Shown here one piece after another: positions 1 through 64,000 of a stretch of DNA of 64,000 bases. The stretch's first letter is position 1, and the number at the start of each line of letters is the position of its first letter. A model generated the notes under the pieces. It saw nothing but the letters and a program-made list of their open reading frames with translations, searched no databases and was not told where the DNA came from. The DNA is from an uncultured Alphaproteobacteria bacterium (GTDB taxonomy: Bacteria; Pseudomonadota; Alphaproteobacteria; Rhizobiales; Xanthobacteraceae), in contig CAVWOV010000035.1 of assembly GCA_963756715.1 (NCBI GenBank), positions 85,728 to 149,727 of the forward strand. The letters are read 5' to 3'. The position numbers and the translations under genes were made by a program.

Positions 1-648
1 TCCAGAACATAGACGCGATCGGAGACCAGTTCGGCGAAATGGATGTTCTGCTCCGACAGCAGCACCGAGAGGCCTTCCTTCTTGAGGTCGATGATCGTGT
101 TGGCCATCTGCTCGACGATCACCGGTGCGACGCCTTCCGACGGTTCGTCGAGCAGCACCAGCAGCGGGTTGCCCATCAGCGTACGAGCGACCGTCAGCAT
201 CTGCTGCTCGCCGCCGCTCATGTGGGCGCCGAGCCGATCCGGCATCTGGCCCAGATTGGGAAAGAGCGCGAACAGCTTCTCGGGTGTCCAGGACGGCGCC
301 GGGCGGCCGTCAGGAAATTGTCGATGCGGCTGCAAGCCGATGTCGAGATTCTCCAGCACGGTGAGGCCTGCGAAGATGCGGCGGTCCTCCGGGACGAAAC
401 CCGAGGCCGCGCCGTGCGATCTCGAAGGCCTTCAGCCGGGAAATGTCCTCGCCGAGAAAGCGGACCGTTCCGGCGCGGCGCGCGATCAGCGCCATCAGCG
501 TTTTCATGGTGGTCGATTTGCCGGCGCCGTTGCGGCCCATCAGCGCCACGACCTCGCCGCGGCCGATCTCGAAGGACAGATCAAACAGGATCTGCGCCGC
601 GCCGTACCAGGCCTTAAGCCCGTCCACCTGGAGTATCGGTTCAGTCAT
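1..648 (-). CDS. livF: Branched-chain amino-acid ABC transporter ATP-binding protein (LivF-like); 3' end runs off the window; apparent 1-nt frameshift near 397-399
   Basis: ORF 310..648 begins MTEPILQVDGLKAWYG with Walker A GRNGAGKST. After ..ARRGLGF the conserved continuation VPEDRRIFAGLTVLENL..MSGGEQQML..LLDEPSEG is readable in a neighbouring frame down to nt 1. The break sits on an A3/T3 run. Confidence 0.85.
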
Positions 649-1421
649 GATGCCGGAACCTCGGCGCGGCGCGCCGGCGTGCCGCCGGTGCCGAGATAGA
701 CCTCCTGCACCTGCGGATTGTCCCTGATCGCATCGGCGTCACCGGACGCGATCAGCCTGCCGCGCGCCAGCACGATGATGTGGTCGGCGTACGCGAACAC
801 CACGTCCATCGAGTGCTCGGTAAACAGCACGGAAATCTTGCGCTCGACCACCAGCCGCTTGGTGAGCGCAATCAGGTCGTTGCGTTCGCGCGGCGCCATG
901 CCGGCGGTCGGCTCGTCCATCAACAAAAGGCGAGGATTGTTGGCGAGCGCGATCGCCAGCTCAACACGCTTCACGTCGCCATAGGCCAATTCCTTGCAGG
1001 CGCGCTCGGCGTCGCCCGCCATCCCGACCTGGTCGAGCAGTTCGATTGCGCGTTCGCGATGCCGACGGGTGAAGCTCGTGGTGAATTGGAATATCTCGCC
1101 ATGGAAGCTCGCCAGCGCAAGCTGCACGTTCTCCACGACCGTCATCGAGCCGAAGGTCGCGGCCACCTGGAAAGTGCGGCCGACGCCGAGCCGCCAGATG
1201 TCCCGTGGCTTCAGCCCGACGATACTGCGTTCGGCCAGAATGATGTCGCCGCTGTCGGGCGAAAGCTGCCCGTTGATCATGTTGAAGCAGGTCGACTTAC
1301 CGGCGCCGTTGGGGCCGATCAGCGCGAGAAATTTCCCCTGCTCAACATCGAAGCTCACGTCGTCGACGGCACGGACGCCGCCGAACGACTTGCGCAGCGC
1401 GCGCACCGACAGCACGCTCAT
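645..1421 (-). CDS. livG: Branched-chain amino-acid ABC transporter ATP-binding protein (LivG-like)
   Basis: Internal ATG at 1421 of ORF 645..1961 (MSVLSVRALRKSFGG..). Walker A GPNGAGKST and Walker B LLLMDEPTAG. ATGA overlap with the upstream permease stop at 1418 and 4-nt overlap with the livF start. Confidence 0.9.
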   Translation of the reverse strand: MSVLSVRALRKSFGGVRAVDDVSFDVEQGKFLALIGPNGAGKSTCFNMINGQLSPDSGDIILAERSIVGLKPRDIWRLGVGRTFQVAATFGSMTVVENVQLALASFHGEIFQFTTSFTRRHRERAIELLDQVGMAGDAERACKELAYGDVKRVELAIALANNPRLLLMDEPTAGMAPRERNDLIALTKRLVVERKISVLFTEHSMDVVFAYADHIIVLARGRLIASGDADAIRDNPQVQEVYLGTGGTPARRAEVPAS

Positions 1422-3298
1422 CGCCGCACCTTTTCGGTCCATTTGGCAAGCGTGCCGACAATGCCGGCGGGGAACACCAGGACCAGCAGCAGGATGATGG
1501 CGCCGAGCAATGCGCGCCAGTATTCCGTCTGGCGCATGATGGTGTCCTGCAGGATCATGAAAACGGGCGCCCCGACCAGTGGCCCGATCAGCGTCTGGAT
1601 GCCGCCCAAGAGAACCATCACCAGCCCGTCGACGGAACGCCCGACCGCGATGGTTTCGGGCGAGATCGAACCCTTGGCGAAGGCAAACAGGCCGCCCGCC
1701 ACGCCGCAGATTGCGCCCGCGATCGCGAAGGCGATCCAGTGCACCCGTTTGACGTTGATGCCGATCGCTTCCGCCCGCAGCGGGGAATCGCGACCGGCGC
1801 GCATCGCATAGCCGAAGGGTGAGAACAGCATTCGCCGCATGAACAGAACGCCGCAGACCGTGAGCGCGAGCGTCAGCAGGAAATAGCTCCAGCGTTCCGT
1901 GAACGGTGCGGTCGGCCAGATGCCGAGAACGCCATTGGAGCCGCCGGTCAGGTCCTCCCACTGGAACACGATCGCCCAGACGATCTGTGCGAACGCGAGT
2001 GTCAGCATCGCCAGATAGACGCCGGAGAGCCGGACCGCGAACCAGCCGAACAGCAGCGCGCCGGCACCCGCCGCGACCGGCGTGACCAGCAGGGCGAGCG
2101 GCATGTTGGCGGCGAAGAATTTGACCAGCAGGCCGGCCCCATAGGCTCCGAGACCGAAGTAGGCGGCGTGCCCGAACGAGTGCATGCCTCCCGGTCCCAT
2201 GATGAAATGCAGACTGGTCGCGAAGATCACGGCGATCAGCACGTCGATGCCGAGCACCAGCACGTAGGGGTACCAGGGCTCGATCAACGGCAAGAGGATC
2301 AGCGCAACGAGTAATGCCGCACCGGCAAGTTTGAGGGCGGTGGTGGCCGGGCGGATCGGATCATCCTCGGCGGACGGATTGCGTACCGCGATCTGCGGAC
2401 GGCCCAGCAGGCCGTACGGCCGCACGATCAGGACCACCGCCATCACCAGGAACTCGGCGACCAGCGTGAGCTTCGAGAAATTGACCGAGATGCCGCCGAA
2501 GTCGACCACGCCGATGGCGATGCACAACGCCTTGATCTCGGCGATGATAACGGCAGCGAGATAAGCGCCGGTGATCGATCCCATGCCGCCGACCACCACG
2601 ACCACGAAGGCGTCGCCCAGGACGGTCAGGTCCATCGCCAGGTTGGCGGGCTCGCGCGCGAGCTGCAGCGCGCCGCCAAGGCCGGCCAGGAACGATCCGC
2701 AGGCGAACACCGCGGTGAACAGCAGGGCCTGATTGACGCCGAGTGCGCCGACCATCTCGCGGTCCTGGGTGGCCGCGCGAATCAGACGCCCGAAGCGGGT
2801 CTTGGCCTGCAGCAGGTAGAGCAGGAGGAGGACGAACGGACCGGCGAAGAGCAGGAAAAGGTCGTAGGTCGGAAAGCGGCGGTGAAGGATCTCGATCGAG
2901 CCGCGCAAGCCCGGAGCGCGCGGGCCGAACAGGTCTTCGTTGCCCCAGATCCAGAGCGTGGCGTCGTTGATGACCAGCAGCACCGCGAAGGTCGCAAGCA
3001 ACTGGAAGAGCTCGGGTGCCTGATAGATGCGCCGCAACAGCAGGACTTCGATCGCGGCGCCGATCGCCGCGACCGCAAGAGGCGCCAGCAGCAGGCTGCC
3101 CCAGAATCCGAGCCCGCCACCGACCTTGGTCGCAATGCTGTAGGCGATGTAGATGCCCAGCATATAGAGCGAACCGTGCGCGATGTTCACGATCCGCGTC
3201 ACGCCGAAAATTAGCGACAGGCCAGCTCCGACGAAGAACAGGCCGGACGCGGAGGCGAGTCCGTTGAGCGCCTGAAACAGAAGGGCGTCGAGCGTCAT
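1418..3298 (-). CDS. Fused LivH-LivM type branched-chain amino-acid ABC permease (626 aa)
   Basis: The N-terminal ~295 aa resemble LivH (..NIAHGSLYMLG.., ..TQDREMVGALGVN..). After a short linker, the C-terminal ~310 aa resemble LivM (..GGMHSFGHAAYFGLGAY.., ..RAGRDSPLRAEAIGINV..). Single uninterrupted ORF. Confidence 0.85.
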   Translation of the reverse strand: MTLDALLFQALNGLASASGLFFVGAGLSLIFGVTRIVNIAHGSLYMLGIYIAYSIATKVGGGLGFWGSLLLAPLAVAAIGAAIEVLLLRRIYQAPELFQLLATFAVLLVINDATLWIWGNEDLFGPRAPGLRGSIEILHRRFPTYDLFLLFAGPFVLLLLYLLQAKTRFGRLIRAATQDREMVGALGVNQALLFTAVFACGSFLAGLGGALQLAREPANLAMDLTVLGDAFVVVVVGGMGSITGAYLAAVIIAEIKALCIAIGVVDFGGISVNFSKLTLVAEFLVMAVVLIVRPYGLLGRPQIAVRNPSAEDDPIRPATTALKLAGAALLVALILLPLIEPWYPYVLVLGIDVLIAVIFATSLHFIMGPGGMHSFGHAAYFGLGAYGAGLLVKFFAANMPLALLVTPVAAGAGALLFGWFAVRLSGVYLAMLTLAFAQIVWAIVFQWEDLTGGSNGVLGIWPTAPFTERWSYFLLTLALTVCGVLFMRRMLFSPFGYAMRAGRDSPLRAEAIGINVKRVHWIAFAIAGAICGVAGGLFAFAKGSISPETIAVGRSVDGLVMVLLGGIQTLIGPLVGAPVFMILQDTIMRQTEYWRALLGAIILLLVLVFPAGIVGTLAKWTEKVRR

Positions 3299-3337
3299 CG
3301 ATAAGTTGCGCGGTGACCGGCCGACAAGCTCCGGTCA

Positions 3338-3416
3338 TTCCCGCGCAAGCGGGAACCCTGCCTTCGTTTGCGCAGACATGCGGCGGCAAAGCTGGGTCCC
3401 CGCTTTCGCGGGGACG
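3338..3416. repeat. Pair of GC-rich REP-like hairpins in the livHM / binding-protein intergenic region
   Basis: TTCCCGC-gcaa-GCGGGAA (3338-3355) and GTCCCCGC-tttc-GCGGGGAC (3396-3416). A related TTCCCGC..GCGGGAA hairpin recurs at 4921-4949. Confidence 0.7.
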
Positions 3417-3459
3417 ACTGGAGTGGGATGCGTTTGCCGCCCAATGCTTCCGCCAAGCC

Positions 3460-4671
3460 TTATTCTGCCGCCGGACGAAGCTTCTTCACCTCGGCATCGG
3501 AGGGCAGCACGCTGGCACCATCGACATACTTGAAATCGCTCATGGTGCCCTTGCCCTTTTCCAGCGCGATCTTGCCGACATAGGCACCCATGGTCGCCTG
3601 GTGATCGCTGGCCCGATAGACGAACGGGCCAAACGGGCTGTCGACCTTGAGCCCTTTGAAGGCCGCGATCAGCTTCTCGGTGTCGGTCGAACCCGCCTTC
3701 TTGATGCCGGCCGCCAGCGATTGAATGGTCACGTAGCCGACGACCGAGCCGAGGCGCGGGTAGTCATGGTATTTCTTCTGGTACGCGTCGACGAAGGCCT
3801 TGTGTTCCGGCGTGTTGACCTTGTCCCAGGGATAGCCGGTCACGATCCAGCCGACCGGCGCTTCGTCCTTCAGCGGATCGAGATATTCCGGCTCGCCGGA
3901 CAGCAGGCTCACGACGGGGCGGTTCTTGAACACGCCGCGGGTATTGCCTTCGCGTACGAATTTCGCCAGGTCCGCGCCGAACAGTACATTGAAGATGGCG
4001 TCCGGCTTGGCGTCGTCGATCGCCTGCACGACGGCTCCGGCATCGACTTTGCCGAGCGGCGGCGCCTGCTCGGTGACAAATTCCACGTCGGGCTGCTTGG
4101 CCTTCATCAGCGCCTTGAAGTTGGCGGCGGCCGACTGGCCATACTCGAAGTTCGGATAGACCAGCGCCCAGCGCTTTTTCTTCGCCGCCAGCGCGTCGGG
4201 CAGCATCATCGCCACCTGCATGTAGGTCGAGGAGCGCAGGCGGAAGGTGTATTTGTTGCCGTTCTGCCAGGTGATCTTGTCGGTCAACGGCTCGGCGGCG
4301 AGAAAGAACACCTTCTTCTTGCCGGCGAATTCCGTGACCGCGAGCCCGATATGCGACAGGAATGTGCCGGCCAGAATATGCACCCCCTCGCGGGTGATAA
4401 GCTCGTCGGCCACGCGGACCGCATCGCCGGGATTGGCGCCATCGTCGCGCGAGATGACTTCGAGCTTCTTGCCGAGCACGCCGCCCTTGGCGTTGATCTC
4501 TTCGACCGCCATTTCCCAGCCCTTCTTATAGGGGTCGAGGAACGCAGGCTGCGATTTGTAGCTGTTCAGTTCGCCTATCTTGATCGTGTTTTGCGCGAAG
4601 ACGGGGCTGCCGAAGCAAACGGCACCTGCGCCTGCGGCTGCGAGCCGCAGCAGTTGGGATCTCGTGATCAT
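3460..4671 (-). CDS. Periplasmic branched-chain amino-acid (Leu/Ile/Val-type) ABC substrate-binding protein
   Basis: ORF 3460..4803 with the start moved to ATG 4671, giving the signal peptide MITRSQLLRLAAAGAGAVCFGSPVFAQN. The rest is typical LivK-family sequence, and the gene heads the livHM-livG-livF gene string. Confidence 0.85.
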   Translation of the reverse strand: MITRSQLLRLAAAGAGAVCFGSPVFAQNTIKIGELNSYKSQPAFLDPYKKGWEMAVEEINAKGGVLGKKLEVISRDDGANPGDAVRVADELITREGVHILAGTFLSHIGLAVTEFAGKKKVFFLAAEPLTDKITWQNGNKYTFRLRSSTYMQVAMMLPDALAAKKKRWALVYPNFEYGQSAAANFKALMKAKQPDVEFVTEQAPPLGKVDAGAVVQAIDDAKPDAIFNVLFGADLAKFVREGNTRGVFKNRPVVSLLSGEPEYLDPLKDEAPVGWIVTGYPWDKVNTPEHKAFVDAYQKKYHDYPRLGSVVGYVTIQSLAAGIKKAGSTDTEKLIAAFKGLKVDSPFGPFVYRASDHQATMGAYVGKIALEKGKGTMSDFKYVDGASVLPSDAEVKKLRPAAE

Positions 4672-4920
4672 GCGCGTTCTCCGTGGAAGGTCGATCGCAC
4701 TGAAGATGTGCAGCCATTTTCTTTTGGCATTTCTGCACAAATAGTCCGTTTCGCCCGAAACCTTGTCAAGGTCACATAAGCGCGCGCGATTGCCGCAAAT
4801 CACGGCATCTGCGGATCATGCTCAGCAGCAGAATTCATCTAATGGATGGGCAAATGCCTCTCCCTCCGTTCGTCCCGTGCAGGTGGGGCCCCAGTATTCG
4901 CGAAGCAGAAAAGTACTGGA

Positions 4921-4949
4921 TTCCCGCTTGCGCGTCGCTTGCGCGGGAA
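4921..4949. repeat. REP-like hairpin
   Basis: TTCCCGC-N15-GCGGGAA, same stem as the 3338-3355 hairpin; lies between the binding-protein promoter region and the SDR stop. Confidence 0.6.
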
Positions 4950-4988
4950 TGAACGGAGTGTGTGGCTCGATTCGAACGTACGCCTGCG

Positions 4989-5801
4989 TCACTTGCGGTC
5001 GCGCAGGCGGTCCATCAGCGACTTCTCCTGGCCGCCGTCGATTTCGATCTGGGTACCGTTGACCATCTGCATCAGCGGCGAAGCCAGCATGACGACGAGG
5101 CTCGCGACTTCCTCGACCTCGGCGATGCGGCCCATCGGGATCGAAGACGGCGCGAGCTTGTCGGCTTCATCGAGCGGCAGGTTCATGTCGCGCGACATCG
5201 CCGCAACCAGCCCGGCCCAGCGCTCGGTCCGCACCGGGCCGGGATTGACCGCGCAAAAGCTGATGCCGTGCTTGCCGTATTGTCCGGCGAGCGACATCGT
5301 GAGGTTCTGGCCGGCGGCGTTGGCGGCACCCGGGCAGATTTCCCAGTAGGACGGTTTCACGCCGTCATTGCCGATGAGGTTCACGACGCGGCCGCCGCCC
5401 TGCTTGACCATGATCGGCAGCACGTAGCGCAGGCAGCGCACATAACCCATGAACTTGAGCTGCAGGCCCTTCTCCCAGTCGTCCTCGGTCAGATGTTCGA
5501 TCACGCCGCCGGCCGCGGAACCGGCGTTGTTGACCATGATGTCGACCCGGCCGAGCGCCTTGTGGGCCTGCTCGATGAAGTTCTTGGCGTCGGCGTCCTT
5601 GCGCAGATCGGCCGGGATGGCGACGATCTTGCGGCCGGTGGCCTTGGCGATCTCGGCGGCGGCGGCTTCGAGCGGCTCCTTGCGGCGGGCGCAGATCACC
5701 ACGTCGACGCCTTCCTTCGCCAGCAACAGCGCAATGCCCTTGCCGATGCCCTCGCTGCCGCCGGTCACCAGCGCGGTCTTGCCTTTGAGCTGAAGGTCCA
5801 T
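4989..5801 (-). CDS. SDR-family oxidoreductase (270 aa)
   Basis: Internal ATG at 5801 of ORF 4989..6692 (MDLQLKGKTALVTGGSEGIGKG..). TGxxxGIG cofactor motif, NNAG, and an S..Y..K-type core. Confidence 0.9.
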   Translation of the reverse strand: MDLQLKGKTALVTGGSEGIGKGIALLLAKEGVDVVICARRKEPLEAAAAEIAKATGRKIVAIPADLRKDADAKNFIEQAHKALGRVDIMVNNAGSAAGGVIEHLTEDDWEKGLQLKFMGYVRCLRYVLPIMVKQGGGRVVNLIGNDGVKPSYWEICPGAANAAGQNLTMSLAGQYGKHGISFCAVNPGPVRTERWAGLVAAMSRDMNLPLDEADKLAPSSIPMGRIAEVEEVASLVVMLASPLMQMVNGTQIEIDGGQEKSLMDRLRDRK

Positions 5802-5830
5802 CTCGATCTCCTTGAACTGATGACTGCGGT

Positions 5831-6692
5831 TTACGCGTGGGGCTTGTGGGACAGCCAGGCGCCACGTTCCGCCTCGGCGAAGAATTCGGCGAGCGCGGCA
5901 TTGAACTTCTCCGGCTCCTCGCTGGTCAGCGTGTGACCGGTGCGCGGCACGACCACCAGGCCGGCGGTCGGCGCGGTGCGGCGCAGGAACACGCTGGCGT
6001 CGAGGCACCAGTCGTCCTCGTCGCCGACTACGATGAGCAGCGGCGGCGTGAATCTCTTTAAGTCGGCCTGCATGTCCCATAGGGTCGGGCGCTTGGCCTG
6101 CAGATTGGCCATGGTCAGCGAATGACCGAGCGGCGAATGCTCGCTCAGCATCTTGACGAAATGCGCATAGCCGCGCGGATCCTTGTTCTTCTGCGACTGA
6201 CGGGTCGGGCCGTCGCCGTACTTCACCGCGGCGTCCGCCATCGTGCTCTGGGCGAACATCTTGGCGGTCTCGCGCGAGGCGGCGCGCGACTCCTCGACGA
6301 TCTTGGGGTCTGCGCTCGAACCGTAGCCGCAGCCTGCCGCCGTCACCGAGATGCAGCGCGCCGGGATACTGGATGCCGACATGCAGCGCGGTGGATGCGC
6401 CCATCGAGTGGCCGACCACGTGCGCCTTGTCGATCTTCAGCGCATCCATGACGGCAATCACGTCATCGCGGAAGACGTCCTGGGTGTATTTGCCGGGGTC
6501 TTCCGGCACGTCGGACGGCGGGTAGCCGCGCTGGCTGTAGGTGACGCAGCGGTGCGAGCGGGCGAAGTGCCGCATCTGCGGCTCCCACGTCCGGTAGTCG
6601 GCCGCGTATTCGTGAACGAACACAACCGGCGTGCCGCTGCCTGCTTCCTCGACGTAGAGTTTCGTTCCGTCGGGTGTGGAGATTTTTGGCAT
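5831..6692 (-). CDS. Alpha/beta-fold hydrolase; apparent 1-nt frameshift at about 6361-6365
   Basis: The N-terminus MPKISTPDGTKLYVEEAGSGTPVVFVHE..GHSMGAST (nucleophile elbow) lies in the ORF 4989..6692 frame. The sequence continues seamlessly (..IQYP|ARCISVTAAGCGYGS..TGHTLTSEEPEKFN..) in ORF 5831..6382. The break is on a CC/GGG run. Confidence 0.8.
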
Positions 6693-6798
6693 GCGGGACT
6701 TTTTTGAAGTGAGCGTGCAACGCAGTCGATTTTCGGAATGGCAAGGGTATTCAACTCATTCTACCCATGCAAGGCGAGGCGCTGCCGCGCTGGTAGTC

Positions 6799-6900
6799 GC
6801 TCCCTCTCCCCGTCTGGGGAGAGGGTTGGGGCGAGGGGTTACAACTCGACCGATAGACCTTAACCCCTCACCCCACCCCTCTCCCAATGGGAGAGGGAGC
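6799..6900. repeat. About 100-bp compound palindromic intergenic element (copy 1)
   Basis: GCTCCCTCTCCCCgtcTGGGGAGAGGG..GGGGCGAGGGGTT-spacer-AACCCCTCACCCC..CCCTCTCCCaatGGGAGAGGGAGC. The left half is the reverse complement of the right half. A second copy lies at 9148-9249. Confidence 0.85.
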
Positions 6901-6941
6901 AGACCACTGATGCTGCGCCGTTGCTACTTCCAAGTTGCGTG

Positions 6942-8174
6942 TCACTGAATGCGCATCGGCAGGAGCTGCAACCGCAACTCACCGACCGCGCCGCCATAGA
7001 CCGGCTTGAAATTCGGATCGCTGATGTGGGCCTGCGGAAAGCGCGCCAGTAACCGCGTGATTGCGATGGTGATGGTGGTGCGCCCCAGGATGTTGCCGAC
7101 GCAATGGTGCGGACCCGCGCCGAACGACAGGATGCGCTTCGGCTTGCGGTGGATGTCGAACCTTAGCGGATCGGGAAATGCGTCCGGGTCGTAGTTCGGC
7201 GCCAGCGGCGACGGCCGCACCACCATGCCTTTGAGAATGCGGGTGCCGCCCACCTCGGTGTCGCGCGTGGCAATGCGCGGGAAAGTGAAGTAGCCGTTGC
7301 TGCCCAGCCGCAGGCATTCCTCGATCGCCTCCGGGATGAGCGACGGATCGCGGATCAATTGCGCGCGCTGGTCGTCGTGGGTATAGAGCAGATAGAGCGC
7401 GCCGCCGGCGGCCCGGCTGGTCGCCGACAGTGATGCGCCGCAGATGCCGAAAATCTGGTCGAACAGTTCGCGGTCGTTGAGCTTGTCGCCAGCATCGCGG
7501 GCATTGACAAGGTCGCTGATGAAGTCCGGGCGCGGGCTCGCGCGCCGCTCATCGATGATGACGTTGATCTCCTCCATGGTGCGGTCGAAGGCGCGGCGCA
7601 GCTCCGGCGACCACGACTCGCCGGGCTTCACGTAGGTGGTACCCGGAATGAGGTCGTGGAACGCGGTGAACACCGCTTTGCGGCGCTCGTCCATCGCCAC
7701 CATCGCGGTCAGCAGTGCGTCGACGACAAGATGCGCGCCGTAGTCCTGCATGCCGTCGAACGCGGGGCCGTTCGCCTCGATGCGGTCGAGCATGCCGTCG
7801 ACAATGCCGGTGATGCTCTCCTTGAGCTGTTCGATCCGCCGCGACGAGAACGCCGGCATCAGCAATCGGCGGACGCGGGCGTGCTGCTCGCCGTCCATCT
7901 GCGTGACGAACTGCGCGTCCATGATCTTGTTGAACTGCTCCCAGCCCGGTCCGCGCGGCATCTCCGATGCAAAGGTCTGTGTATCCGAGAAGACTTTGTG
8001 CACGTCGGCGTAGCGGCCGACCACGACCTGAGGCTGGCCCTGGCCCAGCACGTAGAACGGCGGCCGCCGTGCCCAATCGGCCATGTGCTGATGCGCATTC
8101 GCCTTGAACTCGGCGCTGCCGAGGTCAATGTCGACGACGTTGCTTTGATCCAGTTCCAGCGTTGACAACATCAT
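6942..8174 (-). CDS. Cytochrome P450
   Basis: Heme-binding loop FGAGPHHCVG, and ExxR (EECLR). Start set at the MM codons at 8174, preceded by GGAGGAA. The ORF track extends to 8258. Confidence 0.9.
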   Translation of the reverse strand: MMLSTLELDQSNVVDIDLGSAEFKANAHQHMADWARRPPFYVLGQGQPQVVVGRYADVHKVFSDTQTFASEMPRGPGWEQFNKIMDAQFVTQMDGEQHARVRRLLMPAFSSRRIEQLKESITGIVDGMLDRIEANGPAFDGMQDYGAHLVVDALLTAMVAMDERRKAVFTAFHDLIPGTTYVKPGESWSPELRRAFDRTMEEINVIIDERRASPRPDFISDLVNARDAGDKLNDRELFDQIFGICGASLSATSRAAGGALYLLYTHDDQRAQLIRDPSLIPEAIEECLRLGSNGYFTFPRIATRDTEVGGTRILKGMVVRPSPLAPNYDPDAFPDPLRFDIHRKPKRILSFGAGPHHCVGNILGRTTITIAITRLLARFPQAHISDPNFKPVYGGAVGELRLQLLPMRIQ

Positions 8175-8184
8175 TCCTCCGAAA

Positions 8185-9033
8185 TCAGCCACCCAATATC
8201 GCCTTGGCGGCGTCACCGACCGCCTCGACGTTCTCGCCGCAATCCAGGAAGGCGACAATCCGGCACGGGCAGCCTTCGAGCCCCTCGTAACGCCAGGGGA
8301 ACGCTCCGATGATAGCGCGCTTGTTGAGCATCAACTCGATGTCGCCGCCGAGATTTTCCGCGTGCAGCAACCCTTCCTGGAACGCCCAGTTGTGGAATGG
8401 AAACACGTCAGCGGAGACCTTGCGGCCGGATTTCTTGTGGGTGTACTCGAACGTGCCAAAGAACTCACCCGGCGTCTTGCCGTGCTTCCTGGTGAACTCC
8501 TCGGCGAGGTCCGGCCGCATGTAGCGGATCGAGGTGTTCATGGCGTGGTCGCAGGAGCCGGTGTCCATGCCCCACCACTTGATCTTCTTCTTGAACATCC
8601 AGTCGAGTGTTTCGAGGCTCGGGCCGGGGTGGTAGCAGAAGTAGCGCACCAGGTCCTGCTGCGACTGGCCCTCGTAGTGCTTGTGCCAGCCGGTATGCAG
8701 AATCAGGATGTCGCCCTCGCGGATATCGGCGCCTGCGCTCTCGATGATCTGCGGCGTGATCACCGCCCAGTCGGTCATGTGCTTGGAGATGTCGACCACC
8801 ACGCCGCGGTTGCAGAGATAGTCCAGCGGCAGGTGCGCCATGTCGCCCTGGCGGTTGTCGGTCGCGTGCATCGCGCCGTCGAAATGCGTGCCGACATGCA
8901 GCGCGGTGTCGATGCGCTGCGCCACGATCCGCACGGTCTGCAGGTTCTGCGCGTAATACATCTTGTTGCCGGCGTAGCCGACCCAGCCCGGCGTGTGCAC
9001 GTTCATCACGTGAGTCATATCGATGATTTTCAT
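8185..9033 (-). CDS. Cyclase-family (kynurenine-formamidase-like) metal hydrolase
   Basis: ATG at 9033 (MKIIDMTHVMN..). HVGTHFDGAMH motif typical of the putative-cyclase fold. Stop lies 10 nt upstream of the P450 start, so the two are probably an operon. Confidence 0.75.
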   Translation of the reverse strand: MKIIDMTHVMNVHTPGWVGYAGNKMYYAQNLQTVRIVAQRIDTALHVGTHFDGAMHATDNRQGDMAHLPLDYLCNRGVVVDISKHMTDWAVITPQIIESAGADIREGDILILHTGWHKHYEGQSQQDLVRYFCYHPGPSLETLDWMFKKKIKWWGMDTGSCDHAMNTSIRYMRPDLAEEFTRKHGKTPGEFFGTFEYTHKKSGRKVSADVFPFHNWAFQEGLLHAENLGGDIELMLNKRAIIGAFPWRYEGLEGCPCRIVAFLDCGENVEAVGDAAKAILGG

Positions 9034-9147
9034 CGCTTGTTCCTTTTGGTCGAAGGTGGTCAGCTTGCGGTTTGCTGGAGCGGGATTAGGACCGCTGATA
9101 CGCAAGGGGAGTCGATTAAGTCAATGAATGCGCAGCGGTGTCGGTCG

Positions 9148-9249
9148 GCTCCCTCTCCCCGTCGGGGAGAGGGGTGGGGAGAGGGGGATCGAAGCCTATC
9201 GATGGATCGTAACCCCTCACCCCAACCCTCTCCCTATGGGAGAGGGGGC
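9148..9249. repeat. About 100-bp compound palindromic intergenic element (copy 2)
   Basis: Same arms as 6799-6900. The central spacer resembles the reverse complement of the copy 1 spacer, so the copies are inverted relative to each other. Confidence 0.85.
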
Positions 9250-9320
9250 CCACCGCTTCTGCCGGTCGATCATCGAAATTCAACTTCTCTCGGCCCTGAG
9301 CCGACAACCGAAGATCACCT

Positions 9321-11630
9321 ATGAACCTGCCAGCAGCGGCGCTGATCGGTCAACCGGTCGATCGGGCGGAAGACCTGCGATTTCTCACCGGCCGGGGCAA
9401 GTTCGTCGACGATCTTCAGCGCGACGGCATGCTGCACGCGGTCGTGCTGCGCAGCCACGTGGCGCACGGCCAAATTCGCACGATCGATGCATCCGCCGCG
9501 CGAGCGCGGCCCGGCGTTCACGCGGTGATCACCGCCGCCGAGATTGGCGAAGTGCCGGTGATCCCGCTGCGGCTCGCCAATCTCCCGGAGTTCAAGCCGT
9601 ATTTCCAGCCGGTCATCGCCAGCGACAAGGTGCGTTACGTCGGCGAGCCGTTGGCGGTGGTGGTGGCGGACAGCCAGGCGCAGGCCGAGGACGCGCTCGA
9701 CGCGATCGGCGTCGACATCGAGCGACTGCCGGCGGTGGCGGACCGGTATGCGGCGGCGAGCGACGAGTCGCTGTTGTTCGAGCGCAACGGCAGCAACCGC
9801 GCGATCCGCTATGCGGTCGCCTTCGGCGATGCTGACGCCGCGTTTGCCAAGGCGCCGTACACGCGCCGCGAGACCTTCCATTGCCACCGCCTGACCGGGC
9901 TGCCGCTGGAGACCCGCGGCTCGATCGCCGAATGGAACGCCGACAAGACCAGGCTCACGGTGTTCGGCGCCACCAAGGTCTTGTTCTTCAACCGCCGGAT
10001 TCTGGCGCCGATGCTCGGCATCGCCGAAACCGACATCGACATGCTGGAGCCCGATGTCGGCGGCGGCTTCGGCGTGCGGGGCGAGTTCTATCCGGAGGAT
10101 TTTCTCATCCCGTTCGCGGCCCGGCTCACCGGCCGGCCGGTGAAGTGGATCGAGGACCGCCGCGAGCACCTGATGGCGACCAATCACTCGCGCGAGGTCG
10201 ATTGCGACGTCGAAATTGCCTGCACGCGTGACGGTACGATCCTCGCGATGCGGGGCCACGTCTACGGCGACATGGGCGCCTATATCCGCACCAACGGCGG
10301 CGTCGTCCCCGCCAAGGCGGCGCAATTCCTGCCGGGCCCTTACCGCATCCGCGACGTTGCCTTCACGGTCGATGTCCTGATGACCAACAAGACCCCGGTC
10401 GGCACCATGCGGGCGCCCGGCCGCTTCGAGGCGAACTTCTTCCGCGAGCGGCTGCTCGACATGGTGGCGCGCGATCTCGCGCTCGACCCGATGGAGTTCC
10501 GCCGCAAGAACCTGATCGCCGAAGCCGAACTGCCGTTCGCGACCGGCAAGCTCGTGCCCTATGAGAGCGAGACCGAGTTCGACACCGGCGACTACCACGC
10601 GACCTTCGCGCGCGCGTTGAGCGAACTCGGCTGGGACCAAAAGAAGTCGCTGCAAGGGCGGTTGATCGACGGCCGCTACCACGGCCTTGCGGCCGTTCCG
10701 TTCGTCGAGAGCAGCGGATCGGGCAAGGAGAATTCGCGCCTGGTGGTGGAGCCGGACGGCACGGTGACCGTTTATGTCGGCTCCTCGGTGCTGGGGCAGG
10801 GGCTCGAGACCACGCTGGCGCAGGTTGCCGCCGATACGTTGAAGCTGCCGTTCGAGCGCATCAAAATTCTGCACGGCTCGACCACCTATCTGCGCGAAGG
10901 CTTCGGCACCTTCGCGTCGCGCTCGATGGTGGTCGGCGGCTCGGCGGTCGCGGACGGCTGCAACAACCTTCTCGCCGCGATCCGCGCCGCCGCTACCGAG
11001 CGCTTCGGCCTCCCCAACGAGGCAATCGAGATTGCTGACGGCGTGGTGAGCGCCGGCGGCAAGCGCGCAAGTCTTTCGGATTTCGCCGGCGTCGAGGCCG
11101 AAGGCAGCTTCGCGACCACGATCCGCACTTACAGTTACGGCGCTCATGCCTGCCATGTCGCGGTCGATCCGCGCACCGGCGGAGTCGAGATCATCGACTA
11201 TGTCGCCATCGAGGATGTCGGCCGCGCCATCAATCCGCACATCGTCCACGGCCAGGCGATCGGCGCACTGGCGCAAGGGCTGGGCGGCGTGTTTCTCGAC
11301 CAGATCATCTACGACGCGGACGGGCAGATTCTCAACGCATCGCTCGCCGAGTATCTCGTGCCGACCGCATCGGATTTCCCGAACATCCGCGCCATCACGA
11401 TGGAATTGCGCCGCTCCAAAACGAATCCGCTTGGGGCGAAAGGAGCCGGCGAGGGCGGCATGGTGGCGGTGGCGGCGACGGCCGCCAACGCGGTTGCGGC
11501 GGCGCTCGCGCCGCTCGGCGTCGAGGTCCGCGAACTGCCGCTGTCGCCGGCGCGGCTGTGGGCGTTGATCCATGGAACCGCGCCGCCGTCGCCCGTTGAA
11601 GGTTTGCGGCGTTCAGAACCCGCGAGATAA
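9321..11630 (+). CDS. Xanthine dehydrogenase / aldehyde oxidase / CO-dehydrogenase-family molybdopterin-binding large subunit
   Basis: 769-aa intact ORF. N-terminus ..GQPVDRAEDLRFLTGRGKFVDD.., and C-terminal ..NPLGAKGAGEGG.. motif of the family. Confidence 0.9.
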   Translation: MNLPAAALIGQPVDRAEDLRFLTGRGKFVDDLQRDGMLHAVVLRSHVAHGQIRTIDASAARARPGVHAVITAAEIGEVPVIPLRLANLPEFKPYFQPVIASDKVRYVGEPLAVVVADSQAQAEDALDAIGVDIERLPAVADRYAAASDESLLFERNGSNRAIRYAVAFGDADAAFAKAPYTRRETFHCHRLTGLPLETRGSIAEWNADKTRLTVFGATKVLFFNRRILAPMLGIAETDIDMLEPDVGGGFGVRGEFYPEDFLIPFAARLTGRPVKWIEDRREHLMATNHSREVDCDVEIACTRDGTILAMRGHVYGDMGAYIRTNGGVVPAKAAQFLPGPYRIRDVAFTVDVLMTNKTPVGTMRAPGRFEANFFRERLLDMVARDLALDPMEFRRKNLIAEAELPFATGKLVPYESETEFDTGDYHATFARALSELGWDQKKSLQGRLIDGRYHGLAAVPFVESSGSGKENSRLVVEPDGTVTVYVGSSVLGQGLETTLAQVAADTLKLPFERIKILHGSTTYLREGFGTFASRSMVVGGSAVADGCNNLLAAIRAAATERFGLPNEAIEIADGVVSAGGKRASLSDFAGVEAEGSFATTIRTYSYGAHACHVAVDPRTGGVEIIDYVAIEDVGRAINPHIVHGQAIGALAQGLGGVFLDQIIYDADGQILNASLAEYLVPTASDFPNIRAITMELRRSKTNPLGAKGAGEGGMVAVAATAANAVAAALAPLGVEVRELPLSPARLWALIHGTAPPSPVEGLRRSEPAR

Positions 11631-11638
11631 ACGGCGGG

Positions 11639-12721
11639 TCACGGCCGGCCAAGAATGTGGGCGTCCGCCGGCGACCAATAGAGCTTCACATTCATTCCGC
11701 GCCGCGGCATGTCGGCCGCGGCCCCGACCATGCGTGCGCGCAACGGCAGGCCGTGGGTGGTCCCGATCACCAGGAGCGAGTCACCGTAGTTGATGACTTC
11801 GTCCACGGTCATGTCGAATTCGTTGTCCGCATTCTCGCCATGCCCGGAGGCGCGCAGCCGTAGCCGCTCGGGCCGGATCAGCAGTTCGATCTCGCCGGAC
11901 GCTCTCGCCGGCTGCCCCTCGGGGGCGACGCGCACCGGGCCGATGGCTGTCAGCTCGACCCGGCCCGGTTGCGCGGGATCGATCCGCCCGGCGAAGATAT
12001 TGCTGTCGCCGATGAATTGGCCGACGAACCGGCTGACCGGCCGGTTGTAGACATCGAGCGGCGCGCCGACCTGCTCCAGCCTGCCGTTGCGGAAAACCGC
12101 CACCCGGTCGGACATCGTCATGGCTTCGGTCTGATCGTGGGTGACGTAGATCATGGTGATGCCGACGTCGCGGTGGATGCGCTTGATCTCGACCTGCATC
12201 TGCTCGCGCAGGTTCTTGTCGAGCGCGCCCAAGGGCTCGTCGAGCAGCAGCACGTCCGGATTGAACACCAGGCCGCGCGCCAGCGCCACGCGCTGCTGCT
12301 GACCGCCCGACAACTCGCGCGGATAGCGGCCGGCGAACTGGCTGAGGCCCACGAGATCGAGCACCTTGTCGACGCGCGCATCGACGTCGCCCCGGGGGAA
12401 ACGCCGCATCTTCAGCGGGAACCGCACGTTCTTCGCCGCCGTCATGTGCGGAAACAGCGCGTAGTTCTGGAACACCATGCCGATGTTGCGCTCGTAGGGC
12501 TTGCTGAGCACCAGGTCCTTGCCGGCCAGTTCGATCGCGCCGCTGGTCGGAAACTCGAAGCCCGCGATCATCATCAGCGTCGTGGTCTTGCCCGACCCGC
12601 TCGGCCCGAGGAAGGTAACGAACTCGCCGCGCGCGATATCGATGGAGATATCGTCCACGGCATTGGTTTTGCCGTCGTAGGATTTGACGATGTTCCGCAG
12701 GCAGAGATAGCCGGACCCCAC
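11639..12721 (-). CDS. PotA/Fbp-type ABC transporter ATP-binding protein
   Basis: GTG start. Walker A GPSGSGKTT, signature LSGGQQQRVALARG, Walker B LLLDEPLGALD, and a C-terminal TOBE-like region. Confidence 0.9.
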   Translation of the reverse strand: MGSGYLCLRNIVKSYDGKTNAVDDISIDIARGEFVTFLGPSGSGKTTTLMMIAGFEFPTSGAIELAGKDLVLSKPYERNIGMVFQNYALFPHMTAAKNVRFPLKMRRFPRGDVDARVDKVLDLVGLSQFAGRYPRELSGGQQQRVALARGLVFNPDVLLLDEPLGALDKNLREQMQVEIKRIHRDVGITMIYVTHDQTEAMTMSDRVAVFRNGRLEQVGAPLDVYNRPVSRFVGQFIGDSNIFAGRIDPAQPGRVELTAIGPVRVAPEGQPARASGEIELLIRPERLRLRASGHGENADNEFDMTVDEVINYGDSLLVIGTTHGLPLRARMVGAAADMPRRGMNVKLYWSPADAHILGRP

Positions 12722-12725
12722 CGGA

Positions 12726-14849
12726 TCATCCCCTCGCTTGCGGTTTGGCGACGATCAACGCATCGACCACCACGCAGCCGCGGCCATCGGCGCGCGCCTT
12801 GATCGGGTTGAGGTCGACCTCGGCGAGAACATCGGCGTTGTGGTGGGCAAAATCCGCCAGCGCGTAGAGGCACGTCGCCAGGCTTTTCACGTCGGCCGCC
12901 GGCCGGCCGCGGACCGCGCTGAGCAGCGCCGCACCGCGGGTCTCGGCAATCATCGCTTCGGCGTCGCCCTCGCGCAGCGGCAGCGTCCGCAGCGCAAAGT
13001 CGCGGGTGACTTCGATGGCGATGCCGCCCATGCCGAACGCGATGGTCAGGCCGAAATCCGGGTCGCGCGAAATGCCGGCGAACACCTCGACACCGTCGGC
13101 GACGAATTCCTGCACCAGGAAGGCCAGATCGGACGGCCGCTGTTCCAGCTTCTCGACGCGTTCGTTGAGCTGCGCGAAGGCGCGGGCCAACTCGTCGTCG
13201 CTACGAAGATTGACCGCCACCAGCCCCAGGTCGGACTTGTGCGCGATTTCGTCGGACAGCACCTTGAGCACCACCGGAAAACCAAGTTCTCGGCCGGCCG
13301 CGGTGGCCTCGCTAAGCGTCGTGACCCGGCGCTCGCGCGACACCGGCACGCCGTAGGCCGACAGCAACTGCTTGGAATCGAACTCATTGATGGTCGGCCG
13401 GCCGGGTTTTGCGGCGATCAACTCGGCCAGTCCGGATTGCGGCTTGACCGCAGGCGTGCGCACCGGCGGCTGCCCGCCCATGTAGCGTCCGACACGATCG
13501 AGCGCCGCGAGGCCCTGGCGCGTACCGCCGATCACCACGAGACCCTCCTGGCGCATCGCGTCGACCTGCTGCCGGTTCATCACGCCCGAGCGGGTACTCA
13601 GGAGGTAGTACGGCTTGCTGGATTGGCTCGCGGCCTTCGCCAGCATGGTGACATTCTCCAGCACGCGGCCCGGATGACCGAGCAGCGGTTCGTTGCTGGT
13701 GTCGCTGCAGTACACGACCGACGAAATGCGCTCGCTCTTGTCCACCACCGACATGGCGTGCGGGAGGTTGACCGCATAGTTGCCGTTGCCCCAGGCATCG
13801 AACGGGTTGCCGTCGCCGGTAATCCGCCCGATCACGCTTTCGGCGTCCTTGCGCTCCGCCGGCGAGAGCGGCGGCAGGTCAAGGCCGAGCACCGTCGCAT
13901 TGTCGAGCATCAACTCGGCTAGGCCGCCCGAACCGGTGATGACCGAGATGCCGCGCCCGCGCGGCCAGCGCGCACCCTGGCAAACCGCGAGCACTTCGGT
14001 CATCTCGTCGAGATCGTTGACCTCGATGGCGCGATGGGCGCGCAGCAGCTCGGAGAACACGCGCGATTCTCCGGCCAGCCCGCCGGTGTGGCTGGTGATG
14101 GCGCGCTGCGTGCGTTCGGTCTTGCCGACCTTGAGCACGACCACTGGCTTGCCGGCGTTCGCGGCCCGGTCCAGCGCGGCGACGTAGCGCTCGGGTTCGC
14201 GCACCGACTCGGTGAACGTGCCGATCACCTTGGTGTTGGGGTCGTCGATCAGATATTCGATGTAGTCGACGGTTCGCGTGACCGCTTCATTGCCCGCCGA
14301 TACCGAAAGGCTGATGCCGAAGCGGCGCAAATCGGACAGCATGGCGATACAGACCGAGCCGCTCTGCGAGATGAAGCCGACATTGCCGGCGAGTCCTACC
14401 GGGTCCATCACGGTCTGCTTGTAGGTAGTCACGCGCGCCGGCGGATTGATGATGCCCATGCAGTTGGGGCCGCAGACCGGCATGCCGGCTTCGCGGCAGA
14501 ACCCGGCAATCTCGGCCTGCAGCCGCGCGCCATCCTCGCCGAGTTCGGCAAAGCCGCTGTCGTAGATTACCGCCGCCCGCGCGCCGCGCCGCGCCGCCAG
14601 CCGCAGCTGCTCGGGAATGAGCGGATTGCGGATGCTGAAGACGACGACATCGGGCGCTTCCGGCAGGTCGGTCAGGGTCGGATAACAGACGTGGTTGAGC
14701 ACGGTCTGGTACTTCGGATTGACCGGATAGATCGCGCCGGGGAAGCCGAGCGCGCCGAGCGACTCGATGACCGAGCGCGCCGGGCTCGGCCGGTCGGTCG
14801 CGCCGACGATTGCCACCGACCGGGGTTTGACCAGGGGATCAAGCTGCAT
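12726..14849 (-). CDS. ADP-forming acyl-CoA synthetase family protein (CoA-binding + succinyl-CoA-synthetase-like + ATP-grasp domains)
   Basis: 707-aa ORF. N-terminus PRSVAIVGATDRP..YPVNPKY (CoA-binding), and a C-terminal ATP-grasp-like region (..EFDSKQLLSAYGVPV..). Overlaps the upstream permease stop by 11 nt. Confidence 0.8.
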   Translation of the reverse strand: MQLDPLVKPRSVAIVGATDRPSPARSVIESLGALGFPGAIYPVNPKYQTVLNHVCYPTLTDLPEAPDVVVFSIRNPLIPEQLRLAARRGARAAVIYDSGFAELGEDGARLQAEIAGFCREAGMPVCGPNCMGIINPPARVTTYKQTVMDPVGLAGNVGFISQSGSVCIAMLSDLRRFGISLSVSAGNEAVTRTVDYIEYLIDDPNTKVIGTFTESVREPERYVAALDRAANAGKPVVVLKVGKTERTQRAITSHTGGLAGESRVFSELLRAHRAIEVNDLDEMTEVLAVCQGARWPRGRGISVITGSGGLAELMLDNATVLGLDLPPLSPAERKDAESVIGRITGDGNPFDAWGNGNYAVNLPHAMSVVDKSERISSVVYCSDTSNEPLLGHPGRVLENVTMLAKAASQSSKPYYLLSTRSGVMNRQQVDAMRQEGLVVIGGTRQGLAALDRVGRYMGGQPPVRTPAVKPQSGLAELIAAKPGRPTINEFDSKQLLSAYGVPVSRERRVTTLSEATAAGRELGFPVVLKVLSDEIAHKSDLGLVAVNLRSDDELARAFAQLNERVEKLEQRPSDLAFLVQEFVADGVEVFAGISRDPDFGLTIAFGMGGIAIEVTRDFALRTLPLREGDAEAMIAETRGAALLSAVRGRPAADVKSLATCLYALADFAHHNADVLAEVDLNPIKARADGRGCVVVDALIVAKPQARG

Positions 14850-15615
14850 GGGTTGTCCTTTGACGAAAGAAAAGCGAGATCAGAACGCCGAGCAGGACCG
14901 CGCCGGTCAGCAGCGTCGACACCACGGCGATGACGGGATCGGATTCGAGCCGGATGCTTTCGAACATCTTCTTCGGCAGCGTCGAGGCATCGCGGCCGGC
15001 GATGAAGATCGCCACCACTGCCTCGTTGAACGAGTGCAGGAAGGCAAACAGCGCTCCGACCAGGATGCCGGGCCGCAGCACCGGCAGCGTGACCCAGAAG
15101 AACGTGCGCAACGGCCCGGCGCCGGCGCTCATCGCGGCCCGTTCAAGATTGCGGTCGAAACCCTTGAGGCTGGCGGCGATAACCAGAAAGGCAACCGGGA
15201 TCGATAGCACGCTGTGCGCGACGATCATCCCGGTGCGCGTGCCCACCAGATAGACAGCGCTGAGAAAGCCGTAATAGCCGAGCGCACTCACCACCGCCGG
15301 CACGATGATCGGCAGCATGATCATCAGATTCAGCGCGCTCTTGCCGTAGAACTTGTAGCGCACGAAACCGAACGCTGCCGGCAGTGCGACCGCCATCGTG
15401 AAGACCATCGATCCGAACGCAATGATGAACGAGTTGGCGGTGGCCTCGAGCCAGGCATGGCTGGCGAAGTACTGCGCGTAATACCCGGTCCAATAGCCCG
15501 GCGGCGGGAACTCGAACGAGATCGCCGAACTGAACGACATCGGCACGATGATGAAGATCGGGGCGACCAGAAAGATCGCGACCAGCCAGGCAAGTGCCAG
15601 CGGGATCCTGGTCAT
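14839..15615 (-). CDS. ABC transporter permease (PotC-like)
   Basis: 258-aa polytopic membrane ORF in an operon with 15619..16473. Confidence 0.85.
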   Translation of the reverse strand: MTRIPLALAWLVAIFLVAPIFIIVPMSFSSAISFEFPPPGYWTGYYAQYFASHAWLEATANSFIIAFGSMVFTMAVALPAAFGFVRYKFYGKSALNLMIMLPIIVPAVVSALGYYGFLSAVYLVGTRTGMIVAHSVLSIPVAFLVIAASLKGFDRNLERAAMSAGAGPLRTFFWVTLPVLRPGILVGALFAFLHSFNEAVVAIFIAGRDASTLPKKMFESIRLESDPVIAVVSTLLTGAVLLGVLISLFFRQRTTHAA

Positions 15616-15618
15616 CGC

Positions 15619-16473
15619 CTAACCCCAGAGCCGGTCGAGCCCGGCAAACCGATTGTAGATGCCGAGCAGGAACAGCGTGACGGCGAGCAGAACGACCGCG
15701 ATTGCGGACGCGAAGCCCCAGGCGAGAAGGTCCTCGATCTGCTGGCTGATGAGCTGGGAGATCATCATGTCCTTGGGCGTGCCGAGCAGGATCGGCGTGA
15801 TGTAGAAGCCAAGGCACATGGTGAACACCAGCACGCAGCCGTTGACGACACCGGGGAGGCTGAGCGGAAGGAACACATGGCGGAAGGCCGTGAACGGAGG
15901 CGCGCCGAGGCCTTCGGCCGCGCGCAGGTAGGATGGATCGATTTTGCGCATCACCCCGTAGAGCGCAAGCACCATGTAGGGCAGCAGGACGTGCGTCATG
16001 CCCAGCGTCGAACTGAAGGACGTGAACAGAAGCTGGGGCGGCTTGCCCCAGCCGGCCAACGCGTAGATCGCCGTGACCGGGCCCTTGTTGCCGAGGATCA
16101 CCAGCCAGGCATACGTGCGCACGACGAATCCGGTCCAGAAGCTCAATCCGACCACCACGAGGAAAATGATCGCCACCGCGTCGTTGCGGCGCGCCATCAC
16201 GTAGGCGAGGGGATAGCCGAGCACGAGACAGGCGACCGTGACGATCAGCGATGTCTTGAAGGTGTTGATCATCACGTTCGCATAGAGCGGAACGGTGAAC
16301 AGGCGCCGGTAGTGGTTGAGCGACACGGTCGGATCGGTAACGCTGAGCAGCAGCACGTAGCCGATCGGAATGATGAACAGCACCACGATGGTCAATATCG
16401 CCGGCGCCAGCAGCAGCCCGGCGGTCAAGCCTTCACGGGGCGGTCGGGCATGCGATGTGACTTGTTGCATCAC
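15619..16473 (-). CDS. ABC transporter permease (PotB-like)
   Basis: 284-aa polytopic membrane ORF with an EAA-like loop (..RAAEGLGAPPFTAFRHVFLP..). Confidence 0.85.
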   Translation of the reverse strand: MMQQVTSHARPPREGLTAGLLLAPAILTIVVLFIIPIGYVLLLSVTDPTVSLNHYRRLFTVPLYANVMINTFKTSLIVTVACLVLGYPLAYVMARRNDAVAIIFLVVVGLSFWTGFVVRTYAWLVILGNKGPVTAIYALAGWGKPPQLLFTSFSSTLGMTHVLLPYMVLALYGVMRKIDPSYLRAAEGLGAPPFTAFRHVFLPLSLPGVVNGCVLVFTMCLGFYITPILLGTPKDMMISQLISQQIEDLLAWGFASAIAVVLLAVTLFLLGIYNRFAGLDRLWG

Positions 16474-16935
16474 CGCGTCCGGCGTTCGCGGAGCTTGCGC
16501 ATACTGGGTGCAGGCGCTTCCGGGTCAGGCGAAGAGCTTTGTTTCAGGTGCTCGGGATCGGTCGGCAATTTGCGCGCCGGCATGAAATCGAGGGTTTTCG
16601 GATCGGAAAGGCTATCGACAAGGGATGTAGAAAGCCAAGTCACGCGCCCGCAAGTTGTGCGCGACGGCGGCCGCAGCGAACGGGTCCACCAAGGCCGTAG
16701 CCCGCGGGGACGTGACAAAATGCCTTCGATCGATCCCATCGCCCTTTGCCCTGTCGCGGCCGCTCTCCGACACAAGCCGCGCCTCGGCACGTTTGCAGGT
16801 GAGCACGCAAATTATGTAACATGAAAACTGCTGGGAACCATTCAGCCGCAAGTTGCTGGAGCATCGCGCCGAACCATTCAGATGGACAAGATCGCGCCCG
16901 TGCTCGACAGCCCGGCTCCGCCAATGAGATGACCA

Positions 16936-18003
16936 GTGAGGGATGACATGACAGGTCGAATTCTGATTTCCCGCCGAAGGATATTGACCCTGGGCGGCGG
17001 CTCCGTGATCGCTGCGCCCTTTATCATGCGCTCGGCGCGCGCCCAGGCCCGGACCGTCTATGTCAACTCGTATGGCGGCGTCTGGGAGACCGCGTGGAAG
17101 AAGGCGTTCTTCGATCCGTTTACCGCGCAAACCGGAATCCAGATCAAGCCGGTGCCCGGCGTGTCGTTCGCCAAGCTCAAGGCGCAGGTGCAGACCAAGA
17201 ATTACGATTGGAACGTCATCAATATCGGCGACGTCGAATACGGCCAGGCGGTGCTCGAGGGCCTGCTCGATAAGGTCGACAAATCGGCCGCCGGGGCGGA
17301 TCAGTTGCCGCCGCAGATCGTGCGCGAATTCGGCATCACCAGTTATTCGCTCGGCACCAATCTGGTCTATCGCAAGGACAAGTTTCCAAATGGCGGCCCG
17401 CAAAGCTGGGCGGACTTCTGGGACGTCAAGCGGTTTCCCGGGCCGCGCTGCCTGTTCGACCGGTCGTTCACGTGTCTCGCGTTCGCGCTGCTCGCTGACG
17501 GCGTGCCGGCCGACAAGCTCTATCCGATGGACGTCGACCGTGCGTTCCGCAAGATGGACCAGATCAAGCCGCACATCAAAGTGTGGTGGAAGCAGGGGTC
17601 GCAGTCGCAACAGCTCATCCGTGACGGTGAGGTCGACATGATCGCGATGTGGAGTGCGCGCGCCGTCGACCTGATCAAGGACAAGGTGCCGGTCGAAATC
17701 GTCTGGAACGGGGCCGAAATCTACAACGCCAACCTGCTGGTGGCGAAGGGCGATCCCAACGCCAAGGCGGCGTGGGAGTTCTGCGGTTTCGTTGCGCAAG
17801 CCAAGCCGCAGGCGGACTTCGCAAACATTCTGCCGTACGGACCCGCGAACCCGGGCGCACGGGCCTTGATGACCGAGGCGAAGCTGCGACTGACCCCGGC
17901 CTGGCCCGAGCACGAGAAGATCGGGTTCACGCACGACGCGGCCTGGATCGCGCCACGCCTCGCCAAAATACGCGAGCGCTGGACGCAGTGGCTCACGACG
18001 TGA
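16936..18003 (+). CDS. Extracellular solute-binding protein (PotD/family-1 type) with twin-arginine-like signal
   Basis: The sequence ..ISRRRILTLGGGSVIAAPFIMRSARAQ is followed by a mature binding-protein sequence. Divergent from the Pot-like permease operon. Start may be 16936 (GTG) or 16948 (ATG). Confidence 0.8.
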   Translation: MRDDMTGRILISRRRILTLGGGSVIAAPFIMRSARAQARTVYVNSYGGVWETAWKKAFFDPFTAQTGIQIKPVPGVSFAKLKAQVQTKNYDWNVINIGDVEYGQAVLEGLLDKVDKSAAGADQLPPQIVREFGITSYSLGTNLVYRKDKFPNGGPQSWADFWDVKRFPGPRCLFDRSFTCLAFALLADGVPADKLYPMDVDRAFRKMDQIKPHIKVWWKQGSQSQQLIRDGEVDMIAMWSARAVDLIKDKVPVEIVWNGAEIYNANLLVAKGDPNAKAAWEFCGFVAQAKPQADFANILPYGPANPGARALMTEAKLRLTPAWPEHEKIGFTHDAAWIAPRLAKIRERWTQWLTT

Positions 18004-18006
18004 GCG

Positions 18007-20012
18007 TTATCGAAACCAGGCAAACAGCAGGCCTTCAGGAAACGGCACATGCAAGAGGTATACAAACAGGCCGTAAAATGAAGCCCAGGCGAAAATCGTG
18101 AGGGCAAGCGTAATTGGCCATCGCTCTTTCGCCACTTGAGGTAGAGAAAAGTCATAACCGCTACGGCTATGGAAAATCCAAGCAACCAGATGGCGACAAA
18201 GTAACCCAGTATCCAGGCGCAGATTTTAACGATGTCGCGCGTGGCCTCGTGGTCGCGCGCTTTGACCCAGCCACGACGGAGCATTTTGACCACGCCCGCA
18301 ATATCCAGATCCAACTGAAGGAACGCGAGCGGCAAGCCCAGGAAGCCGACGACCCAGGGGAAAAGACCCGGGCGGAATTGCCAGTCCCATGCGTGCCACA
18401 GCGCCCACGCGAACAGCGCGACCACAAACAGACTGAAGGCCGGCATCGAGATCGAGACCGGGACGGCGTCCCTGGTTTGGAGTGCCGCGACCTCGGCCAA
18501 TTCTTTGTACCGGGGCTTGTTCCGCTTTTCCCGCCATCTCTGAAACACCGGGTAGAACGTCCCCAGCACAATCAAAGCAAACAGGCCTATGACGCTGGGG
18601 AAGCCGAGCCATTCCAGCCCGTAATTGTCGATGGACAGAAAGAGGTTCTGTTCCGCCAGCTTTCCCAAGACCAAGCCCAGGATCAACGGAGGACGGGGCC
18701 AGTCGGTCTGCACCATGACCCATCCCAGCGCGCCAAAGGCGAGCATCGTGATGACGTCGCCCAGCGCGTTGTTTTCCGCAAAGGCGCCGATGTAACTCAG
18801 AATCAGAATGAACGGAATTACCAGGGTGCTTCGCACCTGGGTGATTTTGGCGATTTGTCCCAGAAAGAGAAAACAGACCGCCGTCGTGATGATGTTGGAA
18901 ACGACAATGATCCACACGAAGGAAAAGGTCAGCGAGAGATGGCCGCCTTTGGAGGCCGGGGACAGCATCTCCGGTCCCGGAACCAGACCTTGGATGAGAA
19001 ATGCGCCCAACAGGATCGCCGTGCTGACGCTGCCGGGAACCCCAAAGGCGACGGTAGGGACCATCGCGCCGCCCAGGGTCGAATGGTTCGCTGCGGCCGG
19101 GCCTAAAACTCCCTCGACCGCGCCTTTGCCAAAGCGCTCTTTGTCGGGGGAGCTTTGTACGGCATGGGCATAGGAGACCCACTGGGATACGGCGCCGCCC
19201 ATGCCGGGAATGATCCCGATATAAGTGCCGAGAGCACTGCAGCGAAGAACCAAGGCCCAATGGCGGAAGGTATCCTTGACCCCTTGGAGGACGCCGCCGA
19301 TTTTCCCCACATCCGACTTGGCAATGCTGGTCCCTGCCGTCGCCATGTCGATGATCTCCGGGATGGCGAACAGGCCGAGCGTCGCAGGTACCAATCGAAT
19401 TCCGTCCCAGAGATAGAGCGATCCGAAGGTATATCTTTCGGTACCCGAAATGGGATCGAGCCCGACCAAAGAAAACAACAGCCCGAGGCACGCCGCGACG
19501 AGCCCTTTCACGGCAGATCCGCCGGTCAGCGAAGCCAGGAACGCGATGCCGAGCATGGCGAACATGAAGTACTGCGGCGAACCCACGGATAAGACCAAGG
19601 GCCTCACCGCTGGAATGCAGATCGCCAGACACAGCGCGCCAAATATCGCCCCCACAAACGAACTCATCAACGCAGCTCCGAGGGCGCGCCCGGCCTCCCC
19701 TTTCTTTGCCATGGGATGGCCGTCAACAAGCATGGAGGCGGTGATGGGTTCTCCCGGCACGCCGAAGAGGATCGACGTGATGTCACCCGTGGTGGCGGTA
19801 ACAGCCGTCATTCCGAGGAGAAATGAAAAAGCCTCCACCGGGGTCATTGGATAAATAAAAGGAAGCATCAGGGCCAGGGTGACCGGCCCGCCAATGCCCG
19901 GCAGGATTCCCACCATGAAGCCGATGGCGATCCCCAACAACTGGAGAACGAAGGCCTTCCAGGTAAAGAGCTGGATCAGGCCTTGGAGACAGGCATCGAG
20001 GATGTCGACCAT
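18007..20012 (-). CDS. Tripartite tricarboxylate transporter permease, TctA fused to a TctB-like C-terminal module; apparent frameshift at about 18100-18160
   Basis: The first ~500 aa are TctA-like (MVDILDACLQGL..GILPGIGGP..). The tail is a 4-TM TctB-like region. The ORF-track version (to 17721) overlaps the convergent binding-protein gene by 280 nt. Shifting one frame near the A4 run at 18147-18150 gives ..AKERWPITLALTIFAWASFYGLFVYLLHVPFPEGLLFAWFR-stop at 18007. Confidence 0.75.
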
Positions 20013-20070
20013 CGCAGAATTCCAGCGAGGCGCGCGGCAGCCGCCACGCCCCCGCAGAAGATGGACTGCG

Positions 20071-20240
20071 CTAGTGGTCCAATTCTAACATTCGCACCCC
20101 GTTTCGTTGGGTTCGTATTGCGAATGTTAGAATCAAAGGACCACTAGCAAGTATAAGTTGCTAGTGGAGTTTTGGATTTGACATTCGCTTTACAGACTCG
20201 CGGCAAGGTGGGGTAGCGAATGTCAAATCCACTCCACTGG
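20071..20240. repeat. Cluster of three overlapping long hairpins between tctC-like and tctBA-like genes
   Basis: Hairpin A: CTAGTGGTCCAATTCTAACATTCGCA..TGCGAATGTTAGAATcaaaGGACCACTAG (20071-20147). Bridging hairpin: CCACTAGCAA-gtataag-TTGCTAGTGG (20141-20167). Hairpin B: CTAGTGGAGTtttGGATTTGACATTCGCT..AGCGAATGTCAAATCCACTCCACTGG (20161-20240). Relatives occur at 26773-26846 and 27201-27265. Confidence 0.85.
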
Positions 20241-20246
20241 TCGCCG

Positions 20247-21290
20247 CTACATTTTCTTCTCACCGCCGGGTATCAGGAGCTTTGCCAATTTGGACTTGAA
20301 TGCCGGATCGAGCTCGTAAAGGCCGGCCATCAGTTTTGCGATCGTCGGGCCATCGACCGGATCGATGTCCACCTTGGATTTTTTTGCGTCCTGCAGAAGC
20401 TCGGGATCGCGCAGCGTTTCCATGAACGCCTTTTGCAAAAGCTGGAGACGATCTTGAGGAAGGCCGGGCGGCGTGGTGAAAGGTCGCGCACCCTGAGAAT
20501 AGGGGCCATTGGCAATGCTAAGAAGCTTCCGCGCCTCATCGGTCTTGGCATACTGGATTGCCCGAGGCACATTCTTGAGTTGCGGATTGGACTTCTCAGT
20601 CGTCTGCAGGACGATGTGTACCTCACCCGACTGCAGCCCCTTCGCCCATGTCGGCTTGATCGATTCCCAAGCCCAGCAGCCGCCATCGATCTCTCCGGAC
20701 TCAGCCGCCAGCCGGATCTTGGCGGTGCCTTTGTATCCCTCGACAAGTTTCATCGGCAGTTCCAGCGCCGCCTGCACGAGCCGTGGCACGTCGTCTGTGG
20801 TGGAGCCCGGACCCGTGCCTCCAATCTTGATCGGCCTCTTGGACTTGAACCAGTCGTCCATCGTGTTGATGCCGCTGGCTTTGGTCAAAGCGCAGACACC
20901 CGAGTCAGGCGTGGGAACTCCGAGCCAGCCAAACTTTCTGCCGTCAAACTTGGCCGCTTTGTTCCCCAGCACCTGTTGGAGCACCAGGGGCCCGATCCAG
21001 TTGCCGATCACTGTCCCGTCGTGCGGGGCTTGATTGTAGATATAATTGGCGGCGATCAGGCTTCCGGCTCCGGTTCTGTTTTCCACCACCACCGTGGGGT
21101 TGCCGGGGAGATGTTTTGCGAAGTGCCGCGCTATCAGGCGGGTATAGGTGTCGAAACCTCCGCCGGCCGAGAAGCCGACAACGAAGGTGACAGTCTTGCC
21201 CTTGTAAAATTCATCCGCTGGCGCTCGCGATATGACGACGAGAGAAAGCGCAGCGATCGTTGCTGGAAGTAGCCAGGTTCGTTGTTTCAT
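20247..21290 (-). CDS. TctC/Bug-like periplasmic substrate-binding protein
   Basis: ATG at 21290 (MKQRTWLLPATIAALSLVVISRAPA signal peptide). ..VGFSAGGGFDTYTRL..VVVENRTGAGS.. resembles the Bug/TctC core. Lies upstream of the tctBA-like gene on the same strand. Confidence 0.7.
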   Translation of the reverse strand: MKQRTWLLPATIAALSLVVISRAPADEFYKGKTVTFVVGFSAGGGFDTYTRLIARHFAKHLPGNPTVVVENRTGAGSLIAANYIYNQAPHDGTVIGNWIGPLVLQQVLGNKAAKFDGRKFGWLGVPTPDSGVCALTKASGINTMDDWFKSKRPIKIGGTGPGSTTDDVPRLVQAALELPMKLVEGYKGTAKIRLAAESGEIDGGCWAWESIKPTWAKGLQSGEVHIVLQTTEKSNPQLKNVPRAIQYAKTDEARKLLSIANGPYSQGARPFTTPPGLPQDRLQLLQKAFMETLRDPELLQDAKKSKVDIDPVDGPTIAKLMAGLYELDPAFKSKLAKLLIPGGEKKM

Positions 21291-21524
21291 AACTTGCTCC
21301 CTCCGCTTTTGTTGAAATGACTCTGGATCATTTTTGTTGATTTGACTGTGGATCATACAGCCGGCCGGGACCATCCTGATCTGTCGCGACGATCTGTCGC
21401 GACAGATTGGTTTCCGCCAACGCCGACTGGCTCAGCACCAATGAATACCGGGTTTGCCGCGAGCCTTTTGCATCGGCGCAAAGCAACAGGATTCAGGAAA
21501 CGAGCCCGTCAGGCGGAGGAATCT

Positions 21525-21995
21525 ATGAAGATCGTTGTCATCGGCGGCACCGGCCTGATCGGCTCGAAGACCGTCGCCATTCTGCGCCGGGGCGGCCACG
21601 AGGTCGTCGCCGCTTCGCCCAATACCGGCGTCAACACCATCACCGGCGAGGGCCTCAAAGAAGTCATGGCCGGCACGCAGGTGGTGATCGACCTCGCCAA
21701 TTCGCCCTCATTTGAAGACAAGGCGGTGCTGGAATTCTTTGAGACCTCCGGTCGCAACCTTCTCACGGCGGAGGCCGTAGCGGGCGTCCGGTACCATGTC
21801 GCCTATCCATCGTCGGAACCGACCGGAGCCCAGACAATGGCTATTTCCGCGCCAAGGTCGCCCAAGAGAAACTGATCAAGGCCTCCGGCATCCCCTACAC
21901 CATCATCCGTTCGACCCAGTTCCTGGAATTCCTCCGCGGCATCGTCGCTTCAAGTGCGGACGGAAACATCGTCAGGATATCGCCCGGCTATTCCA
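21525..21995 (+). pseudogene. NmrA/SDR-like NAD(P)H-binding protein, disrupted and 3'-degenerate
   Basis: GGAGGA RBS then MKIVVIGGTGLIGSK.. (Rossmann GxxGxxG). The frame is lost near 21800-21806 (..GVRYHVA|LSIVGTDRSPDNGYFRAKVAQEKLIKASGIPYTIIRSTQFLEF.. continues in another frame). It is lost again near 21975, and no recognisable C-terminus follows. Confidence 0.7.
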
Positions 21996-22165
21996 ACCCA
22001 AGCTGCGGTGCACGTTGACGCAATTTGTTCGAATGCCGCGTCCGGATTCCGAAGTTTGCATCAGAGATGCGCAACCACATCTCGCAGTAGTGGCAACCCA
22101 GGTACGGTCGGCATCTTCCGCCCGATGTTTGCGTTGGGCGAGACATCGCATTCGCGTCATAACAA

Positions 22166-22231
22166 CCGCTGCTGCATTTGCTCACGGCGTTCCTGGAGCC
22201 GCTGCTGCATTTGCTCACGGCGTCCTGGAAC
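22166..22231. repeat. 33-nt tandem duplication (2 copies)
   Basis: CCGCTGCTGCATTTGCTCACGGCGT occurs at 22166-22190 and again at 22199-22223 with similar 8-nt tails. On the minus strand one frame reads ..QERREQMQQRLQERREQMQQRLL-stop. Confidence 0.8.
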
Positions 22232-22363
22232 TCGTCGCGCCGTACAGCGAGCTGCTCGAAGTTTTGCATCCGGCAGTAAGCAGACATTGACGGTTTTTGT
22301 GGAGTACAAGCCTGAGCAGGGCGGCGGCGTGCGCCGCCGATTCAAATTTTCAGGAGTGAGTGA

Positions 22364-23194
22364 ATGACGCAAGCACAAGACGTGATGGTGCGCTACGAAA
22401 CGGACGACAGGGTCAGCATCATCACGCTCGACCGCGCCTCCAAGCTGAACGCGATCAATTCGGCGATGAAGGATCAGATCATCGCGGCGTTCGCGCGCGC
22501 CGAGAAGGATGCGGCGACATCCGTCGTCGTCCTGCGCGCGGAAGGCCGCAGCTTTTCCGCCGGCTTCGATATCGGCATGTCGCCGGATCGCGGCAAGTCC
22601 GACGGCGCGGCCGATCCCAATACCTGGGATCCGATCCTGCACCGCAGCTTCGATTTCGGCATGGCGCCGTGGTCGAACACCAAGCCGGTGATCGCTTCGG
22701 TCCAGGGCCACGTGCTGGGCGGCGGCTGCGAGTTGACGATGATGTGCGACCTGACGATCGCCGCGGATGACGCCAAGTTCGGCGAGCCCGAGGTACGATT
22801 TTCCCATCTGGGGCCGGTGATGGTGATGCCGTGGATCATCGGCCTCAAGCGGGCGCGCGAGATGCTGCTGTTCGGCGACCTGATCGACGCCAAAACCGCG
22901 CTGGAATTCGGCATGATCAATCGCGTGGTCCCGGCGGCCGACTTGCGCGAGGCCACGATGAAATATGCCAAGCGGCTGTCGCAGATCTCGCCGGAAGCGT
23001 TGCGCTGGGGCAAGCGGGTGATCAACCGGGGTGCCGAGATTGCCGGCTTCCGGGCGGCGATTGAATCCGGGGTCGACTCGTTCGTGGCGCTCTATGCCAC
23101 CAAGACCCAGGTGGGCGAGGAGTTCGGCCGCATCGTCCAGGAGAAGAACCTCAAGGCGGCGCTCGATTGGCGGGCGGCGCAATTCCGCGAATAG
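22364..23194 (+). CDS. Enoyl-CoA hydratase/isomerase (crotonase) family protein
   Basis: 276-aa ORF. ..ITLDRASKLNAI.., ..RAEGRSFSAGFDI.., ..GHVLGGGCELTMMCD.. are the crotonase oxyanion-hole regions. Confidence 0.9.
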   Translation: MTQAQDVMVRYETDDRVSIITLDRASKLNAINSAMKDQIIAAFARAEKDAATSVVVLRAEGRSFSAGFDIGMSPDRGKSDGAADPNTWDPILHRSFDFGMAPWSNTKPVIASVQGHVLGGGCELTMMCDLTIAADDAKFGEPEVRFSHLGPVMVMPWIIGLKRAREMLLFGDLIDAKTALEFGMINRVVPAADLREATMKYAKRLSQISPEALRWGKRVINRGAEIAGFRAAIESGVDSFVALYATKTQVGEEFGRIVQEKNLKAALDWRAAQFRE

Positions 23195-23321
23195 GGCGGC
23201 CTCCCGTCGGCAGCAGCTTGATCGAGCAGGAAGGAACTCGCCCGTAGGCAGATTCCCGAGAACCCGATAACATCGGATTCCATTGATTCGTCGCTGGGAC
23301 TCACAGCCGAGGAGATGGCAG

Positions 23322-23972
23322 GTGGCGGGCTCGATCATCACTGTGGCGACCATGAAGGGCGGCAGCGGCAAGAGCACCGTTGCGAGCTGCCTGGCGGTGT
23401 ATTGGCAGCTTTGCGGCCGCCGTCCGACAATCATCGACGCCGATCCGCAGCGCTCGATTGCGCGGCTTGCGACCCGTGAACGGGCGCTCGGCGGCGTGCC
23501 GGTGGTCGAAGACGCGACCGAGTGGGCGTCGGTGACGGCGCATCAACTGGCGGCCAGCGGCGGCCCGGTTATCATCGATACCCCGGGGTTTCGCTCCGAG
23601 ACCACGCTCGCCTGCCTCGAGGCGACCGATTTCGTCCTGGTTCCGGTCAAGCCGTCGCCGTTCGACGTCGACCGCATGCTGGACACGCTCAATATCCTGA
23701 TCAATGGCGCGAGCAGCCGGCGGCCGGCGTTCCGCTGCCTGCTGACCCAGACCACCCGCGATTCCGTCATCGCCAAGCACATTCGCGACGAACTCGCCGA
23801 AGCCGGGTTCCCCCTGCTCAAGAGCGAGATGACGAACCGCGTCGTCTACGCGGAGGCCGCGCTCTGGGGCGCGACGCCTAGCCTGATCGACAGAATGGGA
23901 CCTGCTGCTCGCGAGATCGCGGCGATCGCCGAGGAGATCGACGGGCTCATGGGTCTCAGGCAGGCGGCCTGA
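23322..23972 (+). CDS. ParA/MinD-family P-loop ATPase (orphan, no ParB seen)
   Basis: Deviant Walker A ATMKGGSGKST, and IIDTPG. Preferred start is GTG 23322, 7 nt after GAGGAG; the ORF track starts at TTG 23283. Stop lies 2 nt before the next ATG. Confidence 0.8.
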   Translation: MAGSIITVATMKGGSGKSTVASCLAVYWQLCGRRPTIIDADPQRSIARLATRERALGGVPVVEDATEWASVTAHQLAASGGPVIIDTPGFRSETTLACLEATDFVLVPVKPSPFDVDRMLDTLNILINGASSRRPAFRCLLTQTTRDSVIAKHIRDELAEAGFPLLKSEMTNRVVYAEAALWGATPSLIDRMGPAAREIAAIAEEIDGLMGLRQAA

Positions 23973-23974
23973 GC

Positions 23975-24565
23975 ATGAGCACGAAGAAGCTGCCCAAGGC
24001 CATCCGGACCACCGCCGCCGAGATGCGCGATGCAGCGGCCGGAACTGCGGCGTACGAGACGACGCCGCCCGACCTGAAGGTGGTGCCGGCGCCCGCCAAG
24101 GATGCGCCGACTGCTTCCGGCGCCGGGGAGGCGGTGCTCCATCCGCTCGTGCCGGTCGCGCCCGACGCGGCGCAGCGGCTGACCTGGGCGCGCGACGTGG
24201 TGCAGCGTCACGCCGCCTATTCGGTGGTCGGCGGCATCATTCCGTTGCCGATCGTCAATTTTGCCAGCGTCGCGACCATCAACGTCCGGATGGTCAAGAT
24301 GCTGGGCGAACTCTATGGCGTGCCGTTCGAGCGCAACCGCGCGCGGGCCATGGTCATCGGCCTGATGGGTGGCATCATGCCGACCGGCGTCGGCGCGCTC
24401 ACGACCTCGACGCTGCTCAATATTCTTCCGGGCGCCAATCTCATCGGCCTTGCGATGTCCTCGGTCACCGCGGCGGCCTGCACCCGCGGCATCGGCCGGA
24501 TCTTCGTCGAGCATTTCGAAAGCGGGGCGACGACGTTTGCGCTCCCCGCGATCAAACCGCGCTGA
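23975..24565 (+). CDS. DUF697 (YcjF-type) domain protein, paralogue a
   Basis: ..GGIIPLPIVNFASVATINVRMVKMLGELYGVPFERNRARAMV..NILPGANLIGLAMSSVTAAACTRGIGRIFVEHFESG matches my recollection of the DUF697 core (PiP..D....Q..M...i...YG.....; ..PG.G......a...T.a.G.....F). Tightly coupled to the ParA-like gene. Confidence 0.7.
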   Translation: MSTKKLPKAIRTTAAEMRDAAAGTAAYETTPPDLKVVPAPAKDAPTASGAGEAVLHPLVPVAPDAAQRLTWARDVVQRHAAYSVVGGIIPLPIVNFASVATINVRMVKMLGELYGVPFERNRARAMVIGLMGGIMPTGVGALTTSTLLNILPGANLIGLAMSSVTAAACTRGIGRIFVEHFESGATTFALPAIKPR

Positions 24566-24611
24566 CCGTCGATCCGCGGGTGATCCGCCGGGTCACCTGC
24601 GCAAGTCTGGC

Positions 24612-26453
24612 TCACGGGGTGGCCGGTTGCTCCTTGATCTCCGGCTCCGGCATGACTTCGCGAATCCGGCTGCGGTCACCTTCCGTATGCAGCGTTAGAT
24701 GCCGGTTATGGAACACCTTGAGCGTCGAGCGGTGCCCGATCGATATGATGGTCGTGGTTGGCAGCCGCTCGTGCAGCAGGCGGTAGACGCGGGCTTCGGC
24801 GGGTTCGTCCAGCGACGCCGACGCCTCATCGAGAAACAGATAGTCCGGCGCATGCAGGATGGCGCGCGCGATGCCGAGACGCTGCTGCTCGCCGAGCGAC
24901 AGAATCCGGTTCCAGTGTGCTTCGTCGGTTAGCCGCTGCGCGAGCGCCGGCAGCCCGACCGCCACCAGCACCTCGGAGACGCATGCCGATTCGAAGGCGC
25001 CCGCCTCCGCCGGATAGCTCACCGCTTCCTCGAGGCTGGCGACCGGGAAGTAGGGCCGTTGCGGCAGGATCATGAGCTTGGCGCCGCGCGGCACCACGAT
25101 GTTGCCGGTGGCGAACGGCCACAGGCCGGCAACCGCGCGGAAGAAGGTGGATTTGCCGCCACCCGACGGCCCCGTCACCAGGGCGTGCTGGCCGGCCTCG
25201 ATGACGATGTCATCGCTGGCGACGAGCGGCGCACCGGAGGGCAGCCGGACCGACAACCCTTCGATCGTCAGCCCGGTCTTGGTTTCGTGGGCGGTGACGT
25301 CGACCCGCGGCGACGAGGCGGTGGCAGCGCGCGCGACCGCGATCGAGTGGTCGAAGCCGTCGAGCCGGGCGATCACGGCGCGCCATTCGGCGAAATCTTT
25401 ATAGATCGTGATGAAGAACGACAGTGCACCCTGCACGCTGTTGAAAGCCGAGGAGGTCTGCACCAGGGCGCCAAGCTGGATCACACCGGAAAAATAGGCC
25501 GGGCTGACGACAACGATCGGAAAAACGATCGAAATCTGGGTGTAGCCGGTGGTGAAGAACGTGAGTCCCTTCTGCCGTGACATGATGAGATGCCAGTTGC
25601 GGACGACGTTGCCGAAGCGGCTGTACAGCCGCTTTGATTCGGTCTTTTCGCCGCCCAGCATGGCGATCTGCTCGGAGTTCTCCAGCACGCGCACCAGATT
25701 GAAGCGGAAGTCCGCCTCGTATCGCTGCTGGTTGAAATTGAGCGGAATGAGCCGCCAGCCGATCCAGTGCGTGATCGCCGTGCCGGCAACCGCGTAGATC
25801 AATGCCGCCCATACCAGATAGCCCGGGATCGTGGTGATCTCGAAGCCAAATATCTGGAATGGTGCGGCGTTCGACAGCGTCCACAGGATGACGATGAACG
25901 ACGCCAGTGTCACCACCGCGCTCAGCATCCCGACGCCGATCGTCAGCGTGCGCTCGATGAACAGCCTGATGTCTTCAGCGATGCGCTGATCGGGATTGTC
26001 GGCGGTGTCGCCGAGCAACTGCATGCGATAATGCGTGGCGTCGTCCAGCCAGTTGTCGAGATACTGCCGGGTCATCCAGCGGCGCCAGCGGATCTGCAGC
26101 CACTGATTCAGGTACAGCTTGTAGACGTGCAACACCGTCGCGGCGGTCGCAAGGACGCAGTAGTACAAAAGCTGGTGGACAAAGACATCCCAATCCCTGC
26201 CCTGCAGGGCATTGTAGAAACTGTTCTGCCAATACGTGAGCAGGACCGTGACGCCGACGAGGCTGAGTTCGACGGCGATCACCGCGGCAAGCAAAACGCG
26301 GCCGGGCCAGCGATCCTCCGATCGAAAGTATGGGATGGCGAGCCGCCAGATGGTGGAAAACGACGAGACGATGCCGGTCACAGGGCTCTCCGACAGGTTT
26401 GCTTCGGTATGGGTTGCATATTGCCAATCGTCGCTCGCGTTTCGATCGGACAT
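24612..26453 (-). CDS. SbmA/BacA-type (ABC_membrane_2, YddA/BclA-like) transmembrane domain fused to an ABC ATPase
   Basis: 613-aa ORF. N-terminal TMD ..FRSEDRWPGRVLLAAVIAVELSLVGVTVLLTYWQNSFYNALQ..NPDQRIAEDIRLF.., and C-terminal Walker A GPSGGGKST, signature LSLGEQQRLGIARA, Walker B LFLDEASASLD. Confidence 0.8.
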   Translation of the reverse strand: MSDRNASDDWQYATHTEANLSESPVTGIVSSFSTIWRLAIPYFRSEDRWPGRVLLAAVIAVELSLVGVTVLLTYWQNSFYNALQGRDWDVFVHQLLYYCVLATAATVLHVYKLYLNQWLQIRWRRWMTRQYLDNWLDDATHYRMQLLGDTADNPDQRIAEDIRLFIERTLTIGVGMLSAVVTLASFIVILWTLSNAAPFQIFGFEITTIPGYLVWAALIYAVAGTAITHWIGWRLIPLNFNQQRYEADFRFNLVRVLENSEQIAMLGGEKTESKRLYSRFGNVVRNWHLIMSRQKGLTFFTTGYTQISIVFPIVVVSPAYFSGVIQLGALVQTSSAFNSVQGALSFFITIYKDFAEWRAVIARLDGFDHSIAVARAATASSPRVDVTAHETKTGLTIEGLSVRLPSGAPLVASDDIVIEAGQHALVTGPSGGGKSTFFRAVAGLWPFATGNIVVPRGAKLMILPQRPYFPVASLEEAVSYPAEAGAFESACVSEVLVAVGLPALAQRLTDEAHWNRILSLGEQQRLGIARAILHAPDYLFLDEASASLDEPAEARVYRLLHERLPTTTIISIGHRSTLKVFHNRHLTLHTEGDRSRIREVMPEPEIKEQPATP

Positions 26454-26772
26454 TTCGCCAGCCCGGACCGTCCGGCGCTGACGTGAACAAGGCCACTCGC
26501 CTCATGCGATCTATTGCGCCGGCCGACAGTCGTGCGGCCAAGCGAGAGGATGCCGATACCGAGCTTCCGCCGCCGCGTCACCGGGTGACGAATTCTTCTG
26601 CCCCGTGAACGGATTGGCGTTCTCAATTGCAGTATAAACTCCGGTACCCAGTTGCGATGACGCGGCTGTGATTTTGCTGCCGCGCGACTCGTCTTCAGAA
26701 GTCCGCATCATTCTTGCCGCAGAGTCCGACATGCAGATTTCTGAACCAAAGCCACACTAGATCAATAAGTTG

Positions 26773-26846
26773 CTAGTGTCCTCGATTCCGAAGTTCGAAA
26801 ACGACCGTGCCGCGGAATGATACGAACTTCGGAATCGGACCACGAG
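26773..26846. repeat. Long hairpin of the 20071-20147 family, immediately 3' of the MbtH-like gene stop
   Basis: CTAGTGTCCTCGATTCCGAAGTTCG-N25-CGAACTTCGGAATCGGACCACGAG. Preceded by ATAAGTTG, as is hairpin B at 20153-20160. Stem positions differ from hairpin A but pairing is kept. Confidence 0.8.
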
Positions 26847-26848
26847 CG

Positions 26849-27121
26849 TCAGTGCTTGTTCGTCGAATCCGGCGTGGCGACTGAATCTTCCGTCTGCCGG
26901 TTCATTTCAGCAGCTTCCTGCATGCTTCTGATCAGGCTATTTGGACGCATGTCGGTCCAATTCCGGTTGATGAATTCAAGGCAGGCCGCGCGGCTGTCCT
27001 CCTTGTGGACGATCGTCCAGCCCTCCGGGACTTCGATGAAGGTCGGCCAAAGGGAATGCTGTCCCTCGTCGTTGACCAGCACGTGGTAGATGCCATTTTC
27101 ATCTTCAAACGGATTTGTCAC
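26849..27121 (-). CDS. mbtH: MbtH-like protein
   Basis: [50 protein letters not shown] is the MbtH signature with its three conserved Trp. Preferred start is GTG 27121 after AGGGAG; the ORF track starts at TTG 27175. Confidence 0.9.
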
Positions 27122-27200
27122 ATCGGTCTCCCTTGACCACGCCAAGCGTGCGGCCGTCGGCTCCGTTAAGGTCAATCAGTCGGCGACGCTTCCCGTCAAG

Positions 27201-27265
27201 CTAGCGGAGTGGATTTGACATTCGTTACCCACCTCGCCGCGAGTCTGCGCAGCGAATGTCAAGTC
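27201..27265. repeat. Hairpin of the 20161-20240 family, inverted copy with a degraded right arm
   Basis: CTAGCGGAGTGGATTTGACATTCGTT-loop-AGCGAATGTCAAGTC. The loop acccacctcgccgcgagtctgcgc is close to the reverse complement of the hairpin B loop (ttacagactcgcggcaaggtggggt). Confidence 0.75.
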
Positions 27266-27575
27266 GGTCGCGTTGCTGGCGGCGTGGCCGCTTCCATACG
27301 GTCTTTTTACGGTAGCCGGAGCTTTTTTGAAGCAGCATTCGATCAAATATTCCTATTAATAGCCATCTTTCGCAAGTAGGCGGCTCGGAAATACTGTATA
27401 GCCACTTGGCACCGGTTCCGCACGTATGTTAGTATTCTTGGAATTCTCGTGCTGATGAGGCGGTGTTAACGCAGGGTCGATTTTTGACGCTTGGCAAGGG
27501 ATCGGACGTGGCTCCGTCCGCGGGCGCGAGCGCGATACAGCAACGCGATACAAGCCAATACGAAAGGATCCGTAG

Positions 27576-28220
27576 ATGTCACAGGAAGCGACCGGTTCGG
27601 GCACGGCCGAGATAAAGGATCCAGCCGTCGAGGCTGCCCCGCCCCCGATGACGATCGAAGAGCGCGACGAAGCTGCGGAAAAGCTGGTCGACCGTTTCAC
27701 GTTATGGTCCGGGGGCGCCGGGCTTATTCCGATCCCGCTGGTCGACATCGCGGCGGTTGGCGGCGTCCAGATCCAGATGCTGCGACGCCTTTCCGAACTT
27801 TACGATGTTCCGTTTTCCGAGAATGCCGGGAAATCCGTGCTGGCAAGTCTGGCCGGGTCGCTGATTCCCGCCAGTGCCGCCAGTACGACTGCGATGGGGC
27901 TCACCAGCGCGCTGAAGCTGATCCCGGGAATCGGCACGATCATCGCCGCGGTGACCATGCCGGCGTTTTCGGCCGGCGCCACCTATTTGATCGGAAAAGT
28001 GTTCATCCAGCACTTTGCGTCAGGCGGAACGCTTCTTGATTTCAACCCGCCCGACTATCGCGAGTTCATCAAGGCGCAGAAAGAGAAGCTGGACGCGCAG
28101 AAGGATAAATTGACGGCCCAAAAGGACAAGTTGACGGCCCGCTATCGCCGGTCGCCGCCCGCCGCTCAGCCCGAATCTCCGCCCCCAAGCGCGTCGAATA
28201 ATGCGCCCGCGGGCACGTGA
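27576..28220 (+). CDS. DUF697 (YcjF-type) domain protein, paralogue b, with C-terminal heptad repeats and Pro-rich tail
   Basis: AAAGGA RBS. ..GLIPIPLVDIAAVGGVQIQMLRRLSELYDVPFSENAGKSVL..LKLIPGIGTIIAAVTMPAFSAGATYLIGKVFIQHFASGG aligns residue-for-residue with 23975..24565. C-terminal AQKEKLDAQKDKLTAQKDKLTA. Confidence 0.7.
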   Translation: MSQEATGSGTAEIKDPAVEAAPPPMTIEERDEAAEKLVDRFTLWSGGAGLIPIPLVDIAAVGGVQIQMLRRLSELYDVPFSENAGKSVLASLAGSLIPASAASTTAMGLTSALKLIPGIGTIIAAVTMPAFSAGATYLIGKVFIQHFASGGTLLDFNPPDYREFIKAQKEKLDAQKDKLTAQKDKLTARYRRSPPAAQPESPPPSASNNAPAGT

Positions 28221-28327
28221 TCGTATTTGACGCGGACAAGGATCCCTCTGGAAGATGACCCCGATGCCCAGGTGTCAGGTGGCGGGTCTGTCAGGGGAGA
28301 ACGCAGCGGAGAGGGAGAATTGATATA

Positions 28328-28519
28328 ATGGGCGAGGCAGTTCTTATTGTCCTTTATATCTTTTTCTGCCTTCTGACCGGGCTCTGCGGCAGTCAGCGCC
28401 GCATGGGATTTTTCGGCACGTTCATCGTGTCGCTTTTCATTACCCCGGTGTTGATGTTGCTGGTATTGGTCTTTACCGCGCCACGCGACGAGCAGCGGCG
28501 TCGCCCGCAGGGCAACTGA
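28328..28519 (+). CDS. Small hydrophobic protein (63 aa, two predicted TM helices)
   Basis: ATG 28328 lies 10 nt after GAGGGAG. MGEAVLIVLYIFFCLLTGLCG..FFGTFIVSLFITPVLMLLVLVFTAP then a basic tail. No family recognised. Confidence 0.45.
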   Translation: MGEAVLIVLYIFFCLLTGLCGSQRRMGFFGTFIVSLFITPVLMLLVLVFTAPRDEQRRRPQGN

Positions 28520-28600
28520 GTGCCGTTGCTGTCGACGAAACGGCGGCTCGCCGCGTCGGGTTGGGGCCCCGCGGGGGCGTAACCGGGTCACTTCGCGCTA

Positions 28601-30241
28601 ATGTCATTCTTTCAACTTGTTCGCCGCGAAATGCAGAGCTCCCTGCAGCGGCTGGCCGTCATGTCCTGTCTTGGGGGCTTGAGCAACGCAACAATTCTCG
28701 CCGCGATCAATTCCGGTGCGCAAGATGCGGGCAGCGGTCACGTCAGTGTCTGGGCGGCGGCGCTTTTTGTCGTCGCGCTCTATCTCTTTATCAAGACGCA
28801 GCATTACATCTTCATAACGGCAACCGTCGAGATCGAGGCGATCATCCACAGTCTGCGAGTGCGCCTGATGGACCAGGTGCGCCGCTCCGAGCTTCTTCCG
28901 CTCGATGCGATCGGACGCTCGGAGATCGTGGCCGCCATCAACAAGGATACGGCGGCGCTCACCCAGGCGACCAACATGTTCGCCTTTGCCGGGCAGGGGA
29001 TCGTTCTGGTTATCTTCGTCGGGATTTACGTCGCGTATCTGTCGATCCTGGCGTTCGTGATAAGCGTGACGATTCTCGGCGTGGCGGCGGTGATATTTCA
29101 CGCCAAGAGTCATCAGTTGGACGCCGGAACGCGCGAGGCCGCCCAGTGGGACAATAAATTGTTCGATCGCCTGATGGACCTTCTCGACGGGTTCAAGGAG
29201 GTCAGGCTTAACAAGGCGCGCAGCGACGACCTGTACGACGACGTCATCGAGGTGTCGCGGACCGCCGCCAACATCAAGATCCGGACGCAGAGCGAAACCT
29301 TCAAGCGGTTGGTCTTCTCGCAGACCTCGATGTATCTCCTGCTCGCGTCGATCGTGTTCGTGGTTCCGACCTTCAGCAACACCACCGACGGCTCGATCAC
29401 CAAGACGACGACGGCCCTGATGTTCGTGGTCGGGGTGTGCATCGGCTTCGTACAGACGATCCCGATCCTGACGGCCGCGAATGCCGCGGCGGACAACATC
29501 GAGCGGCTCGAGGAAAGACTGCGATTGATCTCCTCGAACTCGCAGGAGGGACCGGGAAGTCCGGCGGTTCGGTTCGATAAGATCGAGATGCGGAATATCT
29601 TGTTCCGTTATGTCGACAAGCTGTCCGAGGCGGTGTTCCAGGTCGGGCCGGTCGACTTCACCCTGCGTTCCGGCGAGCTCGTCTTCATCACCGGCGGCAA
29701 TGGCTCGGGGAAGTCGACCTTCCTGAAGGTGCTCGCCGGCCTCTATCTGCCGGATTCAGGCACGATCACGCTCGATGGCGGAAGCGTTAACGATCGCACC
29801 CGCGACGATTATCGTGCTTTGATCTCGGCGATTTTCGTTGACTATCATCTTTTCCGGCGGCTGTATGGGATTGCCGATCCTGATCCCGATGAGGTCGATC
29901 GGCTGCTGACGGAGTTCCGGTTGCGCGATAAGACGCGCCTCGCCGATGGCGAGTTTACCACTCTCGATCTATCAAGCGGCCAGCGTAAGCGCCTTGCTCT
30001 CATCGTGAGCATGCTGGAAAAGCGGCCGCTGCTGTTGCTGGACGAGTGGACCGCTGATCAGGATCCGGAGTTTCGTCGCAAGTTTTACGACGAGCTGTTG
30101 CCGGCATTGCAACGTTCGGGCGCCACGATAGTGGTCATAACCCACGATGATCGCTATCTCGACGAACTGAAGATTCCGGCTCGCAGGCTTCGGATGGATG
30201 AAGGTCGCTTCGTCGGGCGGCATTCCGTGGAGAACGGCTGA
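28601..30241 (+). CDS. Cyclic-peptide-type ABC exporter (SyrD/PvdE/YojI-like fused TMD-ATPase)
   Basis: 546-aa ORF. A six-TM N-terminal half, then Walker A GGNGSGKST, signature LSSGQRKRLALI, Walker B LLLDEWTADQD. Confidence 0.85.
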   Translation: MSFFQLVRREMQSSLQRLAVMSCLGGLSNATILAAINSGAQDAGSGHVSVWAAALFVVALYLFIKTQHYIFITATVEIEAIIHSLRVRLMDQVRRSELLPLDAIGRSEIVAAINKDTAALTQATNMFAFAGQGIVLVIFVGIYVAYLSILAFVISVTILGVAAVIFHAKSHQLDAGTREAAQWDNKLFDRLMDLLDGFKEVRLNKARSDDLYDDVIEVSRTAANIKIRTQSETFKRLVFSQTSMYLLLASIVFVVPTFSNTTDGSITKTTTALMFVVGVCIGFVQTIPILTAANAAADNIERLEERLRLISSNSQEGPGSPAVRFDKIEMRNILFRYVDKLSEAVFQVGPVDFTLRSGELVFITGGNGSGKSTFLKVLAGLYLPDSGTITLDGGSVNDRTRDDYRALISAIFVDYHLFRRLYGIADPDPDEVDRLLTEFRLRDKTRLADGEFTTLDLSSGQRKRLALIVSMLEKRPLLLLDEWTADQDPEFRRKFYDELLPALQRSGATIVVITHDDRYLDELKIPARRLRMDEGRFVGRHSVENG

Positions 30242-31509
30242 TGAGAGCATATCCGACCCTGGAGGGAACGCCCCTTCCGCCACCGAAGAAGAGCTGGTGG
30301 CGGCATTTCATCGAGCACCGGCTGCCCGGCATCGTCATCTTCCTGATGGTCGTGTCGCTGATCGTTGTCGTGCTCTATCCCTACATGGTGGTGTCGGTTC
30401 CGAGCGGTCACGTTGGCGTCCTGTGGAAGCGGTTTGGCGGCGGCACGGTGCTGGATCGCCGCGATTTGAAGGACGAGGGCCTTCACATCCTCTTTCCCTG
30501 GGACCGGCTGTTTCTGTATGACCTGCGATTGCAGTCGATCACCGAGACCTACCACGCCATCACCAAGGACGGCGTGAGCATCGGAGCGACCATCAACGTC
30601 CGATTCCGGCTGCAGCACGACTTCGTCCCTAAGCTGCAGCAGGCAGTCGGGCCGGATTATCTGAATTTGCTGGTGCGCCCCGAGATCGGCAGCCGCGTGC
30701 GCGAGGTCATTGCCGAGTACACGGCCGAAGAGGTCTATTCGACGAAGCGTCAGGAGATTCAGGATATCGGCCGCGAGCGCACCAAGAAGATGATGGGCGA
30801 GATGGCCGAACGGGAAACCGGCGAGCTGCAAAGAATCAAGCTGAGCGAGACGCTCAAAATCTACGACGTGCTCATTTTGGATATCGAGCTGCCGGCGATC
30901 GTGGTCAACGCCATCAATCGCAAGATCGAACAGTATTATGTCTCGGAGGAGTACAAGTTTCGCGTTGAGCGCGAACGGCGGGAGTCGGAACGCAAGCAGA
31001 TCGAGGCGGTCGGTATCCGCAATTTCCAGCAGACCGTGAGCCAGGGAATCTCGGATTCCTATTTGCGATGGCGCGGCATCGAGGCGACGCTTCAACTCGC
31101 ACAATCGAACAACGCGAAGATCGTGATTGTCGGCGGCGGCAAGGACGGTCTTCCGATCATTCTCGGTAATGTCGACGCGCCGGCGACGGCGCCCGCAACG
31201 CGGCCTGCTCCCCCGGAGGGCGATCCGGCCGCGAAGGAAAGACCCACGGCGGCAGGTCCGGCAAAGCCGCTGGAGAAGACGCCGGCGACCGGTCTGGCGA
31301 CGCCTGCTGAGAAGGCGCCGCCCGCCGATGCCACGCCTTCGTCGGCGGCCGCGACGCCGCCGGCGTCGACACCGGCTCCGCCACGTCAGTCGTGGCCGCT
31401 GACTTTGGCCGACTTCGAGGCCATGCTGTCCCGACTTGTGCGTCCGATCGATCCGAATTCGGCGTCGAAGCCGCCGCAATCGACCGAAGGACGGACGGCT
31501 CAGCCTTAG
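30241..31509 (+). CDS. SPFH/band-7 (prohibitin/HflC-like) membrane protein with a long Pro/Ala/Thr-rich C-terminal tail
   Basis: ATG overlaps the exporter stop (TGATG). N-terminal TM helix, SPFH core (..VPSGHVGVLWKRFGGG..ITKDGVSIGATINVRFRL..), a coiled-coil region, then ..APATAPATRPAPPEGDPAAKERPTAAGPAKPLEKTPATG... Confidence 0.8.
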   Translation: MRAYPTLEGTPLPPPKKSWWRHFIEHRLPGIVIFLMVVSLIVVVLYPYMVVSVPSGHVGVLWKRFGGGTVLDRRDLKDEGLHILFPWDRLFLYDLRLQSITETYHAITKDGVSIGATINVRFRLQHDFVPKLQQAVGPDYLNLLVRPEIGSRVREVIAEYTAEEVYSTKRQEIQDIGRERTKKMMGEMAERETGELQRIKLSETLKIYDVLILDIELPAIVVNAINRKIEQYYVSEEYKFRVERERRESERKQIEAVGIRNFQQTVSQGISDSYLRWRGIEATLQLAQSNNAKIVIVGGGKDGLPIILGNVDAPATAPATRPAPPEGDPAAKERPTAAGPAKPLEKTPATGLATPAEKAPPADATPSSAAATPPASTPAPPRQSWPLTLADFEAMLSRLVRPIDPNSASKPPQSTEGRTAQP

Positions 31510-31525
31510 CATAACGGCTGTTCGG

Positions 31526-32185
31526 CTACGCTCTCGGGGACCTCTCCGCCCCGATGGGAGACAGGAACGCCACCGCCACCAGGTGCGTCGACACGCAAAA
31601 TCGCAGGTCGACGACCCGGCCGTTGCGGACGGTGGCGGTACGCTCCGGGAAACTGACTTCGACGTCGTGATGATCGAGAAAGGTCTGATCGAGCGGAAAA
31701 ACCGCCTTGTACGCCGCTTCCTTGGCGACAAAGAGCAGCCGTCCGCCGTACGGGTCGTGACCGATATTCAGCCGCTCGGCGGGCGTCGCGACCAACTCCA
31801 CCAAGTCGGGCGGCAACGGTTCCGCCGGCTCGATGTCGATGCCCAGCGCGCCGACCTCACGCTGTAGCCCGACCGCCGCAATCGCGACCCGCGCGTCGTG
31901 GGCCATGGAGCCAACGACGCCCGCCGGCCAGATCGGGGCGCCCGAGGGGGATTTCAGCAATTCGTAATCCGGGATCCCCAGTCGCGCGAGGAGTTCCCGT
32001 GCGACGAGACGCGCCGCCCCGCTCGCTCGGCGCACACCGACGACGCTTGACGCGAATGCCTGGGTTTCATTGGGCAGCAGGGCATCTTCGTCGCCTGGTA
32101 AGATCAGCCGGTGCGCGATCATGATCCCCGGCACAACGAGCGCGGCGGTCGCCGACTCAAGCGAGGGATCCGTGGTCGCGGTCAT
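31526..32185 (-). CDS. 4'-phosphopantetheinyl transferase (EntD/Sfp type)
   Basis: ..GIDIEPAEPLP.. and ..FVAKEAAYKAV.. PPTase motifs. Starts 59 nt downstream of the NRPS stop on the same strand. Confidence 0.85.
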   Translation of the reverse strand: MTATTDPSLESATAALVVPGIMIAHRLILPGDEDALLPNETQAFASSVVGVRRASGAARLVARELLARLGIPDYELLKSPSGAPIWPAGVVGSMAHDARVAIAAVGLQREVGALGIDIEPAEPLPPDLVELVATPAERLNIGHDPYGGRLLFVAKEAAYKAVFPLDQTFLDHHDVEVSFPERTATVRNGRVVDLRFCVSTHLVAVAFLSPIGAERSPRA

Positions 32186-33099
32186 GATTCGAACAGGTCA
32201 GGGGTCGGCGATGATACCATCCGCAGCGCGGGCGCGCGCGGCTTCATGAAGGCAGGTCATCGGCCAGGGGTGACGCATGATGCGTCGGCAGAGAAACCGG
32301 GGAACGTGCGGGGCTATCGAGTTCGCTCGCCAGCACCCGGCAAATCTCGGCGACCGGAGCGGGGTCCATCATGGTCTCGTGCGTGCACTCGATGCGATGG
32401 ACCTTGATCCGGCCGTCGACAAAGGGCTTCCAAGTCTCGATCGGCGGCTTCGGTTCGCCTTCTGTCGCCACGAAGAGCAGCATGTCGCCGTGGAATCGCT
32501 GCGGCGAGAATCTCCTCATGAGGCGGGTGCTGTTCTCGAACGAATCCATGATGGCTTGATGGTGACGTTCGGCGAGCACTGATCGAATGTGCCCTTCGCG
32601 TTGAAGAGTTTCCAGCATAGCTTCTAGCGGCGCGTTGGCCACACCGGCGAAAAGAACTTCCTTTTCGCGTTCCTCGTCATTCGGAAGCAGCAGCGTCTCA
32701 CGATCGCTTGGATAGCTATCGAGAAGGGCGAGCACAGCGACCTCTTCGCCGATCGACTGCAGGCGCGTGGCGATTGCATGGGCCACAAGACCGCCAAACG
32801 ACCAGCCGAGTAGGTTGTAGGGCCCGACCGGTTGAACTTCGCGAATGAGGTTGAGATAGTCGGCCGCCATGTCCTCGATCGTTTCGGGAAACGCATCTTG
32901 CTCCGTTAGATTTCGGGCCTGCAATCCGTAAATCGGATGATCCGGCGGTATGTGCCGGATGAACCTCGAATACGGCCAACTGAATCCGCCCGCGGGATGA
33001 ACGCAAAATAACGGGCGCGAATTTCCCGACCGGCGAATTGGCAGTAGCGCCTCAAAATCGGAATGGCTCGGTGCATCCGCCGTGAGCTGTCTGGCGAGC

Positions 33100-33890
33100 G
33101 CCGCCACGGTCGGGGCCTCGAACAGGCTGCGGATCGCGATCTCGACATCGAGCGCGGCGCGGATGCGGCCGATCAGCCGGGTGGCCAGCAGCGAGTGTCC
33201 GCCAAGCTCGAAGAAGTTGTCGTCGATGCCGACCTGCGCGAGCCCCAGCGTCTCGGCAAACAAACCGCACAGCACCTCCTCGTGCGGCGTGCGCGGCAGA
33301 CGCCGCAGCGCCATGACGGGCGCCTCCGGCTCGGGCAGCGCCCGCCGGTCGAGCTTGCCGTTCGGCGTCAGCGGCAGCCGAGGGAGCACCACGAACGCCG
33401 CCGGCACCATGTAGTCCGGCAGGCTCGATGACAGGTGCGCGCGCAGCGCCGCCGCATCCGGCGCCGTCGCGCCGTCGGTTGCGACCACATACGCCACCAG
33501 CCGCAGCGAACCACTACCGCTCCCGCCTGCGGCGCCAGCGTCGTGGGCGTTATCGGATGTCTGACTGTCTTGCGAAGTGGGCCCGCCATCGCGCCGCGCC
33601 ACCACGGCGGCCTGCGCCACGCCCTCATGGCGCTTGAGCGCCGCCTCGATCTCGCCCGGCTCGATGCGGAAGCCGCGCAGCTTCACCTGCGCGTCCGCCC
33701 GCCCCAGGAAGTCCAGCACCCCATCGGGCCGCCAGCGCGCCAGGTCGCCGGTGCGGTACATCCGGCTCCCCGCCGGACCAAACGGGTCGGCCACAAACCG
33801 CTCCGCCGTCAGACCCGAACGCCCCAGATAGCCCCGCGCCAGACCCGCACCCGCAACATACAATTCGCCGCTCACGCCCGGAGGAACGGG
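33100..33890. repeat. Intragenic NRPS repeat, copy in module 3 (A6-A10 subdomain + carrier domain)
   Basis: 791 nt, the same length as 41541-42331. I found only about 6-8 mismatches by eye. Confidence 0.9.
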
Positions 33891-34656
33891 ACGCAGACCG
33901 TCATCCAGCACGTACACCTGCGTGTTCCAGATCGGACGACCGATCGGAATGGACGGCAGCGGTTGTTCGGGCAGAGCGGCGGCGTCGGTAATTTGCCACG
34001 ACGTGATCTGGATCGTGGTCTCGGTCGGTCCGTAGAGATTGACCAGCGGTATGTGCAAGCTGGTGACGGCATCTCGCGCTGATGTTGCGGGAGAGCGCTT
34101 CGCCGCCGGCAAACACTCGTTTGAGTCGCCGCAATGCGTCCGGCGGGGCAGCAGCGAGGACCGTTTCCAGCAGCGAAGGGACGAACTGCGCGACCGTGAT
34201 GCCTTGGCGTTCGATGTAGCTGGCGAGTTGGCCGGGATCGCGCGTTACCGCCGTGGGCGCGATGCAGACGGCCGCGCCGGTCACCAACGGCAGCCAGATC
34301 TCCCAGCCGGCAGCGTCGAAGCTGATGGCGGTGCGGGCCAATACGACATCGCTTTCGTTGGCCGGATATTCCTGCCGCATCCACAGCATGTGATTGGCAA
34401 GGCCGCGATGGGTGACGGCGACGCCTTTGGGCTGGCCCGATGAGCCTGAGGTGTAGATGACGTAGGCGGTGGAGTGCGGGTCGATGCGGCCGGGCGGTGC
34501 GGTGGTTGGGTGACGCGCGATGGCGGCGGTGTCGGCGTCGAGGTCGACGATGCGGGCGGTGTGGGCGGGCAGGCGTGTGAGCAGCGCGGTCTGGGTGACC
34601 AGGAGCGGGGCGCCGGCATCGCGCAGCATGAAGGCGAGGCGCTCGGTTGGATAATC

Positions 34657-35040
34657 CGGATCGAGCGGCAGGTATGCGGCGCCGGCCTTGAGGATACCGA
34701 TGAGGGCGATGACCATGTCGAAGGAGCGCTCGACGCAGAGCGCCACGATGGTCTCGGGTCCGGCGCCGAGGGAGCGCAGGTGGTGCGCAAGCTGGTTGGC
34801 GCGGGCGTCAAGCTCGCGGTAGCTGAGGCTTTCATCCTCGCAGGTGAGCGCGACCGCGTCCGGGGTGCGGGCGGCCTGCCGGGCGAACAGCTCCGGGATG
34901 GTGGCGGTCGGGGATCGGGCGGGCGGTGTCGTTCCAGTCGGTCAGGATGGTGCGGCGCTCGGCGGCGGAGAGAATGTCGAGGCTGCCGATGGCGCGGGTA
35001 GGGTCGCTGACGGCGGCCGTCGAGCAGCCGGGTGAGGCGC
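34657..35040. repeat. Second intragenic NRPS repeat (C-domain end + A1-A2 motifs), module 3 copy
   Basis: Near-identical to 39601-39980 except for a few substitutions and two extra c residues at about 34909 and 35021. Confidence 0.85.
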
Positions 35041-36870
35041 TCGCCGATCGCCTGGACGCTGGCCGCATCGAACAGGTCGGCGCGGTAGTCGAGCCGCAGC
35101 CGCAATCGTTTGCCCGGCGCCGCCAGCAGGCTCAGCGGATAGTGCGTGGCGTCGTGTCCGGCGATGCCGGTGACACGCAGGCCGCCAGCTTCGGTAGCGA
35201 GGCCCGCCTCGTCGACCGGATAGTTCTCGAACACCGTCAGCGTGTCGAACAGCTCACCCAAGCCAGCCAGCCCCTGGATCTCGGCCAAGCCTAATTGCTG
35301 ATGTGCAATGAGCCGCGACTGGCTGTCCTGCAACTCCCTGAGCAGGTCGACGAACGGCTTGGCGGATGGCAGCTTGAGACGCAGCGGCAGCGTGTTGATG
35401 AACAGCCCCACCATGGTCTCGATGCCGGCAATCTCCGGCGGCCGGCCCGCCACCGTGACGCCGAACACCACGTCGTCGCGGCCGATCAGCCGGCCGAGCA
35501 GGATGCCCCAGGCGGCCTGGATGTAGGTGCTGAGCGTGAGCCCCTGGGCGCGCGCCTGCCGGGTCAGCGCCGTGGTGAGTTCTTCGCTCAGTTCCAGTGA
35601 GAGTTGTTCGGGCACGGCCGGCGCGCGGGTACGCTCGCGCGGTGCCAGATAGGTCGGCTCCTGCAGTCCGGCCAGCGCCTCGCGCCATGCGGCCGTCGCG
35701 GCGGCATGGTCCTGCCGGGCGATCCAGGCCAGATAGTCGCCGTAGGGGGTGACACGCGGCAGCGCCGCAGCGGCGTCACCGTCTTGGATGCGATGTTGGG
35801 CGCCATCCTGGGCGTGGGCTTGGCGGTTGTGCGCATAGAGCGTGAGCAGTTCGCGCACCAGCACCGGCAGCGACCAGCCGTCCAGCAGGATGTGATGGCT
35901 GGTGAGAACGAGCCGGTGCTCGCCGGCGGCGAGCCGGATCAGCGCAAAGCGCAACAGCGGCGGCGCGGCCAGATCGAAGCGCCCGGCGCGATCCTGCGTG
36001 AGGAGATCGGCGAGACGTTGCGTACGCGCGGCCTCGTCCAGCAGTGACAGATCGATGTTGCGCCAGTGCGGCTCGACGTCCGGCACGATGACCTGCACGG
36101 GCCGGTCGAGGCCGGTATGCCGGAAGCCCGCGCGCAGGTTGGCATGACGCTGGATGAGCCCCCGCGCCGCCGCCGCCAGGGCGTCGGCGTCGAGCGCGCC
36201 CGCGAGGTTGAGAACCAGCTGGATCGTATAGACGTCGGGCGCCTGCGCATCGTACAGCGCATGGAACAGCAGGCCCTCCTGCAGCGGCGCCAGCGGCAGG
36301 ATGTCGTCGATCCGCGGGTATTGGCGCTCCAGCTGCATCGATCTCGCTCTGGGTCAGCTTGCACCAGCGGCAGATCGCTCGGCGTGCGGCCGCCCGCACC
36401 GGGCACAGTCGCATGCCGCGCCAGTGCCGCGAGTGCCCGGAACCAGCCCTGCGCCAGGTCGCGCACCATGGCTTCATCGATCAGCGCCGGCGCCCACGTC
36501 CAGGTGGCGCTGAGGCCAGGCCCATCGGGCCCATCGAGGGTCAGCGCATTGATCTCGATGGCATGCGCCAGGGCCAGCGCCGGATCGCCGCCGCCCAGCG
36601 GCACCGCCTCGGGCGCGGCCGCCCAGTCCGCCGTGCCGTCCGGTGCCGCGGAGCCGAAGCGTCCAGGGAAGTGCCCAGGGAAGCGGCCGAGATAGTTGAA
36701 GCCGATCTGCGGCGTCGGCAGCTGCGCAAGCTGCGCGGCGGTCTGCGGGTTGAGGTAGCGCAGCAGCCCGTAGCCCAGCCCGTTGTCGGGCAGCGCCCGC
36801 AACTGCTCCTTGATGGCTTTGAGCGCGCCACCCAGTGCCGGGCCGCCCGCCAGCGCATCGTCGAGATCGA

Positions 36871-37040
36871 GCGCGCTTGGATTAGGCGCACTTGGACTAA
36901 GCGCACTGGGATCAAGCGCACTTGGATCAAGCCGCACCGGGTAGAGGCTGGTGAACCAGCCCACCGTGCGCGAGAGATCGAGGTCGGCGGCGATCTCCTC
37001 GCGGCCAAACTCCTCGCGGCCAAACTCCTCGCGGCCATGA
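36871..37040. repeat. In-frame 15-nt tandem repeats inside the epimerisation domain
   Basis: 36871-36945: gcgcNcttggaNtaN-type units x4-5, encoding LDPSALDPSALSPSAPNPSALD. 36996-37040: ctcctcgcggccaaa x3, encoding GREEFGREEFGREE directly after the conserved EGHGRE motif. Confidence 0.9.
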
Positions 37041-38137
37041 CCTTCGACATCGACCAGCACGGCGTGCCGGCCGCCACTGCGGCCATGCCGCCGGCACCAG
37101 TCCGTCACCGCCAGCGCCAGGCCGGTGAGCAGCACGTCGTTGATGCCGGCATGGAACGCCGCCGCCACGCGGGTCAGCAATGCGCCCGTCACGGTGGCGG
37201 GCAGCGTCAGCGTGAGCTCCCGGGCGGTGCCGGTGCGGTCGCGGGTACGGTCGAGCGCACCGTCGAACAATGACAGCACCGGCCCATCCCACATCCCGGT
37301 CCAGAGCGGCAGTTCGGCGATCCGAACCGGATCCTGCGCGTTGGCCGCAAGTTCATGGGCCCAGCGCCGGAACGAGCTGCCCGCCGCCGGCAATGCGGGC
37401 GTGCGGCCCTGCGCAATGCTCTCCCAGGCGGTCTTCAGGTCAGGCAGCAGGATGCGCCACGACACGCCGTCGACCGCCAGGTGATGGATCACCAGCAACA
37501 GCCGGCCCGCATCTTCCCGGCCGGCATCGAACCACACCGCCTGCAGCATCACGCCGGCGGCGGGAGCAAGCCGTCCGGCGGCCGCTTGCGCCTGCTCGGC
37601 AATCACGGCGCGCCGGGCCGCATCGTCGAGACCCGGCGATATCCACCCGGCGCAGACAGGCGTTCGCCGATACCGCGCCCGAGGGCGCCACCTCCAGGCG
37701 CCATGGTGTCGCGGTGGGCGCCACGGTGTTCGTCAGTGCCGGGCAGGGCGCCGGAGCGGGCGCCGCTGTGCTGCCCGGTGCTGCCGCAATCCCTTCTGCC
37801 GCATCGCCGAGCCGCAGCCGCAGCGCATCGTGGTGATCGAGCAGCGTCTGCAGCGCGCCAGCCAGATGATCCTCGCGCAGCGCCGCCGGCACCGTCACGA
37901 GCATCGCCTGGTTGAAGCGGTCGATCGGCCCGCCGCGTTCCGCCAGCCAGCACATGATCGGCGTCGCCGGCAGCATCCCGGTGGCGATGTCGAGACGGGT
38001 GACGGCGCTCTCCCGCAGGCCGTCCGCCACCGCCGCCAGCGTCGCCACCGTCTGATGCTGGAACACCGCGCGCGGCGTGATCATCAGCCCGGCCTTGCGG
38101 GCCCGGCTGACCAGCTGGATCGACATGATGCTGTCGC

Positions 38138-38810
38138 CGCCAAGCGCGAAGAAGTTGTCGTCGATGCCGACCTGCGCGAGCCCCAGCGTCTCGGCAAACA
38201 AACCGCACAGCACCTCCTCGTGCGGCGTGCGCGGCAGACGCCGCAGCGCCGCAACCGGCGCCTCCGGCTCGGGCAGCGCCCGCCGGTCGAGCTTGCCGTT
38301 CGGCGTCAGCGGCAGCCGATCCAGCACCACGAACGCCGCCGGCACCATGTAGTCCGGCAGGCTCGACGACAGGTGCGCGCGCAGCGCCGCCGCATCCGGC
38401 GCCGTCGCGCCGTCCTTTGCGACCACATACGCCACCAGCCGCAGCGAACCACTACCGCTCCCGCCTGGCGCCAGCTCGTGGCCGCCGTCTTGCGAAGTGG
38501 CCCGCCATCGCGGCGCGCCACCACGGCGGCCTGCGCCACGCCCGCATGGCGCTTGAGCGCCGCCTCGATCTCGCCCGGCTCGATGCGGAAGCCGCGCAGC
38601 TTCACCTGCGCGTCCGCCCGCCCCAGGAAGTCCAGCACCCCGTCGGGCCGCCAGCGCGCCAGGTCGCCGGTGCGGTACATCCGGCTCCCCGCCGGACCAA
38701 ACGGGTCGGCCACAAACCGCTCCGCCGTCAGACCCGGACGCCCCAGATAGCCCCGCGCCAGACCCGCGCCCGCAACGTACAACTCGCCGCTCACGCCAGC
38801 AGGAACAGGC
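38138..38810. repeat. Intragenic NRPS repeat, shortened copy in module 2
   Basis: Aligns with 33201-33890 but is about 17 nt shorter, owing to a rearranged low-complexity linker around 38460-38500. Confidence 0.85.
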
Positions 38811-39600
38811 CCAGATGCATCGTCCAGTACGTACGCTGCGATAGTTCCGGCATCGGGCGGCCGATCGGGATCGTCGAGCTCAGCGTCATCACCGGTCACC
38901 GACAAGCTAAGTCGCATCGATCGTTGCTTCGGTCGGGCCGTAAAGATTATCGATGCTGCGCAATGCGGCATGCAGATTTGACAACTTCTTGCTGCAGCGA
39001 GATCGTGAAGAGCGCTTCGCCGCCCAGATGCAAGCTGATTAATCGCTACCTCAAAGTTGCGGGTCGCCGTAACGAAGAACGGACTGCAGATAGGACGGCA
39101 CGCAACTGACGAACGTCTTGATTCCGGTGTCGGATCGACGAGCTTGGCCGGAAGTCCGACGGCGCTTCGCGGACGCATCGGCGATCACGACCGTCGTGCC
39201 GCCGCCAACAAGCGGCCAGAAGCAACTGTTCGATCGAGGCGTCGAAAGCGAACGGATGATAAGCTGCAGCCCTGAATCGTCGCGATCAACTCGAAGTTCC
39301 TGCATCCAAGCGTAGACGATCTTGTTTGCGAGATTCGCATGCGTGACGGCGACGCCTTTGGGTTGGCCGGATCGATCCGGAGGTGTAGATGACGTAGGCG
39401 GTGGAGTGCGGATTCGATGCGGCCGGCGGTGCGGTGGTTGGCTGACGCGCGATGGCGGTGATCCAGCCGGTCAAGCAGGATCGACCGTCGGGCATCGTGG
39501 GTCGGGCAGCCTGTCGCGATCAGCGCGGCTGTGCGTCAGGAGCACTGGCGGCCGAGCATCGCGCCAGTCATGAAGGCGAGCCGCTCGGTTGGGATACTCC

Positions 39601-39980
39601 GGATCGAGCGGCAGGTATGCGGCGCCGGCCTTGAGGATACCGAGGAGGGCGATGACCATGTCGAAGGAGCGCTCGACGCAGAGCGCCACGATGGTCTCGG
39701 GTCCGGCGCCGAGGGAGCGCAGGTGGTGCGCAAGCTGGTTGGCGCGGGCGTCAAGCTCGCGGTAGCTGAGGCTTTCATCCTCGCAGGTGAGCGCGACCGC
39801 GTCCGGGGTGCGGGCGGCCTGCCGGGCGAACAGCGCCGGGATGGTGGCGGTGGGGATCGGGCGGGCGGTGTCGTTCCAGTCGGTCAGGATGGTGCGGCGC
39901 TCGGCGGGGGAGAGAATGTCGAGGCTGCCGATGGCGCGGGTAGGATCGTTGACGGCGGCCGTGAGCAGCCGGGTGAGGCG
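39601..39980. repeat. Second intragenic NRPS repeat, module 2 copy
   Basis: See 34657-35040. Confidence 0.85.
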
Positions 39981-40788
39981 GCCGGCCAGCATGGCGGCGG
40001 TCGCTTCGTCGAACAGGTCGGCGGCATATTCCAGCACGCCCGCGATGCCGGCCGGTGCGCCGTCAGGGGCGCGCTCCTCGGCGAGCGCAAACGACAGGTC
40101 GAACTTGGCGCTGGCGACCGGCACCTCCTCGAATGAGGTGCGCAGCCCCGGCAGCTCGAGGCTGACCCGGGCGTCGTTCTGGAACGCCAGCATTACCTGG
40201 AACAGCGGGTGATGCGACAGTGAGCGCGCCGGGTTGAGCACCTCCACCAAACGCTCAAATGGCAGCTCCTGGTGGCTGTAGGCCGCAAGGTTGCCGGCCC
40301 GCACCCGCGCCACCAGATCGCCGAAGCCCGGATTGCCCGAGGTGTCGGTGCGCAGCACCAACGTGTTGACGAAGAACCCCACCAGGCCGTCGAGCGCATG
40401 ATCGTGACGCCCCGCCACCGGGCTGCCGATCGGGATGTCGGTACCGGCCCCCAGCCGGCTCAGCAGCGCCGCCAGCCCGGCCTGCAGCACCATGAACAGG
40501 CTGGCGCCGTTCTGTCGCGCCAGCGCCAGCAGCTTGGCATGTAATCCGGCATCGAGCCGCAGCGGCACCCGGCCGCCCCGGTAGCTCGCGACCTCGGCCG
40601 CGGCCGGTCACTGGGAAGCGCAATCGCCTCCGGCAGGTCCGCCAGCGTCTGCGTCCAGTACGCCAGCTGGCGCGCGATGGCGCTTGCCGGATCGCTCTCC
40701 TCGCCCAGAACCTCGTGCTGCCACAGCGTGTAGTCGGCATACTGCACGGGCAGCGCCGGCAGCGCATCGGCCTCCGGCGCGACGCCGC

Positions 40789-40878
40789 CATCAAGCCGCG
40801 CCGCATCGGCGCGGGTGCGATCAAGCCGCGCCGGATCGGCGCGGGTGCCATCAAGCCGTGCCGCATAGGCCTGCGCGA
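40789..40878. repeat. In-frame 30-nt tandem repeat x3 inside condensation domain 2
   Basis: The unit (c/g)atcaagccgcgccgNatcggcgcgggtgc occurs at 40789, 40819 and 40849, encoding [30 protein letters not shown]. Confidence 0.9.
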
Positions 40879-40969
40879 GATCGCGCGCCAACGGCCCAAG
40901 CGAGGAGCCGTCGCCCGCGATGTGATGCAGCAGCAGCAGCAGCACGTGCTCGCGCCGATCGGGCGCGGG

Positions 40970-41125
40970 CTCACCGGACCTGCGCTCACCGGACCTGCGC
41001 CGGACCTGCGGTTGCCCGGCGCGCTCTCTCCTGACGCGCGCTCTCCTGACGCGCTATCCCCCGGCGCGCGGTCTCCCGATGCGCTTTCCGCCTGTGCGCC
41101 ATCTCCCCGTGCGCTCTCGCCCAGC
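40970..41125. repeat. In-frame 15-nt tandem repeats inside condensation domain 2
   Basis: ctcaccggacctgcg x2 plus a partial copy (40970-41010), then seven gcgcN11 units (41021-41125). Together they encode [47 protein letters not shown] just upstream of the HHxxxDG motif. Confidence 0.9.
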
Positions 41126-41520
41126 GCAAACAGATGCGCCCGCAGCGGCGGCTCACACGACAGGTCGAAGCCCCGCTGCTGCGGCGCTGCGCAAAGCGTC
41201 CGTCAGGCCGTCTGCGGCGATTGCCTCCACCCGCAGCTGCGGCCGCGCCGCACTCGCCGCCAGCACCTGCTGGCGCGGCACCCCCAGGGTGTCGGGGAAC
41301 ACCGTGCGCAGGCTCTCGTGCCGCGCCATCAGGTCGCCGAGCGCCAGCTCGAGCGCCGCAACGTCGAGATCGCCGGAGAGCCGCACCGCCAGCGGGATCG
41401 TGTAGGTCGCGCTCGGACCTTCCAGACGGTTGAGGAACCACAGCCGGCGCTGCGCAAACGACAGCGGCACTTCGGCGGGACGCCGCATCACCCGCAGCGG
41501 CGCGCGCGCCGCCGTTGCGT

Positions 41521-44500
41521 CCCCCAGCCGCCGCACCAAGGCCGCCACGGTCGGGGCCTCGAACAGGCTGCGGATCGCGATCTCGACATCGAGCGCGGCG
41601 CGGATGCGGCCGATCAGCCGGGTGGCCAGCAGCGAGTGTCCGCCAAGCTCGAAGAAGTTGTCGTCGATGCCGACCTGCGCGAGCCCCAGCGTCTCGGCAA
41701 ACAAACCGCACAGCACCTCCTCGTGCGGCGTGCGCGGCAGACGCCGCAGCGCCATGACGGGCGCCTCCGGCTCGGGCAGCGCCCGCCGGTCGAGCTTGCC
41801 GTTCGGCGTCAGCGGCAGCCGAGGGAGCACCACGAACGCCGCCGGCACCATGTAGTCCGGCAGGCTCGATGACAGGTGCGCGCGCAGCGCCGCCGCATCC
41901 GGCGCCGCCGCGCCGTCGGTTGCGACCACATACGCCACCAGCCGCTGCGAACCACTACCGCTCCCGCCTGCGGCGCCAGCGTCGTGGGCGTTATCGGATG
42001 TCTGACCGTCTTGCGAAGTGGGCCCGCCATCGCGCCGCGCCACCACGGCGGCCTGCGCCACGCCCTCATGCCGCTTGAGCGCCGCCTCGATCTCGCCCGG
42101 CTCGATGCGGAAGCCGCGCAGCTTCACCTGCGCGTCCGCCCGCCCCAGGAAGTCCAGCACCCCATCGGGCCGCCAGCGCGCCAGGTCGCCGGTGCGGTAC
42201 ATCCGGCTCCCCGCCGGACCAAACGGGTCGGCCACAAACCGCTCCGCCGTCAGACCCGAACGCCCCAGATAGCCCCGCGCCAGACCCGCACCCGCAACGT
42301 ACAATTCGCCGCTCACGCCAGGAGGAACGGGCTCCAAACCGCTGTCCAGGACATAGATTTGCAGATCGGGCAAGCCGCGACCAACAATGCTGCCGGTGCC
42401 CGCCGTTGTCGCCACGTGGTCGAGTGCGATGTGACTGACATGCACCGTCGTTTCGGTGATGCCGTACATGTTGACGAGCCGAGGAGTATCGTCCGGGTAG
42501 TGGCGGTACCATTCGCCAAGCCGTCTGAGCTCAAGCGCTTCACCGCCGAAAATCACATAGCGCAGAGCATGCTGTTTGCTTGAAATCGGAATCCGCCAGC
42601 GCCGCTTCCATCAATTGATAGAACGCGGACGGAGTCTGATTGAGGACCGTCACGCCTTCCCGAACGATCAGGCTCAGAAACTCGGTGGGCGTGCGGCTGG
42701 TGGCATACGGGACCACGACCAACCGGCCGCCATGCAGCAGGGCTCCCCAAATTTCCCATACCGAAAAGTCGAAGGCGAAGGAATGGAACAACGTCCAAAC
42801 ATCATCGGGGCCGAAGTGGAACAACTCTCTTGTCGTATCGAACAGACGAACGACATTGCGGTGCGTAACCGAGACGCCCTTCGGGTTTCCGGTCGAGCCC
42901 GAGGTGTAGATGACGTAGGCGGTGTTATGCGGCAGGAGCCTGTTCGGGGGTGAGAAGGTGGGCGCGCGCGAAATCAGCGCCTGGTCCACGTCGAAACGCA
43001 CGATCTGCATGCCCTCCGTTGGCAATCGATCGAGCAGCGTCGATTGGGTGACCAGCGTGACAACACCGGCATCGGCCAGCATGAAGGCAAGCCGCTCCGG
43101 TGGATAAGCCGGGTCGAGCGGAAGATAGGCGCCACCGGCCTTGAGAATACCGAGCAATCCAATGAGCATTTCGGGCGAGCGCTCGACGCACAGCCCCACG
43201 ATGGTTTCGGGCGCGACCCCCAGCGCCTGCAGATGATGGGCAAGCTGACTTGAGCGCTCGTCGAGCTCGCGATAGCTCAGGCTCACGCCCCCGAATACGA
43301 CCGCAATAGCGTCAGGTGATTGCGCAACCCGGCGAGCAAACAACTCAGGCAGCGTGGCCGCCGGGATTTCAAGGGCCGGCTCGACCGCAGCGGTCGCTTC
43401 ATTCCATGTATGCAGAATGGTCCGCCGCTCGCCGGCGGTAAGAATATCTAGGCTCGCGATGGTGCGGCCGGAATCCGCAAGCGCAGTCAGCAATCGCAGA
43501 AATCGCTGCTGGCGGTCCGCAACATCATCCGTGCTGTGAATTGCCGGATTGGCATCGAAATCGATCCGAAGCGGACCGCCGTCCAGCCGGTCGTAAACTT
43601 GGATCGACAAGTCCTCGACCGGCCCAAGCGAGAGGTTTTTCGCCTCCGCCCGATGGCCCGCGAAATCGAAAGCCATAGTCGAACCGCATGATATTGAGAT
43701 TGAGTCCGAACAGCGACCGAGCATCGTCGATGCCGCCAAGCTCCCGCCGTAGATCCGCAATCTGAAAACGTTGGTGTTCCAATCCGTCACGAATTTGCCG
43801 AGCGGCGCGACCGATTACCTCGGACACGGTCATGCGAGGTTGCACGGCGAGCCGCAATGGCAGCACGTTGGAAACCATTCCGGGAATGCGTCGTGCCGCG
43901 CCGCTGCGCGCGGCGACCGGCAGGCCGAAGGTCACATCTGTCGCGCCGGTGAGGCGATGCAGGAAGATTGCCGTGGCTGCGGCAATGAGATGCGGCAGGC
44001 TCGCTCCCGCATGGCGCGCGGTTAATTCGAGCTGGTCGGCGATGGACCTGGGCAGATAAACGGTGTGACGAATGAAGCCGCCGGACTTGCCGGTACGTTC
44101 GCCGCCCAGACTTACCTGGTCGGGCCGATCGGTCAGACGGTCGATCCAGTATTGCCGATCTTGTGCGAACTGCTCGGACGCGACATAAGCCGCATCCTCA
44201 TCGAGCAAATCGGCAAGGGTTCCGAATGCGCCGCCAAGGGCGGCCGGCCCAACGCTCAACCTGAGTGTAGATGTCCGCCAGGCGCCGGGCGACCAGCGCC
44301 ATTCCCAGCCCGTCCATCACGATGTGATGATAGCGTGCGTACCAGAAGAACCGGTCAGGCGACGCCCTGAACAAGGCATATGAGAACAGCGGTCCGTGCG
44401 TCGGATCGACCGGACGCGCCAGATCGGCCCTCATCCATGTTTCGGCCTCGGCGCGCGGGTCGGGCGCATCGCTGACGTCGATGAATGGCATCGACCACGC

Positions 44501-44788
44501 CGGCGCTTCGCCGACGACCTGCCGCGGGCCGTCCGGGTGCTCGACGATCCGGACACAAAGCGCCTCGGATTCGATGACGACCTGGTGTAATGCCTGCTCG
44601 AACAAGTCCGGGTCGATGGGCCCGTGAATCTCAATGTATTCGCCAATATTGTAGGCGGGACTCGATGGGTTAATCTGCTGAGCGAACCAGATTCCGATCT
44701 GGCCGGCGGAAAGCGGAAAACCAATGGGGTCGGAGATGTTACGGGTGACGTCGATTCTACTGTCACCGTCAGGCTTGATCGAAAACAC
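41521..44788 (-). other. NRPS module 1: N-terminal (starter-position) C domain, A domain (hand-read code DFWNIGMVHK = Thr), carrier domain
   Basis: C motif HHIVMDGLG. A motifs [60 protein letters not shown]. Carrier motif [11 protein letters not shown]. Approximate bounds: C 44788-43400, A 43355-41785, T 41734-41521. Frame breaks near 44255, 43680 and 42570. Confidence 0.8.
41541..42331. repeat. Intragenic NRPS repeat, copy in module 1
   Basis: See 33100-33890. Identity ends just upstream of the GELYVAGAG (A6) motif. Confidence 0.9.
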
Positions 44789-45480
44789 CTAAGACCTCAT
44801 TGAGCATGCCCCTGAGCTCGGTTGAAGCGGGCATAGTGTATGCGGTGTTTCGGTATGTGTTAACCGCAAAGTTGGTAGCGGGATGAAGGCGTTAGGATCA
44901 AGTATCGAAGTGGGCCGCCAAGCCCTCGCTGGCGCCGAACGGGAAATCCTCCGTGGCAACCCTAACGTCTTGCGGCGGCTCCAGCCAGAGACGTATCTTT
45001 GTGGCCTGTTGATGAATATCAATACCTTGCGCTTGTGGTTGTGTGCAGGAGGCTGGAGCGGACGATTCCGAGGGAATTTCTCTGCGTCCATATGGTCTGT
45101 TGCGCCAAGCGAATCGCCGGCCGCCAGCGCAGCGCAAACGCCAACCATCCAATAATACTTCATTTCTTCTTGTGGTCTATTCGCATCGACTTGCTTTGGC
45201 AGGGGTACGCACCGCGCGCCTACGGCATCGAAGGACTCGACCAGGGCCGCCTCGTCACGCGGAAATCGGGCGATTTTAGAATGATCCGTTCGCGTGATTC
45301 GGCGGACTATTGGGGGTTCTTTGTACGCGGCTTGCCCCACGTCTGTGGCGGCATGTGGTTTTCCGGTGCCACCACCACTTGGCGCGAGGCTTGTCTCGGT
45401 GACGATGTCGTGAATATTAGTTGAAGCGATATTCTTGCCTTCTCCTGCCCCCGATCATCCCCAAAGAGACAGCACGCTCT

Positions 45481-45572
45481 ATGAAGAACATGCCGATTTA
45501 CGAGGCGCTCGCGCAGGCGTTCGCGGCGGAGGGTGTCGACACCCATTTCACCCGATGGGGATGGAAATATGA
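45481..45572 (+). pseudogene. 5' fragment (about 30 codons) of a thiamine-diphosphate-dependent (acetolactate-synthase-like) enzyme gene
   Basis: MKNMPIYEALAQAFAAEGVDTHFT then, after a 1-nt shift, MGDGNM. This is the typical N-terminus of TPP enzymes, and similarity ends abruptly afterwards. Confidence 0.55.
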
Positions 45573-45780
45573 CAAGGCCGAACTCTGGAACACTCTCGTG
45601 TCGGATAAATGGTGAGCCCAAGCACGCGCCGCCCCGTGGGGCGCGGTCACGGCAAGATGTAGGACGGTCGCAGGCTGCCGCCAGCTTCGCGGTTTTCCCG
45701 TCACGCGGCTGTGAAACGATCGGCCTGGAAGAATGCGGCTGCGCGACTATGTGTAGGGCGGAGACGCCGGGGCTGCCGCC

Positions 45781-46689
45781 ATGTCCATTCGACCCGTCAA
45801 GCGGATCATCAAGTCGACGCCAACTCTGGAAGGTGCCGGGGTCAAGCTTCATCGCGCCTTCGGTTTCGGGGAGACCGCCGAATTCGATCCGTTCCTGCTG
45901 TTCGATGATTTCCGCAACGATCGTCCCGACGACTACCGCGCAGGATTTCCCTGGCACCCGCATCGTGGGATCGAGACCATCACCTATGTGCTCGCTGGAA
46001 CGGTGGAGCACGGCGACAGTCTTGGCAACAAGGGCCGCATGGGCGCCGGCGATGTGCAATGGATGACGGCCGGCAGCGGAATTCTCCACCAGGAGATGCC
46101 GAAAGGCGACGAGCGCGGAAGGATGCATGGCTTTCAGCTTTGGGCCAACCTGCCTGCGTCGCTGAAAATGACGGCACCGCGCTATCAAGACATTCCAGCG
46201 ATCGAAATTCCGGAAATCGTCGATGACGACGGCACCCGTGTGCGGGTGATCTGCGGCGATTTCTGGGGGAAACGTGGACCGGTCGATGGGACCGCGGCGG
46301 AGCCGCGTTATCTCGACATTTCCGTCCCGGCCGGCCGGCGTAAGACCTTGCCGGTGGAGACTGGCCGGCACGCATTCGCTTACGTGTTCGAGGGATCAGG
46401 TACGTTTGCCGACGCGTCGCAGCCGTTCGGCGTTCTGACCGAAAAGGCGAGCGCAGCGGGAGACGTTCTGATCCGCGAGCGGGCCGGCAACCGGTCATTG
46501 GTCCTGTTCGACCGCGGCGACGAAGTTACCGTGCAGGCGGGCGACGATGGCATCCGGTTTCTGCTGGTATCCGGCAAACCGATCGAGGAACCCGTGGCGT
46601 GGTACGGACCGATCGTGATGAACACAAACGATCAGCTTCAGCAGGCGGTTGCCGAATTGCGCAACGGCACCTTCATCAAGCACGGCTGA
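45781..46689 (+). CDS. Pirin-family protein
   Basis: ..FPWHPHRGIETITYVLAGTVEHGDS..GDVQWMTAGSGILHQEMP.. bicupin pirin signature; 302 aa. Confidence 0.9.
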   Translation: MSIRPVKRIIKSTPTLEGAGVKLHRAFGFGETAEFDPFLLFDDFRNDRPDDYRAGFPWHPHRGIETITYVLAGTVEHGDSLGNKGRMGAGDVQWMTAGSGILHQEMPKGDERGRMHGFQLWANLPASLKMTAPRYQDIPAIEIPEIVDDDGTRVRVICGDFWGKRGPVDGTAAEPRYLDISVPAGRRKTLPVETGRHAFAYVFEGSGTFADASQPFGVLTEKASAAGDVLIRERAGNRSLVLFDRGDEVTVQAGDDGIRFLLVSGKPIEEPVAWYGPIVMNTNDQLQQAVAELRNGTFIKHG

Positions 46690-46721
46690 CCGCCGCCCAA
46701 ATCCTGTGACGCAAATGGCTG

Positions 46722-47810
46722 TCAGGCCATCACGCTGTCCGGTTCGCGTGCGGGTATGAGGTGCCGAAGCTTCGGCGCGACGTGTTCCATGAACAGCTTC
46801 AGCGAGCGCGTGCGCTTTTCCCGCGTCGCCCAGTCCTTGCCGGTGACGAGCAGCAGCGTGCCGAAACCACCTGAGGCTTCGTAGAATTCCTGGAGCTGGC
46901 GAGCGACCTCGTCCGGATCTCCGAGATAGTAGACGCCCGCATCGGCGAGTTGGTCGAACGAAGCATCGTCGCCCTCGAACTGCCAATTGTAGTTCGACTT
47001 GAGGATCCTGATGAGGCCGCGCTCGGTCTGAAATCCCAGTTCGTAGGTGATTGCGGGACGTAGATCGTCCATCGCCTCGCGGCGGGAATCGGCGAGGTAG
47101 ACATAGCGGGCGACCGTGATGTTGCTGAGCGGCGACTTATGGCCGGCCGCGTTCGCGGCGCTTGCGTAGCGATCTGCCTTCTTCCGGATGAATGGCGCGG
47201 GTTCAAGCTGCGCCGAGAGCAGCGTGTAGCCCCGCGCTCCGGCGAGGTCGATCATGTCGCCGGTGTCGGTCGCAGTCGCCATCGGCATATGCGGCTGATG
47301 CAGCGGCCGGGGCGTGGCGACGATATTCTTGCCACGCCAGTACTTGCCGTCCCAATCGAAGGGCTCTTCCGAGGTCCAGCATTTCAGGATGAAGTCGAGC
47401 GATTCGCGCAGCCGCGGGCGACGGTCTTCATGGGATAGGCCGCGTTCGCTCGCGAACAGGGGATTGGGGAATCCCGAGCCGAAGCCGAAGATGAAGCGGC
47501 CACTGCCCATCACGTGATCGGTGACCGCTGCCTGGATGGCGGTGTCGACGGGATGCGCCAAGTGGATCAGCTTGACGGCGGCACCCATCCGGATCTGCTT
47601 GGTCAGGGCGGAGGCCTTGCACATCAGGAGCTCGGGGACCGGCAACGTGTCCACTTTATTGATGTAGACCGGTTCGCCATGATGCTCGCTGATATAGGCG
47701 TCACGGAAACCGAGCTGATCTGCGAGAATGATCTCCTGCAAGTCCTCTTCGTAGGTCTGAGATGCGGTGGTGTGAGGGCGAAAGCCGTTCGAGAAGATGC
47801 CGAATTCCAT
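46722..47810 (-). CDS. LLM-class (luciferase-like) flavin-dependent oxidoreductase
   Basis: MEFGIFSNGFRPH..AYISEHHGEP..RFIFGFGSGF.. is typical LLM family; 362 aa. Confidence 0.85.
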   Translation of the reverse strand: MEFGIFSNGFRPHTTASQTYEEDLQEIILADQLGFRDAYISEHHGEPVYINKVDTLPVPELLMCKASALTKQIRMGAAVKLIHLAHPVDTAIQAAVTDHVMGSGRFIFGFGSGFPNPLFASERGLSHEDRRPRLRESLDFILKCWTSEEPFDWDGKYWRGKNIVATPRPLHQPHMPMATATDTGDMIDLAGARGYTLLSAQLEPAPFIRKKADRYASAANAAGHKSPLSNITVARYVYLADSRREAMDDLRPAITYELGFQTERGLIRILKSNYNWQFEGDDASFDQLADAGVYYLGDPDEVARQLQEFYEASGGFGTLLLVTGKDWATREKRTRSLKLFMEHVAPKLRHLIPAREPDSVMA

Positions 47811-48149
47811 TGATAATGCAGCCTTGGTTCCCGACGCGGGTGGCGCGGATTAGTTTCAATTCGACCGGCAGCAGTGATTAAACGAACTTTCGCGATGCGG
47901 TCAATTGGTGCGGCCGCATGCGTGCGTTGCGGCTCCGAAGGCGCGGTAACTCAACCGGGGAATTGCCTCAGTGTGGCGTCGCGCAGCGAGGCGCGTGAGA
48001 TGCGGGAGAACCTCGTCGCAAAAGCATGGCAATTCGGGACAGGTGACGACGGACAACCCGGTTCGCCGGACGCAGGGATGGCGATGCAATCGCGCACCCC
48101 TGGACATCACGGTTGCCGCCGTTCCTTCACCTTGTCACGAGCGCGGTTG

Positions 48150-49088
48150 TCAGGTCCGAGCCTGCGCATATTTGCCGGTGAGTTGATGCGTGAAAGGCTC
48201 CTTCGAGCCCTTGTTCTGCATGTCCAGCCGCGTCTCCCGGCCCCAGGTGCGCTTGAGATCGTCGCGCACGTTGAAGCGAAGCTTGCCGAGGCCTTCGGTC
48301 TCAAGCTCGATGACGTCACCGTCCATGAAGGAGCTCAAGCCGCGGTGGTTGGTGCCGGTTGCCAGCACGTCGCCCGGTTCGAGCGTATGGATCGAACTGA
48401 CCCATTCGATGCAACGCGGGATCTTGTGCGCCATGTCGTCGGTGTTGAAGTTCTGCTTGACGGTGCCGTTCACGGTGAGCCGGATCTGCAGCTTGTGCGG
48501 ATCGGCGATCTCGTCGGCGGTCACGAGGTAAGGCCCCATGGGCGCAAAGGTATCGCGTGATTTCATCTGGTAGAACACGTTGCCGGGCGGTGGCAGCCCG
48601 CGCGCCGAGCCATCGACGAAATTGACGTAGCCGAACACGTAGTCCATTGCATCGGCGGCCTTGACGTTCTTTGCCCGCTTGCCGATGACGACCGCCATCT
48701 CGGCTTCGCCTTCGAAGATCGTCGCCGGCACGTCGGGGAGCACCATGGTGTCGCCGGGGCCGATCACGGCGTTCGGCGACTTGTGAAACGCGTTGATCGG
48801 GGCCGGCTCGCTGCGCGTGCCGTCCTCCATGTAGTTGACGGCCATACAGTCGAGATTGATGGGGCGCGGCAAGGGCGCGCGAATTCGCACGCCGGCGACC
48901 GCGACGCCGGTGCCCCGCGCCACGGCTTCCTCCAGCCGCGGACGGAATTCGGCAAACCGTTCAATCACGCCATTGATGAGATCATGCGGTCCCGTGTGCG
49001 GAATGCCCTGCACCACGGAGGACACATCGACCACCGTGTCGCCTTTGAGCACGCCGAGCTTGTAGTCGTCGAAGTACAGAATCTTCAT
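48150..49088 (-). CDS. Fumarylacetoacetate hydrolase (FAH) family protein
   Basis: ..EGEAEMAVVIGKRAKNV..YVNFVDGSAR..TLEPGDVLATGT.. FAH-fold motifs; 312 aa. Confidence 0.85.
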   Translation of the reverse strand: MKILYFDDYKLGVLKGDTVVDVSSVVQGIPHTGPHDLINGVIERFAEFRPRLEEAVARGTGVAVAGVRIRAPLPRPINLDCMAVNYMEDGTRSEPAPINAFHKSPNAVIGPGDTMVLPDVPATIFEGEAEMAVVIGKRAKNVKAADAMDYVFGYVNFVDGSARGLPPPGNVFYQMKSRDTFAPMGPYLVTADEIADPHKLQIRLTVNGTVKQNFNTDDMAHKIPRCIEWVSSIHTLEPGDVLATGTNHRGLSSFMDGDVIELETEGLGKLRFNVRDDLKRTWGRETRLDMQNKGSKEPFTHQLTGKYAQART

Positions 49089-49397
49089 TGCAGTCTCCGG
49101 AAATGAGAAGGTGACAGGGAAGGGCGGTCAGTCTTGTTAGCCGGGGCGGCTCATTCCGGTGGGAATTGACGCCATGAAGAACGCCGCGCCGCGGTCGCAC
49201 GAAAACATTCTGAGCGTCAACGGCATTTCCCACCCTATACCGACCGGTCTTGAGCCGATCGCAACCATTCGTCCTTTGAATTGTTGCGCATCGTGCCGCC
49301 CGCGTCCAGGGCTGCCGGCGATTTCAGAAGGATTGCTCACGCCGTAGCCGGCGACGTATGATTGCAGAAACAAAGACACGAGCCGGGAGACGCCCGC

Positions 49398-50585
49398 ATG
49401 ACCGCAGCAGACCGGATGTACGATGTGGGAGGCGTCCTGCTGCCGCGGCCGTTCCAGGCCCGCCGGCTGGGTCATTTCGCCCTTTGGCACACCGATCTCG
49501 ACATGGCGCGGCGGCTTTATGTCGATGCCCTGGGTTTTCGCCATACCGACAAGATCATCCGGGATGGGAAGCTCGCCGCCGTCTTTACGTCCCATGGCAC
49601 CGACCACCATTCGCTCGCCGCCATTCACGCATCGACCGCCGAAGGCGTGCGGAAGGCGCACTACGAGAAGGGCGTGTTCGTCAACCAGATCTCCTTCCAG
49701 GTCGGTTCGCTCGAGGAGGTCTTCAACGCGCGCGAGTATTTTGCAGAGCGGCAGGTGTATATCAGCCGGCTTGGACGTGATTTCCCGGGCAGCAACTGGG
49801 CGGTGTACGTACTCGACCCGGACGGCCACCGGGTCGAATTCTATTACGGTATGGAGCAGATCGGCTGGGATCGCCGCAGCAAGCCGGCCGCCGCTTACGT
49901 GCAGGCGGTGCGCAACGGCTTCACGCTGCCGCAACCGTCGGAAATGACCGAGATCACGCAGGCGGAGGAAAGCGGCGTCGATCTCGACAGCGGATTTCGC
50001 CCGACTGAGGAACTGCCTTGCGAGTATTGCGTCGGCGGCGTGATGCTGCCGCGGCCGTTCAAGGTTACCAAGATCGGACCGGTCAGCCTGTTCGTCGCCG
50101 ATCTCGATGTGTCGGAGCGCTTCTACACCGAGTTTCTAGGCCTGACGGTTACGGAAGACGTGTCTTATCGCGGCCATCGTTGTGTATTCCTGCGGTGTGG
50201 GGCAGATCACCACACTATCGGGCTTTTTCCGTTGGCGTTGCGCGATGAACTTGGGCTCAATCCGGCGACGACGCTGATGAGCATCGGAGTGCAGGTTGCG
50301 TCCTACAATCAATTGAAGGATGCGATTGCATTTCTGCGCGACAGGGAGCTCCGCTTCATCGACAGTATTCCGTGCGATCTCCATCCTGGCATCGACTACG
50401 CCGCCCATGCAGTCGGCCCGGACGGGCATTGCATCCAGCTCTATCACAGCATGGAGCAGATCGGATGGGACGGCCGCCCGCGCCCGGCGGAGCAGCGCCG
50501 GCGTGTCGCCTCCGACTGGCCGCAGTCGATCGAGGCGTTGCCCGACACCAATATGGATCAGATCCTGCAGGGACCGATGGGGTAG
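49398..50585 (+). CDS. Two-domain VOC-superfamily protein (extradiol-dioxygenase-like)
   Basis: Two tandem glyoxalase/VOC modules (..LGHFALWHTDLDMARRLYVDALGF.. and ..IGPVSLFVADLDVSERFYTEFLGL..). ATG 49398 preferred over the ORF-track start 49362. Confidence 0.8.
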   Translation: MTAADRMYDVGGVLLPRPFQARRLGHFALWHTDLDMARRLYVDALGFRHTDKIIRDGKLAAVFTSHGTDHHSLAAIHASTAEGVRKAHYEKGVFVNQISFQVGSLEEVFNAREYFAERQVYISRLGRDFPGSNWAVYVLDPDGHRVEFYYGMEQIGWDRRSKPAAAYVQAVRNGFTLPQPSEMTEITQAEESGVDLDSGFRPTEELPCEYCVGGVMLPRPFKVTKIGPVSLFVADLDVSERFYTEFLGLTVTEDVSYRGHRCVFLRCGADHHTIGLFPLALRDELGLNPATTLMSIGVQVASYNQLKDAIAFLRDRELRFIDSIPCDLHPGIDYAAHAVGPDGHCIQLYHSMEQIGWDGRPRPAEQRRRVASDWPQSIEALPDTNMDQILQGPMG

Positions 50586-50911
50586 TGATTAGCTTTGCGT
50601 TTTCCGGGGAGTGGCGAAGCCGCGAACCCGGAGTTCACGAACTGGCGTTCCGCAAGTCGGGTTGAATAGGTTCCGGATAGCCGGTCCGCGGCTTCCAGCA
50701 TGACCGCGCAGGGCGGATTGAGGTTCGGCGCCGCGTTCGTTGATGCGCGGCACGATGGCAATACTCATTCTTGCCGGAGGAGTTATGCTGGCAAATGGCT
50801 TGCTCCGGCGATGGATCGGGGCTGACAAGATCGCGACCGCGGGCGTGCGGGGCGACAGCGGATGAGCGCTGGTCCGGACATGCGGTTCAAGCGGAATATG
50901 GGGAGAGCTCT

Positions 50912-53213
50912 ATGAGTGCTGAGTTCAAAGGCCGGCGCGAGGACCTGCGTCTGATCACCGGGAAGGGGCAATACACCGCGGACTGGAATCTTCCAGGCCA
51001 GGCCTATGGCCACTTCCTGCGTGCCGACCGCGCGCATGCGGAGATCATATCGCTCGATGCCCGCGAGGCAGTCGGCTCTGCCGGGCGTACTCGGCGTGTT
51101 CTCGGGTGAGGACCTCGCCAAGGCCGGCTACAAAAGCCCGCGGCCGCTCATGCACTTCAAGGGCAAGGACGGCGCGGTGCTGAAAAATCCGCATCGGCCG
51201 TCGCTGGCGCAGGGCCGGGTCCGATTTGTCGGCGAGCCGGTTGCGCTCGTGGTTGCCGAGAATGAGATCGCCGCGCAGGACGCGGCCGAACGCATCGTGG
51301 TGGAATACCGCGATCTCCCGGCGACGGTCGCGCCTGAGGACGCAATCGCGCCTGGCGCGCCCGAACTGCACGCCGATGCTCCAGGCAACCTTGCCCTCGA
51401 TTACGAGTATGGCAACCGCGACGCTGTAGATGCCGCATTTGCCAAGGCGGACCACGTCGTGCGCGTCAAGCTGCACGCTCAGCGCATCTCCGGCGCGCCG
51501 ATGGAGCCGAAATCGGGTCTCGCGGCCTTCGATCCCCAGACCGGACGCTTCGACATCTACATGCCGACCCAAGGCATGTCCGACATCATGAAGGAGTTCG
51601 CGCACGTTACGAGCCTGACGCCTGAACAGTTCCGCATTCACGCCAAGGATGTCGGCGGTGGGTTCGGCGTTCGCAATGAGGTCTATCCGGAATTCGCGGC
51701 GCTTGCCTTCGCGGCACGCGCGCTCGGCCGCCCGGTCAAGTGGACGGGGACGCGCGCCGAATCGCTGTTGAGCGATCATCATGGGCGAGGGGTAACGCTG
51801 ACCGGTGAACTAGCGCTCGATTCCGGCGGGCACTTTCTCGGGATGCGGATGGAGTGGCTGGTGGATGTCGGCGCCTATTCGTCGAATGCCGGCCCGTTCA
51901 CCAACACGGCGGCGGCACCGACCTCGATGGCGGCGAATACCTACCGCACACCGGCGCTCTATGGATTGAACCGCCTGGTATTCACCAATGCGACGCCGAC
52001 GGCGCCGTATCGCGGCGCCGGCCGGCCGAGCGTATCGTATCTCGCGGAGCGGCTGGTCGACGAGGCGGCCCGTATCACCGGCATCGATCGTATCGAACTG
52101 CGCCGCCGCAATATCCTGTCCAAGGATGCATTCCCCTATAAGACGCCTTCCGGCTCGACCTACGACAGCGGCGATCCAGGGGCGCTGCTGGACGAGGTTC
52201 TGCGCGTCGCCGATTGGGACGGGTTTGAAGGCCGTCGCGTCGAAGCCAAGGCACGCGGTAAGCTGCGCGGTATCGGCTGCGCAGCCTTCATCGAGCCGTC
52301 CGGCGGCCTTGGCCAGGAAGAGATCGCAATCAAGTTCGATGCGAACGGTTTGCCACAGCTCTTCACCCTGGCTGGGCCGTCAGGACAGGGCCACGAGACT
52401 GTGTTTCCCGATCTTGTCGCCGGCGTCCTGGGTATGTCGGCCGACAAGATCACCCTGCGGGCGAGCGATCCGGACGGACCGCCCCTCGTCGGCACCGGCT
52501 CGTTCGGTTCGCGATCGCTGATCAGTCATGGCGGCGCCCTGTCGGTCGGTGCGCACGAGGTGGTGCGCAAAGGGCTGGCGCTCGCCGCGAAGGAGCTCGA
52601 AGTCGCCGCTACGGACATTGTGTTCGAGCAGGGGCGGTATCGCGTGCCCGGCACCGATCTGTCGATCAGCCTGGAGGACTTGGCGCGCAAGCATGCCGGC
52701 GGCGAAAGCCATCCGCTCGACGCGGTCGCCAAGATCGCCACCGCCGCCGCATTCCCCAGCGGCGCGCATGTTGCCGAGGTCGAGATCGATCCAGAAACGG
52801 GCGTGACCGAACTCCTTCGCTATGCGGCGGTGGATGATTGCGGGAACATTTACAATCACACGCTCGTCGAGGGCCAACTTCTGGGCGGAATCATGCAGGG
52901 ACTAGGCCAGATCTTCGGCGAGCACTGCATGTATGACCGGGAAAATGGGCAATTTCTCACCGGCACGTTCATGGATTACTACATGCCGCGCGCCGACATC
53001 CTGCCCGAATTCTCGCTGCACGACCGTCCGACGCCCTCGCCCAGCAACCCGCTCGGTGCCAAGGGTGCCGGCGAGGCCGGAACGACCGGCTCGATTCCGA
53101 CCGTTGCGAATGCCGTGATGGATGCACTGGCGCCGCTTGGCATCCATCATCTCGAAATGCCGTACACTCCTCACGCCGTTTGGGCGGCCATTCAGTCCCG
53201 TGGGACGACATAG
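50912..53213 (+). CDS. Xanthine dehydrogenase/CO-dehydrogenase-family molybdopterin-binding large subunit; apparent frameshift at about 51058-51075
   Basis: ATG 50912 after GGGGAGAG gives MSAEFKGRREDLRLITGKGQYTADWNLPGQAYGHFLRADRAHAEIISLDA. The frame then shifts into the ORF 51006..53213 frame (..QSALPGVLGVFSGEDL..NPLGAKGAGEAG..). Confidence 0.85.
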
Positions 53214-53828
53214 GCGGCGGATGCCAAAGGCACCTTCGCCCACGATAGAACTCACGAGATAGCCACCGCTTTGCAACGTCGGTTGGCGAAACCTATCGGC
53301 GCACATTGCCGCCAGCCAATTGCGTCGGTGACGTGGATCGAAATATTCCGGGCAGCGTGAACCAGTTTCACGCGCGGCGCTGGTGGCCGACTGTCCGGAA
53401 CGCCGGCTTGCTCATCGGCTTGGCATTGGTCGCCCGGGGGGAACATGCCGTAGGCGACGGCATGACGGTGGTCTGCTGCTGGCCTTCAAGAGCGGCAAAT
53501 CCGCGGGAAATCTTGCGCAAACAAGGGTAATGCTGCGGTTCCGGCCGCGTTCGCGGCGGACGGCGTGCATTGCACTGCCGTCCAATTGGCGAGGACGTTG
53601 ACCCAGCCGACAGGCAATCACGCATGAACCGGGGGCTGCGGGGAAGTTTTCAGTGCCTCTGGAACCGGCAAAATTTCTTGCCGGCTTCTTGCGTGGCGTC
53701 GTCGGCCGATGAGCCGCAAAATCGCGCTAGGATCGGACCTTGTGGAACGCTAGAATATAATTGGAATTCCGTCGTTGGAATTTCGGCAGGCGGGCGTTAT
53801 CGTCAAGGACCTAACCAGGAGAGCGGAA

Positions 53829-54035
53829 ATGGCTGTGGGCAAAGTGAAGTGGTTCAATCCGACCAAGGGCTATGGATTTATCCAGCCCCAAGGCGGCGGC
53901 GGTCGGGACGTGTTCGTGCATATTTCAGCGGTCGAGAAGGCTGGCCTTTCCACTCTGAATGAGGGGCAGACGATCGAATACGAAGAAGTATCAAATCGCG
54001 GCAAGACGTCCGCCGAAAATCTCAAGGTGAAGTGA
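53829..54035 (+). CDS. cspA: Cold-shock protein (CspA family)
   Basis: MAVGKVKWFNPTKGYGFIQP..DVFVHISAV.. carries the RNP1/RNP2 motifs; 68 aa from ATG 53829. Confidence 0.95.
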   Translation: MAVGKVKWFNPTKGYGFIQPQGGGGRDVFVHISAVEKAGLSTLNEGQTIEYEEVSNRGKTSAENLKVK

Positions 54036-54070
54036 CATCCGATCCGGGTGCAAGTCCGGATACAAGTTGT

Positions 54071-54110
54071 CGACCTCTCAAGCGTTTTCCGAGCCAGCCT
54101 TGAGAGGTCG
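54071..54110 (+). terminator. Possible terminator hairpin downstream of cspA
   Basis: CGACCTCTCAAG-N16-CTTGAGAGGTCG (12-bp perfect stem), 36 nt after the stop. No U-tract follows. Confidence 0.45.
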
Positions 54111-54331
54111 CGGCCTTGAACCCAAATAGACCCGCGCGCCGCCCTCTTCTTTGACGATCAGTGTTTCCTTGTGCGGCCGCGCCGATTGCCTCCCATGGGA
54201 CATATTGTACTTCATTGGCTTCTTAGGTTCAGCGGATTGCGTCACGCTTGCTCAACGCAACAATATGCGTGAGATGAAGCTGATCATCATCACCGCACGC
54301 CCTGATCCGTCCAACCGGCCGCTGCGGCGGA

Positions 54332-55303
54332 TCAGTTGACTTTGATGTGATTGGCTTCGACGATCTTTTTCCAGTGAGCGATCTCGTCGTCGATCTGCCG
54401 CCGCATCCCTTCAGGTGTTGTCGGCATCCCGATGTTGCCGCCTTCCTTGAGCCTTTGCTCGACGTCCCGGAGTTTGAGCGCGCGATGGATCTCGGCGTTC
54501 AGGCGCTCGACGATTGGCCGCGGCGTATGTGGGGCGGCCGCCATGCCGAGCCAGGACATGTAATGCACCCCGGGCAGTGTTTCGGCGACAGTCGGCGCGT
54601 CCGGCATCAGCAAATAGCGGCCCGGCGAAGTCAGCGCTAAGGCCCGGAACTGGCCGGTGGCGATGCGCGGGAATGCGGAGGTCGCAGGCTCCAGCATCAC
54701 GTCGACGCGCCCGGCGAGCACGTCGGTAACCGCGGCCGACGAGCCGCGGTAGGAGACTGGCAACATCTCGATCCCGGCCTTCATTCCAACCCAGGTGCCG
54801 ATCAGGTGATAGACCGCTCCAAGGGAGGTGATCACATAGCTGAGCTTGCCAGGCTGGGCCTTGGCGCGCGCCAGCATGTCCGGGAACGACTTGATCGGGG
54901 AATCCTTGGGGACCAAGTACACAAACGGATACGAACAGACCATGGTGATGCAGGCGAAGGTGTTGTCTCCGTCGAATGGGAATTTCCCGACCGCCGCGCC
55001 GCTGGCGTAGCCGGCGGTCAGCAGGGTCATGGTGTAGCCATCGGGCTGCGCGTGCGAGACGATGGAAATGGCGATCCCGCCGCCGCCCCCGGTGTTGTTC
55101 TCAATCGTGATCGCCTGGCCGAGCGGTCCTGTCATCTTGTCGGCGAGTAGTCTGCTGATGATGTCGGGGCTGCCGCCCGGCGAAGTGCCGACCAGGATGC
55201 GCAGCGAACGCTGCGGCCAATTCTGTTGGGCGCGGGCAGGGAGGGCTGATCCTGCGGCGAAGGCGGCGGAGAGTGCAAGAGTCCGGCGGCGAGTCAGAAG
55301 CAC
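54332..55303 (-). CDS. Bug-family (TctC-like) tripartite tricarboxylate transporter substrate-binding protein
   Basis: GTG 55303 after AAGGGGA gives VLLTRRRTLALSAAFAAGSALPARAQ (Tat-like signal). ..LRILVGTSPGGSPDIISRLLA..ENNTGGGGGIA.. is the Bug core. Confidence 0.85.
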   Translation of the reverse strand: MLLTRRRTLALSAAFAAGSALPARAQQNWPQRSLRILVGTSPGGSPDIISRLLADKMTGPLGQAITIENNTGGGGGIAISIVSHAQPDGYTMTLLTAGYASGAAVGKFPFDGDNTFACITMVCSYPFVYLVPKDSPIKSFPDMLARAKAQPGKLSYVITSLGAVYHLIGTWVGMKAGIEMLPVSYRGSSAAVTDVLAGRVDVMLEPATSAFPRIATGQFRALALTSPGRYLLMPDAPTVAETLPGVHYMSWLGMAAAPHTPRPIVERLNAEIHRALKLRDVEQRLKEGGNIGMPTTPEGMRRQIDDEIAHWKKIVEANHIKVN

Positions 55304-55558
55304 GGCGTTTCCCCTTATTGCCGGTGTCGATCGCCCGGCTTCTATTTCTATAGACGCAACGTTAGCAGGGATGCGGGGGGCTGAAACAACGCCGCGCCAG
55401 TACTTTTGCGGGGCAAAGCGCCGCACGGCCTCATGTCAAAATGCGACTTGCTGGTCACCGCGACTGGCGATGCGCCGCCATCGTGCTGAAAATGCAAATA
55501 TGAGTTGGAAATTGCCGGAATATTCGGAAACTCTTTCCTTGAACAACACCGATTGGAA

Positions 55559-56113
55559 ATGAGCCAGGGTATGAAACTTTCATTCAGCCACGTTGGATTG
55601 TTTGTGACCGATCCGGAAAAGATGGTCGATTTCTACACCCGTCATCTCGGCCTTGTGATTTCGGACCGCGAAAAAAGGCCCGATGGATCTGAGATTGCTT
55701 TCCTCACAGGTGATCCGCGGGAGCACCATCAGGTCGTGTTGGCGTCCGGGCGGCCGGCCGATCTGCAATACAGCATGATCCAGCAGATTTCGTTCCGGGC
55801 TCCATCGCTGCCGGCGCTACGGGAGGTTTACGACAAGCTGCTGAAGGAGCCGATCGTAGAACTTGGAGCGGTGACGCACGGCAACGCCATATCGTCTTAC
55901 TTCCGCGACCCGGAGGGAAACCGCCTTGAGATATTCATCGACATGCCTTGGCATGTGCCACAACCGTTCCGCGTCCCGCTCGAAATGGGGCGGTCAGACG
56001 AACAGCTCCTGTCGTTTGTCAAGGAGAGCGTGCGCTCCCAAGCTGGATTTATTTCACGGGCGGAATGGAGCGCCGGTATCGCAAAGAAAATTCAACACGC
56101 AGACCAGCAATAG
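55559..56113 (+). CDS. VOC-family (glyoxalase/dioxygenase-like) protein
   Basis: MSQGMKLSFSHVGLFVTDPEKMVDFYTRHLGL.. with a second beta-alpha-beta-beta-beta module ..ISSYFRDPEGNRLEIF.. Confidence 0.8.
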   Translation: MSQGMKLSFSHVGLFVTDPEKMVDFYTRHLGLVISDREKRPDGSEIAFLTGDPREHHQVVLASGRPADLQYSMIQQISFRAPSLPALREVYDKLLKEPIVELGAVTHGNAISSYFRDPEGNRLEIFIDMPWHVPQPFRVPLEMGRSDEQLLSFVKESVRSQAGFISRAEWSAGIAKKIQHADQQ

Positions 56114-56219
56114 ACTGCCCTTGGCCTTTTACCAGCAACGGACGCATCGCAACTGAGCAGGTCCTTCCGGCTTGCCTCTGACGGCGAATTTCGACGTGCG
56201 GACCGGTGTGCAGACCAGA

Positions 56220-57533
56220 TTAGCTTGCGGCCACGATGGTGCCGCGGCATTCACCAAAGCCGATGGGTGCAAAGCCCTCGCGGCGGCAGTGCGCCCGCAT
56301 AATCACCGTATCGCCGTCTTCGAGGAACCGGCGGCTCTCACCGGATGGCAGCGTGATCGGCTGACGGCCGCCGGCGGAGATTTCGAGCAGGCTGCCGAGG
56401 CTGTCGGCGGTCGTGCCGGAAATTGTCCCGGTGCCGAAGATGTCGCCCGGTCGCAGATTGCAGCCGCCGCTGGTGTGATGCGCGACGAGTTGGTTCACCG
56501 TCCAATAGAGGTCGCGTGCGTTGCCAGCCGAGAGCCGATGCGGCTCGAGGCCCTTCGCCTGCATCGTTGATGTGAGGAGAAAGACCTCAAGGTCAATGTC
56601 GAGGGCGCCGCCCGCCTGGTCGGCCGCGTCGAGCAGATAGGGCAGGGGCGCCGGATCGCCAGCGGGTCGTGGCGCCTGTGCCAATCGGAATGGCGCCAAC
56701 GCCTCCGGCGTCACCACCCAAGGTGAGACAGTGGTGCAGAAGCTTTTGCCAAGGAAGGGCCCGAGCGGCTGGTATTCCCAGCCCTGAATGTCGCGCGCGG
56801 ACCAGTCGTTGAGCAGGCAGAAGCCGGCGATATGCTGCGCGGCTTCCGAGATGCCGATCGGGTCACCTAGGTCGTTGCCGGGGCCGATCCAGACGCCGAG
56901 CTCAAGCTCGTAGTCCAAGCTGCGGCAGGGGCCGAAGGTGGGAACCGTTTCGTTCGCCGGTTTACGCTGGCCGTCGGGGCGGCGGACCTTCGCCCCCGAC
57001 GCGCCAATCGACGAGGCGCGGCCGTGATAGCCGATTGGAACATACTTGTAGTTCGGCATCAGCGGATTGTCCGGCCGGAACAGCTTGCCGGCGTTGGTGG
57101 CGTGGTTGATGCCGGCGAAGAAGTCGGTGTAGTCGCCGATGGCCGCGGGCACTTCAAGGCGGCAGTCGGCGGCGCGATGTAGGAGTTTGTCGCGCAACGC
57201 TTCGATCTTTGCGCGGTCCTTGCCGTCGGCATCGAGGATGTCGCCGATGCGGTGGCGCAACGCCGTGCGCGCTTCGCGACCGAGCGCGAACAGCGGATTG
57301 AGTGTCGCGCTCGACGCCGCCTTGGCCGCTTCGGCGGAAAGGCCTTCGAACAGGCCGAGTTCAAGTGCGGCAGCAAGATCGAAAATCTCGTCGCCGATTG
57401 CCACGCCGCCGCGCGGCGCGCCGCCTTGCGGCGCGAAGATGCCCAACGGCAGATTCTGGATCGGAAACTCGGCGTGCTGATTCGCCGAGGCGACCCAGCT
57501 TCGCCGCCCCGGCGCATGGGTATCGTCGATCAT
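56220..57533 (-). CDS. fahA: Fumarylacetoacetase
   Basis: ATG 57533 gives MIDDTHAPGRRSWVASANQHAEFPIQNLPLGIF... Long-form FAH with an N-terminal domain, directly downstream of hmgA. Confidence 0.85.
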   Translation of the reverse strand: MIDDTHAPGRRSWVASANQHAEFPIQNLPLGIFAPQGGAPRGGVAIGDEIFDLAAALELGLFEGLSAEAAKAASSATLNPLFALGREARTALRHRIGDILDADGKDRAKIEALRDKLLHRAADCRLEVPAAIGDYTDFFAGINHATNAGKLFRPDNPLMPNYKYVPIGYHGRASSIGASGAKVRRPDGQRKPANETVPTFGPCRSLDYELELGVWIGPGNDLGDPIGISEAAQHIAGFCLLNDWSARDIQGWEYQPLGPFLGKSFCTTVSPWVVTPEALAPFRLAQAPRPAGDPAPLPYLLDAADQAGGALDIDLEVFLLTSTMQAKGLEPHRLSAGNARDLYWTVNQLVAHHTSGGCNLRPGDIFGTGTISGTTADSLGSLLEISAGGRQPITLPSGESRRFLEDGDTVIMRAHCRREGFAPIGFGECRGTIVAAS

Positions 57534-57620
57534 GTTGTCAGGTCCGGTTTCCTGGTTGCCAACGCTCACGGTCGGTTGGAACGTAAACGCCGTGGGTCAT
57601 GGCCATTGGCCTGATCGCGA

Positions 57621-58987
57621 TCACGGCTGGATCTTGGTCGGATCGAAATGCTTGCGCAGCCCCTTCCAGCAATCGAAGTAATCGTCCTGTCGTTCTTTCA
57701 GCCCGGCGGCGTAAGCGGTCGGCCGTTGCGGATACTGGGTCTCGAACATGAAGGCGAGGGTGTTTGTCAGCTTCGTCGGCTTGAGGTCGGTCCGGCTGGC
57801 ATGTTCGAACGCCTGATCGTCCGGTCCGTGCGGCAGCATGCAGTTGTGCAGCGACATGCCGCCCGGCACGAAGCCTTCGGGTTTGGCATCATAGACTCCA
57901 TAGACCAGCCCCATGAATTCCGACATCAGGTTGCGGTGATACCAGGGCGGCCGGAAGGTGTTCTCCGCCACCGCCCAGCGTTCAGGAAAGATCACGAGGT
58001 CGATATTGGCTGTGCCGGACGTTTCCGACGGCGCCGTCATCACCGTATAGATCGACGGATCGGGGTGATCGAACAGCAGTGCACCGACCGGCGAGAAGCG
58101 GCGAAGATCGTATTTGTAGGGCGCATAATTGCCGTGCCAGGCGACGACATCGATCGGCGACTGGCCGATCTCCGCCGCGTAGAGTTCTCCGCCCCATTTC
58201 ACGTAGAGCGTCGAGCGCTCTTCCTTGTCTTCGTAGGCGGCGACGGGGGTGAGGAAGTCGCGCGCATTGGCGAGACAATTGGCGCCGATCGGGCCGCGAT
58301 CCGGCAACTGGAAGGCCCCGCCGTAGTTCTCACAGACGTAGGCGCGTGCCGGCCCATTGACCAACTCGACCCGGAAAATCACGCCGCGCTGGATCACGCA
58401 GATTTCGCCGGGCTCAATCTCGATCACGCCGAACTCGGTACGGAACCGCAACCGGCCTTCCTGCGCGACGATGAGCATTTCGCCATCGGCATTGAACAGA
58501 TATTCGTCGCGCATCGAGGCTGTCACCAGCGCCACATGGGCCGCCATGCCGGCGCGCGTCTCGGCATCGCCGGCGGTGGTGATTGTGTGAAGCCCGGTCA
58601 TGAACGTGAGTTTTTCCTCGGGGATCGGGATCGGGCTCCAGCGCAGTTGCCCGATCGCCAGGTCGCTTTCCTCGCGCGCCGCCGGCGCGGTGCGGATCAG
58701 CCCCTTGTCGATCTTCCGGTAACGGCCCGAATGCTTCACGGTCGGCCGAATTCGGTAAAGCCAGGAGCGCTGATTGGTCGACTGCGGCGCCGTGAAGGGC
58801 GAGCCGGACAATTGCTCGGCATAGAGACCGTAGTTGATCCGTTGCGGCGAGTTCCGGCCAATCGGCAGCGCGTCCGGCAGCGCCTCGGTCTCGAACGAAT
58901 TGCCGAAACCCGACATGTAGCCGGGCGTGAGTCCGCCGCGATAGGGGGCGGTTTTGCATCGGCAAGCGATGCGTGTTGCACGTTCAT
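57621..58987 (-). CDS. hmgA: Homogentisate 1,2-dioxygenase; apparent 1-nt frameshift near 58946-58955
   Basis: ORF 57621..58916 ([25 protein letters not shown]..). The upstream ATG 58987 (after GGAGGA) reads [12 protein letters not shown] and rejoins as ..[18 protein letters not shown] after a 1-nt shift at adjacent G5/T4 runs. Confidence 0.85.
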
Positions 58988-59001
58988 GGCGGTCCTCCGA
59001 A

Positions 59002-60033
59002 TTAGTTCTTCAGCATTTCAATCGTGGAATTGAGGATGTCGCGGGCCTCCTTGTGGCCCTTGCCCTCCATCTTCGCCACCCACGCATTCCAGAGCGGCTC
59101 GCCGGCGACCTTGCGCCAGCGGTTTACCTCATCGGGCGGGACCACATAACGGTCGATTTCGTAGTTTCCGGCCTTCGCCCGATCGAGCGCGGCCTGTTCG
59201 GCGCTGTCGAAGAAATTCTTGCCCCAGAATTTCGCGCCGACCGCGCCGCTTACGCTCATGATCTGATCGCGTACGTCCTTGGGCAACGAATTCCATTTCT
59301 GCTTGTTCGCGCACACTGAAAAATAGGAGTCGTAGAACGGCGCCAGGGTGTAGTTCGTCACCACCTCGTAGAGCCGGAAGGCTTGAATCGCTTCCCACGG
59401 CACCGCCGCGCCATCCACCACCCCCTTGTCGAGGGATTGTAAAACGTCCGGCATCGGAATGAGGCTCGGCACCGCGCCAAGTGCTTTGGCCATCTCGGTG
59501 GGAGGTCCGCCCAGGACCCGGAGCTTCATGCCCTTGAGGTCTTCCAGCGTTTTCACCGGCTTCTTGGAGATCAGGAGGTTGGCTGAACTCGTATGCAGCA
59601 CGATCGGTTGAATTTCATCGTATTCCTTCTGAATGGACGGGAATTTCTCGTAGAGCTTCCACAGCACCTCACTGCTCTTCTCCGCCGTGGTGAGCGGCAG
59701 CAACGGCAGCGATATGACGTTCGACAGAGGCGTCTGCTCGGGCCAATAGCCCTGGACGCACCAGCCCATGTCGGCGACGCCGCTGCGAATGTCCTTCCAC
59801 ATGTCTACGCCTTTGATCAGCGTTTGGGACGGATAGAGCTGAATCTTGACGCGGCCATTTGTGGCTTGCTCGACCTGCTTCAGCCAAGGTTGAAGCGCGT
59901 GTGTCGAGCCCCATCCGGTCAGCGAGTTCTGGTCGGCGAAGGTCAGTTTGATGTCCTGCGCGTGGGCCGGGCTGGCGGCGGCGAGAGCAGCCGCGAGCAA
60001 GCCGCCGAACAAGAGCGTTCTTCTCTCGAACAT
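59002..60033 (-). CDS. dctP: TRAP transporter substrate-binding protein (DctP family); no DctQM genes in the window
   Basis: ATG 60033 gives [26 protein letters not shown] (signal peptide), followed by a DctP-like sequence. Confidence 0.8.
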
Positions 60034-60175
60034 CCGTTCACGTCCTCTTGTTTGCCCGGCCGATTGATCGTCGCCGCCTGGAGCCCGTGCCTGCCCCTGG
60101 GGCGGCGCAGGGGCTCCGACCGGCACGTAGATTAGAGCGCCTCGGCACCAGTCGGCAAATGCCTCGCCGTCCACT

Positions 60176-62437
60176 TCAAGGCAAGTTCAAGACGCGCTTG
60201 GCGATGATATTGCGCTGGATCTCCGAACTGCCCGCGAAGATCGTTTCGCGGTGGCTTTGCAGGAACGACAGCGCGGGGTTGACGGTGCCGTCTTCGACCA
60301 CAACCGCCTCCAGCATGGCGCCGTCGCTGCCGCAGGCTTCGACTGTGAGGAGGGTGATCTGCTGGGCAAGTTCGCTCGCGGCAAGCTTGAGAAACGATGA
60401 TTCCGGACCAAGCTGACGGCCGGTCCGGGTCAGGGCGACCGCATGTTCGTAGGCCGCGGCCAGCGAAAGCACTTCGATCTCGGCGGTCACGAGCTTGTCG
60501 GCGAAGACCGCATCTTGCGCCGCCAGCGCGGCTGCCGCTTTCTTCAGCCGCGTCAACGCGGCGACGCACTTCTGCGGGTTCGAGCTTTGCAACCGCTCTT
60601 GCGCGAGGAGCGCATTGGCGATCCGCCAGCCATCGTTGACCGCACCCACGACGTTGTCGCGTGGCACCCGGACATTGTCGAAGAACACTTCGGCCAGTTC
60701 CTCGTCTTCCGCGATCGTGCGGATCGGGCGCGCCGTAATGCCGGGCGTTTTCATATCGATCAGGATGAACGTGATGCCCGCCTGCTTCGCGGCTTCTGGG
60801 TCGGTGCGCACCAGAGCAAACATCCAATGCGCATTGTGCGCCCAGGTGGTCCAGATTTTCTGGCCGTTGATCACGAAGTGGTCGCCATCGAGGACTGCGG
60901 AGGTGCGCAAACTGGCGAGGTCGGAGCCAGCCCCTGGCTCGGAATAGCCTTGGCACCAGATCGTGTCCCCCGACAGCATGCCCGGCAGGTGCCGTGCCTT
61001 CTGCTCCTCGTTGCCGAGTGCGATCAGGATGGGCCCGACGTGACCGACGGCCTGCGCAGAGATTTCCGGTGCGCCGGCGCGGCCAAGCTCTTCCATCAGG
61101 ATGATCTGCTGTTGCAGGGGGGCGTCCATTCCGCCGTGCTTCTTGGGCCAACGCGGCGCAATCCATCCGCGCTGGAAAAGCTGGCGATGCCACCATATCG
61201 ACCGCGCGACCGCGGGCCGGGTCGGAAGATGGCGCAGATCGGCGGGCAGCGTCTGCTCGATCCAGGCGCGAACCTCCTGGCGGAAATCCTCGTCGCTCCG
61301 GTCCGGATTGCGAATGCTCGGCAGCGCGGCGCCCGAGCGGCCGGCGAGCAGTGCGGAATAGCGACGGCGCTGAAGGGCGACGGGACCACATGTCGCGGCC
61401 AGCGTCATGGCCCGCTTGAGCATGAGGCCGATGTCGTGCTCGTTGGTGAATCCGATCGCTCCATGCATCTGGATGCCGGACGGGATCACCGCGAGTGCGG
61501 CTTCGGAAGCCTTGATCTTCGCGGCGCAAGCCAGAGCTTCGAGATTGTCATCGAATTGCGCAAGCTTGGCAGCTTCGTAGAGCAGAGAGCGGGTGGCTTC
61601 GACCTTCACGTGATCGTTTACGGCGCGGTGCTGCAGCGCCTGGAACGAACCGATCGGACGGCCGAACTGTACCCGTATACGAAGATAGTCGAGTGTGCGG
61701 ATCGCCGCAGCGTGCATGATTCCGAGCAACTCGGCTGCCAGCCCGAAATTGAGAATGATGCCGATCTTCCGCATCAACGCATTTGCTGCCGCACCGCGCG
61801 CCAGGACGATGGTATCGCCGCCACGGACGTCCTTTAGGCTCACGTCGCCCAGCACGGTTCCGTCGATCGCGATCTTCTCCGTGACACCGACGCCTTTGCA
61901 ATCGCGCGGTAGATAGACCAATGCGGCCTCGTTCTCGATCAGGGCATTGATGACAAACCCGGTCGCAGCCGAGGCGGACGGAACCGCGACCCTGACGCCC
62001 GAGAAACAGACGTCTTGCGATCCGCCGGTAAAGACGATCGGATGATCGTCACCACCAGCCGAATTCGCAAAGGCCGGCACAATCAGCGCCTTTCCGGCGA
62101 GGGCGTCGTCCAGCATGTCAGGCGGGAGTGGTGCTTCGCTCCCCGCGAGCGCGACGATGCCGCCGATCGCCGGCGTGAGCGGAGCCGCTGACAGCGCGCC
62201 GCCCAGTTCCTCGGCCACCAGGCATAATTCGGTCAGTCCAAGTCCGCTGCCGCCCTGATCCGGCGGCAGCAGCAGACCGAGCCATCCGGCGGCGGCTGCT
62301 TCCTCGAAATCGCGCACCGCGAAGCGGCCAGGCAGTGCGGGCAGCCGGCGCAGCGGCGCACTGGGTCCGAGGCGTTTGGCGAAAGCGCCGACGCTCTGCC
62401 GCAGCATTGACTGCTCTTCATTCAGCAGAAGGTCCAT
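60176..62437 (-). CDS. Double acyl-CoA dehydrogenase (two ACAD-like units in one 753-aa polypeptide)
   Basis: The N-terminal ~370 aa are ACAD-like. The C-terminal unit has ..CQGYSEPGAGSDLASL..INGQKIWTT.. and ..IFAGSSEIQRNIIAKRVL. Confidence 0.8.
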   Translation of the reverse strand: MDLLLNEEQSMLRQSVGAFAKRLGPSAPLRRLPALPGRFAVRDFEEAAAAGWLGLLLPPDQGGSGLGLTELCLVAEELGGALSAAPLTPAIGGIVALAGSEAPLPPDMLDDALAGKALIVPAFANSAGGDDHPIVFTGGSQDVCFSGVRVAVPSASAATGFVINALIENEAALVYLPRDCKGVGVTEKIAIDGTVLGDVSLKDVRGGDTIVLARGAAANALMRKIGIILNFGLAAELLGIMHAAAIRTLDYLRIRVQFGRPIGSFQALQHRAVNDHVKVEATRSLLYEAAKLAQFDDNLEALACAAKIKASEAALAVIPSGIQMHGAIGFTNEHDIGLMLKRAMTLAATCGPVALQRRRYSALLAGRSGAALPSIRNPDRSDEDFRQEVRAWIEQTLPADLRHLPTRPAVARSIWWHRQLFQRGWIAPRWPKKHGGMDAPLQQQIILMEELGRAGAPEISAQAVGHVGPILIALGNEEQKARHLPGMLSGDTIWCQGYSEPGAGSDLASLRTSAVLDGDHFVINGQKIWTTWAHNAHWMFALVRTDPEAAKQAGITFILIDMKTPGITARPIRTIAEDEELAEVFFDNVRVPRDNVVGAVNDGWRIANALLAQERLQSSNPQKCVAALTRLKKAAAALAAQDAVFADKLVTAEIEVLSLAAAYEHAVALTRTGRQLGPESSFLKLAASELAQQITLLTVEACGSDGAMLEAVVVEDGTVNPALSFLQSHRETIFAGSSEIQRNIIAKRVLNLP

Positions 62438-62658
62438 GACGCACTCTCACATCCAGGATGACGTTCACTCGGGTCGATCGGGCACCGCAGCCGCATTGCA
62501 GCCAATCCGCGAGTTTGGCGATTGTGCAGGTGGCCGTTGCGGCGGGTCGATCGTGCGTTCGCTTGACCACCTTAGAATGAACCGGCACTTTCAGAAAGTC
62601 GGCCGCTTGCTCCCATCTTCCACCCCCACGCCAGGCCGGACCAGTACCAGAGGGAAAC

Positions 62659-63057
62659 ATGCCGAAGAAGCAGATCACGTCGTCCAAAATCCGCCAGCCG
62701 AACGGGCATTTTTCTCAGGCGACCATGATCGAAGCGCGCGGCCGGATGGTCTTCATTTCGGGCATGACGTCGCGGCGGGCCGACGGCACCATCGCGGGTG
62801 TTGGCGATATCGAAGCCCAGACACGGCAGGTGTGCGAGAATCTGAAGGCGGCCGTAGAGGAAGCCGGTGGAACCATGGACGATATCTGCCGCGTCGACGT
62901 GTATGTCCGCAACATGGAACATTTCGACCAAATCCATAAAGTCCGGCGGGAGTTTTTTAAGCCGCCGGCGCCGGCCTCGACCATGGTCGAAATCTGCAAG
63001 ATGACCTCGCCCGACTATCTGATCGAGATCAACGCCATCGCGGTGATCGCGGACTGA
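62659..63057 (+). CDS. ridA: RidA/YjgF-family protein
   Basis: 132 aa. ..GHFSQATMIEARGRMVFISG..VDVYVRNMEHFDQ..STMVEICKM..LIEINAIAV is typical RidA. Confidence 0.85.
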   Translation: MPKKQITSSKIRQPNGHFSQATMIEARGRMVFISGMTSRRADGTIAGVGDIEAQTRQVCENLKAAVEEAGGTMDDICRVDVYVRNMEHFDQIHKVRREFFKPPAPASTMVEICKMTSPDYLIEINAIAVIAD

Positions 63058-63084
63058 CGGCGCGGTGCCGACTGGCGCCGCCGC

Positions 63085-64000
63085 TCACAGCTTGATGCGG
63101 AGCAGGTGCGCGATCTCGCCGACAATGCCGCGGCGGAACAGCAGCACGCAAATGACGAAGATCGAGCCCTGCACGACGAACACCCACTGACCGATGGTGG
63201 TCAGATAGTTTTCCAGCGTGACCACGAAGAACGCCCCGGCGACCGGCCCGAACACGGTCCCGAGGCCGCCGACCAGCGTCATGAGGATGACTTCGCCCGA
63301 CATCGGCCAGTCGACATCAGTCAGCGACGCAAGCTGAAAGACGATTGCCTTGGTGGCGCCGGCGAGCCCTGCGAGGCTCGCCGAGAGAACGAAAGCGACG
63401 AGCTTATAGCGGTCGGTGTGATAGCCGAGTGAAATGGCGCGCTGCTCGTTCTCGCGAATGGCCTTGAGCACCTCGCCGAATGGCGAATTGATAATGCGGT
63501 GGATCAGCAGAAAGCCGCCGAGGAAGATCGCCAGCACGGTGAAATACATGTTGGTCTGATTGGCGAGATCGATAAATCCAAACAGCTTTCCGCGCGGTAC
63601 TGCCTGGATGCCGTCCTCGCCATGGGTGAAGGGCGCCTGGATGGCGAAAAAGTACATCATCTGCGCCAGCGCGAGCGTGATCATGGCGAAATAGATGCCC
63701 TGCCGGCGGATCGCGAGCGCGCCGACAATCAGGCCGAGCAGGCCGGCGAACAACGCGCCGCCGATAATGGCGAGTTCCGGTGGGAGCGGCGGCAGCGGGA
63801 TCGCCAGCCATTGCCACGAGCCAAGCCAATAGGGCAGGCTGATTGCGCCGACCTTCGCGAGATGCGCGGACACATAGGCGCCCCAGCCGAAAAACAGCGC
63901 ATGGCCGAATGACAGCAGTCCGACGTAACCGATCAGCAGATTGAAGGCGCAGGCGAAGAGCGCAAAACACAGCGCCTTCATCAGAAAGACCGGATAGGCA
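63085..64000 (-). CDS. Branched-chain amino-acid ABC permease (LivM-like), 5' end beyond the window
   Basis: ..NLLIGYVGLLSFGHALFFGWGAY..IRENEQRAISLGY... The frame stays open upstream of Met 63981 (..AYPVFL-M..) to the window edge. Confidence 0.85.
   Translation of the reverse strand, partial: AYPVFLMKALCFALFACAFNLLIGYVGLLSFGHALFFGWGAYVSAHLAKVGAISLPYWLGSWQWLAIPLPPLPPELAIIGGALFAGLLGLIVGALAIRRQGIYFAMITLALAQMMYFFAIQAPFTHGEDGIQAVPRGKLFGFIDLANQTNMYFTVLAIFLGGFLLIHRIINSPFGEVLKAIRENEQRAISLGYHTDRYKLVAFVLSASLAGLAGATKAIVFQLASLTDVDWPMSGEVILMTLVGGLGTVFGPVAGAFFVVTLENYLTTIGQWVFVVQGSIFVICVLLFRRGIVGEIAHLLRIKL

What the first reader, a model, noticed from the sequence alone, without database searches (positions are those of the whole stretch)
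24612..44788. Orphan NRPS cluster predicted to build an N-acyl-Thr / D-Xaa / Gln-like tripeptide, with MbtH, PPTase and two peptide-type ABC transporters
Seen: the minus-strand NRPS has domain order C-A-T / C-A-T-E / C-A-T-TE. Ten-residue specificity codes read by hand against GrsA-PheA numbering give DFWNIGMVHK (A1) and DAWQFGLIQK (A3). A frame-repaired A2 gives roughly D-A-E-S-H-G-L-I-D-K, which I cannot assign. The NRPS is flanked by an EntD/Sfp-type PPTase, a SyrD/PvdE-type exporter, an MbtH-like gene and an SbmA/BacA-type ABC protein. Established: DFWNIGMVHK is the canonical Thr code, and DAWQFGLIDK is a published Gln code (9/10 match here). A C domain at the N-terminus of module 1 usually N-acylates residue 1. 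An E domain with a GGDSI carrier motif implies a D-residue at position 2. Inference: the product would be a short lipotripeptide, possibly released or cyclised through the Thr hydroxyl. I do not recognise this architecture from a characterised metabolite of rhizobial-type bacteria.
Basis: partly seen in the sequence, partly recalled or inferred. Interest (0 to 1): 0.75.

Follow-up and report, generated by a model that had tools for sequence, protein, structure and literature searches.

The report
Frameshift-riddled three-module lipopeptide NRPS gene
The region holds a real three-module peptide synthetase predicted to make a small N-acylated Thr–D-Xaa–Gln peptide, but as deposited its reading frame is broken about 25 times, most likely by long-read assembly errors, so it is an ordinary orphan cluster of uncertain integrity.

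Summary
The minus strand from 44788 to 32244 encodes C-A-T / C-A-T-E / C-A-T-TE. Specificity codes, placed on GrsA-PheA (1AMU) numbering, are DFWNIGMVHK, DAESHGLIDK and DAWQFGLIQK. The flanks hold an Sfp-type PPTase, a TIGR01194 cyclic-peptide ABC exporter, an MbtH-like gene and an SbmA/BacA-type ABC protein.

C1 is a genuine starter condensation domain: 356 bits to RzmA-Cs, against under 75 bits to ordinary C domains. C2 carries the LCL N-terminal motif and C3 the DCL motif.

The NRPS is not one ORF. It has about 24–30 single-base frameshifts and two in-frame stops, densest in the A2 core, while 51 kb of flanking genes show only one or two.

The indels are all ±1 nt and lie outside homopolymers. 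They are not shared with a 91–96% identical relative. They interrupt stretches that are otherwise 100% identical between modules. I read them as consensus errors of a Nanopore-only metagenome assembly in a strain-variable, internally repetitive gene (about 0.6–0.75). A true pseudogene is the main rival (about 0.22).

The host is an uncultured Hyphomicrobiales bacterium. Relatives conserve only the NRPS and PPTase, and A2 specificity differs between lineages. Verdict: a new member of a known kind, of modest interest.

The parts
32244..44788 (-). Three-module NRPS gene with a GTG start at 44788. As sequenced it is interrupted by about 24-30 single-base frameshifts and 2 stops.
   Evidence: The public gene calls P0195 and P0001, from the same 364,268-bp contig, carry the same breaks.
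43440..44713 (-). C1, a starter condensation (Cs) domain with active-site motif HHIVMDG. Met occupies the acyl-gate position, equivalent to RzmA R148 and CdaPS1 M165.
41774..43352 (-). A1, code DFWNIGMVHK (Thr).
41525..41734 (-). T1 (GGHSL).
39912..41473 (-). C2, LCL-type (SFAQRRLW; HHIAGDG). An in-frame low-complexity tandem-repeat insert lies just upstream of the His motif.
38271..39842 (-). A2, apparent code DAESHGLIDK (unassigned). Its core differs from the Ser-type A2 of relatives.
38850..39600 (-). A2 core: the most damaged stretch, with 12-15 single-base frame changes and 2 stops in 750 nt. GC is 0.59-0.65, and identity to L003 is only 35-52%.
38025..38231 (-). T2 (GGDSI, the type that precedes an E domain).
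36410..37973 (-). E domain, with motifs HHLAVDGVSW, EGHGRE, RTVGWFTSLYP, GLGYGLL and FNYLGRF. It contains in-frame 15-nt tandem duplications.
34970..36302 (-). C3, DCL-type (PLQEGLLF; HHILLDGWS).
33333..34899 (-). A3, code DAWQFGLIQK (Gln-like).
33084..33293 (-). T3 (GGHSL).
32319..33017 (-). TE domain (GWSFGG).
33100..33890 (.). Intragenic repeat covering the C-terminal part of the A domain plus the T domain. It is 99.2% identical, without gaps, to 41541-42331 in module 1. The module 2 copy (38137-38868) is about 93% identical.
31526..32185 (-). Sfp-type 4'-phosphopantetheinyl transferase. This is the only accessory gene conserved next to the NRPS in relatives.
30241..31509 (+). SPFH/Band_7 protein, shared with L082 only.
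28601..30241 (+). Cyclic-peptide export ABC transporter of the SyrD/PvdE family (TIGR01194).
26849..27175 (-). MbtH-like protein.
24612..26453 (-). SbmA/BacA-type transmembrane domain fused to an ABC ATPase.

Best explanation
This is one gene for a three-module non-ribosomal peptide synthetase, followed by its Sfp-type PPTase, in the chromosome of an uncultured soil Hyphomicrobiales bacterium.

Predicted mechanism of an intact copy (inferred from domains, not shown):
- The N-terminal starter C domain takes an acyl-CoA or acyl-ACP. Met at the chain-length gate suggests a short to medium chain. It N-acylates Thr loaded by A1.
- Module 2 adds a second residue, which the E domain epimerises. Its identity is unknown here and is Ser-type in relatives.
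- The DCL-type C3 joins this residue to a Gln-like residue loaded by A3.
- The TE releases an N-acyl-L-Thr-D-Xaa-L-Gln tripeptide, either by hydrolysis or by lactonisation.
- The neighbouring MbtH-like gene and the TIGR01194 exporter probably assist adenylation and export.

The roughly 24-30 single-base frameshifts are most likely not biological. I read them as consensus errors of a Nanopore-only metagenome assembly. They are concentrated in this gene because it is internally repetitive and differs between co-occurring strains, above all in the A2 core, so few reads or mis-aligned reads fixed the consensus there.
For: Architecture and motifs.

Starter C domain: 356 bits to RzmA-Cs (7C1H), 239 to CdaPS1-Cs, 159 to EntF, under 75 to ordinary C domains. 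The gate residue is Met, as in CdaPS1 M165.

Specificity codes: with literature values.

LCL and DCL assignments: the two N-terminal motifs predict domain context in 70/71 and 69/72 cases among the fetched reference NRPSs.

Frameshifts look error-like for seven reasons:
1. They are confined to the NRPS, about 24-30 in 12.5 kb. The 51 kb of flanks give full-length Pfam matches with one clear split gene and one possible one.
2. Wherever nucleotide alignments resolve them, the indels are ±1 nt, mostly insertions. None lies in a homopolymer longer than 5, and the A2 core has no run of 4 or more.
3. L082, at 91-96% nucleotide identity, lacks the window's extra base at 35022, 34908, 34080, 41179, 39591, 39412 and 39373, and has the base missing at 40595.
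4. Between the window's own module copies, gap openings nearly equal mismatches (27 against 41, and 15 against 31). Stretches of about 330 nt with only 3-4 substitutions are broken only by isolated 1-nt indels.
5. Core A-domain motifs stay intact in the A2 core despite one indel per roughly 50 nt.
6. The related long-read contigs L003 (an MFD MAG) and L001 are also broken, at other positions: 1 of 12 sites within 45 nt, permutation p about 0.7. The contigs L002 (NODE-named, with k-mer coverage in its title, so probably short-read) and L083 are open over 1205 and 840 aa.
7. MFD assemblies are Nanopore-only with one round of Medaka polishing (PMC12313526).
Against: - Provenance of the window is inferred, not shown. 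Only its relatives are identified as MFD or Flye-style contigs.
- Other MFD NRPS loci at 72-77% GC are unbroken, with ORFs of 5050-7504 aa. The damage therefore needs a cause specific to this family. The one I propose, strain heterogeneity with a low-coverage bubble, cannot be tested without reads.
- Three related long-read contigs are all broken in the same gene, which would also fit independent decay.
- The A2 code is unassignable, and no relative closer than 50% identity to the A2 core was found.
- No acyl-activating gene (FAAL or ACP) lies in the window.
- The MbtH and ABC genes are not syntenic with the NRPS in relatives.
Confidence: 0.6

Rival explanations
1. The NRPS is a true pseudogene. 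The cluster was inactivated in this lineage and is decaying by accumulation of small indels, so no product is made.
For: - About 24-30 frameshifts and two in-frame stops are present in the deposited sequence, and the public gene calls are equally fragmented.
- The flanks of the same contig are almost clean.
- Other long-read NRPS loci from the same kind of project are intact, so technology alone does not break NRPS genes.
- The relatives L001 and L003 are also interrupted.
Against: - The indel spectrum is unlike bacterial gene decay. It is only ±1 nt, insertion-biased, outside homopolymers, and has no larger deletions.
- The indel-to-substitution ratio between module copies is about 0.5-0.7. 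From general knowledge, decay would give roughly ten or more substitutions per indel.
- All catalytic motifs survive: HHxxxDG four times, GGxS three times, GxSxG, and the A-domain core motifs.
- GC3 remains 0.74-0.87 in the pieces.
- None of the testable indels is shared with L082.
- L002 and L083 homologues are open.
Confidence: 0.22
2. The contig is locally chimeric. The NRPS consensus mixes two or more strain variants, for example an L082-like two-module form or alternative A2 cores. On this reading the exact module sequence, especially the DAES-type A2 core, may not exist in any one genome.
For: - L082 carries the same PPTase and Band_7 region at 96% identity, but an NRPS without the E and C3 domains.
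- The A2 core has only 35-52% identity to L003 and a different code, while the rest of the protein is 75-90% identical.
- The A2 cores of both the window and L001 are the most damaged parts.
- Long, near-identical intragenic repeats exist that could mislead an assembler.
Against: - The same C-A-T-C-A-T-E-C-A-T-TE order is found independently in L003 and L001.
- L003 shares the upstream Pirin and luciferase-like genes at 89-90% identity, so the overall layout is real.
- There is no abrupt junction in the identity profile other than at the A2 core.
Confidence: 0.1
3. This is a siderophore-type synthetase, in which C1 condenses an aryl (DHB or salicyl) carrier-protein thioester, as in EntF/DhbF, rather than a fatty acyl group.
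For: - Sources name many homologues of the A3-T-TE part 'DhbF' or 'EntF'.
- C1 matches EntF at 159 bits and VibH at 93 bits.
- An MbtH-like gene and a PvdE/SyrD-family exporter are nearby.
Against: - C1 is far closer to lipoinitiation Cs domains (356 and 239 bits).
- The 64-kb window holds none of the following: an aryl-acid adenylating enzyme, an isochorismate pathway, an N-hydroxylase, a TonB-dependent receptor, or a periplasmic siderophore-binding protein.
- The codes are Thr and Gln-like, not hydroxamate or catechol-supporting residues.
Confidence: 0.04

Closest known systems
RzmA / HolA (rhizomide and holrhizin synthetases of Mycetohabitans rhizoxinica), the lipoinitiation Cs-domain NRPSs (PDB 7C1H; PMC7804268)
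   Same: - A single-protein NRPS that begins with a starter C domain and ends with a TE.
- C1 aligns end to end with RzmA-Cs (356 bits, about 50% identity), with the HHxxxDG motif conserved.
- As reported for rzmA and holA, no dedicated acyl ligase or ACP gene lies nearby.
   Different: - Three modules here, against seven or six.
- The gate residue is Met here, against Arg (acetyl chain) in RzmA and Ala (octanoyl chain) in HolA.
- This gene has an E domain and a DCL C domain.
- The host is alphaproteobacterial.
- The product is unknown.
GlbF/GlbC (glidobactin/syrbactin pathway)
   Same: Initiation by Cs-A(Thr)-T, giving an N-acyl-Thr starter (PMC7804268). The second residue may be basic: the first four residues DAES match the Lys code of BacB-M1.
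   Different: There is no PKS module here, an E domain is present, the third residue is Gln-like, and the whole synthetase is one protein. No sequence comparison with Glb proteins was run; this is a resemblance of logic only.
CdaPS1 module 1 (calcium-dependent antibiotic; PDB 4JN3)
   Same: A starter C domain (239 bits) with Met at the acyl-gate position (M165).
   Different: CDA is an 11-residue lipopeptide whose epoxyhexanoyl chain is delivered by a dedicated ACP. No such genes are present here.
Gln-activating A domains (DAWQFGLIDK per Rausch et al. 2005; DAWQFGLINK of the indigoidine synthetases BpsA/IndC)
   Same: The first eight code residues are identical.
   Different: Residue 331 is Q here, not D or N. 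No biochemical data exist for this variant.
SyrD/PvdE cyclic-peptide exporters (TIGR01194) and BacA/SbmA-type ABC proteins
   Same: 28601-30241 passes the TIGR01194 cut-off. 24612-26453 has the SbmA_BacA, ABC_membrane_2 and ABC_tran domains.
   Different: The second protein is far below the SbmA equivalog cut-offs. Neither gene accompanies the NRPS in related loci.

Membership tests
Modular type I NRPS | C, A, T (and TE) domains with their catalytic motifs, in collinear order | tested here: met
   Pfam Condensation, AMP-binding, AMP-binding_C, PP-binding and Thioesterase all hit. The corrected protein has HHxxxDG four times, GGxS three times and GWSFG.
Modular type I NRPS | An uninterrupted reading frame that can yield the multidomain protein | tested here: not met
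   About 24-30 frame changes and 2 stops in the deposited sequence. Whether this reflects the organism or the assembly is unresolved.
Starter (lipoinitiation) condensation domain | Lies at the N-terminus of the first module, with no preceding carrier domain | tested here: met
   The GTG start is at 44788 and the C-domain motif begins 28 residues later. The N-terminus is the same in L003.
Starter (lipoinitiation) condensation domain | Groups with known Cs domains rather than with LCL or DCL domains | tested here: met
   phmmer against the PDB gives RzmA-Cs 356 bits, CdaPS1-Cs 239, ObiF1 187, EntF 159, and all ordinary C domains under 75. No formal phylogeny (NaPDoS) could be run.
Starter (lipoinitiation) condensation domain | Transfers an acyl group from CoA or ACP to the first amino acid | not testable with these tools
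   This needs biochemistry.
E domain followed by a DCL condensation domain | GGDSI-type carrier, E core motifs, and a downstream C domain with the DCL N-terminal motif | tested here: met
   GGDSI in T2. E motifs HHLAVDGVSW, EGHGRE and FNYLG are present. The motif PLQEGLLF lies about 620 aa after T2. In the reference loci this motif follows an E domain in 69/72 cases.
Thr-activating A domain | Stachelhaus code DFWNIGMVHK | tested here: met
   The code is identical. DFWNIGMV equals PvdD-M2-Thr in PMC3207962.
Gln-activating A domain | Code DAWQFGLI(D/N)K | tested here: inconclusive
   9 of 10 residues match, with Q at position 331. No predictor (NRPSpredictor2 or SANDPUMA) was available.
MbtH-like protein | PF03621 domain | tested here: met
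   96.2 bits against a cut-off of 27, covering profile positions 2-52 of 53.
Cyclic peptide export ABC transporter (TIGR01194; SyrD/PvdE) | Score above the curated cut-off over the full length | tested here: met
   317.7 bits against 286.2, covering profile positions 26-534 of 554.
NRPS siderophore cluster | A TonB-dependent receptor, or aryl-acid or N-hydroxylase genes, next to the NRPS | tested here: not met
   None was found among the roughly 45 flanking ORFs scanned.

The most novel reading that the evidence does not exclude
This locus belongs to a family of Cs-Thr / X-E / Gln-TE synthetases, so far uncharacterised and widespread in uncultured soil Hyphomicrobiales. Their small N-acyl tripeptides would diversify in situ by exchange of the A2 core: Ser-type in L003 and L001, DAES-type here. 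Meanwhile gene conversion keeps the A-C-terminal and T regions of all modules nearly identical (99.2% over 791 bp). On this reading the frameshift clusters mark where co-occurring strains differ. The product could be a new small acyl-depsipeptide or signalling lipopeptide.
Probability: 0.3. Interest if true: 0.5.

Novelty: new member of a known kind. Interest (0 to 1): 0.3.

Why it matters
If the gene is intact in the organism, it points to a compact and easily refactored lipotripeptide pathway (12.5 kb, one protein plus a PPTase). It comes from a bacterial group with almost no characterised natural products. It also gives a natural example of A-core swapping on a constant scaffold.

In practice the main lesson is a caution. 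In Nanopore-only metagenome contigs, an NRPS can look like a pseudogene or fragment into a dozen ORFs while its neighbours are clean. Any code-based product prediction, especially for A2 here, needs read-level verification first.

Tried and rejected
- Exact-sequence look-ups of window proteins returned nothing, for the SbmA-type ABC protein and for P0001. The source record could not be fetched, so provenance rests on relatives.
- A megablast of the 13-kb NRPS against PLSDB plasmids found only domain-level matches, at most 12% coverage and about 75% identity.
- The homopolymer-error hypothesis was rejected. No frameshift lies in a long run, and homopolymer density is no higher than in the flanks.
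- The idea that high-GC NRPS genes are always broken in these assemblies was rejected. Other MFD loci have ORFs of 5050-7504 aa at 72-77% GC.
- Shared frameshift hot spots between contigs were tested. Outside the A2 core, 1 of 12 sites falls within 45 nt (p about 0.7). The coincidence after GGEAL in A3 is therefore not significant.
- No methylation-type motif is common to the insertion sites.
- A search with a hand-repaired A2 core found nothing closer than 50% identity, so A2 could not be assigned.
- Literature searches for the exact codes and for a matching lipotripeptide found no characterised product.
- The siderophore reading was rejected for lack of any iron-related genes nearby.
- Programmed frameshifting was rejected. 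There are too many sites, none has a slippery sequence, and none of the testable ones is conserved in L082.
Full report
**What is there**

Between 32244 and 44788 the minus strand carries NRPS domains, but not as one ORF. Stop-to-stop pieces of 100-690 codons alternate between all three frames. Pfam places partial Condensation, AMP-binding, PP-binding and Thioesterase matches on them, in an order that reads C-A-T-C-A-T-(C-like)-C-A-T-TE.

I wrote a frameshift-aware protein-to-DNA aligner and ran it against long NRPS ORFs taken from 80 related loci. The consensus path needs about 24 frame changes. Their approximate window positions are:
- 44263, 43650, 42584, 41176, 40988, 40590
- a run from 39593 to 38909
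- 38463, 37634, 36361, 36336
- 35018, 34906, 34092
- a weakly supported pair at 35789/35763

There are none in the last 1.8 kb. With a lower penalty the A2 core (39600-38850) alone needs 12-15 changes, and two stop codons remain.

The stitched translation is 4,143 residues long, and every catalytic motif is present. The public gene calls from the same 364,268-bp contig (P0195, P0001) run out of frame at the same places. The window therefore reproduces the deposit faithfully.

**Are the frameshifts biological?**

The flanks argue that the contig is generally sound. About 45 ORFs over 51 kb give full-length Pfam matches. The exceptions are one clearly split alpha/beta-hydrolase near 6400 and one possible split near 21800.

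Within the NRPS the indels have an error-like spectrum:
- Wherever nucleotide alignments resolve them they are ±1 nt, mostly insertions, and none sits in a long homopolymer. The A2 core has no run of 4 or more.
- L082 is a 91-96% identical contig from a sister assembly. It lacks the window's extra base at 35022, 34908, 34080, 41179, 39591, 39412 and 39373, and it has the base that is missing at 40595.
- The window's own module copies give the most telling comparison. A2 and A3 share stretches of about 330 nt with only 3-4 substitutions, and these are interrupted by isolated 1-nt indels. Overall there are 27 gap openings against 41 mismatches, and 15 against 31. From general knowledge, decay would give many more substitutions than indels, and a spread of deletion sizes.
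- Core motifs survive in the A2 core despite one indel per roughly 50 nt: YVIYTSGS, GQPKG, FDAS, GGEAL, NLYGPTE and IPIGRP.

Relatives from long-read assemblies are also broken, but elsewhere. L003, an MFD MAG, has 4-5 single-base insertions. Removing four of them opens a 4,027-codon frame. L001 has about 17 by my alignment. Some of those in its A2 core may be induced by my imperfect reference. Even so, no gene was called across L001 5231-6057, and the frame visibly switches there.

Positions do not coincide beyond chance outside the A2 core (p about 0.7). The contigs L002 and L083 are open over 1,205 and 840 codons. L002's name carries a k-mer coverage value, so it is probably a short-read assembly.

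MFD assemblies are Nanopore-only with one Medaka round (PMC12313526).

There is a counterweight. Other MFD NRPS loci at 72-77% GC are unbroken over 5,050-7,504 codons. The damage is therefore specific to this gene family. My explanation is strain heterogeneity and intragenic repeats causing a poorly supported consensus. This is an inference and needs the reads.

I put assembly error at roughly 0.7 overall, including the chimeric-consensus variant, and a true pseudogene at about 0.22.

**What the enzyme would do**

- **C1.** It starts 28 residues after the GTG at 44788. It matches the solved starter condensation domains far better than any other C domain: RzmA-Cs 356 bits, CdaPS1-Cs 239, EntF 159, all others under 75. 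In the alignment to RzmA-Cs, the chain-length gate R148 is Met, as in CdaPS1 (M165). Y138 is kept, Q36 is Glu and Q136 is Ala. Following the trend reported in PMC7804268, this suggests a short or medium acyl chain. This is inference only.
- **A-domain codes.** On 1AMU numbering they are DFWNIGMVHK, DAESHGLIDK and DAWQFGLIQK. The first is the Thr signature. The third shares eight residues with two published Gln codes. The second shares only DAES-G with the BacB Lys code and comes from the damaged stretch, so I leave it unassigned.
- **C2 and C3.** C2 has the LCL-type motif SFAQRRLW directly after T1. C3 has the DCL-type motif PLQEGLLF about 620 residues after the GGDSI carrier. In the fetched reference NRPSs these motifs predict context in 70/71 and 69/72 cases.
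- **E and TE.** The E domain has all its core motifs, and the TE has GWSFG.

The predicted product of an intact copy is N-acyl-L-Thr-D-Xaa-L-Gln. The mode of release is unknown.

**Surroundings and relatives**

Downstream of the NRPS lie, in order:
- an Sfp-type PPTase
- a Band_7/SPFH gene
- a TIGR01194 cyclic-peptide exporter
- a DUF697 gene
- an MbtH-like gene
- an SbmA/BacA-type ABC protein
- a second DUF697 gene
- a ParA-like ATPase

.

Only the PPTase is conserved next to the NRPS in L003 and L001. L082 also shares Band_7. MbtH and the two ABC genes have no counterpart in those loci. Their membership of the cluster rests on adjacency and on the usual association of MbtH with NRPSs.

L003 shares the upstream Pirin and luciferase-like genes at 89-90% identity, so the NRPS sits at a conserved chromosomal site. 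A flanking homogentisate dioxygenase has no hit above 87%. Its named relatives (Microvirga, Xanthobacteraceae, Beijerinckiaceae, Chelatococcus) are at 80-84%. The host is an uncultured Hyphomicrobiales bacterium.

**Mosaic structure**

GC content alternates along the gene:
- 0.57-0.66 in C1, the three A-domain cores and the TE
- 0.70-0.76 in the A-C-terminal, T, C and E scaffolds

The A-C-terminal plus T region of modules 1 and 3 is 99.2% identical over 791 bp, and the module 2 copy is about 93% identical.

Identity to L003 is 75-90% everywhere except the A2 core, where it is 35-52%. L003 and L001 carry a Ser-type A2: DVWHISLIDK in L003, and FDV…/ICSGEAL in L001. L082 has a form without E and C3.

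This is the familiar picture of NRPS evolution by subdomain exchange and intragenic conversion. It is not a new principle.

**Verdict**

I found no characterised counterpart, but MIBiG could not be queried. It is a new member of a known kind. Interest is about 0.3.

Noticed in passing
window 5834-6755 (-): An alpha/beta-hydrolase gene is split between two frames. Abhydrolase_6 profile positions 1-84 lie in one frame and 149-217 in another. This is one of only one or two frameshifts seen outside the NRPS. A short-chain dehydrogenase gene follows in the same stop-to-stop ORF.
   Followed up: partly
window 21342-22290 (+): Two overlapping ORFs lie in different frames. The first has a weak NAD-binding (Epimerase/NmrA) N-terminal match, and the GC3 phase changes between them. 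This may be a second flank frameshift.
   Followed up: no
window 40787-41127 and 36870-37037 (-): In-frame tandem repeats lie inside catalytic domains. In C2, 15/30-nt units encode about 50 residues of SG(E/D)RAPG-like low complexity just before HHIAGDG, plus a 30-nt x 2.8 repeat. In the E domain, 15-nt repeats encode GREEFGREEFGREE and DPSALDPSAL. L003 lacks the C2 insert.
   Followed up: partly
window ~34080 and L003 12246: Both contigs carry a 1-nt insertion at the same codon boundary, four codons after GGEAL in A3, just before GCGCGAG/ACGCGCGAG. The inserted base differs (A against C), and L082 has none. A permutation test says one such coincidence is expected by chance. Even so, many long-contig homologues end in last fragments of 507-572 aa.
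   Followed up: partly
L082 (ERZ25039539 contig_62502) 1-7221: This is a 91-96% identical relative whose NRPS has two C2-like/A3-like modules and no E or C3. It is followed by the same PPTase and Band_7 genes, and then by an unrelated oligopeptide ABC operon and a transposase. The contig itself is full of indels.
   Followed up: partly
window 23283-24565 and 27576-28220 (+): Two DUF697 paralogues bracket the MbtH and SbmA-type ABC genes, one of them preceded by an orphan ParA-family ATPase. The stretch 26-30 kb has lower GC (0.58-0.60) than its surroundings.
   Followed up: no
window 44789-45750: About 950 bp of lower-GC sequence (0.56) lies between the NRPS start and the divergent Pirin gene. 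It has no family match for its ORFs and contains two sigma-70-like sites on the minus strand. It is presumably the promoter region.
   Followed up: no
window 54335-62446 (-): An aromatic-catabolism block lies to the right of the finding, unrelated to the NRPS. It comprises a TctC-family binding protein, fumarylacetoacetase, homogentisate 1,2-dioxygenase, a DctP-type binding protein and tandem acyl-CoA dehydrogenases.
   Followed up: no

Follow-up and report, generated by a model that had tools for sequence, protein, structure and literature searches.

Frame breaks in a three-module NRPS gene on a metagenome contig are most probably a consensus artefact

Is a biosynthetic gene that can only be read by hopping between frames a gene in decay, or an intact gene damaged during assembly? 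The question is raised by a 12.5-kb NRPS gene in the window, the 64,000-nt stretch of an alphaproteobacterial metagenome contig that was analysed here. A sequence-only reading of this DNA had described 'about 20' interruptions of the gene, and had left the choice between a genuinely decaying gene and indel errors concentrated in a repeat-rich, very GC-rich one. From the sequence comparisons set out below, I consider the frame breaks to be most probably an artefact of consensus building or polishing, probably through blending of co-assembled strain variants. The NRPS in the real organism would then most likely be an intact, functional three-module synthetase.

The gene occupies positions 32244-44788 on the minus strand, and Pfam searches on its ORF fragments identify a three-module NRPS of the order C-A-T / C-A-T-E / C-A-T-TE, about 4,170 codons long once the frame is restored. 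The matches to PF00668, PF00501, PF13193, PF00550 and PF00975 follow one another across the fragments as C-A-T-C-A-T-E-C-A-T-TE, the arrangement of a modular NRPS. However, the C, A, T, E-like and TE domains are spread over all three minus-strand frames, single domains are divided between fragments, and the one continuous ORF expected of a multi-module protein is replaced, as assembled, by pieces separated by at least 19 net frame switches. Each of the ORF fragments on which the sequence-only reading was built is recovered, at the same coordinates, in a mechanical ORF list. The features of the gene, all on the minus strand, are as follows.

32244..44788, minus strand: NRPS gene, split over three frames (ORF list, stop-free segments, Pfam, net frame switches)
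43600..44716, minus strand: C1 condensation domain with HHIVMDG (PF00668 on two fragments, profile positions 6-162 and 181-355)
44264, minus strand: 1-nt insertion that splits C1 (indel list)
41525..43340, minus strand: A1 adenylation and T1 carrier domains (PF00501, PF13193, PF00550)
43666 and 42574, minus strand: window-only 1-nt insertions entered with A1 and T1 (indel list)
39885..41473, minus strand: C2 condensation domain (Pfam), with a 1-nt insertion at 41179 and a 1-nt deletion at 40594
40787-41127, minus strand: variable 15/30-nt tandem-repeat linker before C2 (TRF)
38820..39620, minus strand: hot stretch, the A2 adenylation core between motifs A2 and A6 (identity profile, frameshift-aware alignment, allele painting)
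38031..38441, minus strand: A2 C-terminal subdomain and T2 carrier (Pfam, indel list, switch list)
37636, minus strand: 1-nt insertion just upstream of the E domain (entered with that domain)
36683..37558, minus strand: E (epimerisation) domain (partial PF00668 match, motif search)
36870-36937 and 36995-37037, minus strand: in-frame 15-nt tandem repeats in the E domain (TRF)
35019..36305, minus strand: C3 condensation domain with HHILLDG (Pfam 7.6e-82, profile positions 3-431)
32337..34887, minus strand: A3, T3 and TE domains (Pfam), with window-only insertions at 34909 and 34080

The motif search recovered the catalytic motifs of the C and E domains (HHIVMDG, HHLAVDG, HHILLDG, EGHGRE, GWFT and FNYLG); together with the A2 motifs given below, they make up the core set of a type I modular NRPS (HHxxxDG; A3, A4, A5 and A6; EGHGRE and FNYLG). 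Within the E domain HHLAVDG, EGHGRE, GWFT and FNYLG share one frame, and C3 is unbroken across 429 residues, with insertions on either side of it (36362 and 36334 upstream, 35018 downstream). The shift at 38500-38453 stems from a loop insert that has 47 nt here, against 66 nt for its counterparts in modules 1 and 3.

How many events underlie the switches was assessed in a three-way alignment of the window with two orthologous loci. Between conserved blocks the net number of frame switches is 19 or more, in agreement with the earlier count as far as frame hops are concerned, but the underlying small lineage-specific indels number about 35-40, and as a count of events 'about 20' was too low. A GC3 frame plot in 180-nt windows was too noisy for mapping frames without a reference, and blastx against the ORFs of the relative L003 undercounts the breaks, as its HSPs pass through short out-of-frame stretches. 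Among the frame-changing indels specific to the window, insertions outnumber deletions by 30 to 2. Seventeen of 20 single-base insertions differ from both flanking bases and only three extend a homopolymer, so the homopolymer placement that is the classic Nanopore signature is not seen. The two extra bases that had been deduced from the internal paralogues are independently recovered, since the alignment has insertions private to the window at 34909 and at 35018 (the latter had been put at 35021, a difference within alignment ambiguity). For the break assigned to CCCC at 41171-41174, the better alignment has an inserted G at 41179, outside any homopolymer. In a direct test for blending, the inserted base equalled the allele of a relative at the adjacent site for five of 20 isolated insertions, against 12% in the control (p = 0.085).

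The breaks are unevenly placed. Outside the hot stretch their density in the NRPS is about 1 per kb, and roughly half of all indel events of the gene fall within the 0.8 kb of A2. Next to the gene the picture is different, as the following neighbours are all intact.

31526..32185, minus strand: Sfp-type 4'-phosphopantetheinyl transferase (PPTase; PF17837, PF01648), without frameshift relative to L001 or L083
30241-31509, plus strand: Band_7 (Pfam, synteny in L001 and L083)
28601-30241, plus strand: ABC ATPase (Pfam, synteny in L001 and L083)
27576-28217, plus strand: DUF697 (Pfam, synteny in L001 and L083)
26852-27175, minus strand: MbtH (Pfam, synteny in L001 and L083)
24612-26453, minus strand: SbmA/BacA-type ABC (Pfam, synteny in L001 and L083)

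The accessory gene order at 24612..31509 is conserved in the relatives L001 and L083. A 7.5-kb flank, of which about 6 kb is coding, was aligned with two relatives and shows no frameshift specific to the window in its coding part; at 1 per kb, the Poisson probability of this outcome is roughly 0.0025. The integrity of the PPTase, MbtH and exporter genes, claimed from the sequence alone, holds. About seven breaks had also been counted in the other 51 kb. One could be verified, where an alpha/beta-hydrolase at about 6692-5834 shifts frame and continues into an SDR ORF, and another may lie near 21.3-22.3 kb; the remaining genes of the window are mostly single ORFs, and the contrast with the NRPS is at least as strong as had been stated.

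The same cluster occurs in four other independent long-read assemblies (L001, L083, L084 and L003), and in each the NRPS alone is fragmented. The comparison with orthologous loci, which had been proposed as a check, shows that the breaks of the relatives lie at different positions and are private to each assembly, as expected of an artefact. Neither the three-way nor the four-way alignments contain a convincing frameshift shared between the window and its relatives; the one at 34080, seemingly common to the window and L003, proved on inspection to consist of two distinct events a few bases apart. L003 is MFD02134.bin.1.66, a Microflora Danica (MFD) MAG and the sole close relative found in a GTDB scan. 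That catalogue is Nanopore-only, assembled with Flye --meta --nano-hq and one Medaka round (PMC12313526). The contigs of L001, L083 and L084 are named in the style of Flye and have neighbouring ENA accessions, and going by these relatives the platform of the window is very probably Nanopore as well, with Flye plus Medaka. L084 is about 90-92% identical and itself rearranged, which leaves no near-identical second assembly for a test of reproducibility, and a JGI metagenome scan for an accurate short-read relative gave nothing above 43% amino-acid identity. Many short NRPS matches on long ENA contigs might be taken for systematic fragmentation, but all were at most 1,205 aa among the matches listed, and I did not use them because this ceiling suggests a length limit of the database.

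Fragmentation in all five assemblies of the cluster, with breaks limited to the NRPS beside clean neighbours, is also what would be seen if the gene had been inactivated very recently in this lineage, and by separate events in each relative, and were now accumulating indels next to accessory genes that have so far been kept; that other taxa yield intact NRPS genes under the same workflow favours this reading too. The codons speak against it. In restored frames, window-specific single-base codon changes comprise 103 synonymous and 28 non-synonymous ones (omega about 0.10), similar to the omega of 0.12 in L001 and 0.14 in L003 and far from the value near 1 of relaxed selection. With real breaks, none of the codon-tested sequence would be translated, as all of it lies 3' of the first one at 44264. 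Outside the hot stretch no in-frame stop occurs across about 2,900 aligned codons (8,703 sites), so the nonsense substitutions that should accompany the frameshifts of a pseudogene are missing there; two stops fall within one poorly aligned block of the hot stretch. With the number of non-synonymous changes set at its upper Poisson limit, the neutral fraction of the window's terminal branch is at most about 7%, or some 26 substitutions, and these would have to be set against at least 13-35 frameshifts. A ratio of indels to substitutions this high would be far above that known for bacterial pseudogenes, and bacterial genomes have a deletional bias, the opposite of the 30:2 excess of insertions. 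Pseudogene indels should be deletion-biased, homopolymer-associated and evenly spread; those of the window are mostly non-homopolymer insertions, their crowding into 0.8 kb is unexpected under uniform neutral decay, and no break is common to the relatives. The decaying gene that had been envisaged is thus not supported, on several counts, and I regard genuine pseudogenisation as unlikely.

A frameshift-aware alignment to the L083 protein places about 19 shifts within the hot stretch, 0.8 kb of A2, nearly all of them +1 insertions (the alignment gave 20, the last being L083's own frame error). The stretch measures 801 nt in the window, compared with 756 nt in L001, 758 nt in L083 and 759 nt in L003. 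In module 2 the relatives carry two allele types, A (L001, L003) and B (L083), with a mutual identity of only 61%, and their distribution departs from the phylogeny of the flank; in module 3 a distinct allele is common to L001 and L084. Allele painting finds the window equally near to both types, with 19% of sites matching only A, 21% only B and 7% neither, and three inserted bases within 20 nt each match the type-A base on a type-B backbone. Blending of two haplotypes should give a sequence that lies between two alleles and exceeds both in length, and such a sequence is seen in the hot stretch only. After frame restoration A2 keeps YTSGS-SGQPKGV, FDAS, GGEAL, NLYGPTE, IPIGRP and GELYVAG; the frameshift-aware alignment has 0 stops in the stretch, weak evidence since that procedure penalises stops.

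Alternatively, the hot stretch could be real, module 2 having been destroyed by natural gene conversion that left a fine-scale mosaic of two alleles or paralogues of the A domain; the isolated breaks elsewhere would then be sequencing errors. Real swaps of A-subdomain alleles do occur in this lineage, in modules 2 and 3, and over its first 380 nt the stretch is 87% identical to module 3 of the window itself. However, A-like and B-like bases alternate nearly site by site, in 133 runs over 321 informative sites where random interleaving expects 161, and a recombinant would show few long tracts. The junctions are moreover out of register, the stretch exceeds both parental types by 42-45 nt, and the roughly 19 insertions are accompanied by no deletions. 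I therefore hold such a mosaic to be very improbable, and that the breaks, or at least the 0.8-kb mosaic of module 2, are real seems quite unlikely. If they were, an NRPS of a soil Xanthobacteraceae-like lineage would have been disrupted repeatedly and independently while the rest of its cluster was kept, by an insertion-generating process of fine-scale conversion between alleles or modules.

Expression in spite of the breaks is effectively excluded, whether by programmed ribosomal frameshifting, by slippage during transcription or from an NRPS naturally divided over several proteins. Split NRPS systems exist, but the breaks seen here number at least 19, lie inside single domains and not between modules, do not coincide with slippery or homopolymer sites and are not conserved in the relatives.

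As to the cause of a consensus artefact, neither high GC, repeats nor Nanopore sequencing alone is sufficient. Other Nanopore-only MFD MAGs contain uninterrupted NRPS ORFs of 3,868-7,504 aa at a GC of 0.68-0.77, and most of the isolated breaks lie outside the internal repeats of the gene. The earlier suggestion of concentrated indel errors is therefore retained in substance, but not the GC richness and repeats to which it was attributed. As these other MAGs have intact and even GC-richer NRPS genes, the cause must be specific to the population, and the non-homopolymer errors led me to propose blending of variants as the mechanism. A long-read-only metagenome assembly would have been built from a population with several strain variants of a hypervariable NRPS. 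In the flanking genes, where variants may differ by substitutions alone, the consensus would remain in frame. In the NRPS, where A-domain subdomains are swapped, linkers vary and differences are clustered, it could retain bases from more than one variant, which would appear as small insertions. Strain blending as the specific mechanism of error is an inference, with strain or allele heterogeneity of the co-assembled population as its presumed and more likely cause.

The main value of the locus is one of caution: an uncritical annotation would record either a biosynthetic cluster that is dead or a dozen NRPS proteins labelled 'partial'. 'Partial' NRPS fragments of this kind populate the protein databases. 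Hypervariable megasynthase genes can be given a wrong consensus while the other genes of the assembly look clean, and tests that need no reads (omega after frame restoration, the spectrum and clustering of the indels, and comparison of independent assemblies) can tell artefact from decay. The underlying biology seems unremarkable, an NRPS of three modules whose A-subdomain alleles have genuinely been swapped among strains.

Among known systems, the window resembles decaying biosynthetic pseudogenes in the many frameshifts of one large gene beside intact neighbours, but it differs from them in lacking relaxed selection and, outside the hot stretch, nonsense substitutions, and in its insertion-biased, extremely clustered indels, none of which is a disruption common to relatives. 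With type I modular NRPS clusters it shares the canonical domain order, the core motifs and the adjoining MbtH, PPTase and transporter genes, whereas it has no full-length ORF as assembled. Fragmentation of NRPS/PKS megasynthase genes by indels has been described in Nanopore metagenomes (Waschulin et al. 2021, PMC8692599), and frameshifts have been corrected with proovframe after metaFlye plus Medaka (PMC12818350). The likeness to these cases lies in a probably long-read contig with many ORF fragments from small indels, homology across each break and short neighbouring genes that look normal, and an artefact here would be of this ordinary, known class. The difference is that the indels of the window are mostly non-homopolymer insertions, half of them in one 0.8-kb stretch of an A domain, and this non-homopolymer, allele-intermediate clustering favours strain-variant blending over plain base-calling error.

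The interrupted gene at 32244-44788 of the window (minus strand) encodes a three-module peptide synthetase (NRPS), whose Pfam domains lie on ORF fragments in all three frames. The Condensation-type domain following the second T domain (T2) carries HHLAVDG, EGHGRE, GWFT and FNYLG in one frame in a motif search, and by these motifs is an epimerisation (E) domain. With an E domain at this position, the domain order gives the architecture C-A-T / C-A-T-E / C-A-T-TE. Next to the intact genes listed here, those for a Band_7 protein, an ABC ATPase and a DUF697 protein near the NRPS are all intact as well.

Features of the NRPS and its neighbourhood (module domains from Pfam on ORF fragments)
NRPS module 1, minus strand: Condensation, AMP-binding, AMP-binding_C, PP-binding
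NRPS module 2, minus strand: Condensation, AMP-binding, PP-binding, then a second Condensation-type domain
NRPS module 3, minus strand: Condensation, AMP-binding, PP-binding, Thioesterase
31526-32185: Sfp-type PPTase, intact, adjoins the NRPS
26852-27175: MbtH-like protein, intact, near the NRPS
24612-26453: SbmA/BacA-type ABC transporter, intact, near the NRPS

A 183-aa ORF (44789-45340, minus strand) immediately precedes the NRPS start and shares its frame, with one stop codon between the two; it has no Pfam hit, and its codon-position GC pattern failed the coding filter. The NRPS orthologue in L003, a locus from a GenBank MAG titled MFD02134.bin.1.66, starts at the equivalent of window position 44788.

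The closest relatives of the NRPS locus are found on ENA contigs with Flye-style names, L001 (ERZ25039539 contig_15978), L083 (ERZ25039490 contig_7337) and L084 (ERZ25039533 contig_60191). In these three and in L003 the NRPS is split, either into many short gene calls or into several ORF pieces, and the positions of the breaks differ; L001 and L083 keep the PPTase, Band_7, ABC, DUF697, MbtH and SbmA-type genes intact and in conserved order. The window NRPS was aligned with L001 (~90% identical) and L003 (~78%), and frame switches were counted from one conserved block (minimum 36 nt) to the next; this gives at least 19 frame changes in the window, 17 in L001 and 6 in L003. The underlying indel events outnumber the frame switches in the window NRPS, and where all three sequences can be compared, 30 insertions and 2 deletions change the frame in the window only. 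A four-way alignment of the window, L083, L001 and L003 assigns such indels to single lineages, and the few two-against-two patterns are confined to repeats and to the A2 core, which could not be aligned. A frameshift at 34080 that appeared common to the window and L003 was rejected as such, being two different events.

Lineage-specific frame-changing indels in the four-way alignment
Window: 25 insertions, 2 deletions
L083: 19 insertions, 7 deletions
L001: 8 insertions, 7 deletions
L003: 2 insertions, 10 deletions

The long-read catalogue of Microflora Danica (MFD) is Nanopore-only and was produced with Flye --meta --nano-hq and one Medaka round (PMC12313526), and the window would seem to be of the same origin. 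The frame breaks are very probably an artefact, and should not be taken for a genuine feature of the organism.

The sequence-only reading had laid out the NRPS as a chain of ORF fragments, every one of which is found in the ORF list, and had placed two extra bases by paralogue comparison, which alignment with the orthologues recovers at 34909 and 35018. The contrast it drew between the NRPS and its surroundings is real, as alignment of a 7.5-kb flank to L001 and L083 shows no window-specific frameshift in ~6 kb of coding sequence. The roughly seven breaks it estimated elsewhere in the window were not found; one frameshifted gene was verified and a second is possible. The verified case, by which the window holds at least one frameshift outside the NRPS, is an alpha/beta-hydrolase gene (~6692-5834, minus strand). 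Its first part (Abhydrolase_1, profile positions 2-91) and its later part (Abhydrolase_6, 149-217) are read in different frames, and the frame of the first part happens to extend into the short-chain dehydrogenase ORF downstream (window ORFs 4992-6755 and 5834-6436, both minus strand).

Elsewhere in the window, the stretch 20000-22400 has a lower GC content (0.58) and yielded only a sub-threshold TctC match (20250-21374, minus strand) and, on the plus strand, a weak match to an N-terminal piece of Epimerase (21342-21872); it may be degraded or foreign DNA. A neighbouring 787-aa ORF (17724-20084) reads from TctA into a TctB-like region without changing frame.

Were the gene really decaying, one of the two possibilities in the sequence-only reading, the sequence downstream of the first break (44264) would be untranslated and free to drift. 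I restored the local frame for each ungapped alignment block, and counted codons with a single-base difference private to the window. The 103 synonymous and 28 non-synonymous changes, on 2,368 synonymous and 6,335 non-synonymous sites, correspond to an omega of ~0.10; L001 and L003, counted likewise, come to 0.12 and 0.14. From the upper Poisson bound on the 28 non-synonymous changes I calculate an omega of at most ~0.15, and from the codon counts a neutral share of the window's terminal branch of a few percent at most. Outside the A2 core stretch discussed below, no in-frame stops were found in the restored frames of the window, L001 or L003. A neutral share this small amounts to a few tens of substitutions, yet at least 13-35 frameshifts would be needed in the meantime, and the required indel-to-substitution ratio is many times that of known bacterial pseudogenes. 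Furthermore, bacterial mutation has a deletional bias, to which the 30:2 excess of insertions in the window is opposite. The insertions are also unlike slippage mutations, the added base differing from both neighbours in 17 of 20 single-base insertions. Decay of the gene is thus not supported, and I consider a real, recent pseudogenisation of the NRPS improbable.

About half of the indel events are packed into the A2 core at 39620-38820, flanked by motifs A2 and A6, where identity to L001 drops from ~0.95 to 0.65-0.78 and that between L001 and L003 stays normal. The relatives fall here into two allele types that are only 61% identical: L001 and L003 share type A, and L083 has type B. In these three loci the stretch measures 756-759 nt, in the window 801 nt, an excess of 42-45 nt over either type. 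Window sites match only type A in 19%, only type B in 21% and neither in 7%, and by this comparison the window lies in between the two alleles, almost without private divergence. A frameshift-aware alignment to the L083 protein recovers YTSGS-SGQPKGV, FDAS, GGEAL, NLYGPTE and IPIGRP without passing a stop, with ~19 shifts, nearly all of them +1 (20 were reported; the last follows L083's own frame error and was set aside). Three extra bases within 20 nt at 39570-39550 each equal the type-A base, in a backbone that is otherwise type-B-like. A real mosaic in module 2, arisen by natural recombination, should show a few long in-register tracts; however, matches to type A and to type B alternate nearly from one site to the next (133 runs, where random order would give 161), and I regard such a mosaic as very improbable. 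A consensus drawn from a mixed pile-up would be expected to look like this, with two alleles interleaved nearly at random and a length above that of either.

Swapping of A-domain subdomain alleles among close relatives is itself real. The distribution of types A and B in module 2 departs from the flank phylogeny, and in module 3 (window 34100-34500 compared with L001 7768-8155 and L084 2385-2697) L001 and L084 have a distinct allele in common, 90% identical, which is unlike that of the window, L083 and L003. L083 has one NRPS module more than the window; its upstream region (1-5980) aligns twice to the module 1-2 region (42355-39340), and thus module number varies within the lineage. The 11.6-kb contig of L084 (1-11611) carries a rearranged NRPS, in the order of window 36914-34399, 42355-39532 and 42357-36915, which suggests that repeats caused a misassembly in that sample. 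Between the A-domain core and C-terminal subdomain, the window has a loop insert of 66 nt in modules 1 and 3 (41957-42022, 33516-33581) and of 47 nt in module 2 (38454-38500), which is absent from all three L001 modules and present in shorter versions in L003. These inserts and a ~0.9-kb repeat in three copies (87-94% identical), spanning the A C-terminal subdomain and T domain, suggest concerted evolution among modules. Tandem repeats of 15 and 30 nt occupy 40787-41127 in the T1-C2 linker, and in-frame arrays within the E domain (36870-36937 and 36995-37037) consist of EEFGR copies that immediately follow EGHGRE, and of a DPSAL-type repeat; copy numbers of the tandem repeats differ among relatives.

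Of the earlier proposal of indel errors in a repeat-rich, GC-rich gene, the errors are supported, but GC richness and repeats do not suffice as their cause. High GC, repeats or platform alone were rejected, because NRPS genes in other MFD MAGs are read without a break over 3,868-7,504 aa at a GC of 0.68-0.77. As most of the isolated window breaks also lie outside the internal 0.7-0.9-kb repeats, the cause must be specific to this population. Variants with swapped A-domain subdomains, when co-assembled, would yield consensus errors confined to the NRPS, and this is the most economical explanation for such confinement. A direct check of this idea on the isolated insertions found the added base to match the allele that a relative has at the adjacent site in 5 of 20 cases, against 12% in the control (p = 0.085), the relatives not being the co-assembled strains. 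Judged from the sequences compared, strain blending is the probable mechanism of the artefact.

Fragmentation of NRPS/PKS megasynthases by indels is documented in Nanopore metagenome assemblies (PMC8692599), and frameshift correction after metaFlye and Medaka is routine (PMC12818350). The window gene itself is a conventional modular NRPS. Its breaks differ from this documented fragmentation in their non-homopolymer insertions and in the blended allele stretch.
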